52,710 nt of DNA from a virus. Taxonomy: Duplodnaviria > Caudoviricetes. Under the pieces are notes generated by a model. The model made no database searches, was not told where the DNA came from, and worked only from the letters and a program-made list of their open reading frames with translations. Position numbers and translations under genes: made by a program. The stretch spans positions 1-52,710 of IMG/VR virus record IMGVR_UViG_3300030376_003573; one strand, written 5' to 3'. Of the stretch, positions 1 to 52,710 are shown piece by piece. Position 1 is the first letter of the stretch, and each line of letters opens with the position of its first letter.

Positions 1-411
1 CATGTGCGTGTATGTGTGTGCAAGTATGGGATTAGGTGAGGGGATTGTCCTGCCTCTCTCTCAGTCAGTTAGCGTCCCTAACTTCAACCTTTGCTTCAAC
101 TAGATGCTGTAACCTGCTGATTCTTAGCTACTTGTGGCAGTACAAAAGCCAAAAACCTACGCGCAAACTGCAAGTGCATTATGGGGGCGGGGTTACGCAA
201 GCGGTTTTGGTGCGTGTATGCGTGTGTGTACATATATATATAATCCCCCAGATCTGTATTTCTCCCCAAAAAAAGAAGACGGGAGGCGTTTTGGCGAGAG
301 AAGGGATATATATGTTTCTACTTTTATGTATGCTAAGATGCTGTGCTACAGACTAATAGGTCACCTTACTTAAAATCTACTTTATCGCTTGACTTTGTAA
401 AAAAAAAGCTG

Positions 412-419
412 TAACTTTG
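412..419 (+). promoter_or_regulatory. Bacteroidota sigma-A -7 promoter element (TAACTTTG)
   Basis: Matches TAnnTTTG in intergenic AT-rich DNA, with TTG/TTTG upstream at ~389-397. Confidence 0.65.
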
Positions 420-550
420 CCTACATTGTTAGTGAAGTGACACAATAAGTTGTTTTAAATGCTACATTGGTAAATTTATGAGTGCGTATGCACTTTAAAA
501 TAATCCCACGTCAATCAAACCATACGAGCTGTAAAGGCACAAGGACTGTC

Positions 551-679
551 ATGATAGTAAAGAAGAAGAATACCTATGAGATCCGCAGCAAGAAGGGTAA
601 GCTGTTGGGGAGGTTCTTATCTGAGGAGGCAGCTAAGAGGCGCTTGCGACAGATTGAATTCTTTAAGAATAAAAAATAG
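551..679 (+). CDS. small basic hypothetical phage protein
   Basis: MIVKKKNTYEIRSKKGKLLGRF...RRLRQIEFFK. ATG at 551 preferred over the GTG at 482. Confidence 0.7.
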   Translation: MIVKKKNTYEIRSKKGKLLGRFLSEEAAKRRLRQIEFFKNKK

Positions 680-687
680 TATATTTG
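680..687 (+). promoter_or_regulatory. -7 promoter element TATATTTG
   Basis: TAnnTTTG, 4 nt before ATG 692. Confidence 0.75.
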
Positions 688-691
688 CTGC

Positions 692-1183
692 ATGGGAGTA
701 CTCACTGTAACAATTAAAGAAGAGGTTACGCTAAACGGCGTGGATCAAGGGGCTACTAATACGCTTTCTATTGCTAGTGTTACACAGTCTTTCAAGAGGA
801 TCGTCACTTTACCTGCTGACGGGGGTAGCACAGCTACTCAAACTACGATAGCCAACTTCAGAACTGACGTTACTGTAGCGGACAGCGCTTTAGATGACGA
901 CGATGTGAAGTATGTTAGAGTAACAAACCTAGAGAGTACGAACTCTGTGACTCTTTCTCTACAGCTTGCAGCAAACGGTGATGCTGCCGCTAGTACTCAA
1001 GCTACAGTATTGTTAGAAGCTGGCAAGAGCTTTATGCTAGGTAAGGCTGTAGGGATCGCAGCGGTGGATGATGACGCTGCTACTGCTACTGCGATAGGTA
1101 GCTTGGTAGATCTTGAGAGCATCATCGCTATTAACGATCAGGATTCTGCTACAGCACAACTAGAAGTATTTATAGCTAGCTAA
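692..1183 (+). CDS. putative virion structural/decoration protein (beta-rich)
   Basis: Ala/Thr/Ser-rich; similar to the ORFs at 19054 and 19455 (YVRVTNL, LLEAGKSF). Confidence 0.6.
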   Translation: MGVLTVTIKEEVTLNGVDQGATNTLSIASVTQSFKRIVTLPADGGSTATQTTIANFRTDVTVADSALDDDDVKYVRVTNLESTNSVTLSLQLAANGDAAASTQATVLLEAGKSFMLGKAVGIAAVDDDAATATAIGSLVDLESIIAINDQDSATAQLEVFIAS

Positions 1184-1197
1184 TAAACCAATAAGAA

Positions 1198-1665
1198 ATG
1201 AGGTATTTAAAGAAAGACAATAAAGCCGCTTTGTATGACATGCTTATGAAAGGTGGTATGATGCCACGTAAGTATGAGAACGGAGGTCCTGTTGGTAGCG
1301 CTTCTTCTGATAAGAAATTTAGAGTCATCCCAGAGAAGTCACCCACAGGTCAGACTGAACTTGCTTACTATATCGACGGCAGACCAGTGGAATCCAAGGA
1401 ATTTCAGCAACAGTTTTACGATGTTGGAAATAAACCACAGGATCTCAACCAATTAATCGAGAACTCTGTGATTGCTTCCAAGCAAGGAATAGGTGCAGAA
1501 AGCGGAATACCAAGCGGATCACCACTGGAAGGCTTGCTGAAGCAGTACAGAGACTCTCTCAAGGAACGTAATGTATACAGGGAGAAGGGTGCGGCTGGCG
1601 TAGACTCACTCTACAACGCTAGAAGCGAGAACTACGACCGCATGATTCGCCAGATGGGAGGCTAA
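1198..1665 (+). CDS. hypothetical protein, putative internal virion protein (MKGG/YENGG motifs)
   Basis: 155-aa ORF in operon context. Confidence 0.6.
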   Translation: MRYLKKDNKAALYDMLMKGGMMPRKYENGGPVGSASSDKKFRVIPEKSPTGQTELAYYIDGRPVESKEFQQQFYDVGNKPQDLNQLIENSVIASKQGIGAESGIPSGSPLEGLLKQYRDSLKERNVYREKGAAGVDSLYNARSENYDRMIRQMGG

Positions 1666-1989
1666 TTACTGTCCGTACATCTGAATAAACCCGCTACCCT
1701 CGTGAGTAGCGACCAACTCCCCAGTGCTGTTGTAGCGCAAAAGGTATACGTCAGTCTGATTTCCTAGCAGATCGTAGAAGTATATGCGTTTTGCCTCGTC
1801 CCTATTAAAAGGGTCCTGGTAAATACGCAGGTGGCTACGCTCTGAAGCGTACTCTATTGTCTTAGCTCCAAACTCGTTGTACACATCGCAGCTGTACAAA
1901 AAGGAATCGAAGTCTCCATTTTGGAAGAACACCTGAGAGAACAAGTTGGTGGTAGCCAGTAAGGCAAAGATTAAGATTGAATTTCTCAT
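1666..1989 (-). CDS. secreted hypothetical protein with Sec signal peptide
   Basis: MRNSILIFALLATTNLFS|Q: basic-hydrophobic signal with Gln at +1; counter-oriented to its neighbours. Confidence 0.65.
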   Translation of the reverse strand: MRNSILIFALLATTNLFSQVFFQNGDFDSFLYSCDVYNEFGAKTIEYASERSHLRIYQDPFNRDEAKRIYFYDLLGNQTDVYLLRYNSTGELVATHEGSGFIQMYGQ

Positions 1990-2076
1990 AGCAAATAACT
2001 GATTTAAATTGTTTCGTAACTTGGGTTTGCTGATCTCAATGTAGGGGGAAAAAACATTACCTCCAAATTTTTTACA

Positions 2077-2084
2077 TAACTTTG
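2077..2084 (+). promoter_or_regulatory. -7 promoter element TAACTTTG upstream of endolysin
   Basis: TAnnTTTG, intergenic. Confidence 0.7.
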
Positions 2085-2165
2085 CTATATTCAATCAGAG
2101 ATTGAAGAAATATTACCACAACCCCAGGATTAAGAGAATTGATCCTTCTTGGATTGCAAATCGAA

Positions 2166-2636
2166 ATGCAGTTAAGCAAAAACCTATCACTGAAAGAGGT
2201 CGTGAAGTCAAACACGGCCACTCGCCTTGGGATTAATAACACCCCAGAAGACTGGGAGATTAAAAACCTCACGGCCATAGCGGAGAAAGTATTCCAACCT
2301 ATCCGCGATCACTTCGGCGTACCGATTGCCGTGAGCTCTGGATACAGAGGAAAACAACTAAACAAAGCCATAGGGGGGAGCAAGTACTCTCAGCATATGG
2401 TAGGGGAGGCGCTCGACCTGGATGCAGATGTGTTTGGGCGCATCACGAATGCAGATATATTTAACTTCGTGAAAGACAACCTGATCTGGGATCAGATGAT
2501 CTGGGAGTTCGGGGATGACGACGAGCCTAACTGGGTGCATATATCTTATAAGTCCATAGGCCAGAATCGCAAACAGATTAAGCGAGCCCGAAGAGACGAA
2601 AAGAACAGAATTTATTACACAGCAGAGAATGCCTAA
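2166..2636 (+). CDS. peptidase M15 (D-Ala-D-Ala carboxypeptidase-like) endolysin
   Basis: MQLSKNLSLKE, SSGYR, SQHxxGEALD and WVHIS Zn-peptidase motifs. Confidence 0.9.
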   Translation: MQLSKNLSLKEVVKSNTATRLGINNTPEDWEIKNLTAIAEKVFQPIRDHFGVPIAVSSGYRGKQLNKAIGGSKYSQHMVGEALDLDADVFGRITNADIFNFVKDNLIWDQMIWEFGDDDEPNWVHISYKSIGQNRKQIKRARRDEKNRIYYTAENA

Positions 2637-2763
2637 GAACGTAAACGATTTATCACCTGAGACACACAAGGTGAGCCGCCCAGGGGTGCATGCTAAGACG
2701 AAGACTTCTAGCAACAAAAAGAGCAAAAACTACAAGAAATCGTATCGCGGACAAGGAAGATAG
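2629..2763 (+). CDS. 44-aa basic protein ending YRGQGR (not in ORF track)
   Basis: Manual translation MPKNVNDLSPETHKVSRPGVHAKTKTSSNKKSKNYKKSYRGQGR; overlaps the endolysin stop. Confidence 0.7.
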   Translation: MPKNVNDLSPETHKVSRPGVHAKTKTSSNKKSKNYKKSYRGQGR

Positions 2764-2797
2764 GATTGCGTATATTCGCCGTCCTAAATTTTTTATT

Positions 2798-2935
2798 ATG
2801 CGCGAAAAAGAAGAAGACTTCAACGTAGATTTCCTGGATTCAGAAAGAGTAAAAGCGACCGAAGAAAAGGTCAAGAGTGGTAAGATAGTGTGTGATATCC
2901 ACGCACCAGAAGGCTGCGAAAACTGTAGCGGATAA
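2798..2935 (+). CDS. small protein with C-terminal Cys cluster (C-x7-CxxC-SG)
   Basis: MREKEEDF...VCDIHAPEGCENCSG; ATG 2798 follows an AT-rich spacer. Confidence 0.65.
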   Translation: MREKEEDFNVDFLDSERVKATEEKVKSGKIVCDIHAPEGCENCSG

Positions 2936-2941
2936 AATAGT

Positions 2942-2949
2942 TATCTTTG
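2942..2949 (+). promoter_or_regulatory. -7 promoter element TATCTTTG
   Basis: TAnnTTTG, 4 nt before ATG 2954. Confidence 0.75.
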
Positions 2950-2953
2950 TTGT

Positions 2954-3175
2954 ATGAAGTACTATATAACTACTACATCAGAGGCAGAACAGATTAGCCG
3001 CGACAAAGCCATAGAGAAAGGATGTGGCCCTGTAACTAAATACTGGTGGGGATGGATTGTTGACGACAGAGATGCTGATCAGTCCGCACTGTGTTTTCAG
3101 GACGATGAGTCTGTGAGCTACAGTACAGTAGATACACTTCCCGACGGATTCTTACCACCTTACCCAGAAGCATAA
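2954..3175 (+). CDS. hypothetical protein (possible chaperone of downstream lectin-like proteins)
   Basis: 73-aa ORF coupled to the next gene by TAATG. Confidence 0.6.
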   Translation: MKYYITTTSEAEQISRDKAIEKGCGPVTKYWWGWIVDDRDADQSALCFQDDESVSYSTVDTLPDGFLPPYPEA

Positions 3176-4137
3176 TGTTGGGGTTGGGGACAGCAGTAAA
3201 TAGAGGTGGGTTTGTAAGTGGTGCAGCACCCGCTGCGAAACTTCTTGATACGTACTCAAGCGCAGCAGCTGCATACTCTTTGAGAAAGCTCTCCAACTCT
3301 TACTCTGGACCCGTACTTCAAATTAGGAGAGCGAGCGACAACGTAGAGGTTGATGTAAGCTTTGACACTAATGGTGTTGTTTCCTTGAACTCAAGGATTA
3401 CTAATGTAACGGAAGAGACTACAGGTTCTTCTACTAGCCTGACTACTTCTGCCACAACTCTTGGTGAGTTTGTTGCTAACGCTAGCTACACAGATGCAGA
3501 CGGCTTGGGCGCCACAGACTCTGCGCTGATCCAATGCTGGTACGACCAGTCTGGAAACTCAAATGATTCCACTCAGAATACTGCATCCGCGCAGCCAACC
3601 ATTGTTTCGAGCGGCGCGCTGATTGAAGAAAATGGCAAGCCTGTTATTAATTTTAATGAAGATCACCTTCTTTCATCGGCTTGGATGACACAATTATCAC
3701 CTATGAGCTTTTCATTGGTGCAGGTTCCAGCCAATGTTGGTAGAGAAGTTTTAATCGGCGTAAACACAGCGACCCCATATACAACGGCGTTCATAAACTG
3801 GAATTCTGGCACCGATTTTTTATACCCTCGGTTTTTTAGCTTCCCAGCTAGTGATACTTACTCGTCTGCAATGACAGAAGACGAGATGAACCTTGTTTTC
3901 GCGCACTCTTCGACTACTTCAACAAGCTTTTATTTAAATGGATCTGAGGATTCTAACTCTCCTAAATCTCATTCTAAAACTTCAGCAGCAGATGGTGCAA
4001 TTACGATTGGGTCCCCAACAACCTACAATCCGATTAGAGGTACTAGTCTTGTGGAGATTGTTTTTTGGTTAAGCGACCAATCCAGCAACCGCACGGCCAT
4101 TGAAACTGATATAAACACCTTCTACTCAATCTACTAA
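3175..4137 (+). CDS. ConA/LamG-like (arabinofuranosidase-B-like N-terminus) virion protein, paralog 1
   Basis: AAYSLRKL, IRRASDN and WYDQSGN motifs typical of this lectin-fold family. Confidence 0.7.
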   Translation: MLGLGTAVNRGGFVSGAAPAAKLLDTYSSAAAAYSLRKLSNSYSGPVLQIRRASDNVEVDVSFDTNGVVSLNSRITNVTEETTGSSTSLTTSATTLGEFVANASYTDADGLGATDSALIQCWYDQSGNSNDSTQNTASAQPTIVSSGALIEENGKPVINFNEDHLLSSAWMTQLSPMSFSLVQVPANVGREVLIGVNTATPYTTAFINWNSGTDFLYPRFFSFPASDTYSSAMTEDEMNLVFAHSSTTSTSFYLNGSEDSNSPKSHSKTSAADGAITIGSPTTYNPIRGTSLVEIVFWLSDQSSNRTAIETDINTFYSIY

Positions 4138-4958
4138 TGCTAGGACTAGGAACATCAGTAAACAGAGGCGGGTTTGTAAGTGGTGCAGCAGCCGCGAAAC
4201 TTCTTGATGCGTACTCAGGTCCAGCCGCTGCTTATTCTTTGCGGCAGCTCTCTAATTCTTATTCTGGGAATGCTGTTAAAGTGAGAAGAGCTAGTGATGA
4301 CACAGAATTAGATATAGGCTTCTCTAGCGGGGAACTTGATACTTCAGCATTGGCTACTCACTGCGGCTCTAGTGATGGCTTTGTAGTAACGTGGTACGAC
4401 CAATCAGGAAACTCAAATAACGCCACTCAAAGTACAGCTGCGAATCAGCCAAAGATTTATGATGCAACCGCTGAACGACACATAACGGAGAACGGCAAGC
4501 CTGCTATTGATTTTGATGGAAGCAACGACCACTTAGACACAGCAGATTTTACACCATTAACGCAGGCAAATTTCATCACCCTTACACATAAAGGTGATGT
4601 TGCTGGTGGTACTGCTTGGATATTCTCAACTAGCACAAGCAACACAAACAGAAATTTTTTCCTGCAAGATGGTCGATATTATGCTGGCTCTTTTGTTAGT
4701 AGTGGATCGGTAGGAACAAGTCAAGTTAATATTAGTATAGTAGCAGACGGAGCAAATACCGAGATTTTCAAAAACGGCTCAAGCGTAGGCACTGGCGACG
4801 CAGGCACCAACGGAATACAAAAAGTTCGCTTGTTTGCTAACAGGGATGGAAATGTTAGTTTGTCTGCAATTTTTCAAGAGTTTATTCTTTGGAATGAAGA
4901 CGACACCAACCGCACAGCCATAGAGTCTGACATCAACGCTTTTTATTCTATTTACTAA
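4137..4958 (+). CDS. ConA/LamG-like virion protein, paralog 2
   Basis: AAYSLRQL, VRRASDD, WYDQSGN, FDGSND; near-identical termini to paralog 1. Confidence 0.7.
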   Translation: MLGLGTSVNRGGFVSGAAAAKLLDAYSGPAAAYSLRQLSNSYSGNAVKVRRASDDTELDIGFSSGELDTSALATHCGSSDGFVVTWYDQSGNSNNATQSTAANQPKIYDATAERHITENGKPAIDFDGSNDHLDTADFTPLTQANFITLTHKGDVAGGTAWIFSTSTSNTNRNFFLQDGRYYAGSFVSSGSVGTSQVNISIVADGANTEIFKNGSSVGTGDAGTNGIQKVRLFANRDGNVSLSAIFQEFILWNEDDTNRTAIESDINAFYSIY

Positions 4959-5374
4959 AGTGAGTTATAGAAACGCTGTACCGCTAGTCTACCTTTCTGC
5001 GACAGCCCATAACGAACTCTGTAGTTATACTTTGTTTCATCACGGAACAAATGATCTTCTAATGTCTGCGAGGGGCTAAGCTTATCGAACACCTTGTAGA
5101 TATACCCAAGACTCATCAGTGGGTATATGATCCTGTCAGCTATATTGCCTCTGCTCATCTGGTAGTTCTCTGATGCCCAAGAGATAGTAAAGAACTCTAG
5201 GTCGTAAGCGTACAGCATAAAATATACGTACCCTCTAGTTAAGCTAGGATTATCTTCTAAGAAATCGTTCATCGCCGCTCTTAGATTCTTAAGATGATTT
5301 TGCTTTACATATTTCGCAGGGAGCTTAGACATATCCCTGAACATCCTCTTCTTCTTAACTGTCGATTTCCCCAT
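4955..5374 (-). CDS. putative winged-helix (MarR-like) DNA-binding protein
   Basis: Helical core followed by LMSLGYI...YRVRYGLSQKGR wing pattern; ATG at 5374 (TTG 5401 possible). Confidence 0.55.
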   Translation of the reverse strand: MGKSTVKKKRMFRDMSKLPAKYVKQNHLKNLRAAMNDFLEDNPSLTRGYVYFMLYAYDLEFFTISWASENYQMSRGNIADRIIYPLMSLGYIYKVFDKLSPSQTLEDHLFRDETKYNYRVRYGLSQKGRLAVQRFYNSL

Positions 5375-5387
5375 CTCTATAATGTCG

Positions 5388-5395
5388 TATATTTG
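5388..5395 (+). promoter_or_regulatory. -7 promoter element TATATTTG
   Basis: TAnnTTTG upstream of ATG 5415. Confidence 0.7.
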
Positions 5396-5414
5396 ATTCA
5401 AACGAATTTACAAC

Positions 5415-5711
5415 ATGACACCCAACGAGACCCTCTTCTTCGCTGAATTGTACAGCCTTGTAAAAAAGATGGAGGATACTATCGATGAGTTTGACATGAA
5501 GGACCGAACCGTTGCCTCTATTGTAATCGGAGTAATAGACTACGACGCTATAGAAGTGGGAGATACGGAAGCTGAAATGAAGACCATGTACAGCTTCAAC
5601 ATCCAGGATAGGCAAGAACTAGAGACTGTGAAGACCATAATGGACAATGCCTATAAAGACGATGACCCCCTCGATGACTTGTTGGGTGACTTGGGCATAT
5701 CATTAAACTAA
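5415..5711 (+). CDS. acidic hypothetical protein
   Basis: 98-aa ORF at the head of an operon. Confidence 0.65.
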   Translation: MTPNETLFFAELYSLVKKMEDTIDEFDMKDRTVASIVIGVIDYDAIEVGDTEAEMKTMYSFNIQDRQELETVKTIMDNAYKDDDPLDDLLGDLGISLN

Positions 5712-5947
5712 TGGAAGGACTTATTAGAAAGATTGTGGTCGGCAAAGACCCCAAGAACGGAATGGCTTATTATGTAGGTATGCGAGCTGGATCTGGAGAA
5801 GTGTCCGCTATTGTAGAAGACGATAGACATCTCCATAGATTTGGAAAACAAAGATATCTCATATACATTGAGAACGATGAAGGCACCATGCTATGGAAGA
5901 GCATAGATGAGATGTCATGTGTTTTAGAATTTGATCTTAATTTTTGA
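5711..5947 (+). CDS. hypothetical phage protein (IRKIVVGKDPKNGMAYYVG)
   Basis: Translationally coupled ORF. Confidence 0.7.
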   Translation: MEGLIRKIVVGKDPKNGMAYYVGMRAGSGEVSAIVEDDRHLHRFGKQRYLIYIENDEGTMLWKSIDEMSCVLEFDLNF

Positions 5948-6264
5948 TGGCAACACAAAACCTTTATACGGACGGATCTGAGTTCAAACTCCCTAACGGA
6001 AGAAGATACAGAGGCTACTACCATGTCCACCCCAAGAAGGGTGCTATGGTGGGTGCTGTTCACGTAGATAGGTTTCACGCTATTCTTGAACCCGTAAGTT
6101 CGAAGTCTAGACAAAGCTTAGCAAATAGACAGGCAGAGATTCCAACACCAGTTGTTGAAAGAAGACTTCCGATCGTAGTGCCTCCTGTTCGCCCTGTAGC
6201 TCCAGCCCCCAGAATCCAATCAAGCCCCACTATTACTACTCCTAGCGGTGGTGGCGGCTACTAA
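5947..6264 (+). CDS. hypothetical protein with Pro-rich tail
   Basis: Coupled ORF; YRGYYHVH motif. Confidence 0.6.
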   Translation: MATQNLYTDGSEFKLPNGRRYRGYYHVHPKKGAMVGAVHVDRFHAILEPVSSKSRQSLANRQAEIPTPVVERRLPIVVPPVRPVAPAPRIQSSPTITTPSGGGGY

Positions 6265-6274
6265 ATTTTAATTA

Positions 6275-6859
6275 ATGAAAACATTTAATTTGTTTGTCGT
6301 CGAATTAGACAGGACGATAAACGACACCATCACTACGTCTGGTGGTTTAGAGTTGTACATAGACAATAGATTTAATGAATTTGAAAACAGAGTTACAGAA
6401 GGGCCTGTCGTGGCTGTACCGTTCAAGTACGAAACTGGTGTTGAGCCTGGCGACACGCTGTACTTTCATCATCTCGTGGTCATCAACGAAGGTCAACCGC
6501 TCACTGGTGATGATAATCACTACCTTGTCAGGTACGATCAAAACCATGCTATCAATAATCAAGCTATTGCTTTTAAAAGCAGCAGCACTGGTGCTATCCA
6601 ACCTCTTGGGGGTTGGAGCCTTCTTGAACCCGTCGAAGAAGAGAAAGTTCAAGAGTCGGAACTTATCGAAGTTGTTAAACTTACAGAGAAACCAACAACA
6701 AGAGGTAGAGTCGCATTTACGTCTTCTGGGATTGAAACGCTAGGATTGGAAGTTGGTGACGTAGTAGGCTTTAAAGAGAACCGTGACTATCGCATTAAGA
6801 TAGACGGGAAGGAATACTACAGGACTCGTACTGAAGACCTTATGTATGTTGAGAGATAA
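6275..6859 (+). CDS. GroES/cpn10-like co-chaperonin with two tandem domains
   Basis: Domain 1: TSGGLELY..EGPVVAVP..VEPGDTLYF. Domain 2: PLGGWSLLEP..RGRVAF..LEVGDVVGF..IDGKEY. Confidence 0.75.
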   Translation: MKTFNLFVVELDRTINDTITTSGGLELYIDNRFNEFENRVTEGPVVAVPFKYETGVEPGDTLYFHHLVVINEGQPLTGDDNHYLVRYDQNHAINNQAIAFKSSSTGAIQPLGGWSLLEPVEEEKVQESELIEVVKLTEKPTTRGRVAFTSSGIETLGLEVGDVVGFKENRDYRIKIDGKEYYRTRTEDLMYVER

Positions 6860-6869
6860 TTTAATTAAT

Positions 6870-7181
6870 ATGACTATGATCGCCCATCAAGAAAGAAAAT
6901 CAGAGGAGCTTATGTCTGTCCTGGAGCAAAAGGAGCTTATGTCTGTCCTAGAGCAAAACGAGTGTTTAATTGCCGATGGCTTTGATGAAGCGCTGATAGG
7001 TATGACACACGGCTCAGAACCAAAAGCGGTTTATGATATTGATCAAATCATTGATATTCTTTGCAGGGATGATGAGATGACTAGAGAAGATGCTATCGAG
7101 CACTTTGAGTTCAATATAGGCGGATCATATGTAGGTGAGCGCACCCCCGTGTTTGTTTACTGCTCTTTATTGCATGGTTGA
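6870..7181 (+). CDS. hypothetical phage protein (ADGFDEALIG...A.EHFEFNIGGSYVG)
   Basis: Common small phage ORF pattern; start uncertain. Confidence 0.65.
   Translation: MTMIAHQERKSEELMSVLEQKELMSVLEQNECLIADGFDEALIGMTHGSEPKAVYDIDQIIDILCRDDEMTREDAIEHFEFNIGGSYVGERTPVFVYCSLLHG
6904..6957 (+). repeat. 27-bp in-frame tandem duplication (ELMSVLEQK/ELMSVLEQN)
   Basis: aggagcttatgtctgtcct(g/a)gagcaaa x2, one mismatch. Confidence 0.95.
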
Positions 7182-7474
7182 TGAGCCGCCCTGCTAAGTT
7201 TACTACTGTTAGCGCAGCCAGACGACTTATGTCTAGCATGGAGGTTGCGATCAACAATATGATTGAAGAAATCAAGAAGCCCGTGGACCCAGAGGCTGGT
7301 GGTTCCGCTAGAAAAGCAGAATTGCAATCCATCAAACAAACAGCCATTGACTGTAAGGAGTTATTGGTGGAGCGTCAGCGTTTAGAACAAATGGTTAAAG
7401 AGCTACAAGCAAATGGAGAAATCGAGCAAGACAAAGACTACTCAGGTGGATTCGCAGAAAAATTCTCAAAGTAG
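7181..7474 (+). CDS. helical protein, possible terminase small subunit
   Basis: Coiled-coil ORF upstream of the large terminase; function is a positional inference. Confidence 0.45.
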   Translation: MSRPAKFTTVSAARRLMSSMEVAINNMIEEIKKPVDPEAGGSARKAELQSIKQTAIDCKELLVERQRLEQMVKELQANGEIEQDKDYSGGFAEKFSK

Positions 7475-7587
7475 ACCTAGCGGTTTAATATATTGGGATG
7501 ACTATAACTTTGATAATCAGTCAGATACGGCTGGCTATGCAGGAAGCAACTTTAAGATTACATACTTAAAGTCTTAATCATTGCTGT

Positions 7588-7932
7588 ATGCCTTATAAGA
7601 ACAAAAAAGATCAGGCCAAGGCATCGGTGAAACACTACCGTAAAAACAAAAAAGAAATAATTCTTAGGACGGTAGCTAGAAACAAAAGGCAGATAAAAAG
7701 AAACAAAGCGTTTGTAGACAGACTAAAAAGAATGTTTAATTGCGTGGACTGCGGAGAGTCAGATCCTTTGGTTCTTGATTTCGATCATGTAAAAGGAAAG
7801 AAGAGAAAAGCTATAGCTGATATGATATCACACTCCTACAGTATAGAAACCATAAAGAAAGAAATTAGAAAGTGTGAGATAAGATGTGCAAATTGCCATC
7901 GTAAAAAAACTCATGAGCGAATGCACTCGTAG
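7588..7932 (+). CDS. HNH endonuclease
   Basis: CVDC...LDFDH...CEIRCANCH. Confidence 0.85.
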   Translation: MPYKNKKDQAKASVKHYRKNKKEIILRTVARNKRQIKRNKAFVDRLKRMFNCVDCGESDPLVLDFDHVKGKKRKAIADMISHSYSIETIKKEIRKCEIRCANCHRKKTHERMHS

Positions 7933-7996
7933 CTCAGATGGATAGAGCATCTGCCTTCTAAGCAGACGGTCACAGGTTCGATTCCTGTCGGGTGTA
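7923..7996 (+). tRNA. tRNA-Arg(UCU)
   Basis: GCACTCG/CGGGTGT acceptor, GCTC/GAGC D-arm, TCTGC-CTTCTAA-GCAGA anticodon arm, ACAGG-TTCGATT-CCTGT T-arm; CCA not encoded. Confidence 0.95.
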
Positions 7997-8009
7997 CAAA
8001 TTAAATTAA

Positions 8010-10139
8010 ATGTCTGTACTTGTAGATATAGATGGTTATGAAACTAAAGGGATTAAGATCGACTCTAACGGCACAGAGGGAGATCACTTCGAATCGAGTG
8101 GGCTACTTATTGTATTACCAAAAAAACCGAAGCGATCTGAGATACTCTTCCATGAAGAGCCAAAAGAGATGCAGCTGTGGAGGCGCTTGCCTATGCCCGA
8201 AGAACTGCAGAGGATTCGAAGTATGGATGAGTGGTTCGAAAAACCTTCCGAGTTTCGGTCAAAGTTTCGTGTATACATCGAGGAAGAGTTTCAACGCAGG
8301 AGGAACGGCGTTTGGTTTTACAACAATGGGGTCCCTACGTATATTACAGGCAGACACTATATGTTTCTACAATGGTCTAAAATTGATATCGGATACCCAT
8401 CATACCTCGCTTTCCAAAGAGAAATCTTTCTCCACATGGCTGCTTGCGAAGCTGATCCCCGTTGTTTCGGTCAGCTATATACTAAGTGTCGTCGTTCTGG
8501 CTACACTAATATATGCTCTGCTGTACTTGTTGACGAGGCTAGTCAAGTTAAAGAGAAGCTGTTGGGCATTCAGTCAAAGACTGGTAAAGACGCTCAGGAA
8601 AATATTTTCATGAAAAAAGTAGTCTCTATCTTTAGAGGCTATCCTTTTTTCTTTAAGCCTATCCAGGACGGTACTACTAACCCCCGTATGGAGCTGGCAT
8701 TTCGTGAACCCTCGAAACGTATCACGAAGAACAACAAGACCTCTTACAGGGGCGATGCGCTTAACACGGTTATCAACTGGAAGAACACCACGAACAACGC
8801 ATACGATGGTGAGAAGCTTCACATGTTGTATCTCGATGAGGCAGGCAAGTGGGAGAAACCTACAGATATACGTGAAGCTTGGCGTATCGAAAGGACTTGC
8901 TTGATCGTAGGTAAAAGGATTGTTGGTAAGGCAATAGTTGGTTCTACTGTCAACCCCATGAATAAAGGAGGTAAAGAGTACAAGGGCCTATGGAATGATT
9001 CAGATCCAAATCAAAGAAACGCCAACGGAAGAACCAGGTCGGGTCTTTACAGGATATTTATTCCTGCGTATGAGGCGATGGAAGGTTTCTTTGATCAGTA
9101 TGGAAATGCTGTAATTGAAGATCCCTCCCAAAGCGTACACATACATGGTGACGTAATAGGTATAGATGGAGAGGTCATTGATCTGGGCAGTAAGTCTTAC
9201 CTGAAAAATGAAAGGAAGTCTTTTAAGGATGACCCTTCTGAACTTAATGAGATTACACGACAGTTTCCGTTCACCGAAGACGAAGCCTTTAGGGATAGCA
9301 TCGAGAGCAGCCTTTTCAACATAGGCAAGATCTATCAACAGATAGAGCATAACGACGAGCTGTTTCCAAATCCCGTAGTTACAGGGAACTTTACCTGGAA
9401 AGAAAAAGACAAAGAAGTTGTGTTCTCCCCCACCCCTAACGGTAGGTTCAGGGTTTGTTGGATGCCAGAATCAAAGGAGAGAAATATATCTAAGCTAGAG
9501 AGGGGGAAAAGAGTTGCGCCTTTTCCTGAATACGGATGTGGTGGGGTTGACTCTTACGATCTGGATGCGACTGTAGACAATAGAGGGTCGAAGGGTGCGC
9601 TACACATGTACAACAAGTTTAATATGAATCGACCTTCAAACATGTTTGTTGTAGAATATGCTTCACGCCCAGATCTTGCTAGCATATTTTATGAGGACGT
9701 ATTGATGTGCGCTTTCTACTACGGATATCCTCTGCTTGTAGAGAACAACAAGTATGGTATTGTAAGATACTTTGAATCAAGAGGTTACGACGGTTACTTA
9801 ATGGACAGACCTAAGCATCTGCTAAGTAGCTCTTCACACACAAATGTGAAAACGAAAGGCATACCCTCCAACTCCCAAGACGTTATACAAGCTCATGCTC
9901 AGTCAATAGAGAAATATATTCACGAACACGTTGGAGTTAACTATGAAACTGGAGAGGTGGGGAGTATGTATTTCAACACAACGCTAGAGGACTGGATAGG
10001 ATTTAAGATAGATAAAAGAACTAAATACGATTTAACAATTAGTTCTGGACTTGCATTGTTGGGATGCCAAAAACAAAAACAAAAGAAAGAATCTAATTTC
10101 AATGATCGCGTGTTTTTCAGGAGACACAAGGTCAATTAA
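8010..10139 (+). CDS. terL: terminase large subunit
   Basis: KCRRSGYT Walker A-type, LYLDEAGKW Walker B, GVDSYD nuclease motif, VENNK. Confidence 0.9.
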   Translation: MSVLVDIDGYETKGIKIDSNGTEGDHFESSGLLIVLPKKPKRSEILFHEEPKEMQLWRRLPMPEELQRIRSMDEWFEKPSEFRSKFRVYIEEEFQRRRNGVWFYNNGVPTYITGRHYMFLQWSKIDIGYPSYLAFQREIFLHMAACEADPRCFGQLYTKCRRSGYTNICSAVLVDEASQVKEKLLGIQSKTGKDAQENIFMKKVVSIFRGYPFFFKPIQDGTTNPRMELAFREPSKRITKNNKTSYRGDALNTVINWKNTTNNAYDGEKLHMLYLDEAGKWEKPTDIREAWRIERTCLIVGKRIVGKAIVGSTVNPMNKGGKEYKGLWNDSDPNQRNANGRTRSGLYRIFIPAYEAMEGFFDQYGNAVIEDPSQSVHIHGDVIGIDGEVIDLGSKSYLKNERKSFKDDPSELNEITRQFPFTEDEAFRDSIESSLFNIGKIYQQIEHNDELFPNPVVTGNFTWKEKDKEVVFSPTPNGRFRVCWMPESKERNISKLERGKRVAPFPEYGCGGVDSYDLDATVDNRGSKGALHMYNKFNMNRPSNMFVVEYASRPDLASIFYEDVLMCAFYYGYPLLVENNKYGIVRYFESRGYDGYLMDRPKHLLSSSSHTNVKTKGIPSNSQDVIQAHAQSIEKYIHEHVGVNYETGEVGSMYFNTTLEDWIGFKIDKRTKYDLTISSGLALLGCQKQKQKKESNFNDRVFFRRHKVN

Positions 10140-10147
10140 CGATTTGC

Positions 10148-10155
10148 TATATTTG
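10148..10155 (+). promoter_or_regulatory. -7 promoter element TATATTTG
   Basis: Intergenic, upstream of the portal gene. Confidence 0.75.
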
Positions 10156-10184
10156 CAAATAAGCGTACTGTGCTTTACAGAAAC

Positions 10185-12632
10185 ATGAATTATAAAAACG
10201 ACAACAAAAAAGGCTCGTTTCCCGATCCGTTAGCAAGTACTGAAACGAAGAACAGTAAGGCTTACGGGATTGCATACGCAAAAGCGATGGAGTCTCAGTG
10301 GGGTAAAATGACTAGCTCTACTTCTTTATACGGCAAAAGAAATGTCGTTTTTGAAAGAAGCAGGGATTACGCTAACGGCAATCAAGATACCAACATATAC
10401 AAGAAGCTTCTTAGGTCTCTTAATCCTAATGACGGTGATGGCAGCTTGATGAACCTGGACTATACTCCAGTCCCTATTCTTCCAAAGTTTGTTCGCATCG
10501 TCGTAAACAAAATACTTTCTAGGAATCCGTACCCGAACCTAGAGGCTGTAGACCCTCTGTCTTCTTCGGAGAAAGACAAAAAGAAAAGAAGAGTAGAAGT
10601 ACAGATTCAGGCGAAGGAAAAACTCAAAGCCTTAAAAGAGAAGAGCGGATTGGTTTTAGATATCGACCCCGATGAATTACCAGATTCTTTAGAGGAGTCA
10701 GAAATATTCTTGGGGACAAATACAAAAACCGATGCCGAGGTGGCTGCTCAGATTGGGACCAACATGACCCTCTCTTGGAACAGTTTCACAGACAATATCT
10801 TTAGACGATGCGTGAACGATTTGGTTTCGTTAGGCATGGCTGTCGTACAGAGATCTAACGATCCCAACGAAGGAATTAAAGCGAATTACGTAGATCCCAC
10901 TAAGTTCATTCATAGCTATACAGAGGACCCTACGTTTCAGGATTTGATTTATGCGGGCCATATAAAAACTGTTTCCATACAGGAGCTGAAGCGCATGGCT
11001 GGTCACGAACTAGAGGAGCACGACTTTGAAAAGATAGCCAAGTCTGTAAGTGGTAAGTACGGAAATGATTCTAACGCACTAAACACAACCTCTTACAATA
11101 ATCGACTTATGCGTCAAGAGCGTGGGTACGATGACTATATGGTCAGCATATTGGATTTCGAGTTCATCTCAGTTGACTGTATACACTTTGAAGAAAAAGA
11201 AAACAGGTTTGGGAATGTAAACTTTTTCATGAAGGGCTTTGACTATGAGCCCAAGCAAGGCAGTGTATTCCAAAGAAATCCTCACAAGATGGAGATAGCC
11301 ACTGTATATGGTGGTAGCTACATTTTGGGTGGTGCCGATATGATGTTCAATTATGGGATGAGTAAGAACATCCCCAAGAATATTCACGATATATCAAAGT
11401 GTAGACTTTCTTACTCTGTGGTCGCGACAAACATGCGCAACATGATGCCAAAGTCCTTGGTGGATAGTTGCACGGGTTTTGCCGATATGTTGCAGTTGAC
11501 CCACTTGAAGTTGCAACAAGCTATTGCAAAGGCTAAGCCTGACGGATTAATCATTGATATTGAGGGGCTGGAGAACGTACAGCTGGGCAAGGGCGGTGAG
11601 TTGCAACCTCTGGATCTTCACGATATCTACGAGCAGACAGGCGTATTCTACTACAGAAGTAAAAACCCAGAGGGCGGATTCCAGAATCCTCCAGTCAGGG
11701 AGATAGGCAATAGCATTCGAAACATCAACGAGTTGATTGGTCTTTACAATCACTACTTAAGGATGATCCGCGACACTACGGGTATTAACGAAATGATGGA
11801 TGCTTCGACACCTAAGGGGGATACCCTCGTGGGTGTTCAACAGCAAGCCATTGCCGCTGGTAACAACGCTATATACGACATCACTAATGCCTCTATGGTC
11901 TTGTTCAAGTATGTCTGCGAAGATATAGTGAAGTGTATACAGATACTCCCCTCTGAATCTGTGTTGTACAGGGTTTACGAGAACGCCATAGGAAAAGAAA
12001 ACATGTCTGTGCTTTCTTCATTTAGCAACCTTCCTATGTACAACTTCGGGGTGCAGGTGGTTAAGGAAATGGAGGATAAAGACAAGGCTTACCTGGAACA
12101 GAACATACAGATTTCTTTGCAGCAAAAGGAAATAGATATTGAGGATGCGATTGCGATACGCAACATAAAGGACGTGAATCAAGCTGAGCGCTTGCTCGTG
12201 ATCCGAAGAAAAAAGAGAATCGCTTCTCAACAACAAATCGCTGCACAAAACTCACAGCTCCAAGCGCAACAAGCACAGATGGCCGCTCAAGCCGCTTCTC
12301 AGGGTAGAATGCAAGAGATGCAGCTGGAGGCAGAGATAGACGCTCAAAAGATGCAGCTTAAAACTCAGCTAGAGTCCCAGCTTGAGCAGGTACGCCATCA
12401 GTTTAGAAAAGAGATTGAGTTAATCAAGGCTCAGGCTACCCTTGGATTCAAGACTGACGATCAAGAGTTTAAGGAAAAGATTGAAGTGCTGAAAGAAAAC
12501 AGGAAGGACGAAAGGATAGACAAGCAGGCGGAAAAGCAAAGCAAGCTTATATCTCAGCGCCAAGGGAAAAGAGGTGAAATAGCAGATGGTTCCGACATAA
12601 CAGCAAATATTACAAACACATTATTAGGTTGA
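10185..12632 (+). CDS. portal protein
   Basis: Directly after terL; ~815 aa; PVPILPKFV, RDTTGINE, Gln-rich C-terminal barrel coiled coil as in podoviral portals. Confidence 0.85.
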   Translation: MNYKNDNKKGSFPDPLASTETKNSKAYGIAYAKAMESQWGKMTSSTSLYGKRNVVFERSRDYANGNQDTNIYKKLLRSLNPNDGDGSLMNLDYTPVPILPKFVRIVVNKILSRNPYPNLEAVDPLSSSEKDKKKRRVEVQIQAKEKLKALKEKSGLVLDIDPDELPDSLEESEIFLGTNTKTDAEVAAQIGTNMTLSWNSFTDNIFRRCVNDLVSLGMAVVQRSNDPNEGIKANYVDPTKFIHSYTEDPTFQDLIYAGHIKTVSIQELKRMAGHELEEHDFEKIAKSVSGKYGNDSNALNTTSYNNRLMRQERGYDDYMVSILDFEFISVDCIHFEEKENRFGNVNFFMKGFDYEPKQGSVFQRNPHKMEIATVYGGSYILGGADMMFNYGMSKNIPKNIHDISKCRLSYSVVATNMRNMMPKSLVDSCTGFADMLQLTHLKLQQAIAKAKPDGLIIDIEGLENVQLGKGGELQPLDLHDIYEQTGVFYYRSKNPEGGFQNPPVREIGNSIRNINELIGLYNHYLRMIRDTTGINEMMDASTPKGDTLVGVQQQAIAAGNNAIYDITNASMVLFKYVCEDIVKCIQILPSESVLYRVYENAIGKENMSVLSSFSNLPMYNFGVQVVKEMEDKDKAYLEQNIQISLQQKEIDIEDAIAIRNIKDVNQAERLLVIRRKKRIASQQQIAAQNSQLQAQQAQMAAQAASQGRMQEMQLEAEIDAQKMQLKTQLESQLEQVRHQFRKEIELIKAQATLGFKTDDQEFKEKIEVLKENRKDERIDKQAEKQSKLISQRQGKRGEIADGSDITANITNTLLG

Positions 12633-12633
12633 T

Positions 12634-13086
12634 ATGGCAAGTAGTGTAAACTTAGATGTAGCAGAGCAATTAGATATCACTTGTAGAAGAGGTGATACGT
12701 TCTCTCTTACCCTTACCTTAAAAGATTCTAGTGGTACTGCTTTACAGCTATCTACTCTGGGCTATAAATTTTTGATGGACATAAAGACATCCTCTCAAAG
12801 AACCAGGTCTGGATTTTCTGAAAGGGAGGTCGTAGCTTCTAGCACTTTATCAACTTCTCAGGCAAACTCAAAACTACTCAGCGAAGAGCAGGCAGGGAAG
12901 CTTAGCAGTGGTTTTGAATTTACAGACATTACTGATAGTGGAACCGTAAATGTTAGCGCATCTGCTGATACCATGTCAAGTTTACCTGTAGGGATATTTA
13001 CCTACGACATACAGCAAGATCTGGACGGTGTGGTTACCACCATTCTTAGAGGTTCATTTACTGTAAACGAAGACATCTCCAGGTAA
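12634..13086 (+). CDS. BppU-like Ig-fold virion protein (fibre adaptor)
   Basis: ITCRRGDTFSLTLTLKD...YDIQ..ILRGSFTV pattern. Confidence 0.6.
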   Translation: MASSVNLDVAEQLDITCRRGDTFSLTLTLKDSSGTALQLSTLGYKFLMDIKTSSQRTRSGFSEREVVASSTLSTSQANSKLLSEEQAGKLSSGFEFTDITDSGTVNVSASADTMSSLPVGIFTYDIQQDLDGVVTTILRGSFTVNEDISR

Positions 13087-13087
13087 T

Positions 13088-15457
13088 ATGGCTATAACAG
13101 TTACAGCAGCATCGGGGAGCACTTCGGTAACGGTTACGGCTCCAACTTCTAACTCTATCACGGTAACAGAGAAAGGCATTAAGGGTGACACAGGCGCTAC
13201 AGGTGCAACTGGAGCTACGGGAGCAAAAGGCGATACGGGCGATCAGGGTCCTGCTGGGGCAGATGGAGCTGGTCAAACAAACGCTGATATCAGGGCTGCA
13301 GTAGAGGCAGCAAGTGATTCAAATGTGTTTACAGACGCAGACCACACCAAGCTAAACTCTATTGAGGACAGTGCTGATGTAACAGACGCGACCAATGTTA
13401 GGGGTTCTGGTGCGTTGATGGATGACGAGGTTACAAACCTAGCACAAGTCAAAGCATTTAATTCGTCTGACTACGCAACAGCAGCTCAAGGCGCAAAAGC
13501 AGATTCCGCACAACAGCCACCCAGCGAAGGCGCATTTGCAAATGGGGACAAAACTAAACTAGACGGCATTGAAGCAGCCGCAACTGCAGACCAAACAAAC
13601 GCTGAGATCAGGTCCGCAGTTGAAGCGGCCACTGACTCAAATGTGTTTACAGATGCGGACCACACGAAGCTAAACGCAATCGAGGCTAGTGCGGACGTGA
13701 CCGACGAGGCGAACGTGAAGTCCGCTCTTGACGGCATGACGCTTAGCGACATCGGTTCACCTGCCTCTACGGATAGGGTTTTGATTCAAGACGCAGACGA
13801 TAGCAACAACATCAAGTATGCCGACTTCAGCGAGTTTGGAGGTGGCGGCGGCGGTAGCGGAGACATTACCTCTGTGGTTGCAGGTACGGGATTGACTGGG
13901 GGTGCTACATCAGGTGATGCTACTTTGAACGTGGTTGGCGGAACGGGTATAACAGCTAATGCAAATGATATCGCTATTACTGACGGTGGCGTTGGAACTA
14001 CTCAGTTAGCTAATGACTCAGTTACAGAAGATAAGTTAGACAATACTTTACTTGCTGAGATAGACGCCAATACAGCCAAGGTCACCAATGTGACAACCAA
14101 CTTAGGCATAACTGGAACAACTGGGGCTAGAACCATTACGTCCTCTGATGGAACTGACGCGGTAATACCAGTAGCTACAGATTCTGTTTCAGGTGTAATG
14201 TCATCTGCGGATCATACTAAGTTATCAGGCATAGAGACTGGAGCAACGGCAGATCAAACCAAAACCGATATAAACGGCCTTGCAATAACGACCGTTGGTA
14301 CGATAGACTCTGGCACCTGGAATGGAACTGCCATAGCTAGCGCTTATTTGGATGCTGATACAGCTCACCTTTCTGGTACTCAAACCTTTAGCGGGGCAAA
14401 AACATTTAGTGACAGCATTCAGGTTGATAACATTAATGTCAACGCAAACACGATAAGCTCCACAGATACTAACGGTAATGTTCTGTTGGCTGCCAACGGA
14501 ACTGGAAAAATAGAGGTTAGAGGTAATACTAATTCTGGTGCTGTCGTTTTAAACTGCGAAGCAAATACTCATGGTATAACAATACAGGCTCCAGCGCACA
14601 GCGCTTTTGGCGGTAGCTATACCTTGACGCTTCCCCCAAATGTGGAGGCTGGTGATGCTAACAAAGTGCTTAAAACTGATGCTAACGGTAACTTAGACTG
14701 GGTTGCGCAAACCGTAAACACGAACACTAATCTCGGCAACACCAATATAACCGCAGACGGCAACAGGACCTACGATCAAAACGGCGATGACTTAACCATC
14801 GACCCGAACGGCGGCACGTTCTCTGTGTCTGATTCTTCTGGGGACCCCTCTGCTGCTGAAATACAAGTTGGTAATGGATCCTTGAGCCTTATGGGTCTGA
14901 CGTTTCCTAGTTCTGACGGCAGCAACGGACAGGTGCTTACCACTAACGGCTCAGGAACTCTTTCTTTTGCCGCTAGCGGTAGTGGAATCTCAAATGTGGT
15001 TGAGGACACTACCCCTCAGCTTGGGGGTGACTTAGACACAAACGGAAAAAATGTACTTTTTGCAAAGACTGGTAATACCGATCACGCCAGCAATGGCGAC
15101 ATAGTAAAGATTGGAACTGGCTCAACCACACAAGGGGAGCTTTGTTACTACACGTCGAGCGGCACCTGGGCTGCAGCGGATGCAGACGCTACGGGGACGG
15201 CTGGCGGGGTGTTGTTGGCTATTGCTTTAGGCACTGATCCTGATGCAGACGGTATGTTGCTACGCGGTATGTATACGCTTGATCATGATCCAGGAACCAT
15301 TGGAGACGAACTATATGTATCAACTACCGCAGGAGACATAACAGGTACAGCACCTTCAGGCACGGGCGACATCGTTCGCGTGGTTGGTTATTGCCTTGAT
15401 AGCACCAACGGCCAGATTTGGTTCAACCCTTCTAACGACTTTATAGAGCTGTCGTAA
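13088..15457 (+). CDS. tail/head fibre protein with collagen-like segment and internal repeats
   Basis: G-X-Y run near the N-terminus; repeated D(H/K)TKL.GIE..A units; GSNGQVLTTNGSG; EDTTPQLGGDLD. Confidence 0.85.
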   Translation: MAITVTAASGSTSVTVTAPTSNSITVTEKGIKGDTGATGATGATGAKGDTGDQGPAGADGAGQTNADIRAAVEAASDSNVFTDADHTKLNSIEDSADVTDATNVRGSGALMDDEVTNLAQVKAFNSSDYATAAQGAKADSAQQPPSEGAFANGDKTKLDGIEAAATADQTNAEIRSAVEAATDSNVFTDADHTKLNAIEASADVTDEANVKSALDGMTLSDIGSPASTDRVLIQDADDSNNIKYADFSEFGGGGGGSGDITSVVAGTGLTGGATSGDATLNVVGGTGITANANDIAITDGGVGTTQLANDSVTEDKLDNTLLAEIDANTAKVTNVTTNLGITGTTGARTITSSDGTDAVIPVATDSVSGVMSSADHTKLSGIETGATADQTKTDINGLAITTVGTIDSGTWNGTAIASAYLDADTAHLSGTQTFSGAKTFSDSIQVDNINVNANTISSTDTNGNVLLAANGTGKIEVRGNTNSGAVVLNCEANTHGITIQAPAHSAFGGSYTLTLPPNVEAGDANKVLKTDANGNLDWVAQTVNTNTNLGNTNITADGNRTYDQNGDDLTIDPNGGTFSVSDSSGDPSAAEIQVGNGSLSLMGLTFPSSDGSNGQVLTTNGSGTLSFAASGSGISNVVEDTTPQLGGDLDTNGKNVLFAKTGNTDHASNGDIVKIGTGSTTQGELCYYTSSGTWAAADADATGTAGGVLLAIALGTDPDADGMLLRGMYTLDHDPGTIGDELYVSTTAGDITGTAPSGTGDIVRVVGYCLDSTNGQIWFNPSNDFIELS
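13273..13716 (+). repeat. duplicated ~42-aa fibre segment (QTNAxIRxAVEAAxDSNVFTDADHTKLN)
   Basis: Two copies at ~13273-13400 and ~13592-13716, similar at the DNA level. Confidence 0.85.
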
Positions 15458-16299
15458 TGGCAATCGACAAAATCAACGGAACAGCCTTTAGTAGCCTCGC
15501 TAATATTAACGGCGTTGCGAAGGCGAGTATTGCAAAGCTTAACGGGCAAGATGCGCTAACTGATGCGCCAACCGCTTTTTTTAATGTTGACGCCCAAGAG
15601 TCGTCTAGCTATTCTGGTTCAGGTACTACGTGGGTTGATATTGCTGGTGGTAATAATTTGACATTAACAAACGGGCCAGTATATACAAATAATCAATCAA
15701 CATCAGGCGTGCCAAGTTATTTCAGTTTCGATGGCTTAAACGATTACGCGCAAGACGGAACATCACTAACAGGTTGGGACAGTACCGATTCATGGACTTT
15801 TGAAGCATGGTTTAACACAACCGCAAGCCTATCATCCAGCAGTAATATTTACACAATTTACAGCAAGTCAGCAGACAATAATAGCGCTGGTATTGTAATG
15901 GGTTTTCGAGGCGGTAGCACTTATAAAGGCTTGCTATTTCGATTTGCTACAACGGCTGGTCTAATTGATATTTTGCCAACCAACGATTTGAGAAGCACTA
16001 TAAATGATGGTAATTGGCATCAACTTATATTTTCAAAAAGCGCAGGGAGCGGAGCAACGCCAAAACTGTATTTGGATGGTTCTTCTGAGTCTTTTAGTTT
16101 TTCAGGGCCAGGCACTCCATATACATTAGATAAAAACTACAATAACGTGCAAACACTTTATATAAGTAATTTCCGAGGTTCAACGGTATTTGAATTCAGC
16201 GGGAAAATTGGCGCTGTACGTTGGTATGATTCATATTTCGATTCAACCCAAGCCTTAAGTAATTACAACGCGGAAAAAGCTGAATACGGAATAACATAA
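15457..16299 (+). CDS. LamG/ConA-like lectin domain virion protein
   Basis: SYSGSGTTWVD, FDGLNDY, WTFEAWF, DGNWHQ, LYLDG, FSGKIG. Confidence 0.85.
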   Translation: MAIDKINGTAFSSLANINGVAKASIAKLNGQDALTDAPTAFFNVDAQESSSYSGSGTTWVDIAGGNNLTLTNGPVYTNNQSTSGVPSYFSFDGLNDYAQDGTSLTGWDSTDSWTFEAWFNTTASLSSSSNIYTIYSKSADNNSAGIVMGFRGGSTYKGLLFRFATTAGLIDILPTNDLRSTINDGNWHQLIFSKSAGSGATPKLYLDGSSESFSFSGPGTPYTLDKNYNNVQTLYISNFRGSTVFEFSGKIGAVRWYDSYFDSTQALSNYNAEKAEYGIT

Positions 16300-16303
16300 A
16301 AAA

Positions 16304-16552
16304 ATGAATGCACTGAACAGACATTACGTAATATTCGACACCAACGAAGTGAGCGCGATTGATTTTGCTGAGGTTTTGGAAGACTCAGAAAACACCTTGC
16401 GCAGAAACGTAGACAACACAAAGACGTTTGTGAAGTACGAAGGTCAAATGCCCGCAAGCGTAAGCGCATTAACAACTAAGTCCGTTGAATACACTAGTTC
16501 GGAAATACTGGATACTCTTAGTGCTATCGAATGGCAAATTGATATAGACTGA
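16304..16552 (+). CDS. small hypothetical protein (possible fibre chaperone)
   Basis: Follows the LamG gene; acidic, 82 aa. Confidence 0.6.
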   Translation: MNALNRHYVIFDTNEVSAIDFAEVLEDSENTLRRNVDNTKTFVKYEGQMPASVSALTTKSVEYTSSEILDTLSAIEWQIDID

Positions 16553-16615
16553 ACGACATCATTAGCTTAAAACTACAACGCGCTGAAGGGTAGATTTGAC
16601 TGAATTTGTTTTTAT

Positions 16616-16623
16616 TATCTTTG
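16616..16623 (+). promoter_or_regulatory. -7 promoter element TATCTTTG
   Basis: 4 nt before ATG 16628; TTTG at 16595-16598. Confidence 0.75.
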
Positions 16624-16627
16624 CTAA

Positions 16628-16921
16628 ATGTCTTTGACTAAAAGCGAAAAAGCAAAGTTAAAACGCTACGGTCTCTCTGGATTAAGCAAGCCAAAGAGAG
16701 CTTCTGGCGGAAAGAAATCACACATTGTTGCTGTCCGAGTGGGCGGCAAAATCAAGATCATTCGTTTTGGTCAGAAAGGAGCCAGTACTGCTGGTAAACC
16801 TAAGCCTGGAGAGAGCGCTCGCATGAAAGCTAAGCGCAAGTCATTCAAGGCCAGGCACAGAAAAAATATAGCCAAAGGACCCTCCAGTGCTGCATACTGG
16901 GCAAACAAAGTAAAATGGTGA
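16628..16921 (+). CDS. Lys/Arg-rich phage protein (IIRFGQ..KSFKARH..YWA)
   Basis: Widespread viral basic-protein pattern. Confidence 0.75.
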   Translation: MSLTKSEKAKLKRYGLSGLSKPKRASGGKKSHIVAVRVGGKIKIIRFGQKGASTAGKPKPGESARMKAKRKSFKARHRKNIAKGPSSAAYWANKVKW

Positions 16922-16923
16922 CA

Positions 16924-17130
16924 ATGGAAAACTTTAGTCATTTTGAATTTTTAATGCTAGCTATCACCCTTATAGGTGGTTGGGTGAAGTTTCACGCTGA
17001 TTATAACAAGCTTTCTGCCAGGGTAGACGCCTTAGAAAACGACAATACAGAATTTAAGGAGGACGTTAAGCAGTTGCTTAAAGACATCCAGGAAATCAAG
17101 TTGCTTCTGGCGAAGAACCAGATGCAATAA
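16924..17130 (+). CDS. single-TM membrane protein, holin-like
   Basis: N-terminal TM followed by a coiled coil. Confidence 0.5.
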   Translation: MENFSHFEFLMLAITLIGGWVKFHADYNKLSARVDALENDNTEFKEDVKQLLKDIQEIKLLLAKNQMQ

Positions 17131-17135
17131 AAAAC

Positions 17136-18281
17136 ATGCAAAAATGGAATCTAATAATTGCCTTATTGCTGTCATCTTTGGCGAATGCCCAGGATGTAGC
17201 AAGTAGTTGCGCCGTATTCGATGTTCGTATCCCGCCCGTAAGGATGATGGGGTACAACCCAGACCCACCTTTTTGGAAGGAGGTAAACTACGTAGTTCAC
17301 ATACACTACACCGACAGCACCCCCTATGAGCACAGCCTTATAGATGAGTCTGTTGTGTGGGATGCACACGAGCACCTCAACGAAGAGTTCGAGGAGGCAA
17401 TGTTTACTTTCGATCTGATTGCCATAGAGTACCATAACCTGGACGAGGCCGAGGGCATGAACGAAACCCTCGATATATACAATACCTGTGTCCCGTCTAG
17501 CTGGTACGGATGGTCAACAACAACAGATTACCTAGAGGATATTATTTGGGATAGGGAGCAATTCATGAATATTCATGTGTTCCCTGAATTCTGTTCAGGC
17601 ATCTTAGGGTTTGCGTGGACCGCTCAGGCAGACAACCTTCTTGACGGGGCCTGGATTAGGTCCGATGTTTTTGGTAGGATGGGAGACTACCTGTACGGGG
17701 AATACAACGGCAATAAAACTATGATCCACGAAGTGGGTCACTACCTTAGCCTCCATCACGTATTCCGAAACGCAACCTACTGCGGGGAGGATCTCGGTCC
17801 TTGCGAGGAGACGGGTGATTATGTTTGTGATACACCCCCTATAAAAACCAGCTGGAGCTGTGAGAACCCTATATGCCCTCCAGGTGCATACAACTTCACG
17901 GCAGATAACCATATGGACTATTATGTCGATTCATGTAAGCATCATTTTACTGCGGGGCAGATCGATCGCATGCACAGCATGATTTCGATTACACGCCCAG
18001 GAATCGTTAACAACGATGCAGATATATGTGTTGGTGATATTAGCGGAGACCACGTTGTGGGGATGAACGACTTAATGCTAATGCTGTACAACTGGGGGGA
18101 TGTATACTGGCAGGAAGGTGACGTCAATGGCGACGGTTTTTTCACCGTTATAGATTTCCAAATAGTACTAGCACATTGGGGTACGGTTTGCTTTGGGGCT
18201 GAGCTTGACCCATTTTATCGGGAGGAACGACTTGATAAATCAATAATCCAAGAAGTATTTCCATACGCGATACGAGAGTAA
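17136..18281 (+). CDS. secreted M43 (pappalysin/ulilysin-like) zinc metalloprotease with C-terminal dockerin-like tandem
   Basis: Signal peptide LANA|Q; HEVGHYLSLHH; GDYVCDTPP; NHMDY Met-turn; FTAGQIDRM; two GDxxGDxxVxxxD motifs. Confidence 0.88.
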   Translation: MQKWNLIIALLLSSLANAQDVASSCAVFDVRIPPVRMMGYNPDPPFWKEVNYVVHIHYTDSTPYEHSLIDESVVWDAHEHLNEEFEEAMFTFDLIAIEYHNLDEAEGMNETLDIYNTCVPSSWYGWSTTTDYLEDIIWDREQFMNIHVFPEFCSGILGFAWTAQADNLLDGAWIRSDVFGRMGDYLYGEYNGNKTMIHEVGHYLSLHHVFRNATYCGEDLGPCEETGDYVCDTPPIKTSWSCENPICPPGAYNFTADNHMDYYVDSCKHHFTAGQIDRMHSMISITRPGIVNNDADICVGDISGDHVVGMNDLMLMLYNWGDVYWQEGDVNGDGFFTVIDFQIVLAHWGTVCFGAELDPFYREERLDKSIIQEVFPYAIRE

Positions 18282-18306
18282 GCTCTAATTTTTAAAACAC
18301 ACAGAC

Positions 18307-18564
18307 ATGCCACAAGGAAAAGGTACATACGGTAGTAAAGTGGGAAGACCCCCTAAAGCAATGAAGGGGATGAAGGTCATGAAAAAAGGGGGGAAGGTAT
18401 CAAAACTTACAATTTCAAATAAGTCCGTTATGGTAGATCCCCCCAAAGGGTTTCACTGGATGGAAGAGGGTGGCAGATACTACCTTATGAAGGGGGATTA
18501 CAAGCCCCATCCAGGAGCTTTAAGGCAGGCTAAGTTTAAGCAGGCCAATCACCCCAAGTCATGA
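18307..18564 (+). CDS. basic hypothetical protein
   Basis: MPQGKGTYGSKVGRPPK; Lys-rich. Confidence 0.7.
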   Translation: MPQGKGTYGSKVGRPPKAMKGMKVMKKGGKVSKLTISNKSVMVDPPKGFHWMEEGGRYYLMKGDYKPHPGALRQAKFKQANHPKS

Positions 18565-18707
18565 AGATTAACAAGAAATATTTAGCTGGAAGCAAAGACC
18601 CTAAGCGACGTGCCGCTTTAATCAAAAGGATTGCGGCTATATACAAGAAGGGTAAACCATACCCAAAGAACTTAGATGAACTTATGAAAGAAAGAGATTC
18701 ATTATGA
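18561..18707 (+). CDS. 48-aa basic protein (not in ORF track)
   Basis: MKINKKYLAGSKDPKRRAALIKRIAAIYKKGKPYPKNLDELMKERDSL; ATGA overlaps on both sides. Confidence 0.75.
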   Translation: MKINKKYLAGSKDPKRRAALIKRIAAIYKKGKPYPKNLDELMKERDSL

Positions 18708-19021
18708 AAGCGAAAAAAACATACAAGAAGGGAGGTAAGTTTCCCGACTTGACTGGTGACGGTAAAGTAACAAGAGCTGACGTCCTCAAAGGTCGTGGCG
18801 TCTTCAAAGCTGGAGGCAAGATGAAGACGTACAAGAAGGGTGGCATGGCTGGACTCAGCGGGCCACAGAAAGAAGTGTACCGCAGAGGCTTGGCAGCATA
18901 CATGTCTTCTGGCAACAGACCGAAAGTTTCTCAACACGCCTGGGCCATGGCTAGAGTGAAAAGTGACTTTGGTAAGAAGGAAGCGGCAAAGATTAGAGCT
19001 GGAAAGGGCAAGAAAAAATAA
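18704..19021 (+). CDS. basic protein with EF-hand/dockerin-like DLTGDGKVTRAD motif
   Basis: YKKGG repeats, DLTGDGKVTRADVL, VYRRGLAAY..WAMARV. Confidence 0.75.
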   Translation: MKAKKTYKKGGKFPDLTGDGKVTRADVLKGRGVFKAGGKMKTYKKGGMAGLSGPQKEVYRRGLAAYMSSGNRPKVSQHAWAMARVKSDFGKKEAAKIRAGKGKKK

Positions 19022-19025
19022 TGCT

Positions 19026-19033
19026 TATATTTG
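19026..19033 (+). promoter_or_regulatory. -7 promoter element TATATTTG heading the capsid operon
   Basis: Intergenic TAnnTTTG. Confidence 0.75.
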
Positions 19034-19053
19034 CATTCATATAACTAACAATT

Positions 19054-19455
19054 ATGGCTACAACCACTGCAACAATTACACTTTCGAGCGGGGACCTTAC
19101 GGGTGACGCTCTTCAGCTGTCAACTACAGCGACACTCACCAAGGCGGGAACGCTTACTGGTCTGTCACAGACTACTGGTGTTGGTAGAAAAACTACTACC
19201 GCTACTTCTCAGTACACTCTGTTTGATGGTGACGCTTACGCTAATGGATCCCACAAGGTTTACTTGAAGAACACTAGTGCTGTCGCTACTGAGTTTTTAA
19301 TTATTGAAATTAACTCTGAGCAGATGGGCAAGCTTTACGCTGGTGATTGGGCGTTCTTCCCATGGGAAGCAAATGCTGACACTAACGATATTAAGATTAC
19401 CCCAAGTGTATCTACTAGCTTGACTTTAGAGTACGCTCTGTTTATTGACGAATAA
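19054..19455 (+). CDS. putative capsid-associated beta protein
   Basis: Thr/Ala-rich; paralog of 19455 and 692. Confidence 0.6.
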   Translation: MATTTATITLSSGDLTGDALQLSTTATLTKAGTLTGLSQTTGVGRKTTTATSQYTLFDGDAYANGSHKVYLKNTSAVATEFLIIEINSEQMGKLYAGDWAFFPWEANADTNDIKITPSVSTSLTLEYALFIDE

Positions 19456-19862
19456 TGGCAACAGTAACCGCAGCTCTTAGCATAAACAGCGCTGATGTTC
19501 TGACAAGCAATCTAGCTTTGTCGGTTAACTCGGTTATTAGCTGTGACTCTGGCAGTTTGATCAGAGCAAAGGTAAAAGGCACGGCTGCTGATACTGATGA
19601 TAAGCTATTGTACAAGGCGAATCAGAAAAATGACAGAGCCTATCTGTTTATCAGAAACTTAGAAACGGAGCTGGAGAACTACATCTACGTTAGGAACGAA
19701 ACAGAAGCTAACACCGCGCTTGTAGCCAAAATTGGCGGTGGAGAGTTTGCGTTTATTCCTATTGCTCCAGACAAAACATACGAAGCTATCGCCACAAAGG
19801 TTGACTCAATCATTGAGTACGGCGTCTTTGGTAACGACAACTCAGCAGTTCAACTCGGATAA
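19455..19862 (+). CDS. putative capsid-associated beta protein
   Basis: YLFIRNL..KIGGGEFAFIP; paralog of 19054. Confidence 0.6.
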   Translation: MATVTAALSINSADVLTSNLALSVNSVISCDSGSLIRAKVKGTAADTDDKLLYKANQKNDRAYLFIRNLETELENYIYVRNETEANTALVAKIGGGEFAFIPIAPDKTYEAIATKVDSIIEYGVFGNDNSAVQLG

Positions 19863-19872
19863 TAAATAAGAC

Positions 19873-20247
19873 ATGTCTCAAAGTTCATCATTCCCTAAGA
19901 GCACGTATTTAATTAGCGCCACCACTACTGATGTTAACGCTACGCCAAAGCACGGAAGTTTTAGTGCGGTTACTTGCACTGTAGCAGGCACGGTAAAAGT
20001 AAGAGGTGGAGGTGTTTATGAATACGTAGACGTTAGTGATGCCTCCGATGTTCATACAAGCTTTATTGACCCAACCACGGGTGTGGTTTTTGCGGATGAC
20101 GCTGCCATGAATACTCGCGGTGACGGGTTCTATCAGAAGATAAACTCTGTTGATACAGACATTGCAATGATCGCTGGGCAGACAGTTTATGGAAGATTTG
20201 ATAGCGTAAAAAGCGACGGTACATTTACTGGATTCGCTTACACATAA
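19873..20247 (+). CDS. putative virion structural protein
   Basis: AGQTVYGRFDSVK tail; capsid operon context. Confidence 0.55.
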   Translation: MSQSSSFPKSTYLISATTTDVNATPKHGSFSAVTCTVAGTVKVRGGGVYEYVDVSDASDVHTSFIDPTTGVVFADDAAMNTRGDGFYQKINSVDTDIAMIAGQTVYGRFDSVKSDGTFTGFAYT

Positions 20248-20267
20248 TAGACACTTAATTAAATAAA

Positions 20268-21404
20268 ATGGAACAAAATACAATCGAAGAGATTGGCGGA
20301 ATGAAGGTCTTCAGTAATCCTGAGGACCTTGCTGCATCTATGAACTCCGCTTCAGAAGCCACAACTGAAGCACCCGTAGAACAACAAGAAGCTGTCGTAG
20401 AACAGCCAGTTGAACAACCAATTACCGAGGAGCCACCCGTACAGGAATCGGCTCCCGTGGTAGAAGAAACCGTACAGCCTCAAGCAGAAACTGTTGAGAC
20501 TGAACAACATACAGAACCTGAGTATTCAGAACAAGATATCGAGTCTGCTGTCTTTTCTTTCTTAAGCGATAAGCTGGGAAGAAACGTGGCTTCTCTTGAT
20601 GACTTATCTGCTACTCAACAGGCTGAAGCAAAAGCTTTAGACGAAAGAGTCGAGGCCATCGCAAAGTTCGTAGAGGAAACGGGCCGAGCACCAGAAGATT
20701 GGTTTAGATACCAGTCATTGAATCCAGAAGGTATGGATGATATGACAGCTATTCGCATTGAAATGGCGAATGAGTATCCAAACCTTTCGTATGATGAACT
20801 CAATCTTTTAGTCAGCAGCAAGTACAAGCTAGACCCCGACACGTATACCGAAGAGGAGGTTACGCTTGGCAAGCTTCAGCTGAAAATGGATGGTGATAAA
20901 GCTAAAAAGGGCATCGAGAATATCAGAGGTAGCTACTCTGCTCCCGCCCCGAAAGAACAGTCAGCATCCGAACCAGAATCTATAATTGACGAGAGCTGGA
21001 TATCTGAAATGTCCAAGGAAGTTGATGCGTTAACGGGTCTAGAGTTTGACCTTGGTGACGAGAAGACTTTTGAATTCGGTCTTGACGATCAGTACAAAAG
21101 TCAATTAAAGAATCGCAATGCTCGTCTCGACGAGTTCTTTGATCCCTATGTAGGGGAGGATGGAAGCTGGGACTACGACCTGCTATCGTCTCACATGGCT
21201 GTCATTGACAACATTGACAGAATTGTTAAGTCTGCTTACACCAGAGGATTGGGTGACGGACAGAAAACACTTGTGGACACAGCGGCCAATGTCTCTACTG
21301 AAACTCCGCAACAAGGGAATCAAAACCAACAAACCAACCCGTTGGCCGACCAACTAAAAAATATTATGGGAGGTCAGTCCAACAGACTAACTTTTAAAAT
21401 CTAA
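20268..21404 (+). CDS. putative capsid scaffold/assembly protein
   Basis: Acidic, disordered N-terminus, directly before the major capsid gene. Confidence 0.6.
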   Translation: MEQNTIEEIGGMKVFSNPEDLAASMNSASEATTEAPVEQQEAVVEQPVEQPITEEPPVQESAPVVEETVQPQAETVETEQHTEPEYSEQDIESAVFSFLSDKLGRNVASLDDLSATQQAEAKALDERVEAIAKFVEETGRAPEDWFRYQSLNPEGMDDMTAIRIEMANEYPNLSYDELNLLVSSKYKLDPDTYTEEEVTLGKLQLKMDGDKAKKGIENIRGSYSAPAPKEQSASEPESIIDESWISEMSKEVDALTGLEFDLGDEKTFEFGLDDQYKSQLKNRNARLDEFFDPYVGEDGSWDYDLLSSHMAVIDNIDRIVKSAYTRGLGDGQKTLVDTAANVSTETPQQGNQNQQTNPLADQLKNIMGGQSNRLTFKI

Positions 21405-21410
21405 AAAATT

Positions 21411-22829
21411 ATGGCTACTACTGCTGCGGCGGCAGGTGGTGTGGACGGAGCTCCAGCTGACCTGCGATTATCGCCCGAAACTTATACTACTATCGGCACT
21501 TTGCTGGATCAAAACAAAGATTTTGTAATCCCACAACTCGTCGAAACATATGGTGATCAAGGTATCACTGGGATGTTGAAATTAACTGGCGCCATCCAAG
21601 GTGGGGGTACTTCTGACGAAGTGCGATACCACGAAGTTGGAAGACGTCACCGTTTGGTTGCTTGTAATTCTTCTGGCGTTTCAGGAGTGTCAGGAGACCA
21701 AGCTACTTTGAATTACGACGCTGGCTCTAACGCTATTGGTGTAAACGACGTTGTTATGGACAGCGTTGATGGTCGCAGATATGTTGTTATCGCAACATCA
21801 GCTGCTTCTCCGCTTACTTCAACGACTGCTACGCTTGCTTCTTTGGACGGAGCGACCGCAACTGACAATCACGGAGCTGCAGATACAGGTGCGTTTATTC
21901 ACATCGGAAATCTTTATGGTCAGGGAACTGAGCAACCAGGTCACTTCACCGATGCTGACATGGTGAAACGTCAGAATCCATTTATGATTGTTAAGGATCG
22001 ATTCCAAGTGAACGGTTCACAAGCAACTAATATCGGCTGGGTTGACACTGGCGGAGGTGAATATCGTTGGTTCATGTACGGTGAGCAAGAAGCTCGCAAG
22101 CGTTTCGAAGACCGTCGTGAAATGATGATGTTGTTTGCTGAATCAGGCAACGATAATGACTTCACCGATGGTGCTACAGCTGGCTTGGCTAACGCTCAAG
22201 ACGCTGGTTTGGGATCAGAGGGTTATATCTCTGCTGTTGAAAATAGAGGTATTGTTGTTTCTAACGCAAACGCCAATCCATTGGACAGCTTTGCTGAGTT
22301 TGACGACATCATCTTGGAGCTCGACAAGAACGGAGCTACTTCTGAGTACGCTATGTACTTGAATAGAAAGCAAGATTTGGCGATTGACGACATGTTGGCG
22401 TCAGGTATCTCTACTGGAGTTACTGCTGGTTTGGCTGGTCAGTTCGGTGCGTTTAACAACGATGCTGATATGGCTGTAAAGCTTGGCTTTAAGTCGTTTA
22501 CTCGTGGTGGTTACACTTTCCACAAGCATGACTGGAAGCTGTTGAACGATCCTACTTTGTTAGGTGCAACAAACTTCTTGCAGGGAGCTATGGTTCCTAT
22601 GAGTCAGATTGCTGATGCTCGTACTGGTGTTAAGGCTCCTGCCCTCGCTATGTACTACAAGGAGGCTAACGGCTACAACAGAGAGATGGAGCACTGGGTA
22701 ACTGGTGGTGGTGTATTGGGTCACACAAACAATGGAGATGCTGGTAGAGACGTTGCTACGTTCCACTACCGCTCTGAGATTGCTTTGGTGACTCGTGCTG
22801 CAAACCAACACGTTATCATTAAGGGCTAA
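21411..22829 (+). CDS. major capsid protein
   Basis: 472 aa; strongly biased codon usage; follows the scaffold; GFKSFTRGGYTFHKHDWK; followed by a UUCG hairpin. Confidence 0.85.
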   Translation: MATTAAAAGGVDGAPADLRLSPETYTTIGTLLDQNKDFVIPQLVETYGDQGITGMLKLTGAIQGGGTSDEVRYHEVGRRHRLVACNSSGVSGVSGDQATLNYDAGSNAIGVNDVVMDSVDGRRYVVIATSAASPLTSTTATLASLDGATATDNHGAADTGAFIHIGNLYGQGTEQPGHFTDADMVKRQNPFMIVKDRFQVNGSQATNIGWVDTGGGEYRWFMYGEQEARKRFEDRREMMMLFAESGNDNDFTDGATAGLANAQDAGLGSEGYISAVENRGIVVSNANANPLDSFAEFDDIILELDKNGATSEYAMYLNRKQDLAIDDMLASGISTGVTAGLAGQFGAFNNDADMAVKLGFKSFTRGGYTFHKHDWKLLNDPTLLGATNFLQGAMVPMSQIADARTGVKAPALAMYYKEANGYNREMEHWVTGGGVLGHTNNGDAGRDVATFHYRSEIALVTRAANQHVIIKG

Positions 22830-22845
22830 TAACAGTTAGGTGGAT

Positions 22846-22868
22846 GGGAGGGGCTTCGGCCCTTCCCC
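22846..22868 (+). terminator. GC hairpin with UUCG loop after the capsid gene (weak U-tail)
   Basis: GGGAGGGGC-TTCG-GCCCTTCCC. Confidence 0.65.
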
Positions 22869-22895
22869 TTCAGCTACAACAAATAACTTTTTATT

Positions 22896-23216
22896 ATGGA
22901 GAAATTTTTGTTTTTTAATACTGGTACTAATGATTCGCTTTGCATGCCCGCTCGTCGTTTGACGGACATGGGGATGGAATCAAATGGCACCTCTTTGATT
23001 TTGCACTTTATTGCTCCCTTTGGCGGGAATGATGGTGTTGGAGAAATTACTGTAGACGTTACAATTACTGACAACAAGGGTAGGCTTGTTATGGAGGCTA
23101 TCGCAGAAGAAATTCGTTTAGGTAAAAATCCTTTTATTACCGTTTGCGATGACACTACTTCTGAGTTCCTTCACTCAGACATTCTTAGCGTTGGTTCAAT
23201 CACTGACTTCGCATAA
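22896..23216 (+). CDS. small virion protein, 'KFLF' family copy 1
   Basis: Paralog of 23228 and of the N-terminus of 24532. Confidence 0.65.
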   Translation: MEKFLFFNTGTNDSLCMPARRLTDMGMESNGTSLILHFIAPFGGNDGVGEITVDVTITDNKGRLVMEAIAEEIRLGKNPFITVCDDTTSEFLHSDILSVGSITDFA

Positions 23217-23227
23217 TACTAGAAACC

Positions 23228-23563
23228 ATGGACACAAGTAAAAAATTCCTATTCGTAAATCCAGACAACACTGCTGGTGAATTTGATTCTTCAAAGCTTT
23301 TCCCTGTATCTAGTTTACAGGGTATTCAAGAGCTCAACGCAACTAGCGTTCGTCTCGCCGTATCTGATTTTGGTCAGGCAGATGACACATTGATTGACAT
23401 CACTGTGGATTCAGGAACAGCAAAGACTTACATCAAGGACTTGGTTGAGGCTATCAACTTTGCAAAGCAATCGGTTATCAACCTTGCTGATGCAAGTGAT
23501 GAGACTTCTTTTTCGCCCGATGTAGACTTTGGCACAGACCCAGTAATCACAGTTGGTTCGTAG
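23228..23563 (+). CDS. small virion protein, 'KFLF' family copy 2
   Basis: Paralog of 22896. Confidence 0.65.
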   Translation: MDTSKKFLFVNPDNTAGEFDSSKLFPVSSLQGIQELNATSVRLAVSDFGQADDTLIDITVDSGTAKTYIKDLVEAINFAKQSVINLADASDETSFSPDVDFGTDPVITVGS

Positions 23564-23585
23564 TAAATCACAAACCTCATAAAAG

Positions 23586-23612
23586 AAAGGCTCCCTTCGG
23601 GGGGCCTTTTTT
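23586..23612 (+). terminator. intrinsic terminator
   Basis: AAAGGCTCCC-TTCG-GGGGGCCTTT followed by a T-run. Confidence 0.9.
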
Positions 23613-23620
23613 ATTTTGAT

Positions 23621-23628
23621 TATATTTG
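23621..23628 (+). promoter_or_regulatory. -7 promoter element TATATTTG
   Basis: Immediately after the terminator. Confidence 0.75.
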
Positions 23629-23648
23629 TACTACTAATTCAATTTAAT

Positions 23649-24485
23649 ATGACTACACAAACTAAGAAGTCTCCTGGGAGACCTAAAAAAACCCAGGCAC
23701 CTGCACAGGCAGTAGCACCTGCTGCCCCAGCTAAAAAGAAAAAGCCTACCATCAGAAGGAAAGAAGAGGTTAATCAGCACAAAGAGTATGAGATAACTAA
23801 GGGTGGAGGAATCGTGTTCATGCTTCCTCAAAAAGGCGTAACCGTATACGACAAAGAAAACGACACTGTTAGGGAGATCAGATACTGCCCTAACGAACAG
23901 TCTGTCTTTCGAGATGAGCAGTCTGAAAACGCCAAAAGGGAATCTGTTTCTTTTAGAGAAGGCAGGCTTTTTGTTCCCAAGGAAAAACCAAACTTGCGGA
24001 AGTTCTTAGAGCTACATCCTTTAAATAAGTCAAACGGAGGGACAGTATTCTCTGAGGTGAACAAAAAGAAAGATGCAGAGAAAGAACTGCAAAAAGAGTT
24101 CTTAACTACCGATGCTGTAGCTTTAGTAAGAGATACGGACATACAGGATCTACTGCCTGTTGCTATGTACTTTAACGTGAGTATTAACTCTCCAGTATCA
24201 GAGATTCGATTTAACCTCCTTAGAATCGCTAAGAGCAAGCCTCAGGAGTTTATTGAGTCCTTTGATTCGCCACAAGTGCAAGCTCGATCTGTTGTGGCTC
24301 AAGCTAAAGACTATCAAATCATCAACGTAAAGCCCGATGGTGTTTACTGGTTCGACTCTAATGGACTAATTGTATCTGTCCCAGTAGGTCAAGACCCGCT
24401 AGACGTCATGGTTAGATTCTGTTTAACAGAAAAAGGAGCCTCGGTGCTATCCGCATTAGAAGAAAGGCTAGACAAGCTAGGATAA
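23649..24485 (+). CDS. conserved morphogenesis-region protein of unknown function
   Basis: Basic N-tail, REIRY motif; has its own promoter and terminator; ATG 23649. Confidence 0.7.
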   Translation: MTTQTKKSPGRPKKTQAPAQAVAPAAPAKKKKPTIRRKEEVNQHKEYEITKGGGIVFMLPQKGVTVYDKENDTVREIRYCPNEQSVFRDEQSENAKRESVSFREGRLFVPKEKPNLRKFLELHPLNKSNGGTVFSEVNKKKDAEKELQKEFLTTDAVALVRDTDIQDLLPVAMYFNVSINSPVSEIRFNLLRIAKSKPQEFIESFDSPQVQARSVVAQAKDYQIINVKPDGVYWFDSNGLIVSVPVGQDPLDVMVRFCLTEKGASVLSALEERLDKLG

Positions 24486-24487
24486 AG

Positions 24488-24513
24488 AAAGGCCACCTTC
24501 GGGTGGCTTTTTT
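24488..24513 (+). terminator. intrinsic terminator
   Basis: GCCACC-TTCG-GGTGGC followed by T7. Confidence 0.9.
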
Positions 24514-24519
24514 GTTTCG

Positions 24520-24527
24520 TATATTTG
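24520..24527 (+). promoter_or_regulatory. -7 promoter element TATATTTG
   Basis: 4 nt before ATG 24532. Confidence 0.75.
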
Positions 24528-24531
24528 TTTC

Positions 24532-25845
24532 ATGGACAGAAAGTTCTTCTTTTTTCGCAGAGAGCCAGAGTCAGAGACCAGTGCATCGTTTTCAGATACG
24601 GGTGTAGGTCTCAGCACAATAGCTATACCTTCTGAAAACTTGACGTTCATCACGGCTGCTAAAGAAAAAGTAATATTTACATTCAAGGATTGCAACGGCT
24701 TTGATGAGTCATCTCTTCAAGAAGGGGAGTCAATACCTAAAGCTAATATTACTGTAGCCTGCAAACAGGGTGATGAAGCGGGATTGATTGAAGATGTGAT
24801 CAACTTTATGTCTAGGTCCACACCTAAGAACATCATGAAGTTTGATGTAGTCGAACGAAATTCTACGTTTGATAAAGCTGTGGTTGACGAGGTGGATGAT
24901 GTCACATCTGTTGTTCCTGCCTCTCCTATCAATACAGTAACAAAAGAAGTTTCTATTGGAGATAAAGAAAAAGAATTCCAAGGAACGATAGCTGAGGTTT
25001 TCTTCAATGAAAGCTTGCCAGTATTAGATTTCAATCATGAAGGTTTAGCTAATTATGCCAACGGCAATAGCATCAATGCTGGATGGAGAAACTTTGGAAC
25101 ACTAAAAAGTAGCGATTCCACCCTTGGGATTTTAGGCGGTACGGTTAATGCGGTTACAGAAGCTGGAGAAAGCACGTTAATTAAAAAGGCAGCCACTATC
25201 GGTTCTACTGATGGATTGCGTTTTGGGGCTGATATAAACGTAACCTCCACAGATTACACTATATACTTAGCGTTTAACACAAACGGATTGGCCGCTAGTT
25301 CTGATTATGGTATTGGGGCTATCTATGCCGACAATGAGGGAGAGACCTTTGGCTTTGGCGGCAGACCACAGAGCGACGGTGTGCTAAGCGCGACCAACAG
25401 TGGGTTACATTTAAACACAAGTGTGTTTGCTATTCGCCATGATGGTCTTACAGGATACCCTGCTTTTGTAAGCACGAATACAACGGAGGGTGGAACAAAG
25501 TCTTTCGATATTCCTGATCGCAATGTAGACGCCTTAGATTATAACCCTAACAACGTATTTGTTGTCAGAAGAGACAAAGCATTCAATATGTATCTCCACA
25601 ACAGAGATGGCGATATAGTAGCTAAGATACCAGCAAAAACAAAGTTTTTAGACCCATTTCTCACGTCTTCCTCTCCTGGCAGGACCGACGGTGACTTAAA
25701 GCTAAGGACACTAGGCAGGGCAAATAGCGCCGCCATATCTGGTAAGATATACTTGAACAGGTTTGGTGTTATCAATAGAGACGTTGGCGCCGATGAGGCG
25801 GCGAAGATAGCCAGACAACTCTTCAAGATATACGGGGAGAAATAA
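24532..25845 (+). CDS. virion protein: 'KFLF' family N-domain fused to a beta-rich (possibly lectin-like) domain
   Basis: N-terminal ~120 aa aligns with 22896/23228; C-terminus is beta-rich. Confidence 0.6.
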   Translation: MDRKFFFFRREPESETSASFSDTGVGLSTIAIPSENLTFITAAKEKVIFTFKDCNGFDESSLQEGESIPKANITVACKQGDEAGLIEDVINFMSRSTPKNIMKFDVVERNSTFDKAVVDEVDDVTSVVPASPINTVTKEVSIGDKEKEFQGTIAEVFFNESLPVLDFNHEGLANYANGNSINAGWRNFGTLKSSDSTLGILGGTVNAVTEAGESTLIKKAATIGSTDGLRFGADINVTSTDYTIYLAFNTNGLAASSDYGIGAIYADNEGETFGFGGRPQSDGVLSATNSGLHLNTSVFAIRHDGLTGYPAFVSTNTTEGGTKSFDIPDRNVDALDYNPNNVFVVRRDKAFNMYLHNRDGDIVAKIPAKTKFLDPFLTSSSPGRTDGDLKLRTLGRANSAAISGKIYLNRFGVINRDVGADEAAKIARQLFKIYGEK

Positions 25846-25863
25846 CAGCCTATTTCTTTTGCT

Positions 25864-25871
25864 TATATTTG
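25864..25871 (+). promoter_or_regulatory. -7 promoter element TATATTTG
   Basis: 4 nt before ATG 25876. Confidence 0.75.
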
Positions 25872-25875
25872 TATT

Positions 25876-26646
25876 ATGGTAAGCGTATTACAAGTATATA
25901 CAGCTCTAAGGGACCTCGCTAACAAAGAGCAGAAGGGTTTCATCACGCCTCAAGTATTCAATTCATTTGCAGCTCTAGCTCAGATGAACATATACAACGA
26001 AATGTTTGCTGAGCTTGTAACGGCTAAGCGCTTGAGCCGACAGAATTTTGATCCTGGTAGAGACAAGTCACTAAGAAAGCAAAAGCAAGAGGACTTGGCC
26101 TTTTACTTGAGAAGGAAAGCTGCTTTACTGGATTTGGAATACAACAACGGCTTGCTAGAGAAGCCTTCTGATTTATCTAAGATAGTATCTATATACGCAG
26201 GCTCTTTGCTTGATCCCCAAGCCGCTACAAATTCCAACCAGGATTTAGTGAGCTGCGAGCTAGTATATGATCCTGAGAAGATTGACAGAATAGTAGGCAG
26301 TAACCTTTCTTACCCTACAGAGAGCTTCCCAGTGGCGTTAGTCTCTGCTGTAGACATAGAAATATTCCCACCTACAGTCCCCGTAGTTTACTTAAGCTAT
26401 TACGCCAAGCCTACTTCGTTTGATAGCGAAGGAAACATATTGCCTGACGCACCATACTATGACTTCAGAACCGCTGAGTATAACGGCGAGTCGCTGGAAG
26501 TGTTTAACTCGCAGGGCTCTAGGAACTTTATGTTGCCCCCTCACTGCTTGACGGAGGTGGTCATGGAGCTGGCTAAGTTGATTGGAATTAGATTGAGAGA
26601 AACGCAGGTCTCTGTGTTTGCGTCACAAGAAGAAGCATCTGAATAA
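25876..26646 (+). CDS. tail ring/adaptor (tail tubular) protein
   Basis: LANKEQKGFITPQVFN..AQ N-terminus characteristic of crAss-like ring proteins; position in the tail operon. Confidence 0.65.
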   Translation: MVSVLQVYTALRDLANKEQKGFITPQVFNSFAALAQMNIYNEMFAELVTAKRLSRQNFDPGRDKSLRKQKQEDLAFYLRRKAALLDLEYNNGLLEKPSDLSKIVSIYAGSLLDPQAATNSNQDLVSCELVYDPEKIDRIVGSNLSYPTESFPVALVSAVDIEIFPPTVPVVYLSYYAKPTSFDSEGNILPDAPYYDFRTAEYNGESLEVFNSQGSRNFMLPPHCLTEVVMELAKLIGIRLRETQVSVFASQEEASE

Positions 26647-27473
26647 TGGCATTCAATAAAGTAAAACTCAGCGAAATCATAAGAGATTTCATTATTACTC
26701 TTGACGGAGACGACTATGCTAGTAATACTTCGGATACAGCTATAAGAAACTTTGCGCTAAGGGGTATACGTGAGATTGGTTTTGATCTCGGCAAAAAGGT
26801 GAAGTCCTTAAAAAGCTCTGTACAGTCTAATAATACTGTGGCTTTGCCTCAGGATTTTGTTGATTTGATTAAGATCGGGATCGTAGACTCTGATGGTATA
26901 CTCAGGGTCTTTGGTGAGAATAAGAATATAAATTACTCTAGAAAGACAACGTCCCCTAATGTTGCTACGGATAGCGCTTCAGGCCCACTAAACATAGAGG
27001 ATAACTTTATCGACAATAGGGAGGATGACAAGACCGCTACGGACAATAGCTCTGGATCTGATAACGATTTCGGTCAATACGTATTTGAGAACTATATATA
27101 CCAGGGTGGCGTAGGTAGGCTGTACGGTGCTGGGGGTGGACACCTAGCTGGAGAGTACAGATTAAACCTCGATCAAGACAGGATAGAGATTGAAACGAAT
27201 GAAAGTTTTGGGGATGTAGTCATCGAATACATCGCCGACGAGGCCAGGTCAACTGATCCTGAAGTGCATGTGTATGCTGAAGAAGCCTTGCGCTGCTATA
27301 TGTATTATAAGATTGTTGAGCGTAAATCCTCTGTGCCAGCCAACGAGAAGGCTAGAGCCAGGGCTGAGTTTTACAACGAGAGAAGAAAGGCTAACGCACG
27401 ACTCAACAACTTCACAAAAGACGAAGCACTCAAGACCATTCGAAAGAACTTTATGCAAGCGCCTAAGTACTGA
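26646..27473 (+). CDS. tail ring/tubular protein
   Basis: LPQDFVD..IG, VHVYAEEAL..Y motifs; precedes the stabiliser gene. Confidence 0.65.
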   Translation: MAFNKVKLSEIIRDFIITLDGDDYASNTSDTAIRNFALRGIREIGFDLGKKVKSLKSSVQSNNTVALPQDFVDLIKIGIVDSDGILRVFGENKNINYSRKTTSPNVATDSASGPLNIEDNFIDNREDDKTATDNSSGSDNDFGQYVFENYIYQGGVGRLYGAGGGHLAGEYRLNLDQDRIEIETNESFGDVVIEYIADEARSTDPEVHVYAEEALRCYMYYKIVERKSSVPANEKARARAEFYNERRKANARLNNFTKDEALKTIRKNFMQAPKY

Positions 27474-30400
27474 TGGCTATAGATAAAAGAATACCTAGGG
27501 TCTTAAATTCAGATGCTGATAATAAGACTGCAAACAAGGTGTCCATGTCGGACGCCTTAAATCTTTATTCAGGTCCTGACAACGAAGATTTTGACGCTAC
27601 TGGCAAAAAGCTAGATGCTGGCAAGGACGTCTTGAAAAACATACGCGGTAACGTAGCCGTGCCCGCACACGAGGGGGAAGCGCTACCTATTGACGCCAGG
27701 GTTCTGGGATCTGTTGAGGATGCAAAGACTGACATTACATATTTCTTTGTGTATAGCGCGAACGGTGGTAACCACGGTGTCTACGCTTATGATAAAAGAG
27801 ATGTTCTCAGCAAAGTTGATAACCCCGATGCTCCGCTTGGACCGCCGATTATAAGAAGGATATACCGTAGCGCTCAGTTTAACTTTCCTCAGAACGGCTT
27901 CGTAAAAGGCGACATTGTATACAGCGCTGGTTCCAGGAGCTTTCCCGACCATATGGGAGATGATTTCGACAAAGATGTCATTATATACTTTACCGATGGG
28001 GCTAACGAGCCTAGAAAGATAAATGCGTATAGGGCGTTTGCCGACTCATATGGAGAAGCCATACACGGGACTGGCACAGCAAACCAATACGCCGAGGCTG
28101 ACTTCATAACCGCCTGTCCCAAGACACCTCTGAAGCCTATTGAGTTTTCTTTCGGCAGCAACCCCTCCAGGTCAGTTAGCAATTTCGAAAGAACTAATGG
28201 GTTTCAGTTTGCATATCAACACATCTATAAGGACGGAGTTGAGAGCGCGATATCTTCTTATTCTGACGTTGCTTTCCCCACTAGCGTCATAGGCCAGGGA
28301 GCAAACAGCTTTATAGATCACACCAATTTTAATAAATGCACTCTGTCAATCCCTCAATGCGGGCCAGAAATTGAAAAAGTTAGATTGCTTTGTAGACAAG
28401 GAAATGCTGGCAGCTTTTTGATTATAGACGAGATAGACGCAGGGGTTACTTCTTACGATTTTTACAACGACAGAGTTCTTAAAGGTGTTAGCACTACCGA
28501 AGTAAACAAGCAGTTCGATTCTGTTCCTAGGAAAGCAAAGGCACAAACAGTATCATCAAATAGATTGATGTACGGGAACTACCTCGATGGGTTCAATAAA
28601 TCAAATACTGTTGCTACTGCTACTGTAATTTACAAAGAAAGACCAGAGGATTACCTTTCGTTTGACGTGGGTTACATACCGTCTATTTATCGTCGGCTTG
28701 GCTCGCAGTCATTCGAAAATGAAAACCTTGCTTTCTTTTTGGATTTCAGCCAGATGCCTGATTTTCTTCCTGGGGGAACAAATCTTGATATTTCTATTAC
28801 TTTAAGCCCAGACAGAAACTTTCATTTATATGCTGGCTCTTTTAGCCAAACAAGGCAGCGTGGGCCGCAACCGCTAGGTTCGGACAACGAGCTGTTTGAT
28901 GGGGTGAATTTTTCTCAGTCTCAAGCCTTAAGCGACCTTCAAGCAATAGATCCATACGCTTTGACTAATTCTTCTACGGGACCATCTGAAGGAAAGATTT
29001 GGAATCCACAATGGACCTCCTTCGATAACATATACGCTTTTGCCAATGCAGGATTTGACTTAAACTCTTGGAGGTATACAGGCCCTTCTAGCATTGAGGG
29101 TGTTTTAATGGACTCTGTAACTAATGCTGGAATAGGTAGTTCTCCAGCTCATCCAGTTGTTATTAAGGGGGGCTCAGTTAATTTTTCTGCTAGTTTTTTT
29201 GTTCCAGAAGACCTTGAAAATGCCAGGGCCAATCTAAATAAGATTGTTAGGATAGCATTTACAAACAAGAACCTTTCGTCCTCTACGTTTGACAACAATC
29301 CCACCCCTGTATTTTATGAGGAGTACGGGATTCAGATACTAGATAACACCGCTGTTTCTTCGTATGAGTTTGATTTGGGTCTTTCTAGTGGGGACATCAT
29401 ACCTCAACACTATATCGGTCAGAACAACGGCAATACAGACCCAAGGAACAAGCTTATAAATGCTGTTGCTGGCGAGGGGAAAACAAATGATGGCGGAAGA
29501 CCTATAGGGTTCTTTATATTCAATAGGGGAAGACCTACATTTATGCTCGATAACGTTCTAGGTTCTGATTTTCTCGCTATCGGTGAGTTTGACCCCTATT
29601 TTGGGAACAGTACAGAGACTAGTAGTCATTTTAGTCTCGCCTTGGTAGATTTCGCAGATGCCGAGCCTTTAAGCGTTATACACGACACCGCAAGTAATGC
29701 GTCGTCTGAAGGTCGTCCCGCTACTGGATGGATCGCAATATCCAAAGAGGATTTAGACCAATACGGAACCAACATGAATGCATGGCTGATTTCTAAAGGT
29801 ATAGGCACTGGTGGGATTCAGGGGTTTCAGAACAATCCTTATGGAGATAATTCGGACTCAAGGGTTACCAAGGGGTACGGATATCAGCTGGGCTACCTCG
29901 AAACTACGGGAGAATTTTCAAATGATTTCTCCCCTTCACAGCCAAGATATTTTTATTCGGCTGTAGCGTTTCCACCAGGTATTTTCGGGGGTGCAGGTGG
30001 TGGCTTAGGCGGCGGCTTAGGCGGCGGAAACCCTATCAATGACCCTGATATAATCTTTCAATACGGAGTCTTAATGGACGGCGAAGGTGGTCCAGGGGGC
30101 GGCCCAGCCAGGGGTGAAAACAGCGAGCTTGAGTACGATAAGCTAAGGATGAGTGATCAGGGATCGGTTACTGTAAACCCCTTGGTCACATTTAATGAGG
30201 TAGAGGTTCCGACCTACCATTACAACGAGACCGTCTTTTATGGTGGCTCTTTGAGGCCGATAAGCACTGCGGCTGATGTGCAGTTATTTGGCGGCGGAGA
30301 CGGAGAAGAAGATGGGGGGTATCAACCAACGGTTTTGCCGTTCTTGAAGATGAACCCCGTAACCACCCAACAGGTGGCTATATTTGACGGCCTTGATATA

Positions 30401-33400
30401 ACGGGCTACGAAACCATAATAGTCGAGGCAGAGTCATTCAAATACTTAATGCCTTTTGAGGACTTGGAAAACCCAGGCTTTCTTGACTCTAAGAGCGTAA
30501 CATTTAAAAGAAATCAATCTACGATTGAGCTGACTGAAAAATCTATAAACTTCTACAGCGACGAGTCAGACTTCAACGGAACAGAATCGTTTAAAACAGA
30601 GGCGAACCACGACTTCGGAATCGTTTACTACGACGAAAGGGGTCGCCACGGGTTTGTAAACTATCTAACAACAGCCTTCGTAGATGGATACTCTAACCTT
30701 GAAAGAGGAGAAAACAAAGGAGCAGTGGAAATCAGCTTGAAGTTGGGGGGAGAGCCACCTTCTTGGGCTCATAGCTACAAGATAGTTTATGGCAAAAACA
30801 GCACGGTTGAGGACTTCGTTCAGTATATATCTGGAGGGGCCTTTGGCGCCGCTGACCCCGACGACTTTGAAGTCGGAGGTAATGAGAGCAGCAATATATA
30901 CGTGTCTCTAAACTACTTGCAGGGACACCCAATTTCTTACGTCAATTCTTTTGGCGCTAGAACCCCAGAGGGTGGTCTGAACATGTACAAATTCCAAGAA
31001 GGGGACAAGCTTCGTGTTATATCACACTTCAACAGCGGGTCCATAAACTACGTGTCTCACGAATTTGAGGTTGTGGACTTGGTGGTTTTAGGCGAAGATG
31101 AAAACCCGCTGTCAACTACTCCCGTCCCAGATAACAAAAAGGGTGAGTTCTTGGTATTGAAGGACAACCCTGAAGCTGCAGGGTTTTCATTTGGCGATAT
31201 AATTAATGGAACCCATTTTTGGAACAACAACTGTTTAATAGAGGTTCGAACGGCAAAAAAATCGCTCGATCCAGACGAGCAGATTTATTACGAGGTGAGC
31301 GATCACTACAGGGTCGCAAAAAACCCTCAGGGAATTTTGGTTCACGACGTAAATCCAGTTGTTGTAACCAAGGGTGATGTTTGGTTTAGGCCTGTTGCCG
31401 CGAACGTAAGAAACCTGGAGGGAGGAGTTTACGAGGATATTATACTTGATAACGACGGAGACGACATTGGCTCTGTGTCCAATTTCGTAAATGTATTTAT
31501 GGAGACAGAATCTGCAAGCGACCTGTTTAAGTCGAACTCTTTTTCAAGGGGCAGACCCAATGTAATCTTTGAGGACGCTACAGAAACAAGAAGAGAGGCT
31601 ACAATAACGTACTCAGACGCTAGCAACCCAGAGTCTCCAAAGATTAGATATTCTTCTTTCAATGCCTCTACAGCAAACTTCAAGGATCTTGTCGATAGGT
31701 ACGGAGATATACAGTACATGGGTAATCACGACCCGTTTGTCGTCGTTATTCAAAAAGAAAAAATCAGCCTTATACCAGTAGACAAAAATATTCTGTCGGA
31801 CGCCTCTGGCAATCAACAGCTTATTGCCTCTCTTAATGTGCTTGGAGAGGTTATAACTTACGGTGGTGTTTCTGGTTGCGATGATGACCCTTCGTCTGTT
31901 TATGATTCGGGGGAAGAGGTATACTTTTGCAACAAGTCTCTCTCTAAAGTGTACAGATTTACTAGGCAATCTGGCGTTGAAGAAATATCAGAGCTAGGAA
32001 TGTCCTCTTTAATTAGGGCGTCTTTGAAGACTGCTGTAGAATCTGGGGATCAAGTTAGATTGATTGGAGGTTTTGATACACTCAAAGAAGAGTACTTGTT
32101 TTCGATTACAAACATTCCGATTATATCTACTTTCGGTGTTGATGAGGTTTTACAAGATTCGGCTACTGTTGCGCCTACAGAGCTTGAGCCAAACATAGTA
32201 ATAAATCCTGCGGACGTTTTAGATTTTGGAGAGCTATCCCTTACGGATACTATTCAACCAAAAGAGGTCATAATATCTAACGATGGATTAGCTAACTTGA
32301 TTATAACCGACTTTGACATAAACGATGGTGAGGCCATAAACTTTGAGTTGGTTTCCTTCAACTCTAATGTTAGCGCCGACAACCCAATGGAGATAGAGCC
32401 TGGTGGATCAGAAACAATACTGATTTCTATTATACCCCCAGAAAATGAGGGGCCAATAAACAGTTTCTTAGAGGTATACAGTAATAACCTAGAATCACCT
32501 CACGATTTAAATCTAACAGTTTCATTCAGAAGCATAGGAGACGATACTGATAATGGCGGTTCAGAAGATGATTCTGATAGCGGGGCTTTGCCGCCGTTGC
32601 TGGACGCATACAATAATTTTTATGGAGCCAACTTACAACAAGAAGAGATGAGTCAAGAATTAGCATTTCAATATTTACAAGACTTAGAGGGTACTCCAGG
32701 CGAGCCCACGTTATCCGATTTAGCAAACTTTTTGGGCAGCGCAGATAACAATCAGTTCGATGTTAATCGAGTTAGATTTGACACTGATGCAGATGGAATC
32801 GTTAGCGCTCTAGATCTTATACAGTTTCTTGCTATGTATGGAGAAGAGTATCAGCAAAACACAGGCATGTTTTCTGGTTTAGATCCAGCGTCAGGTAGCG
32901 CCCCACTACCTAAAGCTCTTCCCCCACCACCGAATAAGCCAAAGCCAAGCACGGTAAACTACTTTAAGGATGTTGATGGGGCGATAAACTACCTGTTTGT
33001 TCAGAACGAGCTTACAGTGGGAGAGTATCATTTGTTAAGAGCTCAAATCAATGACAACTTTAGCCTTAATTTAAATGAGCAGGGTGCAGTAGACACTATG
33101 GATATAGTTAAAATGCTGCAGGTATTCAATCAGACAACGGATCCTAACGAGCCCGCTTTTGTTAGCACTCCAACTGCGGACCAAGGCGGGATCCCCTCTG
33201 GTCCGTCTTCCCTGGAGGCTATACTCTGGCTGATAAACGACGGGACCATGACTGTGGGTCAGTACTTCTATCTTGCTAGCTACGTTAAATTAGCAGCAAA
33301 GGCTGATGCTGATGAAAATAATGCTGTCTCCACTCCAGACCTATTAATGATGTTGAGTGTGTGGGGATTCGGAACACAGCAATCTGGAACTTCATACGGA

Positions 33401-33427
33401 CTTAATGATCTGGCTTTTAATCTGTAG
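27473..33427 (+). CDS. tail stabilisation/muzzle-like protein (N-terminal part) with a large insert, an Ig-like domain and 3 dockerin-like repeats
   Basis: YFTDG.NEPRKIN, QFAYQHIY.DG.ES, NRLMYGNY, FGIVYYDERGR, GGFDTLKEEYL motifs. Confidence 0.75.
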   Translation: MAIDKRIPRVLNSDADNKTANKVSMSDALNLYSGPDNEDFDATGKKLDAGKDVLKNIRGNVAVPAHEGEALPIDARVLGSVEDAKTDITYFFVYSANGGNHGVYAYDKRDVLSKVDNPDAPLGPPIIRRIYRSAQFNFPQNGFVKGDIVYSAGSRSFPDHMGDDFDKDVIIYFTDGANEPRKINAYRAFADSYGEAIHGTGTANQYAEADFITACPKTPLKPIEFSFGSNPSRSVSNFERTNGFQFAYQHIYKDGVESAISSYSDVAFPTSVIGQGANSFIDHTNFNKCTLSIPQCGPEIEKVRLLCRQGNAGSFLIIDEIDAGVTSYDFYNDRVLKGVSTTEVNKQFDSVPRKAKAQTVSSNRLMYGNYLDGFNKSNTVATATVIYKERPEDYLSFDVGYIPSIYRRLGSQSFENENLAFFLDFSQMPDFLPGGTNLDISITLSPDRNFHLYAGSFSQTRQRGPQPLGSDNELFDGVNFSQSQALSDLQAIDPYALTNSSTGPSEGKIWNPQWTSFDNIYAFANAGFDLNSWRYTGPSSIEGVLMDSVTNAGIGSSPAHPVVIKGGSVNFSASFFVPEDLENARANLNKIVRIAFTNKNLSSSTFDNNPTPVFYEEYGIQILDNTAVSSYEFDLGLSSGDIIPQHYIGQNNGNTDPRNKLINAVAGEGKTNDGGRPIGFFIFNRGRPTFMLDNVLGSDFLAIGEFDPYFGNSTETSSHFSLALVDFADAEPLSVIHDTASNASSEGRPATGWIAISKEDLDQYGTNMNAWLISKGIGTGGIQGFQNNPYGDNSDSRVTKGYGYQLGYLETTGEFSNDFSPSQPRYFYSAVAFPPGIFGGAGGGLGGGLGGGNPINDPDIIFQYGVLMDGEGGPGGGPARGENSELEYDKLRMSDQGSVTVNPLVTFNEVEVPTYHYNETVFYGGSLRPISTAADVQLFGGGDGEEDGGYQPTVLPFLKMNPVTTQQVAIFDGLDITGYETIIVEAESFKYLMPFEDLENPGFLDSKSVTFKRNQSTIELTEKSINFYSDESDFNGTESFKTEANHDFGIVYYDERGRHGFVNYLTTAFVDGYSNLERGENKGAVEISLKLGGEPPSWAHSYKIVYGKNSTVEDFVQYISGGAFGAADPDDFEVGGNESSNIYVSLNYLQGHPISYVNSFGARTPEGGLNMYKFQEGDKLRVISHFNSGSINYVSHEFEVVDLVVLGEDENPLSTTPVPDNKKGEFLVLKDNPEAAGFSFGDIINGTHFWNNNCLIEVRTAKKSLDPDEQIYYEVSDHYRVAKNPQGILVHDVNPVVVTKGDVWFRPVAANVRNLEGGVYEDIILDNDGDDIGSVSNFVNVFMETESASDLFKSNSFSRGRPNVIFEDATETRREATITYSDASNPESPKIRYSSFNASTANFKDLVDRYGDIQYMGNHDPFVVVIQKEKISLIPVDKNILSDASGNQQLIASLNVLGEVITYGGVSGCDDDPSSVYDSGEEVYFCNKSLSKVYRFTRQSGVEEISELGMSSLIRASLKTAVESGDQVRLIGGFDTLKEEYLFSITNIPIISTFGVDEVLQDSATVAPTELEPNIVINPADVLDFGELSLTDTIQPKEVIISNDGLANLIITDFDINDGEAINFELVSFNSNVSADNPMEIEPGGSETILISIIPPENEGPINSFLEVYSNNLESPHDLNLTVSFRSIGDDTDNGGSEDDSDSGALPPLLDAYNNFYGANLQQEEMSQELAFQYLQDLEGTPGEPTLSDLANFLGSADNNQFDVNRVRFDTDADGIVSALDLIQFLAMYGEEYQQNTGMFSGLDPASGSAPLPKALPPPPNKPKPSTVNYFKDVDGAINYLFVQNELTVGEYHLLRAQINDNFSLNLNEQGAVDTMDIVKMLQVFNQTTDPNEPAFVSTPTADQGGIPSGPSSLEAILWLINDGTMTVGQYFYLASYVKLAAKADADENNAVSTPDLLMMLSVWGFGTQQSGTSYGLNDLAFNL

Positions 33428-33432
33428 CAGAA

Positions 33433-34461
33433 ATGGCAAGCATACCTTTAACGTCAAACGGGTTTGAAGCTACGTTTGCTTTTTCAAAGAGGCAGAAAGC
33501 GTGGACTACTAGGTATTCGTTTGTTCCTACTTGCTACGCTTCCTCTGGCGATGAGATGCTGTCGTTTCACAAATCCTATGAAGACAACGACGTCAGAGCT
33601 TGGCTGCATGACAAGAACCCAGTCAGAAACAATTTTTACGACAGAAATAATAACTCTAGCATAGAGCTATCTTTTAATGACGATCCTTCTTCTGTAAAGA
33701 TATTTAAGTCGGTTTCTTTAGAGACAAACAGGGATACTTGGTCTTACCTCTTTGGCACTAACGAGGAGTACGATGACTCAAACAAGCAACAGACCTTGCT
33801 AACCTCTAAGCTTCTTAATGACAAAGAAGGGTTCAAGTATTTAGAGGTTCCAAGATCTAAGCTGAACTCTAGCGCTAATGTGGTCCCCGTACCCAGCGCT
33901 ACTTCTGGGGTTGATGCTTCTGACTTTCTTTCAGCATTTGAACAGATAGATACAAGTGGGGGTGCGCTAGTCAACAACATATTGGTAGAGATAAACCTAG
34001 ACGCTTTAGAGGTGTCTTCTTTTCCTGCTGCTCCGTTTGGAAACTCAGTAATTCTTTTGGCTTCTTTTGATGATTCTGATTTGTCAGGTCAGTTGCAAAC
34101 ACTTTCTTCTTTTGCTTCTGTTACCTCTCCTTTCGCCGTATTGTCAAATGTATTATTAGGCTTTGATATAAACATTCTATCCATTGATAATGGAGTAATG
34201 AATTTAAGTTTGCCTATTGCAGCCGTTATCGCTGAGGATGCAGATTTTGCCCAGCTATATCTGTTGGCTTTTAATCAGTATCTTTCTACAGCCTCAAACC
34301 TTTTTGCTGTTTCTCCAGCTGAAATCAATGGTGATGAAATGAGAGGCCCATACTTAAATGTTAAATTAGAATCTGCTAGCTCAAAACCCTTAGAGCTTCA
34401 CTCTATCAACGCAGAATACGCTTTTTCTAAGCTAGATAAGGGTTTAAATCAAAACGCTTAA
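33433..34461 (+). CDS. tail stabilisation protein, C-terminal part as a separate gene
   Basis: TFAFS...WTTRYSFVP, NNFY, FNDDPS.VKIFKSVSLE, KEG, GDEMRGPY. Confidence 0.65.
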   Translation: MASIPLTSNGFEATFAFSKRQKAWTTRYSFVPTCYASSGDEMLSFHKSYEDNDVRAWLHDKNPVRNNFYDRNNNSSIELSFNDDPSSVKIFKSVSLETNRDTWSYLFGTNEEYDDSNKQQTLLTSKLLNDKEGFKYLEVPRSKLNSSANVVPVPSATSGVDASDFLSAFEQIDTSGGALVNNILVEINLDALEVSSFPAAPFGNSVILLASFDDSDLSGQLQTLSSFASVTSPFAVLSNVLLGFDINILSIDNGVMNLSLPIAAVIAEDADFAQLYLLAFNQYLSTASNLFAVSPAEINGDEMRGPYLNVKLESASSKPLELHSINAEYAFSKLDKGLNQNA

Positions 34462-34466
34462 ATTTG
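34459..34466 (+). promoter_or_regulatory. -7 promoter element TAAATTTG
   Basis: Overlaps the upstream stop; 6 nt before ATG 34473. Confidence 0.65.
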
Positions 34467-34472
34467 TAGATC

Positions 34473-35429
34473 ATGACAGGACTAGAGTTATTAGCTATAC
34501 AGGCAGGGATACAGGGGATTGGAGCCCTTGCAGATAGAAGAAGGACAAGAAAGCAACAAGAAGCACAGCAACCTCTTTTAGACCAGGCTCAACAGGACGT
34601 TCAGTCTGCTTTTGGTTCGTTGGCTGATGTAAAGTACACCGTTTCCGAGTCAGAAAAGCAACTGGCTAAGACAGGTATGCGCCCTACAGATTTGTCACCT
34701 ATAGCTGCACAGCAGGCTACTGCCTTAGATGCTTTGGCTACTGACCCTAGAGCTTTGATGGGCGCTGTTCCAGGGCTTACACAGGCTACTCAGCAGGCAA
34801 CTACGGCTGCGCAGCAGGCTGATTTCTCTAGAGAGCTAGCAGCAGAGGGAAGATTAGCTGGGTTGGAACAGGCTGCTTTGACTGGTAACATAGATTCGCA
34901 GCGCAACTTAGAGCAACTCAAACTGCAAAGAGCCATGGGCTCAGAGGCTACGGCTGCCCAGAACTTAGCTATGCTAGAGGCTCAAAGAGCTGGTATAGGA
35001 CCAAGCTTTATTCAAGGCCTTGCTCAGACTGGTACGGCTTTAGCTGCTTCTAATCTTGATGGTAAATCTATGTTTGCTAAAGAAGATGTGGAAATTAATA
35101 AAGATGGGGGAAGGATAGAGTACGGTCACGGAGGAGAGATGAAAGAAGATGTGATGATGGCGATCTTGCAAGACTCGAAGCAACCTCCAGTACAAAAGCT
35201 AGGGGGTGAGTTCGATCACGGCACCAACAAGAAGGCTATCGTAGACGAAGAGACTGGCGTGAAGGAGGCCGAGGCTACGGGGGGTGAGTTCATCATCAAC
35301 CCAGATCAGTCTTCAGGCTTGCAAGAGGCGTATGCTATGATCAATAAAGAAGAGCCTACTTACGAGCAGCTGCTTGAATTATTCAAAGCCGCTAAGTTTT
35401 TAGAGGAACCACAATTTAATGAAGCGTAA
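34473..35429 (+). CDS. internal virion/ejection protein
   Basis: Ala/Gln-rich helical; E.TGGEFIINP motif; lies after the tail genes. Confidence 0.6.
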   Translation: MTGLELLAIQAGIQGIGALADRRRTRKQQEAQQPLLDQAQQDVQSAFGSLADVKYTVSESEKQLAKTGMRPTDLSPIAAQQATALDALATDPRALMGAVPGLTQATQQATTAAQQADFSRELAAEGRLAGLEQAALTGNIDSQRNLEQLKLQRAMGSEATAAQNLAMLEAQRAGIGPSFIQGLAQTGTALAASNLDGKSMFAKEDVEINKDGGRIEYGHGGEMKEDVMMAILQDSKQPPVQKLGGEFDHGTNKKAIVDEETGVKEAEATGGEFIINPDQSSGLQEAYAMINKEEPTYEQLLELFKAAKFLEEPQFNEA

Positions 35430-36859
35430 TGGCAAACGGTCCAGTTCCATCTTACGTAGCCCCTTTACAGCCTAGCAAAACATACAGCGAGGCAATAGCT
35501 CAGGGTACGCAAAACCTAGGCCCCTTATTAGCTGCGGCGGCTAGAAACAATCTGACTAGAGAAACCGCTAAGAGAAAGCAGAGAGATCAAAATCTGAATG
35601 AAATTCAAGGCTACAATACTGGTGGCTGGTCGAAAAAACACAGACAGATTTTTGCCGAGCAGAAAGACTTAGCTGTCAACGCTATCTTAGAGGGCAGCCC
35701 CATGGCTAATACCATATTGGATAATCTGTCGGTTCACTATGATTTCTTTAAGAACCACGCTGAAGACGTTGGTGCAGACAGAGAAAATTACGTTAAGGGC
35801 ATAGAGCAGATAGGGTCACTAGACACAGAAGAGTCAAAGTTTACTGGTGATGCCCTACAGATTTTACAACACGATAGCGAGTATGACGCTGGTGGGATTG
35901 ATACATACAATGTAAATCCTGACGGGAGCGTTAGCGCTGTATATTTGGGTGCTGGCGAAGAGGACCTCGGTGAGTCTGGAGACATCTTGGGAGCTCCAGG
36001 GATCAATAGACAGGGCTACTATAAGCGTGACTTTGGTCCCCAGGATAATGTAACGCCTGAAGAGTTTGCTGCTCTTTATAAACCTACCACTGATAATTTG
36101 GTAAGCGATAACAGAGATCCCGAAGAGATCATATCACTTACAAAAAAAGCGATGCTTAAAAAGTATGACGGTAGCAAGGTTTATTCTGCTAGCGCAAATA
36201 AATTCTACTCTGATCTTGATAAAGATGTTATTGATTTTAAAGAGAAGTATATTGACGAAGCCTTAAAGTACATACGCACGGAGCGCTTGGCATCTAGGGC
36301 TGGCGGCTCGGCTAAGCAGCTTTCTGTAGATGTAATCGAGAACAGAACTAGGGCTGAGATCACTCAGGATAAGTTGCAAGAGTACAAAGAATTTGCAGAC
36401 AGAGTTGGACCAATTCAAAATGCTGTTGGTCATAACTATGTAATGACTGAGCTTGCAAGCGGTAAAGGTCTTGACCTACCGAACCCTGAGTACGACCCAG
36501 GGTACGAGGAGACTCCTTACGATGCCGCTAATACAATCAGGCTGAAGAAGAGCTCAACCATCAACGAAAAGATTAGAAGGGTACAGGTCTTCCCAGGGCT
36601 GGGCCTGCTTGTCATTAAAGGGGGGCTTCAGGGTGAATACAGAATAAACTACGAAAACCCTGACGAGGACGAGCAAAATATCCTTGAGCAGCTCAGGCAG
36701 GCTATGAACGATGCGTATGAGGGTGAGCTTACTCTTCAGACGCTGTTCGACCCAGATAGAGCCATAAGAAACGTAAGCTACTTCCAGGGTCAGGATGAAC
36801 AACAACCCGATGCGGCAACTCAAGCACCAGTAAATAACGATCCACTGGGAATTCGATAA
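35429..36859 (+). CDS. internal virion/ejection protein
   Basis: Positional call; coupled to its neighbours. Confidence 0.55.
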   Translation: MANGPVPSYVAPLQPSKTYSEAIAQGTQNLGPLLAAAARNNLTRETAKRKQRDQNLNEIQGYNTGGWSKKHRQIFAEQKDLAVNAILEGSPMANTILDNLSVHYDFFKNHAEDVGADRENYVKGIEQIGSLDTEESKFTGDALQILQHDSEYDAGGIDTYNVNPDGSVSAVYLGAGEEDLGESGDILGAPGINRQGYYKRDFGPQDNVTPEEFAALYKPTTDNLVSDNRDPEEIISLTKKAMLKKYDGSKVYSASANKFYSDLDKDVIDFKEKYIDEALKYIRTERLASRAGGSAKQLSVDVIENRTRAEITQDKLQEYKEFADRVGPIQNAVGHNYVMTELASGKGLDLPNPEYDPGYEETPYDAANTIRLKKSSTINEKIRRVQVFPGLGLLVIKGGLQGEYRINYENPDEDEQNILEQLRQAMNDAYEGELTLQTLFDPDRAIRNVSYFQGQDEQQPDAATQAPVNNDPLGIR

Positions 36860-36863
36860 TAGT

Positions 36864-39800
36864 ATGGAGGATAAGTACACATTAGAGGAGTTCGCTCAGA
36901 TGATCAAGGCTAAGCATCCTGAGTATGAGGACTTAGACAACCTTGACCTGGCTAACAGGATGCTGGAAAAGTATCCCACGTACCAGGATATGATCGTAAA
37001 AAAAAAAGACTCTTCGGAATCGCTTTCTCAAAACCCTTTTATGGCGTTTATGCCAGATTCCGAGGTGGCTTCTACAGATTTGGACTTCACACAAGTCACA
37101 AATCCTAACCCAGAAGCAGAGAAAAACTTTATCGGAGGATCGTTTGGTGAGTTTGTAAACTCCATCCCAGTAGTAGGGGACTTCATTGACGACACAGCCA
37201 GAGCCATCTACACTGGTCAGGGCGAGGGCGCCAAGATAGACGAGACCCTCAAGCTTATGTACGGAGGTACGGAGGTGGACAGGGAGACCGTACAGACTTA
37301 CGTGGATACTGTAAAGGACTGGCAGCGCCAGCAAGAGAGCGTAGGCATGAGTGACGAGATGCGCTCGTTCAATAAGATCTACGAGGAGAGCGGTAGTGGA
37401 CCATTCGGATTCTTCAAAGGACTGGCAAACAACCCTAGCGTAATCCCTGAGATATTCTTGCAGTCCATGTCTGGCATGGCAAACAAAGTTTCCGCAGCAG
37501 AGGGTGCCGCCATCATTGGTGGTGGAGCTGCTGCTGGCTCTGTAGCTCCAGGCGTAGGTACTGCCGCAGGTATTGCTGCCACTATGCCTACTGCCCTCGG
37601 TGTGATGGGTGGCACCCTGGAGACCTCTGCTTCTTTCTCTGAGTTCCTGAACGAGGAGCTAGGTGAGAGAGAGTTCAACGCAGACAACGTGCTTGCTGTG
37701 ATGCAGGACCCAGAAGCCTACGCTAGAATGCGCAACAAGGCTTTGACTAGGGGTGCAACTATCGGTGTGTTTGATGCCCTCGGAGGCAGGCTGGTACGAT
37801 CGGTAGGCGGGAAGGTACTTGCTAAGACGGGCAGCAAGCTGAAGACTACTGGCGTGGGCCTTGCTGGAGAGTCTGTCTCTGGCGCTGCTGGAGAGACGGC
37901 TGCAAGGGTGGCTGTTGGTCAGGAGCTCGACGTAGCTGAGATTGGATTTGAGGGCGTAGCTGGCCTGGCTACAGCACCAATTTCTGTAGGCACAGTGCTT
38001 CTGAACCCACCTAAGTACTCTGTAAACAAAGGCGCTGCCAACAGGAACGAGGTGCTCGACGTAGTGAATACCGCTACGAACGAACAGATTAAGGGTGGCT
38101 TACTCGACAAGATAGAAGTCAAGAACGACGCTGAGGTGACCGCTTTGATTGCATCAAAGAAGCGAAAAGCAGAGGTTGATGCACAGATCGACCCACGGGT
38201 GAAGGGCGAGGACAGAGCTAGGCTGGTGGAGTTGGAGACAGAGCGAGAGAAGTATGTGAACTCGAAGCTGAAGTCAGGAAAGAACAGACTCAGCGAGATT
38301 GACTCAGAGATTGACGAGATAACCAACCGCGCTGTAGAAGAATCTAAGGTGGAGCCAATTGAGCCCAAGCAGCCAGAACCTATCGAGGCTCAGCCACAGC
38401 CAGTTCAACCAGAGGTTGATCGCAAGAAGCTGTACACAAGAGAGGTGGTTTACGATATGGTTCGGGGTGCAATGGACTTTAACCTTAGTAGTGGGGGTGG
38501 AGTTAGAAAGCTGAGAGCTGCTTTGAATAAGCTTAACGATGCTGCTGATACGAACGTTGGTAAATCATACGAGCAAAGCGGATCAGTCGCCGTTAGGATG
38601 AGCGACGCCACAGACTTTATTGTAGGTGATATAATGATGAGTCTAATAAATGGGGACATATCTGTATCTGATATAGAAGCTTTCGCTGAAAAGTTTGACC
38701 AGCCACTCCCAGAAGCCCCTAAGCCCACTGAGCAACCAGTTCAACCACAGGCTGTAGAAACACAACCAAAGGTTCCTACGCAACCCTCTCCCCCAGAACA
38801 GCCTACGTGGAGACTCGACGAAGAAGCTTTGCTTCAAGAAGCGCAGCCTAAGTCGCAGATGTCTAAGCTTAAGAAGCTGTTTTACAGGAAGAGGAGGGAC
38901 GTAACCCTGAATGGTGTGCCATACGATAAGTTCTCACTAAACAGGGCCGCGAAGAAGTTATGGAACAGAACCTTCAAGTCTAACGCTGGGCTCAACAACG
39001 AGGTGGCGGAAACATACAGACAGCTCAATAGAGACATCGCTGCTTACAACGACAAGATCAACGTAGAAGCAAACGCAATCAACGACCTCAGGAAGAAGGC
39101 AGGGAAGGGAGCTGATGACAACCTTAGGAACAGCAGGTATGACAGAATTAATGCATACCTCACTGGAGATAAAAAGGTGGACCTGAGCTTTCTCGACCAG
39201 AAGGACTTGGAGGTCTTGGACTACTCAAGGGCTAGAATTGACACGCTGTCTAAGCACATAGTAAACGTCCTGAATCAGAAGATGCAGGAGACCAAGATGA
39301 CTGAAGCTCAGAAGGTAGCAACGCAAGAGCTTATCGACACCATTCAGTTCAACGAAGGTCAGTACATAAAGCGAACATACCAGGCGTTCACCGACCCTAA
39401 GTATCTGGAGGGATTTATGATGCCTTACGGAGACATGAACGAAGTAGCTAGAAAGAAGTTTGATGGTGCTGTAGATTACTTGCAGGCAGCTGAAGGCTTA
39501 AGTTTCGAAGATGCTCAAGCACAAGTTGTGAAGTACATAGATGGACTTGCTCGTGGTAACGGCTCGGAGATGGCTGTTGGAAGAGCGGGTGCAGCAGCGG
39601 CTAGGTTCTTGAAGCAGAAGAAGGATATCCCAGAAGCGTTTAGGGATTTGCTTGGTGAGGCTAAAGACCCGCTTTACAACTACGCCAATACCACGGAACA
39701 ACTCTCTGGGTTCTTGGCTAGTATCGACTACCAGCAAAACTTATCGGACACGATCCTGGGAATGGGTATTGCCACCGATCAGCCTAAGCCTGGGTACACA

Positions 39801-41618
39801 AAGCTGTCGCCTAACTCTAGCGATTGGTCCTACCTGAAAGACCTGTACGTACCTGTTGAGTTCAAGGAGGCGATGGATTCTCTCGGTCCCTTACAGACGC
39901 TAAACGACAACTTCTATAAGACGTTTGTAAACCTTACGAGTCTGGGTAAGCTCAGCAAGACTGTGCTCTCGCCAACTACTACTTTCAGAAACCTTTATAG
40001 TGGTGTCCTTCTTGGGTTGAATTCAGGACACCTGTTTTCTATGAGTCCAGACAAGATCGGTAAGTCTGCGGCGATGGCATGGGGACCAGTAAGGGACAAG
40101 AAACAACTACAGGCAGAAAGAGAACAGCTTATCAAGTTGGGAATCATCGGTGATGCAGCCCGATCGGGTGAACTCATGGCTACGCTGAATGACTTCGGAT
40201 CATACTTCGGTGACCCAGCCAAGCAGGGTGCGGGTAAGAAGGTTATTGATTTTGCTAAGCAGGCGTATGCTTTTGGTGATGACTTCTATAAGACTGTTGG
40301 TTTTTATCAGGAGAAGGCCAAGCTGATGGACAGCGGCATGAACGAAGTGGATGCCACGAACAAAGCGGCTGAGCGTATTCGCGGTGGTTACCCCACATAC
40401 TCTTACATCCCGCCAAACATCAGGAAGCTCAGAAGAAATCCGTTCCTTGGATCATTCGTCTCTTTCCCATATGAGGTAGTAAGAACCACAAAGAATAATC
40501 TTCTTTATGCTGCGGAGGACTTCAAGTCTGGTAGAAATAAAATGGGAATGAGTAGACTCGCTGGGATGACCATGGCTACAACTGGTATTGCAGCAATCTC
40601 CACGGCTTCTAAGCAGATGCTAGGCCTAAGTGATGAGGACGATGAAAGAATCAGATCGCTCGTTCCTTTTTATCAGGAAGATTCTGAGCTGCTATACATG
40701 GGCAAAGACGAGAATAGCGCTACGTTCATTGACGGTACAGCCTTGTTCCCGTCGGAGGTTATTGTCAAGCCGATACGAATTTTGTTAGAGAACCCTCAAG
40801 ACGAAACCATAGGCAAAAGAGCCGTAGATGCTCTAGAGGAAGCGCTAGGTCCTTACGTAGGATTTGATCTTACTAGTAAGTCTTTGATGGAGCTGTTTAA
40901 AAACGAAAACTCTTTTGGTAATCCCATATATAGCGAAGGGGAAAAGGTAAGTACGATACCGATTGTTAACGGTGTGTTCAATGATCCTACAGCTATGGTC
41001 AATTACCTCGCCAAGAAAGCTGGTCCAGGCGTTTACAACAATGTCCAGGAAATGGCAAGGGCATTAGAGATCAGCCCAGAAATATTCGGGGAAAAGGTAA
41101 GCTCATATCGAGAGTACAAACCAGAAGACGCGCTGCTTGGATTTCTCGGTTTCCGACAGTCAACAGTAAACTACTACCAGGCTGTTAAGAATAAGATTAG
41201 AGAGGATAAAGACATCATGAGCGAGGTGCAATCACAGCAGCTTAAGTCCATCTCTTCAAGCAGGATCATGTCTGAGGACGAAATACAGAAAGCCTTCTCT
41301 GCTTACAGGCAAGCCCAGGACAAGTTCAACAATACGGTCTTGGGGTACGCGGAAACAGGTAGAACGCTTGGCATGGCAGAAGATAAGATTGGTTCCTCTT
41401 TCTCCGATGGCGGTATGTCTAGAAGAGACGTGGCTCAGACCCTTGGGGGTGGTGCCATCCCTATGCGTATCGTTTCCAAGCAGAGATACGCAGATAAGAT
41501 AGACGCTCTGAGGGCAAATAAAGCCATATACGGCGATCAAAGGGTCCAAGATATGATAGACATGTACACGGCCAACGTAGAGGCGTTTAACGCCCTTATA
41601 CAGGCTCAAGAACAATAA
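36864..41618 (+). CDS. large internal virion (cargo/DNA-ejection) protein
   Basis: 1584 aa; Gly/Ala hydrophobic hairpins; PQ-rich linkers; C-terminal F.SFPYE..R region typical of podoviral ejection proteins. Confidence 0.7.
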   Translation: MEDKYTLEEFAQMIKAKHPEYEDLDNLDLANRMLEKYPTYQDMIVKKKDSSESLSQNPFMAFMPDSEVASTDLDFTQVTNPNPEAEKNFIGGSFGEFVNSIPVVGDFIDDTARAIYTGQGEGAKIDETLKLMYGGTEVDRETVQTYVDTVKDWQRQQESVGMSDEMRSFNKIYEESGSGPFGFFKGLANNPSVIPEIFLQSMSGMANKVSAAEGAAIIGGGAAAGSVAPGVGTAAGIAATMPTALGVMGGTLETSASFSEFLNEELGEREFNADNVLAVMQDPEAYARMRNKALTRGATIGVFDALGGRLVRSVGGKVLAKTGSKLKTTGVGLAGESVSGAAGETAARVAVGQELDVAEIGFEGVAGLATAPISVGTVLLNPPKYSVNKGAANRNEVLDVVNTATNEQIKGGLLDKIEVKNDAEVTALIASKKRKAEVDAQIDPRVKGEDRARLVELETEREKYVNSKLKSGKNRLSEIDSEIDEITNRAVEESKVEPIEPKQPEPIEAQPQPVQPEVDRKKLYTREVVYDMVRGAMDFNLSSGGGVRKLRAALNKLNDAADTNVGKSYEQSGSVAVRMSDATDFIVGDIMMSLINGDISVSDIEAFAEKFDQPLPEAPKPTEQPVQPQAVETQPKVPTQPSPPEQPTWRLDEEALLQEAQPKSQMSKLKKLFYRKRRDVTLNGVPYDKFSLNRAAKKLWNRTFKSNAGLNNEVAETYRQLNRDIAAYNDKINVEANAINDLRKKAGKGADDNLRNSRYDRINAYLTGDKKVDLSFLDQKDLEVLDYSRARIDTLSKHIVNVLNQKMQETKMTEAQKVATQELIDTIQFNEGQYIKRTYQAFTDPKYLEGFMMPYGDMNEVARKKFDGAVDYLQAAEGLSFEDAQAQVVKYIDGLARGNGSEMAVGRAGAAAARFLKQKKDIPEAFRDLLGEAKDPLYNYANTTEQLSGFLASIDYQQNLSDTILGMGIATDQPKPGYTKLSPNSSDWSYLKDLYVPVEFKEAMDSLGPLQTLNDNFYKTFVNLTSLGKLSKTVLSPTTTFRNLYSGVLLGLNSGHLFSMSPDKIGKSAAMAWGPVRDKKQLQAEREQLIKLGIIGDAARSGELMATLNDFGSYFGDPAKQGAGKKVIDFAKQAYAFGDDFYKTVGFYQEKAKLMDSGMNEVDATNKAAERIRGGYPTYSYIPPNIRKLRRNPFLGSFVSFPYEVVRTTKNNLLYAAEDFKSGRNKMGMSRLAGMTMATTGIAAISTASKQMLGLSDEDDERIRSLVPFYQEDSELLYMGKDENSATFIDGTALFPSEVIVKPIRILLENPQDETIGKRAVDALEEALGPYVGFDLTSKSLMELFKNENSFGNPIYSEGEKVSTIPIVNGVFNDPTAMVNYLAKKAGPGVYNNVQEMARALEISPEIFGEKVSSYREYKPEDALLGFLGFRQSTVNYYQAVKNKIREDKDIMSEVQSQQLKSISSSRIMSEDEIQKAFSAYRQAQDKFNNTVLGYAETGRTLGMAEDKIGSSFSDGGMSRRDVAQTLGGGAIPMRIVSKQRYADKIDALRANKAIYGDQRVQDMIDMYTANVEAFNALIQAQEQ

Positions 41619-41619
41619 G

Positions 41620-42054
41620 ATGGCAGACAAAAAGATTAAAGACACTAAGCTGGGTGCTTGGCTCAAGAGCAAAGCCCCGAACGTGCTTGACACAGTAGGT
41701 GATTTGCTTCCCGATCAGGGAGCGCTTGGGATAGTAAAGAACTTGATTGACAAAGACCCTGACGTAAACACCGACGAAGGTGTCGCCATGGTTGATGCAG
41801 AGATTGAGTTCCAGAAGAACGTGACTGAGCGATGGAAAGCTGACATGGGTAGCGACGTGAAGCTAGCTAAGATTATTCGCCCTATCACTTTGATTGCTTT
41901 GATGAGCATGTTTATGATCACCATGGTATTTGACAGCTTAGACAACTGGCCGTTCAATGTTAAGGACAGCTACATAGACTTATTGCAGGTGCTTATGCTT
42001 ACAGCATTTGGTGCGTACTTTGCAGGTAGAACTATTGAAAAGGCTAAGAAATGA
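41620..42054 (+). CDS. holin (3TM/GTA holin-like)
   Basis: RWKADM.SD..L.K.IRP, two TMs, GAYFAGRTIEK. Confidence 0.75.
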   Translation: MADKKIKDTKLGAWLKSKAPNVLDTVGDLLPDQGALGIVKNLIDKDPDVNTDEGVAMVDAEIEFQKNVTERWKADMGSDVKLAKIIRPITLIALMSMFMITMVFDSLDNWPFNVKDSYIDLLQVLMLTAFGAYFAGRTIEKAKK

Positions 42055-43676
42055 GAGCAGTAAGAAAATATCAGCAAGGCGGTGAGGTTCGATCTCTTCT
42101 TGAAAGGCTTGCCTCTCAGTCAGCACCTAGAGGTCCAGAGGCTGTGGCTTCCCCAGCTATGGCGCCAAACTATCTTGGTAGCTCTAACTTCGATCAGGTG
42201 TCTAGAATCGTAGATGCGATAGAGAGTGGAGAAGACATCGTGTATGATCCCTCTTTGTCTCCAGCCATAGCAGAGGAAAGAAGAGTCCGAGATCGTGCAA
42301 GACGATTACCTCAGACGAGATTCGCAGACGTAGATGGCATGCAAGTTCCTATGGAGTCTGGTGCTGTTCGATCGGTATCACCCATGAAGTTTGTTAGTCC
42401 TGTCGGGGACGTAGAAGATATGTTCTCTGGATTGCAGATGGCTGGAAGGGGGGTGAAGGAGGGTGATTTAGGTAAGGTGGCTGGTGGAGCTGGCCTGTCT
42501 CTTGCTGCGGGAGCCATGGCGTTCTTGCCTGGTAACCTTAGCATGGTTAGGTCATACGCTCAAAGCGTAGACAACGCTCCTCTCGACAGAATATTTAAGG
42601 GTATTGGTGGAGAGTTAGAGTCTCCTGAAGATATTGCTCTCGTAGTTGAAAAATTTAGTAAAGAAGAGCGGTCATCCATAGCTAAAGATCTTCAAGAAAT
42701 AATTGACTTGTCGTTTGATGAGTTCTCTGGTCTTGATTTAAGCAACACCGAAAGGATTGTACTTGAAGAGATAAAAGATGTAGCCACTCAAGGAGCCCCG
42801 TCATCCAGTTTGAAGCTTGCTCCCTCAATAGAAGAGACAAGAGGGCTGGGAGATATACCAGAAAGTATAGGTGACTTTCAGGCAGATTTTGAGCAATACG
42901 GTCCAAACGAGGTTATGGTTTCCTATACAGACAGGATGGGTAATTATGCGGAAATAAATTCTGCATCTGTGTCTGAAAAGCTCCCCAGCTTAGCTAAAGA
43001 ATATGGAGACCGATATGCCCACAGCATGAACATGGACATGACTGAGCTTAAGAAGCGACCAAATGTTGGCTTTACCGAGCAAAGGGAGCAGGCCAAGGTC
43101 ATGAACACCTTGATGTCGAACATACAGAAGGGTGATTTAATAGGGATACCAGAAACAGGTAGCCTTAGCTCGGACTCTTACCCCATGTTCCTTACTGAAA
43201 TAAAAAAAGGAAATAAGTATCTTTCTGCGAGCGATGAAGCTAAAAAGACCATCAGGAATCGTGGTGCAAAGATCATAGATAAAGTTCCTAAAGAAGAAGC
43301 CATAAGCTTCAGGACTTTAAATGATATGGGAGCATTTAGAAATTACTTTGGAATACCTGAAAAAGAACTAAGAAGGATTATGACTGACGGGTTTCTGACG
43401 GGATCAGGAACATCCAGGGCTTACGGTATGTCTGTAGAAGAGGCAGATAAGTACCTCCTTGAAATAAAGAACAAGTACATTGACCCTAAATTAAAGGAGG
43501 TTGGATTACCAGCAGCTAAAGTAGAACCTATACCAAAACAGCCTTATGGGGCTCCAACCCCAAAGGGAAGTAGGCTTCTATTCCCTTACCCAATAGTAGA
43601 AAAACTTAGACTCGGAGGCAAGCTAAAGGTGAAGAAGAAGCGTAAGAAAGGAATGATAGCTAAGAAGACTTACTAA
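42051..43676 (+). CDS. hypothetical protein, putative internal virion protein (KYQQGG)
   Basis: 541-aa ORF with GG motifs at both ends. Confidence 0.6.
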   Translation: MRAVRKYQQGGEVRSLLERLASQSAPRGPEAVASPAMAPNYLGSSNFDQVSRIVDAIESGEDIVYDPSLSPAIAEERRVRDRARRLPQTRFADVDGMQVPMESGAVRSVSPMKFVSPVGDVEDMFSGLQMAGRGVKEGDLGKVAGGAGLSLAAGAMAFLPGNLSMVRSYAQSVDNAPLDRIFKGIGGELESPEDIALVVEKFSKEERSSIAKDLQEIIDLSFDEFSGLDLSNTERIVLEEIKDVATQGAPSSSLKLAPSIEETRGLGDIPESIGDFQADFEQYGPNEVMVSYTDRMGNYAEINSASVSEKLPSLAKEYGDRYAHSMNMDMTELKKRPNVGFTEQREQAKVMNTLMSNIQKGDLIGIPETGSLSSDSYPMFLTEIKKGNKYLSASDEAKKTIRNRGAKIIDKVPKEEAISFRTLNDMGAFRNYFGIPEKELRRIMTDGFLTGSGTSRAYGMSVEEADKYLLEIKNKYIDPKLKEVGLPAAKVEPIPKQPYGAPTPKGSRLLFPYPIVEKLRLGGKLKVKKKRKKGMIAKKTY

Positions 43677-44170
43677 TAGTCTTTGTTGTACTCCCATACT
43701 CGGTAAGAGCCTATGGTCTTTAGGTCCGATAGGTAAATCCTAGTGATGATATCCTGTCTGTCCTTGCGCTGGTACTTCTTCTTGTAGGCGTCTGATTTGT
43801 AAGAGACAACCACATCCTCTACGTGGTCTTCACAGTACTTCTGTAAATCTTTGGTGTCCACCACACAGAACCCACCCTCTTCGGGCATATCGAAAGCAAC
43901 GATAGAGGAATAACCGTACATCCAGCCAGGATCTCCGTTTACGTTTTTAAACTCACACCATATCTCATCAGGTAAGTTGTTGCCTTTTACGTCTACGCCG
44001 TGATTGCTTCCTCCATCATGACTCAACCAGTAGTCTACATGCAAGTGAATATCCTGATCTTTTTGACTCTTAATTACTTTTAAGCCCAGCTTCTCTGCTG
44101 CTCTCTGGAATCGGGCCTCAGCTACCCTGCCCGTCGTAGAAGAATATACCCTCCTGTTTTGATTGTTCAT
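43673..44170 (-). CDS. PD-(D/E)xK family nuclease
   Basis: E..F...VDYW..VDVKG...WCEFKN...GW pattern. Confidence 0.65.
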   Translation of the reverse strand: MNNQNRRVYSSTTGRVAEARFQRAAEKLGLKVIKSQKDQDIHLHVDYWLSHDGGSNHGVDVKGNNLPDEIWCEFKNVNGDPGWMYGYSSIVAFDMPEEGGFCVVDTKDLQKYCEDHVEDVVVSYKSDAYKKKYQRKDRQDIITRIYLSDLKTIGSYRVWEYNKDY

Positions 44171-44402
44171 TTGTATTTGATTCGAGGTGTTCGTATGAAG
44201 CATCTTTGATCAGCTCCAACTCTTGATTGATTGATATTCTTTGCGAAGCAATCATGTTTGCTATGTTGCCGCTGTCGCATCGCGGGTTACCCTCCTGATC
44301 GAAGAGGTCTTCGTACAGCCTATCTACAAGTTCATGCAGCCTGACTGTCGCTATTCTGTAGCTTTCGCCTAGTTGTTCTTTTGTTAGCTCTTTTCTTACC
44401 AT
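44118..44402 (-). CDS. hypothetical protein
   Basis: Coupled ORF. Confidence 0.6.
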   Translation of the reverse strand: MVRKELTKEQLGESYRIATVRLHELVDRLYEDLFDQEGNPRCDSGNIANMIASQRISINQELELIKDASYEHLESNTNEQSKQEGIFFYDGQGS

Positions 44403-44850
44403 ACCCTAGTTCTTTAATTTTCTCTATTGCCTCTTCAATCTGCCGTTTGTTTTTGCAGATGAATAGTGCAGGGACTGGTTCTCCTGAGTCTATCAAGTGA
44501 TGTAGGAACAACTTCCAACGCATCGGGAAATCGTGATGCGAAGGGGTGTACCCTTTGGTTTCAATTACCCATCCTTTGTCTGGTCCTACAAAGTCTGGAG
44601 TGTATTTTATTGGGAGGACGACCTTGTTGGTTCTGTCCGATAGATCCTTTCGTTTTGATGTCATCTTCAGATACGTTCCTGGGTATCTAAACTTATCCAT
44701 CAGAACATATTCGTGTTTCTCGTAGTCAAAACTTAGCCCCGATTCAGCTAAAAGGTCAGCGCATGTTTTCTCCAACCCGCTCTTATACTTACCTAAGTTT
44801 TTTTTCTTAGCGCTCTTTCGTCTTGAAGTACCTTTTGCTTTTCGCTTCAC
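44332..44850 (-). CDS. T7 endonuclease I-like Holliday junction resolvase
   Basis: YKSGLE, YTPDF, IETKG. Confidence 0.8.
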   Translation of the reverse strand: MKRKAKGTSRRKSAKKKNLGKYKSGLEKTCADLLAESGLSFDYEKHEYVLMDKFRYPGTYLKMTSKRKDLSDRTNKVVLPIKYTPDFVGPDKGWVIETKGYTPSHHDFPMRWKLFLHHLIDSGEPVPALFICKNKRQIEEAIEKIKELGYGKKRANKRTTRRKLQNSDSQAA

Positions 44851-44867
44851 ACTGTGGAAGTTACAGC

Positions 44868-46685
44868 TTATTCTTTTAAAAACGAAGTGTTATCGCCCCA
44901 CTGCATATAAACCTGCTCAGATTCCTGTAAATCAAGGGGTTGAAACAAATCAGCTTGAGTCTTGTACAGCCTAAAACCAGTCCTCGAAGTGTTCATTTCA
45001 AAGCGCACTGGATCCTCTAGCGGACTCGGTTCGCCACCAGTTTCCACGTCTCTCACCTTGCGGATATGAAACTCCGTGACCTTTCTCTGATTGGGATCAG
45101 GGTGTTGAACCTTACGGTGTATCGTAACAAAGCAGTCAGAGCGATTCACAAACTTCCCACCCCCCTCTGTGTCCTCTGCGTATGGGGCTATGGGTAAACC
45201 GTCAGGCCCCTTCCTTCTCTGAGCTTCGGTAACCGCATGCATATTCAGCCAGACTGCTACGTTGTTTGAGGTGGAGAACGTAAGGAACTCAGATGCCGCT
45301 TCGTAGTGGTAGTCGTGTACACCTATCGAGCTGTTTCTCATGTCTAATTTTAGGCTGTTGTAGGGATCAACAAACACGGCATCAATGCTCTGTTGCTTGA
45401 GTATCTTTTCTAAGAAGACTATGATGTCTGTGTAGCTGTATATCTGCTTGTTGCTGATGATAATGAAGTGCTTACCTATCCACTCGTAAGCTCTTTTCCT
45501 TTGTGCATGGTTCATGGATGACACGGATTTGTTCATTGCAAACTGTATCAACGACATCTTCAAGGAGGCTGTACGGTTCTCAGACGAGTACACCACCCAC
45601 TTCCATCCGTGTCGCATGCTAGAATTTACCATCAGGTACAGCACCATGGTGGTCTTTCCCACGTTGCTGTGTCCGTTCACAATAACGAACTCCTTCTTGT
45701 ACCTAAAGAACTTGTCAAGATCCACGTCTCCAGTGTCTAAGCCTACTGGTATCTTCCCATTTGCAAAGTCGTCAATCCATCTAAAGTCTTCATCGTCTGA
45801 CGATATGAAGGACATATCACCATCGTTGATTAGGAGCTCTCTCTGTGCTTTCTTTTCGTCATTGATGGTGACCGTAATAGGATCTTCTTTTCCTTTATCT
45901 ATGGCCTCCCTAAGCGTCCTTACGGTATGCTCTTCGTCATCAACGTCTCGCTTGAGTATCTCTCTGCTCAGCACACGAATTACCTCATCCTCCTCCATGC
46001 GTCCAGCAGATATAAATCCGCCGCACAGCCTTCCCGCCCGTAGCAAGGTGGCATGCTTATCTCCGTCAGAGCATTGACGAATCATCTTAGCCGCTAGATT
46101 TAACTTTAAGTAATCTGTGTAACTCTCTGATTGTGAGACAGCTACCTGCTCTTGCTTAGAATCTACTTGAAGCGCACCAAAGACATTACTACTCTCATTT
46201 AGTATGATGTCTGGGTCGTATGATTCGTAACAAGCTCGACTCTCATTAATTCCAGATACGTCAACCTCAAGGTCGTATTGCTTCTTGAAGTAAGCTACTA
46301 GCGCTCTGAAGTGATCCCTGTGTCTTTCTGGATTTGTAACCCTAGCCAAGGCCTTGATTCCGTCTCCCGAAGGGGACACCCAACAGGCATATACGTAGGG
46401 GTCCGTGCCTATTACTGGTTTCGACTTCTCTACTTCTATATGGTCGAAGTCTAAAACTATGAAGGAGCTGTGCTTTTGTATTTCGCTGTCCTTTCTGGCT
46501 CCAAACTCACCGCTAAAAAGAACTACAGGCAAAGCCTTTTTAAACTCCTTCTCCCCTGATCTAACCTTTTCAATTTTGTCCTTTGATGACCCGTCTTTGA
46601 TTCTTTTCAAAGCTGCCATTACGGGAACCGTGTGTGCGTCACTTGCGCTTTTCTTGTAGAGATTTTTGTAGATAGTTACTTGCAT
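44868..46685 (-). CDS. primase-helicase: VirE_N/BT4734-like domain plus DnaB-like helicase
   Basis: LPVVLFSG..LDFD..SPSGDGIK; GHSNVGKTT Walker A; FVDPYN Walker B. Confidence 0.82.
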   Translation of the reverse strand: MQVTIYKNLYKKSASDAHTVPVMAALKRIKDGSSKDKIEKVRSGEKEFKKALPVVLFSGEFGARKDSEIQKHSSFIVLDFDHIEVEKSKPVIGTDPYVYACWVSPSGDGIKALARVTNPERHRDHFRALVAYFKKQYDLEVDVSGINESRACYESYDPDIILNESSNVFGALQVDSKQEQVAVSQSESYTDYLKLNLAAKMIRQCSDGDKHATLLRAGRLCGGFISAGRMEEDEVIRVLSREILKRDVDDEEHTVRTLREAIDKGKEDPITVTINDEKKAQRELLINDGDMSFISSDDEDFRWIDDFANGKIPVGLDTGDVDLDKFFRYKKEFVIVNGHSNVGKTTMVLYLMVNSSMRHGWKWVVYSSENRTASLKMSLIQFAMNKSVSSMNHAQRKRAYEWIGKHFIIISNKQIYSYTDIIVFLEKILKQQSIDAVFVDPYNSLKLDMRNSSIGVHDYHYEAASEFLTFSTSNNVAVWLNMHAVTEAQRRKGPDGLPIAPYAEDTEGGGKFVNRSDCFVTIHRKVQHPDPNQRKVTEFHIRKVRDVETGGEPSPLEDPVRFEMNTSRTGFRLYKTQADLFQPLDLQESEQVYMQWGDNTSFLKE

Positions 46686-46917
46686 CGGAGGTGGTTCCTA
46701 CTTGTTTGATAGAATAAATGTTCTCTATTAAAACCGTTCTGTTCTTGGCCTTCTTGGTCAGTAGCTCATCTTGCAGCCTTCTCATGGTCTTCATGTCATG
46801 CTTCATGATGTCAGACGGGCTGTCGTATAAGCTAACAATCCAAATCTTTTTAGACACTGGCCTCTTGTTTTTGATAATCGTAGCTTCTGCTTCGATATAG
46901 TATATAGGCTTACCCAT
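46639..46917 (-). CDS. hypothetical protein
   Basis: Coupled ORF. Confidence 0.6.
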   Translation of the reverse strand: MGKPIYYIEAEATIIKNKRPVSKKIWIVSLYDSPSDIMKHDMKTMRRLQDELLTKKAKNRTVLIENIYSIKQVGTTSDASNYLQKSLQEKRK

Positions 46918-46933
46918 GTCTGAATATTAGGGG

Positions 46934-46967
46934 AAAGAAAGGGGGTGGAGCCCAAGCCCACACCCCC
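46934..46967 (-). terminator. intrinsic terminator after the SSB gene
   Basis: Minus strand GGGGGTG...CACCCCC followed by TTTCTTT. Confidence 0.65.
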
Positions 46968-46993
46968 GTTCCACATGAAAAACAAACTCTCTT

Positions 46994-47299
46994 TTAGAAG
47001 GGCAGGTCAGACCCGTTTCCGTTCTTAGCCTGGGTGTTTCGGCGTTCTTGTGCTGCTTCGCTGTTCGGATCCCATACGCTGAGGCATGGCTTGCCCGACT
47101 TAGACATGAACAATCGGAATCGAATGTTACCACCCTGACCGTTCTCGTCACGCTTGGTAGCGTACTGGTCAATAGCGTCTTTCAACTCGTTGTCCTTGAG
47201 GCGAAAGCTCCACCCCATCAAATCACCGTTGTCATTGTAGCTAGGCTCGTCTGCCCAGCCTACGAGAACACTCTCGTACTTCTTGTTTTGATCACTCAT
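46994..47299 (-). CDS. putative single-stranded DNA-binding protein
   Basis: C-terminal DLPF tail; replication cluster context. Confidence 0.6.
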   Translation of the reverse strand: MSDQNKKYESVLVGWADEPSYNDNGDLMGWSFRLKDNELKDAIDQYATKRDENGQGGNIRFRLFMSKSGKPCLSVWDPNSEAAQERRNTQAKNGNGSDLPF

Positions 47300-47307
47300 C
47301 TTTTAAA

Positions 47308-47406
47308 TTAATTAAAAATTTCTACTATTAACATTGTCACACAGAAAGCCGCCGACATGTAGTACAATACACCTGCAACGGCCTCCCACACTTTCTTAAA
47401 CTTCAT
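47308..47406 (-). CDS. 32-aa hydrophobic membrane peptide (not in ORF track)
   Basis: MKFKKVWEAVAGVLYYMSAAFCVTMLIVEIFN fills the gap between genes. Confidence 0.5.
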   Translation of the reverse strand: MKFKKVWEAVAGVLYYMSAAFCVTMLIVEIFN

Positions 47407-48178
47407 ACTTTAAATAATCTTTTGTTGGGTCATAGTCTTCTCTCAAGAAGGTTCTGATCCTGTTTACTGCATCATTGAATTTCATTTCACCCACAAAGAT
47501 CGTCTCGTCGCTACACTTGACGAGAGCTGGAAGATACGGATAAGTCTTCTCCTGAACAACCCAATAGAAGTCTTTTATTCCAAACACCTTTGTGTATATG
47601 TACGCTTGGATATCGTAGGAGAAGTCCCTGACTGCATAGCGAAACTTCTCTGCGCTACGTGCTGACTTGCTGTCGCTGATGAATCCGTCACCTAAGCAGT
47701 CCAGGAATCCCTTTACTTGAATGCCATTCAGTTCTTCTAAAAAGCCTACCTGGTATTCACCAGCTAGATAGGTATCAAGCAAACCACACGTCGCTAATCT
47801 GTCGATCATATCGTTAGCCATCTGCCAGTCCTCGTGTGACACCAAGGCCATCCCCTTAAGCTGTGCTTGCTGTTCAAGGTCCGCCCTTACAGACTTGTAT
47901 TCGTTTGTAAGGTGTGGAGACTTAGAGGATTTAGTTTTAGAGCTACACTCGTTCAGTATTTTGTTCTTGTTGATTACGAAATACTTCTCCATTGCTTTTG
48001 TTCTCTCGAACAGCAGCATGTCGTACAGAGTGCCAAACTCTAGAGCATCAGACTTGTACTTAATCTCACCCTTCATGTATCTGTCGAACTGAGCCATATC
48101 TCCCAGTGCCTGTTTAACAGAGGAGTAAGAAAGGTGAGACTTATTGTACCTCTGTTTTAGTTGTTCGGGTATTGTCAT
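47396..48178 (-). CDS. RecE/exonuclease VIII-like PD-(D/E)xK exonuclease
   Basis: LSYSS, FGTL, KGFLD, DSKS, YDIQAYIY. Confidence 0.8.
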   Translation of the reverse strand: MTIPEQLKQRYNKSHLSYSSVKQALGDMAQFDRYMKGEIKYKSDALEFGTLYDMLLFERTKAMEKYFVINKNKILNECSSKTKSSKSPHLTNEYKSVRADLEQQAQLKGMALVSHEDWQMANDMIDRLATCGLLDTYLAGEYQVGFLEELNGIQVKGFLDCLGDGFISDSKSARSAEKFRYAVRDFSYDIQAYIYTKVFGIKDFYWVVQEKTYPYLPALVKCSDETIFVGEMKFNDAVNRIRTFLREDYDPTKDYLKYEV

Positions 48179-48468
48179 CATTCGTAAATTAAATTTCCCT
48201 CTCTGTCTTTGTACTCGTAAGTCTCTATCTCTGCCCAGTGTGTGGGCTCGCTAGGTGTGAGCCAGAAGCTCTTACCCTTGGAGTTGATAAAGAACTCAGC
48301 TATATCTATGTCACCTAAGAAGTCCTTGTGCTTGATGAAAAACAAGCCGTCAAACTCTGGGTTTGATTCTTTCGTTTCCACCCAAATCTTCTTTACTTTG
48401 AGTCTTAGCGCGGATGCTCTAAACTGTGAGTACTTCTTGTGATCAGTTCTTACTAACTCGATTCTCAT
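48178..48468 (-). CDS. hypothetical protein
   Basis: Coupled ORF. Confidence 0.55.
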   Translation of the reverse strand: MRIELVRTDHKKYSQFRASALRLKVKKIWVETKESNPEFDGLFFIKHKDFLGDIDIAEFFINSKGKSFWLTPSEPTHWAEIETYEYKDREGNLIYE

Positions 48469-48980
48469 CGAACAAACTTCTTGAGTCCAGCTACCTGCTT
48501 CTCGGTTAGGCTGTCCTTGTACTTGGACATGATGGACTCAAACGCTTTCTTCTTGTCCGTTTGCGACTTGACGTAAGCGACAGCCTTATCCATGATGTTT
48601 TCTACTGGCTCATCGCTTGTTTCTTGTTTGGCGATTGCATCTGAAACCTCATTGGCAGAAGCAATAGACGTTTCGATTCCGATTCCAAGCATAGCCAGGG
48701 CTCGCCCAATAGCGGATGTCTCGCAGTTCTCTACGTAGCTAGTCTTGTTGATGTTGCTACTGCCTTGGACTTCGTGTGCATGTCCAGTCGAAATGATCCG
48801 ATTGGATTCGTCAACGATAGCCGCCTTGCAGACACATTGTGCATCGTCCATCACAGTAAACTCCGTGATAAGGCTCCAGTTTTTGTACTGCTCTTCTTGT
48901 CGGAAGAACTTGATGCGTTCGTTGACCTCAACGTACTGCTTGCCACGAATGTTAGTGGTCTTGAATTTGTAATTGCTCAT
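48465..48980 (-). CDS. Rad52/Sak-like ssDNA annealing protein
   Basis: GKQYVEVNERI, GHAHE, ENCETSAIGRAL. Confidence 0.7.
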   Translation of the reverse strand: MSNYKFKTTNIRGKQYVEVNERIKFFRQEEQYKNWSLITEFTVMDDAQCVCKAAIVDESNRIISTGHAHEVQGSSNINKTSYVENCETSAIGRALAMLGIGIETSIASANEVSDAIAKQETSDEPVENIMDKAVAYVKSQTDKKKAFESIMSKYKDSLTEKQVAGLKKFVR

Positions 48981-49350
48981 TGTTTAACCTTTCACTTAAT
49001 TTTTCTGCTACATCTTGTAGCGATTCAATTTTATTGTTTACTCTCTGTATCGCCGTTTCAATTCGTTCTCTCCTTAGCCATGCATCACACATGGCTCTAG
49101 CTGTCTCGTATTTGTCTTTGTATCCTAGCCAGTGATCGAGGTTGCCTAGATGCTTTCTCTTGTGGTGAAGCACCGTAGCGTGGTTCATTTTGAATGACCT
49201 AGCCACTTCAACTATGGGCATCTCTTTACTCATAGCTACCATTAGGGCCGCTCTTGGCTGTACTATGTAGGCTAAGCGTCTTTTTGACCTGATGTCAACG
49301 TCTACCGCTTTAGAGTATTCGTCCATCACCTTGTCGATTCTTTCTTTCAT
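48952..49350 (-). CDS. DnaA C-terminal-like HTH protein
   Basis: PRA..M..VARSFKMNHATVLH. Confidence 0.65.
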   Translation of the reverse strand: MKERIDKVMDEYSKAVDVDIRSKRRLAYIVQPRAALMVAMSKEMPIVEVARSFKMNHATVLHHKRKHLGNLDHWLGYKDKYETARAMCDAWLRRERIETAIQRVNNKIESLQDVAEKLSERLNNEQLQIQDH

Positions 49351-49368
49351 GAATTAAATTTTATTCAC

Positions 49369-49399
49369 CAAAACTACAAAGGGATTGTTGATAATCAAA
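49369..49399 (-). promoter_or_regulatory. full Bacteroidota promoter TTTG-N19-TAGTTTTG driving the replication operon
   Basis: -33 TTTG at 49399-49396; -7 element at 49376-49369. Confidence 0.8.
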
Positions 49400-49483
49400 G
49401 AAAAAGAAGGACTTTGTTTCTCAAAGCTCTTTTACACAAGGCTTGTTACGGGATCTCCCCGCACACCATACGTCCCTCTCATG

Positions 49484-49804
49484 TCAGCGTTCTGACATAG
49501 ACTCTTCTTGTAGCTCGTGATGTATCAAGGCGTAGTGATACATGGATTCGGCGATGCCAATCGCTCCTTCAGCAAAGGTACGTTGCTTGTCCTCATCGGT
49601 GAATGGCTCACACATATAATCTTCTAAGACCTCTAGCCCTATGCTTACAAACTGATCAATGTGTCTGTGTATGGGCTTACTTAGCCATACCTCGATGTCA
49701 TCGTATATGATGTCATCCATGGCATACATAGCCGCTAGTTTCTCAGCCTTGTTTTCTGTTCGGTGTTTGTCCCGAATCATTTTGATTGCCGCTTCGTTCG
49801 TCAT
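49484..49804 (-). CDS. hypothetical early protein
   Basis: Coupled ORF. Confidence 0.6.
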   Translation of the reverse strand: MTNEAAIKMIRDKHRTENKAEKLAAMYAMDDIIYDDIEVWLSKPIHRHIDQFVSIGLEVLEDYMCEPFTDEDKQRTFAEGAIGIAESMYHYALIHHELQEESMSER

Positions 49805-50160
49805 TTGATTTTTACGTAGATGTTTCGTGGTGATTTGTCAAAGAACTTAAGCAGTGCTGGACACAGCCAGATCGGACCTTCGTTCTTCACGTTCTTCTCA
49901 GGGAAGTCAACCTTGTAGTACGTGCCGTCGTATCCGTCGTGTCCGTCCATCTTAAGCTGTACATCCCAGTTGGGGAGAGGAGTCTCAGCAAAGTAGAAAG
50001 CACACCTGTCGATGTACTCGTATTTGTCTCGTCCGCTCATGGCGTCGAGGAGAAGGTCAGCACCTTCCACGAAAGGTTCTTTGTCGAGTTCTCGTGACTC
50101 GTCGTCGAATACCCACGCTCCGTTGTGAACGTAGGAGTAGATGTAATTAATGTTGTTCAT
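49801..50160 (-). CDS. DUF6717-like hypothetical protein
   Basis: WVFDD...EPFVEGAD...WLCPALLKFF. Confidence 0.65.
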   Translation of the reverse strand: MNNINYIYSYVHNGAWVFDDESRELDKEPFVEGADLLLDAMSGRDKYEYIDRCAFYFAETPLPNWDVQLKMDGHDGYDGTYYKVDFPEKNVKNEGPIWLCPALLKFFDKSPRNIYVKIK

Positions 50161-50632
50161 TGCTTCTTGTGTTTAAATCGTTTGTTCTTTTGAATCGTTG
50201 CACATGTAGTAAGTGTGGTGGGTATTCAACAAGGTGTTCGTAGGTGTGCTCTGTTATAAAGCCGCACCATTTCAACTTGGGCCTTACGAATCTGTATCGC
50301 TCTTCAACGGTCATATCCTCAAGGGCGTTTTTGCGGTACAGGTTGGCGACTTTCTTGAGAATCTGAACCCTTTTTTCCAACGCACTTTTTAGATACGCCA
50401 ACGCCATCCCGTAGCAATCATCTTCGGTCCAGTCGGCAGGGTAGTGCAGCCAGTATCCATCCTCATCGCACACGTTGCTTGCATGGTCGCGCCACTTCTT
50501 GACATGCTCGAAGACGTCTTCGTACTTGCCGTGGTGGACGTTGTTTTGCACCTTTTCCAAGTCCTGCATCCGCCACCATTCCCAATCTGTTTCTCTCCCT
50601 TGGTCGGTGTCCCAATAATAGTTGACGCTCAT
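50147..50632 (-). CDS. hypothetical early protein
   Basis: Coupled ORF. Confidence 0.6.
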   Translation of the reverse strand: MSVNYYWDTDQGRETDWEWWRMQDLEKVQNNVHHGKYEDVFEHVKKWRDHASNVCDEDGYWLHYPADWTEDDCYGMALAYLKSALEKRVQILKKVANLYRKNALEDMTVEERYRFVRPKLKWCGFITEHTYEHLVEYPPHLLHVQRFKRTNDLNTRSNEQH

Positions 50633-50859
50633 TCTGGGAGGCTGTCAAAGTTTTTGCTTTCTAGATTCCTGTGTTCTGAGCGAAACTCATCATTGGTCAT
50701 GAGCGCGGCTCTTTTCAGCTCGTAATTCAACAGGTTTGCACATTGTCCAACTACTTTGGATACGGCTGAGGCTTGGTTCACGTTTATCTCCTCTCTATCC
50801 AATTGGTCGAGAGTCTTGCAAAGCACATGAAAAAGGCTTTTTGTGTTTACTGGTTGCAT
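50629..50859 (-). CDS. hypothetical early protein
   Basis: Coupled ORF. Confidence 0.6.
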   Translation of the reverse strand: MQPVNTKSLFHVLCKTLDQLDREEINVNQASAVSKVVGQCANLLNYELKRAALMTNDEFRSEHRNLESKNFDSLPE

Positions 50860-50880
50860 ATGTGTATGTGTTAATTAAAA

Positions 50881-51273
50881 TTATTCTTCGCATTCGTGGT
50901 TCTCCGTCACTACAAACAGGCTACGGTCTTGAGTCACCATCAAGCTGTACTCCTCGTTGCTCATGATATTGTCGTGCATGTCTACCCATTCAGGATTACG
51001 CCGTGGGTTGAACCTGACGTAGAAGTCATTTACATTGGGCTTGATTTTGTCATTTCTCGTAATTTGAAATTCCTCACATTCAACCCAAGCACACACAGTT
51101 TTGCATGCCCCTTCGTGAATCTTCTTTGACGTGCCTGTCTGAACCTTAAGCTTGGTGTTGAACATAGCTATCTGGTGTTCAGCTGGGTCTACGTATTGAA
51201 CATAGCCTGGCGCTTTTACCTGCCATTTCATAAAGTCGTCTCCTCGTCCGAGGTGGAATCTGATCTTGTACAT
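50881..51273 (-). CDS. hypothetical early protein (YKIRFHLGRG)
   Basis: ORF in the early cluster. Confidence 0.65.
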   Translation of the reverse strand: MYKIRFHLGRGDDFMKWQVKAPGYVQYVDPAEHQIAMFNTKLKVQTGTSKKIHEGACKTVCAWVECEEFQITRNDKIKPNVNDFYVRFNPRRNPEWVDMHDNIMSNEEYSLMVTQDRSLFVVTENHECEE

Positions 51274-51428
51274 GAGATTTTTGATTGATAATTAATTTTT
51301 ACTTGGTGGTATACGTGTTGCATCCACTCATTGAAGTCCTTTGCGGGGTTCTCGTTCGCGCTACTCTTCACACAGATGGTCGAGGTAGTCAATCCATTCG
51401 AGGCCGTAGATTTCTTGGAGTTGTTCAT
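51228..51428 (-). CDS. hypothetical early protein (PAKDFNEWM)
   Basis: ORF in the early cluster. Confidence 0.5.
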   Translation of the reverse strand: MNNSKKSTASNGLTTSTICVKSSANENPAKDFNEWMQHVYHQVKINYQSKISCTRSDSTSDEETTL

Positions 51429-51431
51429 GTG

Positions 51432-51665
51432 TCATGATTCTTGTTTTGCAGCTGATTGAAAATCAATCCATTGAAACAGCAGGTCGCTTGCTTGCTTCAA
51501 ATCCTTTCGCAGTTCAGGTGAGTCATTCTCCATGACTACGGGACACCATGAATCGAACTTGAGCTTCCGTGCTTGTTGGTCTATCTGCTCGATCGTTCGA
51601 GAGGCTATGTAGTCGCGTACTTCTTGCGGGAGTTGATACCCTATGTGTTGTTCAAACTTCGTCAT
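51432..51665 (-). CDS. hypothetical early protein
   Basis: ORF in the early cluster. Confidence 0.6.
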   Translation of the reverse strand: MTKFEQHIGYQLPQEVRDYIASRTIEQIDQQARKLKFDSWCPVVMENDSPELRKDLKQASDLLFQWIDFQSAAKQES

Positions 51666-51897
51666 TGTTCAGTTGTTTTTCGTTGTGGTTTATGGCGGTA
51701 AGCCGTAGTTCGTGCATCTCTTTGTAATCAAAAGCGTCCATTGGGTTGGATGTAGTGTTGTCGAATCGATTCCATGAGATAGCGTCAAACGTAAAGTCAT
51801 AGAGGTCTTCGTGGAGGGAGGTATCATGCACCTCAATCACTACGGATGCATCATCGGGGTATCCCGCCATCAGGTCAATTAGTTCTTTCTTTGTCAT
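51652..51897 (-). CDS. hypothetical early protein (MTKKELIDLMAGYPDDASV)
   Basis: Common small phage N-terminal pattern. Confidence 0.65.
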   Translation of the reverse strand: MTKKELIDLMAGYPDDASVVIEVHDTSLHEDLYDFTFDAISWNRFDNTTSNPMDAFDYKEMHELRLTAINHNEKQLNNDEV

Positions 51898-52154
51898 AGG
51901 TCAATGATTACACCCTTCTTTTCTAGGGCTTCGATTATGTGTGCAGGGAGTTCAAAGCATCCGTCGTACCCTGTAAGGGTCACGCTTCCGTCTGATTCGA
52001 AATCCACTTCGAGTTCACCCTCAGAATAGAAGCGTTCGCCACCTGTCTCTAAGTCGTAGGTTTCGTACCACCCGCCATGCTCTGGGTCAATGCCGATGGT
52101 CGTATCAATCTCCATGCCTGATATCGTGGATTTAAAGTCGTGTTTGAATTTCAT
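51894..52154 (-). CDS. hypothetical early protein
   Basis: Coupled ORF. Confidence 0.6.
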   Translation of the reverse strand: MKFKHDFKSTISGMEIDTTIGIDPEHGGWYETYDLETGGERFYSEGELEVDFESDGSVTLTGYDGCFELPAHIIEALEKKGVIIDL

Positions 52155-52303
52155 AGTCGTGGTATAAAGTGTTCGTCATTAGCCAAGATTCCTGCAATGT
52201 CATGCACGAGATCAATGGGGCGTATGTTCGTGTCAGTGTCGTTGGCTGTGTTAGCCACACGGTCTGCCCACTGACGTAGCAGTTTAAATTGTTCGTATGT
52301 CAT
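52151..52303 (-). CDS. 50-aa hypothetical protein (not in ORF track)
   Basis: MTYEQFKLLRQWADRVANTANDTDTNIRPIDLVHDIAGILANDEHFIPRL; ATGA overlaps on both sides. Confidence 0.65.
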   Translation of the reverse strand: MTYEQFKLLRQWADRVANTANDTDTNIRPIDLVHDIAGILANDEHFIPRL

Positions 52304-52512
52304 GTCATGTAAAGGATTTCAGATGAATTGTATCCAAGGCTTTCAAGGTATTCGTCCATGTCTTCGATTTCATCGAGGTCAGGTACGTCTATGATGTCTA
52401 TCTCTCGTGTGCTGTAGTGTAGGACGGCGACCTCGTTACCCTCAAGTACGATAGATTGGCATTTGACTGGTGTGCCCTTCGTGATTATTGATGATGGTGT
52501 GAGTACTTCCAT
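52300..52512 (-). CDS. hypothetical early protein
   Basis: Coupled ORF. Confidence 0.6.
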   Translation of the reverse strand: MEVLTPSSIITKGTPVKCQSIVLEGNEVAVLHYSTREIDIIDVPDLDEIEDMDEYLESLGYNSSEILYMT

Positions 52513-52627
52513 GTGTTAGAGTTTTGAGTTAATGCGTTCGGCTTTGTTTATCCCTTCTATCCACGCTTTCGCGCTCAGTGGTTCAGGTATAACTTAGCTG
52601 ACCTACCTGATTTCGTGGTCAGTACCA

Positions 52628-52710
52628 TTGTAGCGATAGCGGGAGTCGAACCCACTCTGAACCGTGTCCGCCCCTCTGCCGAGGTTATCGAAGGCTGTCT
52701 TTGAACGTTT
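52628..52710 (-). ncRNA. 3' part of a tRNA-like RNA (T-arm plus acceptor 3' strand), truncated by the window edge
   Basis: GTGGG-TTCGACT-CCCGC-TATCGCT-A-CAA. Confidence 0.45.

Follow-up and report, generated by a model that had tools for sequence, protein, structure and literature searches.

We favour, with a little more confidence than doubt, the view that three proteins encoded in the window (the whole 52,710-nt stretch of DNA analysed here) carry dockerin/EF-hand-type calcium-loop modules that were added independently and serve different functions. The three are a metalloprotease that ends in a dockerin, a muzzle protein (MuzA) that ends in an arm, and a small basic protein. The features are as follows.

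17136..18281, + strand: M43 (pappalysin-family) metalloprotease with a C-terminal dockerin, 381 aa (Pfam Peptidase_M43, PDB matches)
17136..17192, + strand: predicted signal peptide MQKWNLIIALLLSSLANA, followed by Gln at +1 (N-terminal hydrophobic stretch, conservation of Q19)
17526..17984, + strand: M43 catalytic domain with zinc site HEVGHYLSLHH and Met-turn NHMDYY (Pfam stretch, residues 131-283)
18027..18191, + strand: type-I dockerin with two loop-helix repeats (nt 18036 and 18120), flanked by the invariant Cys298 and Cys352 (Dockerin_1)
18704..19021, + strand: small basic protein of the DUF5824 family that has a single EF-hand-type loop (nt 18746-18781) but no dockerin (DUF5824 32.2 bits, cut-off 25)
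27473..32116, + strand: body of MuzA, the first of the two pieces of a split muzzle of the crAss type, residues 1 to ~1548 (phrog_14478, muzzle homology)
32195..32572, + strand: Ig-like (ASH/DUF1573/HYDIN-like) domain, base of the arm (DUF1573 18.2 bits, sub-threshold)
32642..32875, + strand: arm unit 1, helices, a canonical calcium loop DTDADGIVSALD (nt 32780) and a helix (EF-hand_6, hhalign)
32954..33163, + strand: arm unit 2, helices, a derived loop NLNEQGAVDTMD (nt 33068) and a helix (hhalign probability 86%, E 5.5e-6)
33203..33424, + strand: arm unit 3, helices, a loop DADENNAVSTPD (nt 33305), a helix and the conserved terminus LNDxAFNL (hhalign probability 92%, E 6.5e-7)
33433..34461, + strand: MuzB, second part of the split muzzle (crAss_MUZ_C, PF25729, 39.7 bits, cut-off 27)

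All six dockerin/EF-hand-like segments of the original prediction are present in the sequence. The protease ORF (17136-18281) contains DISGDHVVGMNDLMLMLYNWG from nt 18036 and DVNGDGFFTVIDFQIVLAHWG from nt 18120, the MuzA ORF (27473-33427) contains DTDADGIVSALDLIQFLAMYG at 32780, NLNEQGAVDTMDIVKMLQVFN at 33068 and DADENNAVSTPDLLMMLSVWG at 33305, and the ORF of the basic protein (18704-19021) contains DLTGDGKVTRADVL; the motif was found in no other ORF of the window. In the six-frame translation a strict general pattern has 2 sites and a looser one 5, with 0 matches to either in each of 200 residue shuffles, the strict pattern alone being a fair test of chance because the looser one was written after the matches were known. 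One whole module had been thought common to the protease and the large protein, a claim that does not hold, as the likeness between the M43 dockerin and the muzzle units is limited to one loop and helix (26-35 profile columns).

The prediction of a secreted M43 protease is borne out by a Sec-type signal peptide, a Peptidase_M43 match of 62.1 bits (cut-off 23) and invariant catalytic residues; the Pfam score, the zinc-binding His/Glu motif and the Met-turn all place the protein in this family. Sequence matches in the PDB include mirolysin (7.5e-12) and ulilysin (1.2e-10), which have the catalytic domain, the HExxHxxxxxH zinc site and the Met-turn in common with the phage protease, while the latter differs in being phage-borne and fused to a dockerin. 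The M43 family motif is HExxHxxGxxH, and its Gly is a Ser in the phage enzyme. Across 20 homologues with 39-94% identity the zinc site, the Met-turn, 11 cysteines and both calcium loops are invariant, including H198, E199, H202, H208, M260, D261, Y262 and Y263. The N-terminal hydrophobic stretch is the strongest among the scanned ORFs of the structural module, with the exception of a TTG-start ORF at 23616, which has a strongly hydrophobic N terminus but lacks the layout of a signal peptide; a classical signal peptide is found in the protease alone. Cleavage would fall before the Gln at +1 (Q19), a residue nearly invariant in the 20 aligned homologues. From these sequence features we infer a catalytically intact, exported enzyme of the pappalysin family. 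The protease has no T9SS tail, so that the periplasm, the cell surface and release upon lysis are all candidate final locations.

The dockerin proposed at the end of the protease is genuine. The 90-aa C terminus taken alone scores 24.5 bits against Dockerin_1 (PF00404; gathering cut-off 22.9) and the tail scores 24.2 bits in the six-frame search, while the whole protease as query falls slightly below the cut-off (21.1 bits); 12 of 20 members of the family match at E<=0.001. As in type-I dockerins, the tail has two tandem loop-helix repeats of ~22 residues, 28 residues apart, with Asp/Asn as calcium ligands at loop positions 1, 3, 5 and 12. The repeats begin at residues 301 and 329, and D301, D305, D312, D329, G334 and D340 are invariant in 20 homologues. 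It differs from known dockerins, non-cellulosomal ones included, in being carried by an enzyme of a marine Bacteroidota phage, in being bracketed by two invariant cysteines and in running on into a conserved AELDPFYRE end.

At least 228 homologues of the protease were found, every one on a phage-sized contig; in 32 viral loci, the repeat is retained in 30 (regex search). For cultured phages, the protease-dockerin fusion was not recovered in the phage collection, where tblastn gave one weak partial match, which lies in the catalytic domain and covers 24% of the query, and PHROGs has no family for the protease. No bacterial source of the fusion was detected in 185,579 species genomes, in a search by catalytic-domain patterns that would miss fusions with a very different catalytic part; the bacterial relatives are 23-36% identical, in the catalytic part only. 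The genome scan with the protease returned ten distant catalytic domains from Bacteroidota and others together with two contigs of 1.0-1.4 kb in an archaeal MAG (61% identity), which are probably phage DNA. Our literature search found no paper on a phage protease-dockerin fusion. The protease gene is cargo, lying in a variable island in which a sister phage (record G020) encodes other secreted proteins: two with a T9SS CTD (Por_Secre_tail 31.9 and 31.1 bits) and further ones with signal peptides occupy the site of the protease. We also considered the protease as a part of the virion and rejected this, since its classical signal peptide is unique in the structural module and its gene lies in the variable island of secreted proteins.

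The large protein of 1984 aa had been labelled a tail stabiliser, which is wrong: homology identifies it as the first piece of a crAss-type muzzle that has been split. Its placement at the tail tip stands through homology to the crassvirus muzzle protein. MuzA matches phrog_14478 with an E of 1.9e-76, and its relatives P0149 and P0005 match crAss_MUZ (PF25731) with 34.4 and 27.6 bits (cut-off 27), while MuzA (P0002) gives no match to PF25731 at E<=1 and its PDB sequence search returned nothing but two antibody chains (E>0.6). Homology to unsplit relatives stops at MuzA residues 1544-1552, and residues 13-340 of MuzB align to the last ~300 residues of the same relatives, right after the segment aligned to MuzA; since the two proteins match the unsplit relatives collinearly (BLASTP), the muzzle gene is split. 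In crAss001 the muzzle protein is gp44, a large protein of the tail tip which forms a hexamer, according to Bayfield et al. (2023, PMC10172136). MuzA resembles gp44 (PF25731/PF25729) as a large tail-tip protein whose relatives match crAss_MUZ and whose downstream ORF matches crAss_MUZ_C, whereas the muzzle gene here is in two parts and an Ig-like domain with three calcium-loop units has been added to MuzA at the split.

The Ig-like domain at the base of this arm is sub-threshold in MuzA and exceeds the cut-off of 25.5 bits when aligned in relatives (P0141, 30.7 bits; P0144, 35.8 bits). The three units that follow had been called dockerin/EF-hand-like, a description that several weak tests agree on, while all of these are sub-threshold and the two-repeat architecture of a dockerin is missing. 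Each unit has a single loop-helix of the type found in type-I dockerins, with one canonical loop, in place of two adjacent repeats within one module of ~60-70 aa; the loops begin at residues 1770, 1866 and 1945, i.e. 79-96 residues apart, each unit having a degenerate upstream half. Against Dockerin_1 the units reach 13.1 bits (E 0.12), below the cut-off, and 5 of the 16 relatives scanned score 13.4-18.0 bits, none above it. Unit 1 scores 16.6-19.1 bits with EF-hand_6, and the arm nowhere attains the EF-hand cut-off of 25 (PF13405/PF00036; EF-hand_6 at most 19.1 bits); scanned singly, units 2 and 3 match no Pfam model at E<=10. By hhalign, unit 1 aligns to the M43 dockerin profile with a probability of 76% (E 2.3e-5), and the arm profile also matches M43 dockerins in other records. 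For the units, the best PDB sequence match was a dockerin (E 0.035), with calmodulins next, and calmodulins and polcalcins were likewise the next-best Foldseek rows. The phage loops resemble those of such EF-hand pairs in the 12-residue DxDxDG-type loop between helices and differ in having a dockerin-like Asp, not Glu, at position 12 and in reaching no EF-hand Pfam model at cut-off.

An arm model built with an 18-row alignment had a mean pLDDT of 60.7, an earlier one with 10 close homologues being unusable (46.3). The wide VIA search with the former placed dockerin entries in 10 of the 22 chains at Z>=2, including the top two, and the loop-helices of units 2 and 3 jointly superposed on solved dockerins with a best Z of 4.1, weak by the VIA scale (rmsd 1.9 A over 55 residues); Foldseek of the same model against the PDB gave nothing at E<=0.001. 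The nearest language-model clusters were Dockerin/EF-hand (0.92 and 0.90), the Atlas score of 0.92 (152 shared features) lying within the range attainable by chance.

Among 1.84 billion proteins, 22 represent the arm family, almost all as C termini of proteins of 1300-1980 aa, and distant members have textbook DxDGDGxVGxxDLLxxL loops in all three units. In close relatives the loops of units 1 and 2 vary or decay while the helices persist. The unit 2 loop of MuzA has no Asp at positions 1, 3 and 5, so that calcium binding by this unit is doubtful; the same position in distant relatives reads canonically DFDGDGxVGxxD. P0015 is 31% identical to MuzA in the body and 75% in the arm, and the arm has thus been exchanged between divergent muzzle bodies. 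Other relatives have Cys-rich extensions or nothing at the insertion point. An alignment search for further arm-bearing viral contigs returned only the three records with this arm that are compared below.

The partial motif reported for the small basic protein is an EF-hand-type loop; the dockerin helix is missing. The protein scores 12.6-15.1 bits with Dockerin_1 and has no EF-hand Pfam match (P0003, E<=1). The loop motif occurs in 59 of 120 homologues among the matches listed and is absent from the G020 homologue and the nearest relatives, and it is an optional feature of the DUF5824 family.

The original prediction had gone further and joined the three proteins into one docking system, in which tail tip, protease and basic protein bind one cohesin-like host partner and the protease is sent to the receptor site. 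We consider this highly improbable, for the arm and the protease do not co-occur in related phages. Among the 22 records examined for this comparison, the three with the same muzzle arm (one rated 100% complete) have neither the protease nor any Dockerin_1 match (0/3), and a muzzle homologue was detected in 13 protease-bearing records, of which one (G004) has a dockerin-like muzzle end. A two-repeat dockerin is also set against single, widely spaced loops, the loop of the basic protein has no dockerin helix and is missing in its nearest relatives, and the 86%-complete record has 0 matches to cohesin (PF00963) at E<=10. The idea draws on the mutual recognition of the muzzle-unit and M43 dockerin profiles and on lone dockerin-type loop-helices elsewhere in the relatives (the G004 muzzle end, a 247-aa frame of G003 and a 442-aa protein of G002), two further loop-bearing proteins of these relatives having no PHROGs family. 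The likely host order is Flavobacteriales, and the search for both domains in candidate hosts proved positive: dockerin domains occur in 61 and cohesin above cut-off in 23 of 201 sampled genomes, and of the 27 genomes positive for cohesin at E<=0.001, 19 have a dockerin match as well. These counts make host docking by each module separately possible; 46 of the 65 dockerin-positive genomes are without cohesin, which speaks against one shared system. Destruction of the receptor or superinfection exclusion by the protease is pure conjecture.

The absence of cohesin from those 46 genomes and from the phage record also suits a reading in which the loops have no specific partner and merely act as calcium-dependent stabilisers in calcium-rich sea water, rigidifying the protease tail and the arm. 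The drift of the unit 1 and 2 loops beside lasting helices points the same way, and we regard this as possible, if rather unlikely: the calcium loops and bracketing cysteines of the protease stay invariant over 39-94% identity, and the arm is swapped between divergent bodies, as binding modules are, with alternative domains at its insertion point in relatives. It could also be that the protease alone has a dockerin and that the muzzle units belong to some helical repeat of other descent, whose likeness to dockerin loops is due to convergence or chance. The units reach no curated threshold, Foldseek gives no significant match, model confidence is low and the similarity spans few columns; on the other side stand the textbook loops in all three units of distant members, four kinds of test that all rank dockerin/EF-hand first, and the empty shuffles. 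We give this explanation little credence.

On the favoured reading of separate additions, an active zinc protease would be exported via Sec into the envelope of the Bacteroidota host, where its dockerin would most likely tether it, in a calcium-dependent manner, to a partner in the envelope or at the surface; in hosts that possess a cohesin-bearing protein, this may be the partner. The MuzA arm, set at the gene break, combines the Ig-like domain with three helical units, each having one dockerin-type calcium loop and helix, and with proline-rich linkers. A hexameric muzzle like that of crAss001 would have six arms hanging from the tail tip, a stoichiometry and an exposure carried over from crAss001. 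Such arms would most likely be exchangeable, calcium-stabilised modules for adhesion or receptor contact. The basic protein would have gained its optional EF-type loop as a separate addition.

Dockerins are the assembly plugs of bacterial enzyme complexes, and the fusion of one to the protease points to phages taking protein-docking modules from their hosts and using them to position enzymes in the host envelope. A bolder proposal, to which we assign a slim chance, is that phages of marine Flavobacteriia use separately acquired dockerin-type modules as plug-in adaptors to cohesin-bearing surface proteins of the host, so that muzzle arms and protease exploit the same docking grammar. In that case, receptor binding by a phage via cohesin-dockerin contact would have its first example in the six arms of this split muzzle, and the protease, once exported, would attach to cohesin scaffolds of the host to remodel its envelope in the course of infection. 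The two modules are small and expressible, which makes binding tests feasible given a host. The split muzzle with its exchangeable arm marks the place at which tail tips of the crAss type take up new modules for surface contact, and the insertion point bears on the evolution of host range in a very abundant, poorly cultured group of phages.

All six segments for which a shared dockerin-type motif had been proposed were found where they had been placed. In the six-frame translation of the window a strict dockerin-type pattern gave two matches and a looser pattern, composed only after the matches were known, gave five, with no match for either pattern in each of 200 residue shuffles; no dockerin-type motif was found in further ORFs of the window. 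Two of the genes concerned are:

17136-18281, + strand: M43 protease with a C-terminal dockerin (Peptidase_M43 62.1 bits, cut-off 23)
18704-19021: basic protein P0003 (DUF5824 32.2 bits)

Compared with solved M43 enzymes, the protease matches mirolysin (E 7.5e-12), and ulilysin and pappalysins also match. Because no variation occurs among 20 homologues (39-94% identity) at its zinc ligands (H198, E199, H202, H208), at the Met-turn (M260-Y263) or at 11 cysteines, the enzyme is most likely active and extracytoplasmic. Its N-terminus is the sole classical signal peptide within the structural module, and a Gln is nearly invariant immediately behind the hydrophobic stretch; the position fits the Bacteroidetes 'Q-rule', which the cited passage relates to signal peptidase I substrates (PMC5837995), and gives a putative cleavage site. 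The prediction of a two-repeat dockerin at the end of the protease was borne out, with Dockerin_1 scoring 24.5 bits on the last 90 residues and 24.2 bits in the six-frame translation (cut-off 22.9), and 21.1 bits, slightly below the cut-off, on the whole protein. Dockerin_1 was detected at E<=0.001 in 12 of 20 family members, a precomputed PF00404 mark is present on 13 of the best 120 homologues listed, and the loop ligands D301, D305, D312, D329 and D340 are invariant in the family together with the bracketing C298 and C352. Past the dockerin (18192-18281) a GAELDPFYREE stretch is kept across the family, many members of which end in ERGRSPFPF[KR].

The family comprises 228 proteins at E<=0.001 out of 831 candidates, on contigs of at most about 81 kb. 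From 35 pattern matches 32 viral loci were confirmed, 30 of which retain at least one dockerin repeat (regular expression); in cultured phages the protease was not found, bar one weak partial match. Among 185,579 species, with one genome each, close matches (61% identity) were on just two tiny contigs, while ten bacterial matches (23-36% identity) cover the catalytic part alone. The two contigs (L084 and L085, 1.0-1.4 kb, in a Methanobacteriota MAG bin) carry protease-dockerin fragments and are probably mis-binned phage DNA. Since the bacterial matches are confined to the catalytic part and the close contigs are probably of phage origin, the fusion looks phage-specific within the reach of catalytic-domain patterns. 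With an XhlA-like membrane protein, the protease occupies a variable island of exported proteins after the phrog_7595 gene (16628-18564). At the same site the related record G020 has about 5 kb of different genes, encoding two T9SS sorting-domain (T9SS-CTD) proteins above the Pfam cut-off, a signal-peptide protein of 346 aa and a secreted protein resembling thioredoxin (L082, G020:13600-20400); all of these G020 proteins have Gln after the signal peptide.

The window is an entire IMG/VR virus record (52,710 bases, completeness rating 86%). Up to ~43.7 kb its + strand carries the genes for terminase, portal, tail fibre, virion proteins and holin, and a replication module is on the - strand; both the coding strand and GC skew change over near 43.7 kb. 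A tRNA-Arg(TCT) (7923-7997) lies directly upstream of the terminase gene. The adjoining ORFs 3175-4137 and 4137-4958 look like tandem paralogues because of their almost identical N-terminal starts (MLGLGT[AS]VNRGGFVSGAA...). For the large virion protein P0002 (27473-33427), the distant relatives found, each below 60% identity, all come from phages of Flavobacterium (68 records), Cellulophaga (15), Tenacibaculum (2) or Maribacter (1), apart from a single uncultured record. As the following ORF also matches the crassvirus muzzle C-terminal domain, the phage is read as a podovirus that has a crAss-type tail tip and infects marine or aquatic Flavobacteriia.

P0002 had originally been labelled a tail stabiliser, which proved wrong: it belongs to phrog_14478, and P0149 and P0005, which are homologous to it, score above the cut-off of the crAss_MUZ model, to which P0002 itself gave no match at E<=1. 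In the cited text the crAss001 muzzle protein is a ~1 MDa hexamer at the tail tip, thought to touch the cell surface (PMC10172136). P0002 aligns with unsplit relatives as far as residues 1544-1552, and the ORF 33433-34461 with their last ~300 residues, directly beyond this part; these alignments show a muzzle gene divided between two ORFs that are separated by 5 nt. A split nozzle was reportedly described in 2026 in a Pseudomonas podophage. Between its muzzle part and the following ORF, P0002 has ~435 extra residues, consisting of an Ig-like domain (sub-threshold in the window, above cut-off in the relatives P0141 and P0144), an acidic linker and three helical units with proline-rich linkers between them. 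Where the window has this arm, the loci L068/L069 (G014, G013) and L051/L052/L065 (G015-G017) have Cys-rich (CCSC-type) muzzle ends, which are alternative tip modules. The related record G022 (78,121 bases, rated 100% complete) has two muzzle homologues, one of 1989 aa with the arm and one of 1521 aa, and its matches to the structural region of the window are duplicated; the record may be a chimera or a concatenated assembly.

Each arm unit is laid out as helix, degenerate loop, helix, Ca-type loop, helix. The arm region was found in 13 proteins by word-indexed search, and a profile search run exhaustively over 1.84 billion proteins gave 22 representatives at E<=0.001, nearly all of them C-termini of 1300-1980 aa proteins; the family is narrow. 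In distant members each of the three units has a textbook loop, for example DFDGDGIVGTNDLLDVL; in the clade of the window the unit 2 loop has drifted to NLNEQG and the unit 1 loop varies. Against Pfam the arm reaches at most 19.1 bits with EF-hand_6 (cut-off 25) and 13.1 bits with Dockerin_1 (cut-off 22.9), units 2 and 3 scanned alone gave nothing at E<=10, and Dockerin_1 scores 13.4-18.0 bits in 5 of 16 relatives scanned, with none above the cut-off. With hhalign, units 1-3 matched the M43 dockerin profile at probabilities of 76, 86 and 92% (E 2.3e-5 to 6.5e-7), a likeness limited to 26-35 columns or one loop-helix, and on other records the arm profile gave weak cross-matches to M43 dockerins. 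Among PDB sequences it retrieved dockerin 2y3n_B first (E 0.035) and calmodulins next (E 0.05-0.15). For a low-confidence arm model (pLDDT 60.7), Foldseek returned nothing at E<=0.001, its top rows being EF-hand proteins at E>=2. VIA-align against 48,161 chains gave 22 matches at Z>=2; dockerin entries make up 10 of these and take the first two ranks, the best match having Z 4.1 and an rmsd of 1.9 A over 55 residues. The stretch covered by these alignments, model residues about 158-263, points to a packing of the unit 2 and unit 3 loop-helices as the two halves of a dockerin. By Protein Atlas features, Dockerin/EF-hand clusters lie closest among the named ones (0.92 and 0.90), at values that chance can reach. 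All tests agree in direction and each is weak. We read the units as putative dockerin/EF-hand-type calcium modules of unusual stretched architecture, outside PF00404.

For the basic protein, an EF-type loop is present, but the hydrophobic dockerin helix is absent and Dockerin_1 scores just 12.6-15.1 bits. Its family comprises 1766 proteins at E<=0.001 out of 1971 candidates. The loop sits in an optional conserved N-terminal motif, FPDL[TN][GK]DG[KE][VI]TxAD[IV]LKGRGVF, matched by pattern in 59 of the best 120 homologues listed; it is absent from the homologue in the sister record G020, and the G021 and G022 homologues align only from residue 39.

Co-occurrence of the modules was followed in only 22 related records, many of them incomplete. 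Dockerin_1 was detected at E<=1 in 19 of these, always within the protease frame, bar a second match of G002 in a 476-aa frame. The three negative records (G020-G022, rated 69, 87 and 100% complete) are exactly those with the same muzzle arm, at 64-65% identity to P0002 across the full protein, and a direct search of them did not find the protease. Of the 19 records with the protease, 13 gave a muzzle homologue; all 13 C-terminal ends were inspected, and that of G004 alone is dockerin-like (L070, DTDIGGDGAIGTNDLLALLTTYG; weak arm-profile match, E 3.3e-4), the other 12 being Cys-rich domains, other insertions or a plain muzzle end. Since G020-G022 are without the protease and 12 of 13 ends without the motif, only the window and G004, among the records examined, combine protease and arm. 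The arm moves independently, as the relative P0015 is 31% identical to P0002 in the body and 75% in the arm. A unified docking system joining the modules, for which co-occurrence had been named beforehand as the refuting test, is therefore improbable, with the protease in none of the three arm-sharing records; what favours a wider theme is that single dockerin-type loop-helices are also present in a frame of 247 aa at the start of a contig (L108, G003:1-744) and in a 442+ aa Ser/Thr/Gly-rich protein (L109, G002:63073-64398). No PHROG family was found for these two proteins or for the G004 muzzle end.

No cohesin was found in the window at E<=10. Among 201 sampled genomes of Flavobacteriales, an order defined here via a Chryseobacterium gleum MAG, Dockerin_1 is above the cut-off in 61 and Cohesin in 23; at E<=0.001, 19 of 27 cohesin-positive genomes are also dockerin-positive. 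Since 46 of 65 dockerin-positive genomes have no cohesin match, a cohesin partner is possible in some hosts and not the rule. That the calcium loops act purely in Ca2+ stabilisation, with no partner bound, is a possible explanation, which we hold to be doubtful and place below a dockerin-tethered exported protease with separate tail-tip arms and a separate basic-protein loop. That the arm units are unrelated to dockerins seems quite unlikely, as all of the weak tests point to dockerin/EF-hand.

The component parts are of known kinds (M43, type-I dockerin, crAss muzzle, EF-type loops); new are a phage-borne protease-dockerin fusion forming a conserved family, a split muzzle gene with an appended arm, and stretched units with a single loop each. 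A full-text literature search found no paper on dockerins in phages of this group: dockerin with Flavobacteriia phage gave nothing, and with Cellulophaga phage or viral auxiliary metabolic peptidase unrelated papers only. Elsewhere, one paper briefly mentions that a Vibrio phage has a dockerin-like gene, and a dockerin-associated carbohydrate-binding module is described as modelled in an E. coli phage tailspike.

Altogether, the window encodes an M43 enzyme that is intact, bears a signal peptide and a conserved dockerin and is set in a secreted-cargo island, together with a muzzle split in two whose exchangeable arm has three Ca-loop units. The reading that we favour, with modest confidence, is of three separate elements: the protease would be exported while the phage infects the cell, its dockerin tethering it to a partner in the envelope or at the surface, the arms would hang at the tail tip and make Ca2+-stabilised host-surface contacts, and the loop of the basic protein may have a role of its own.
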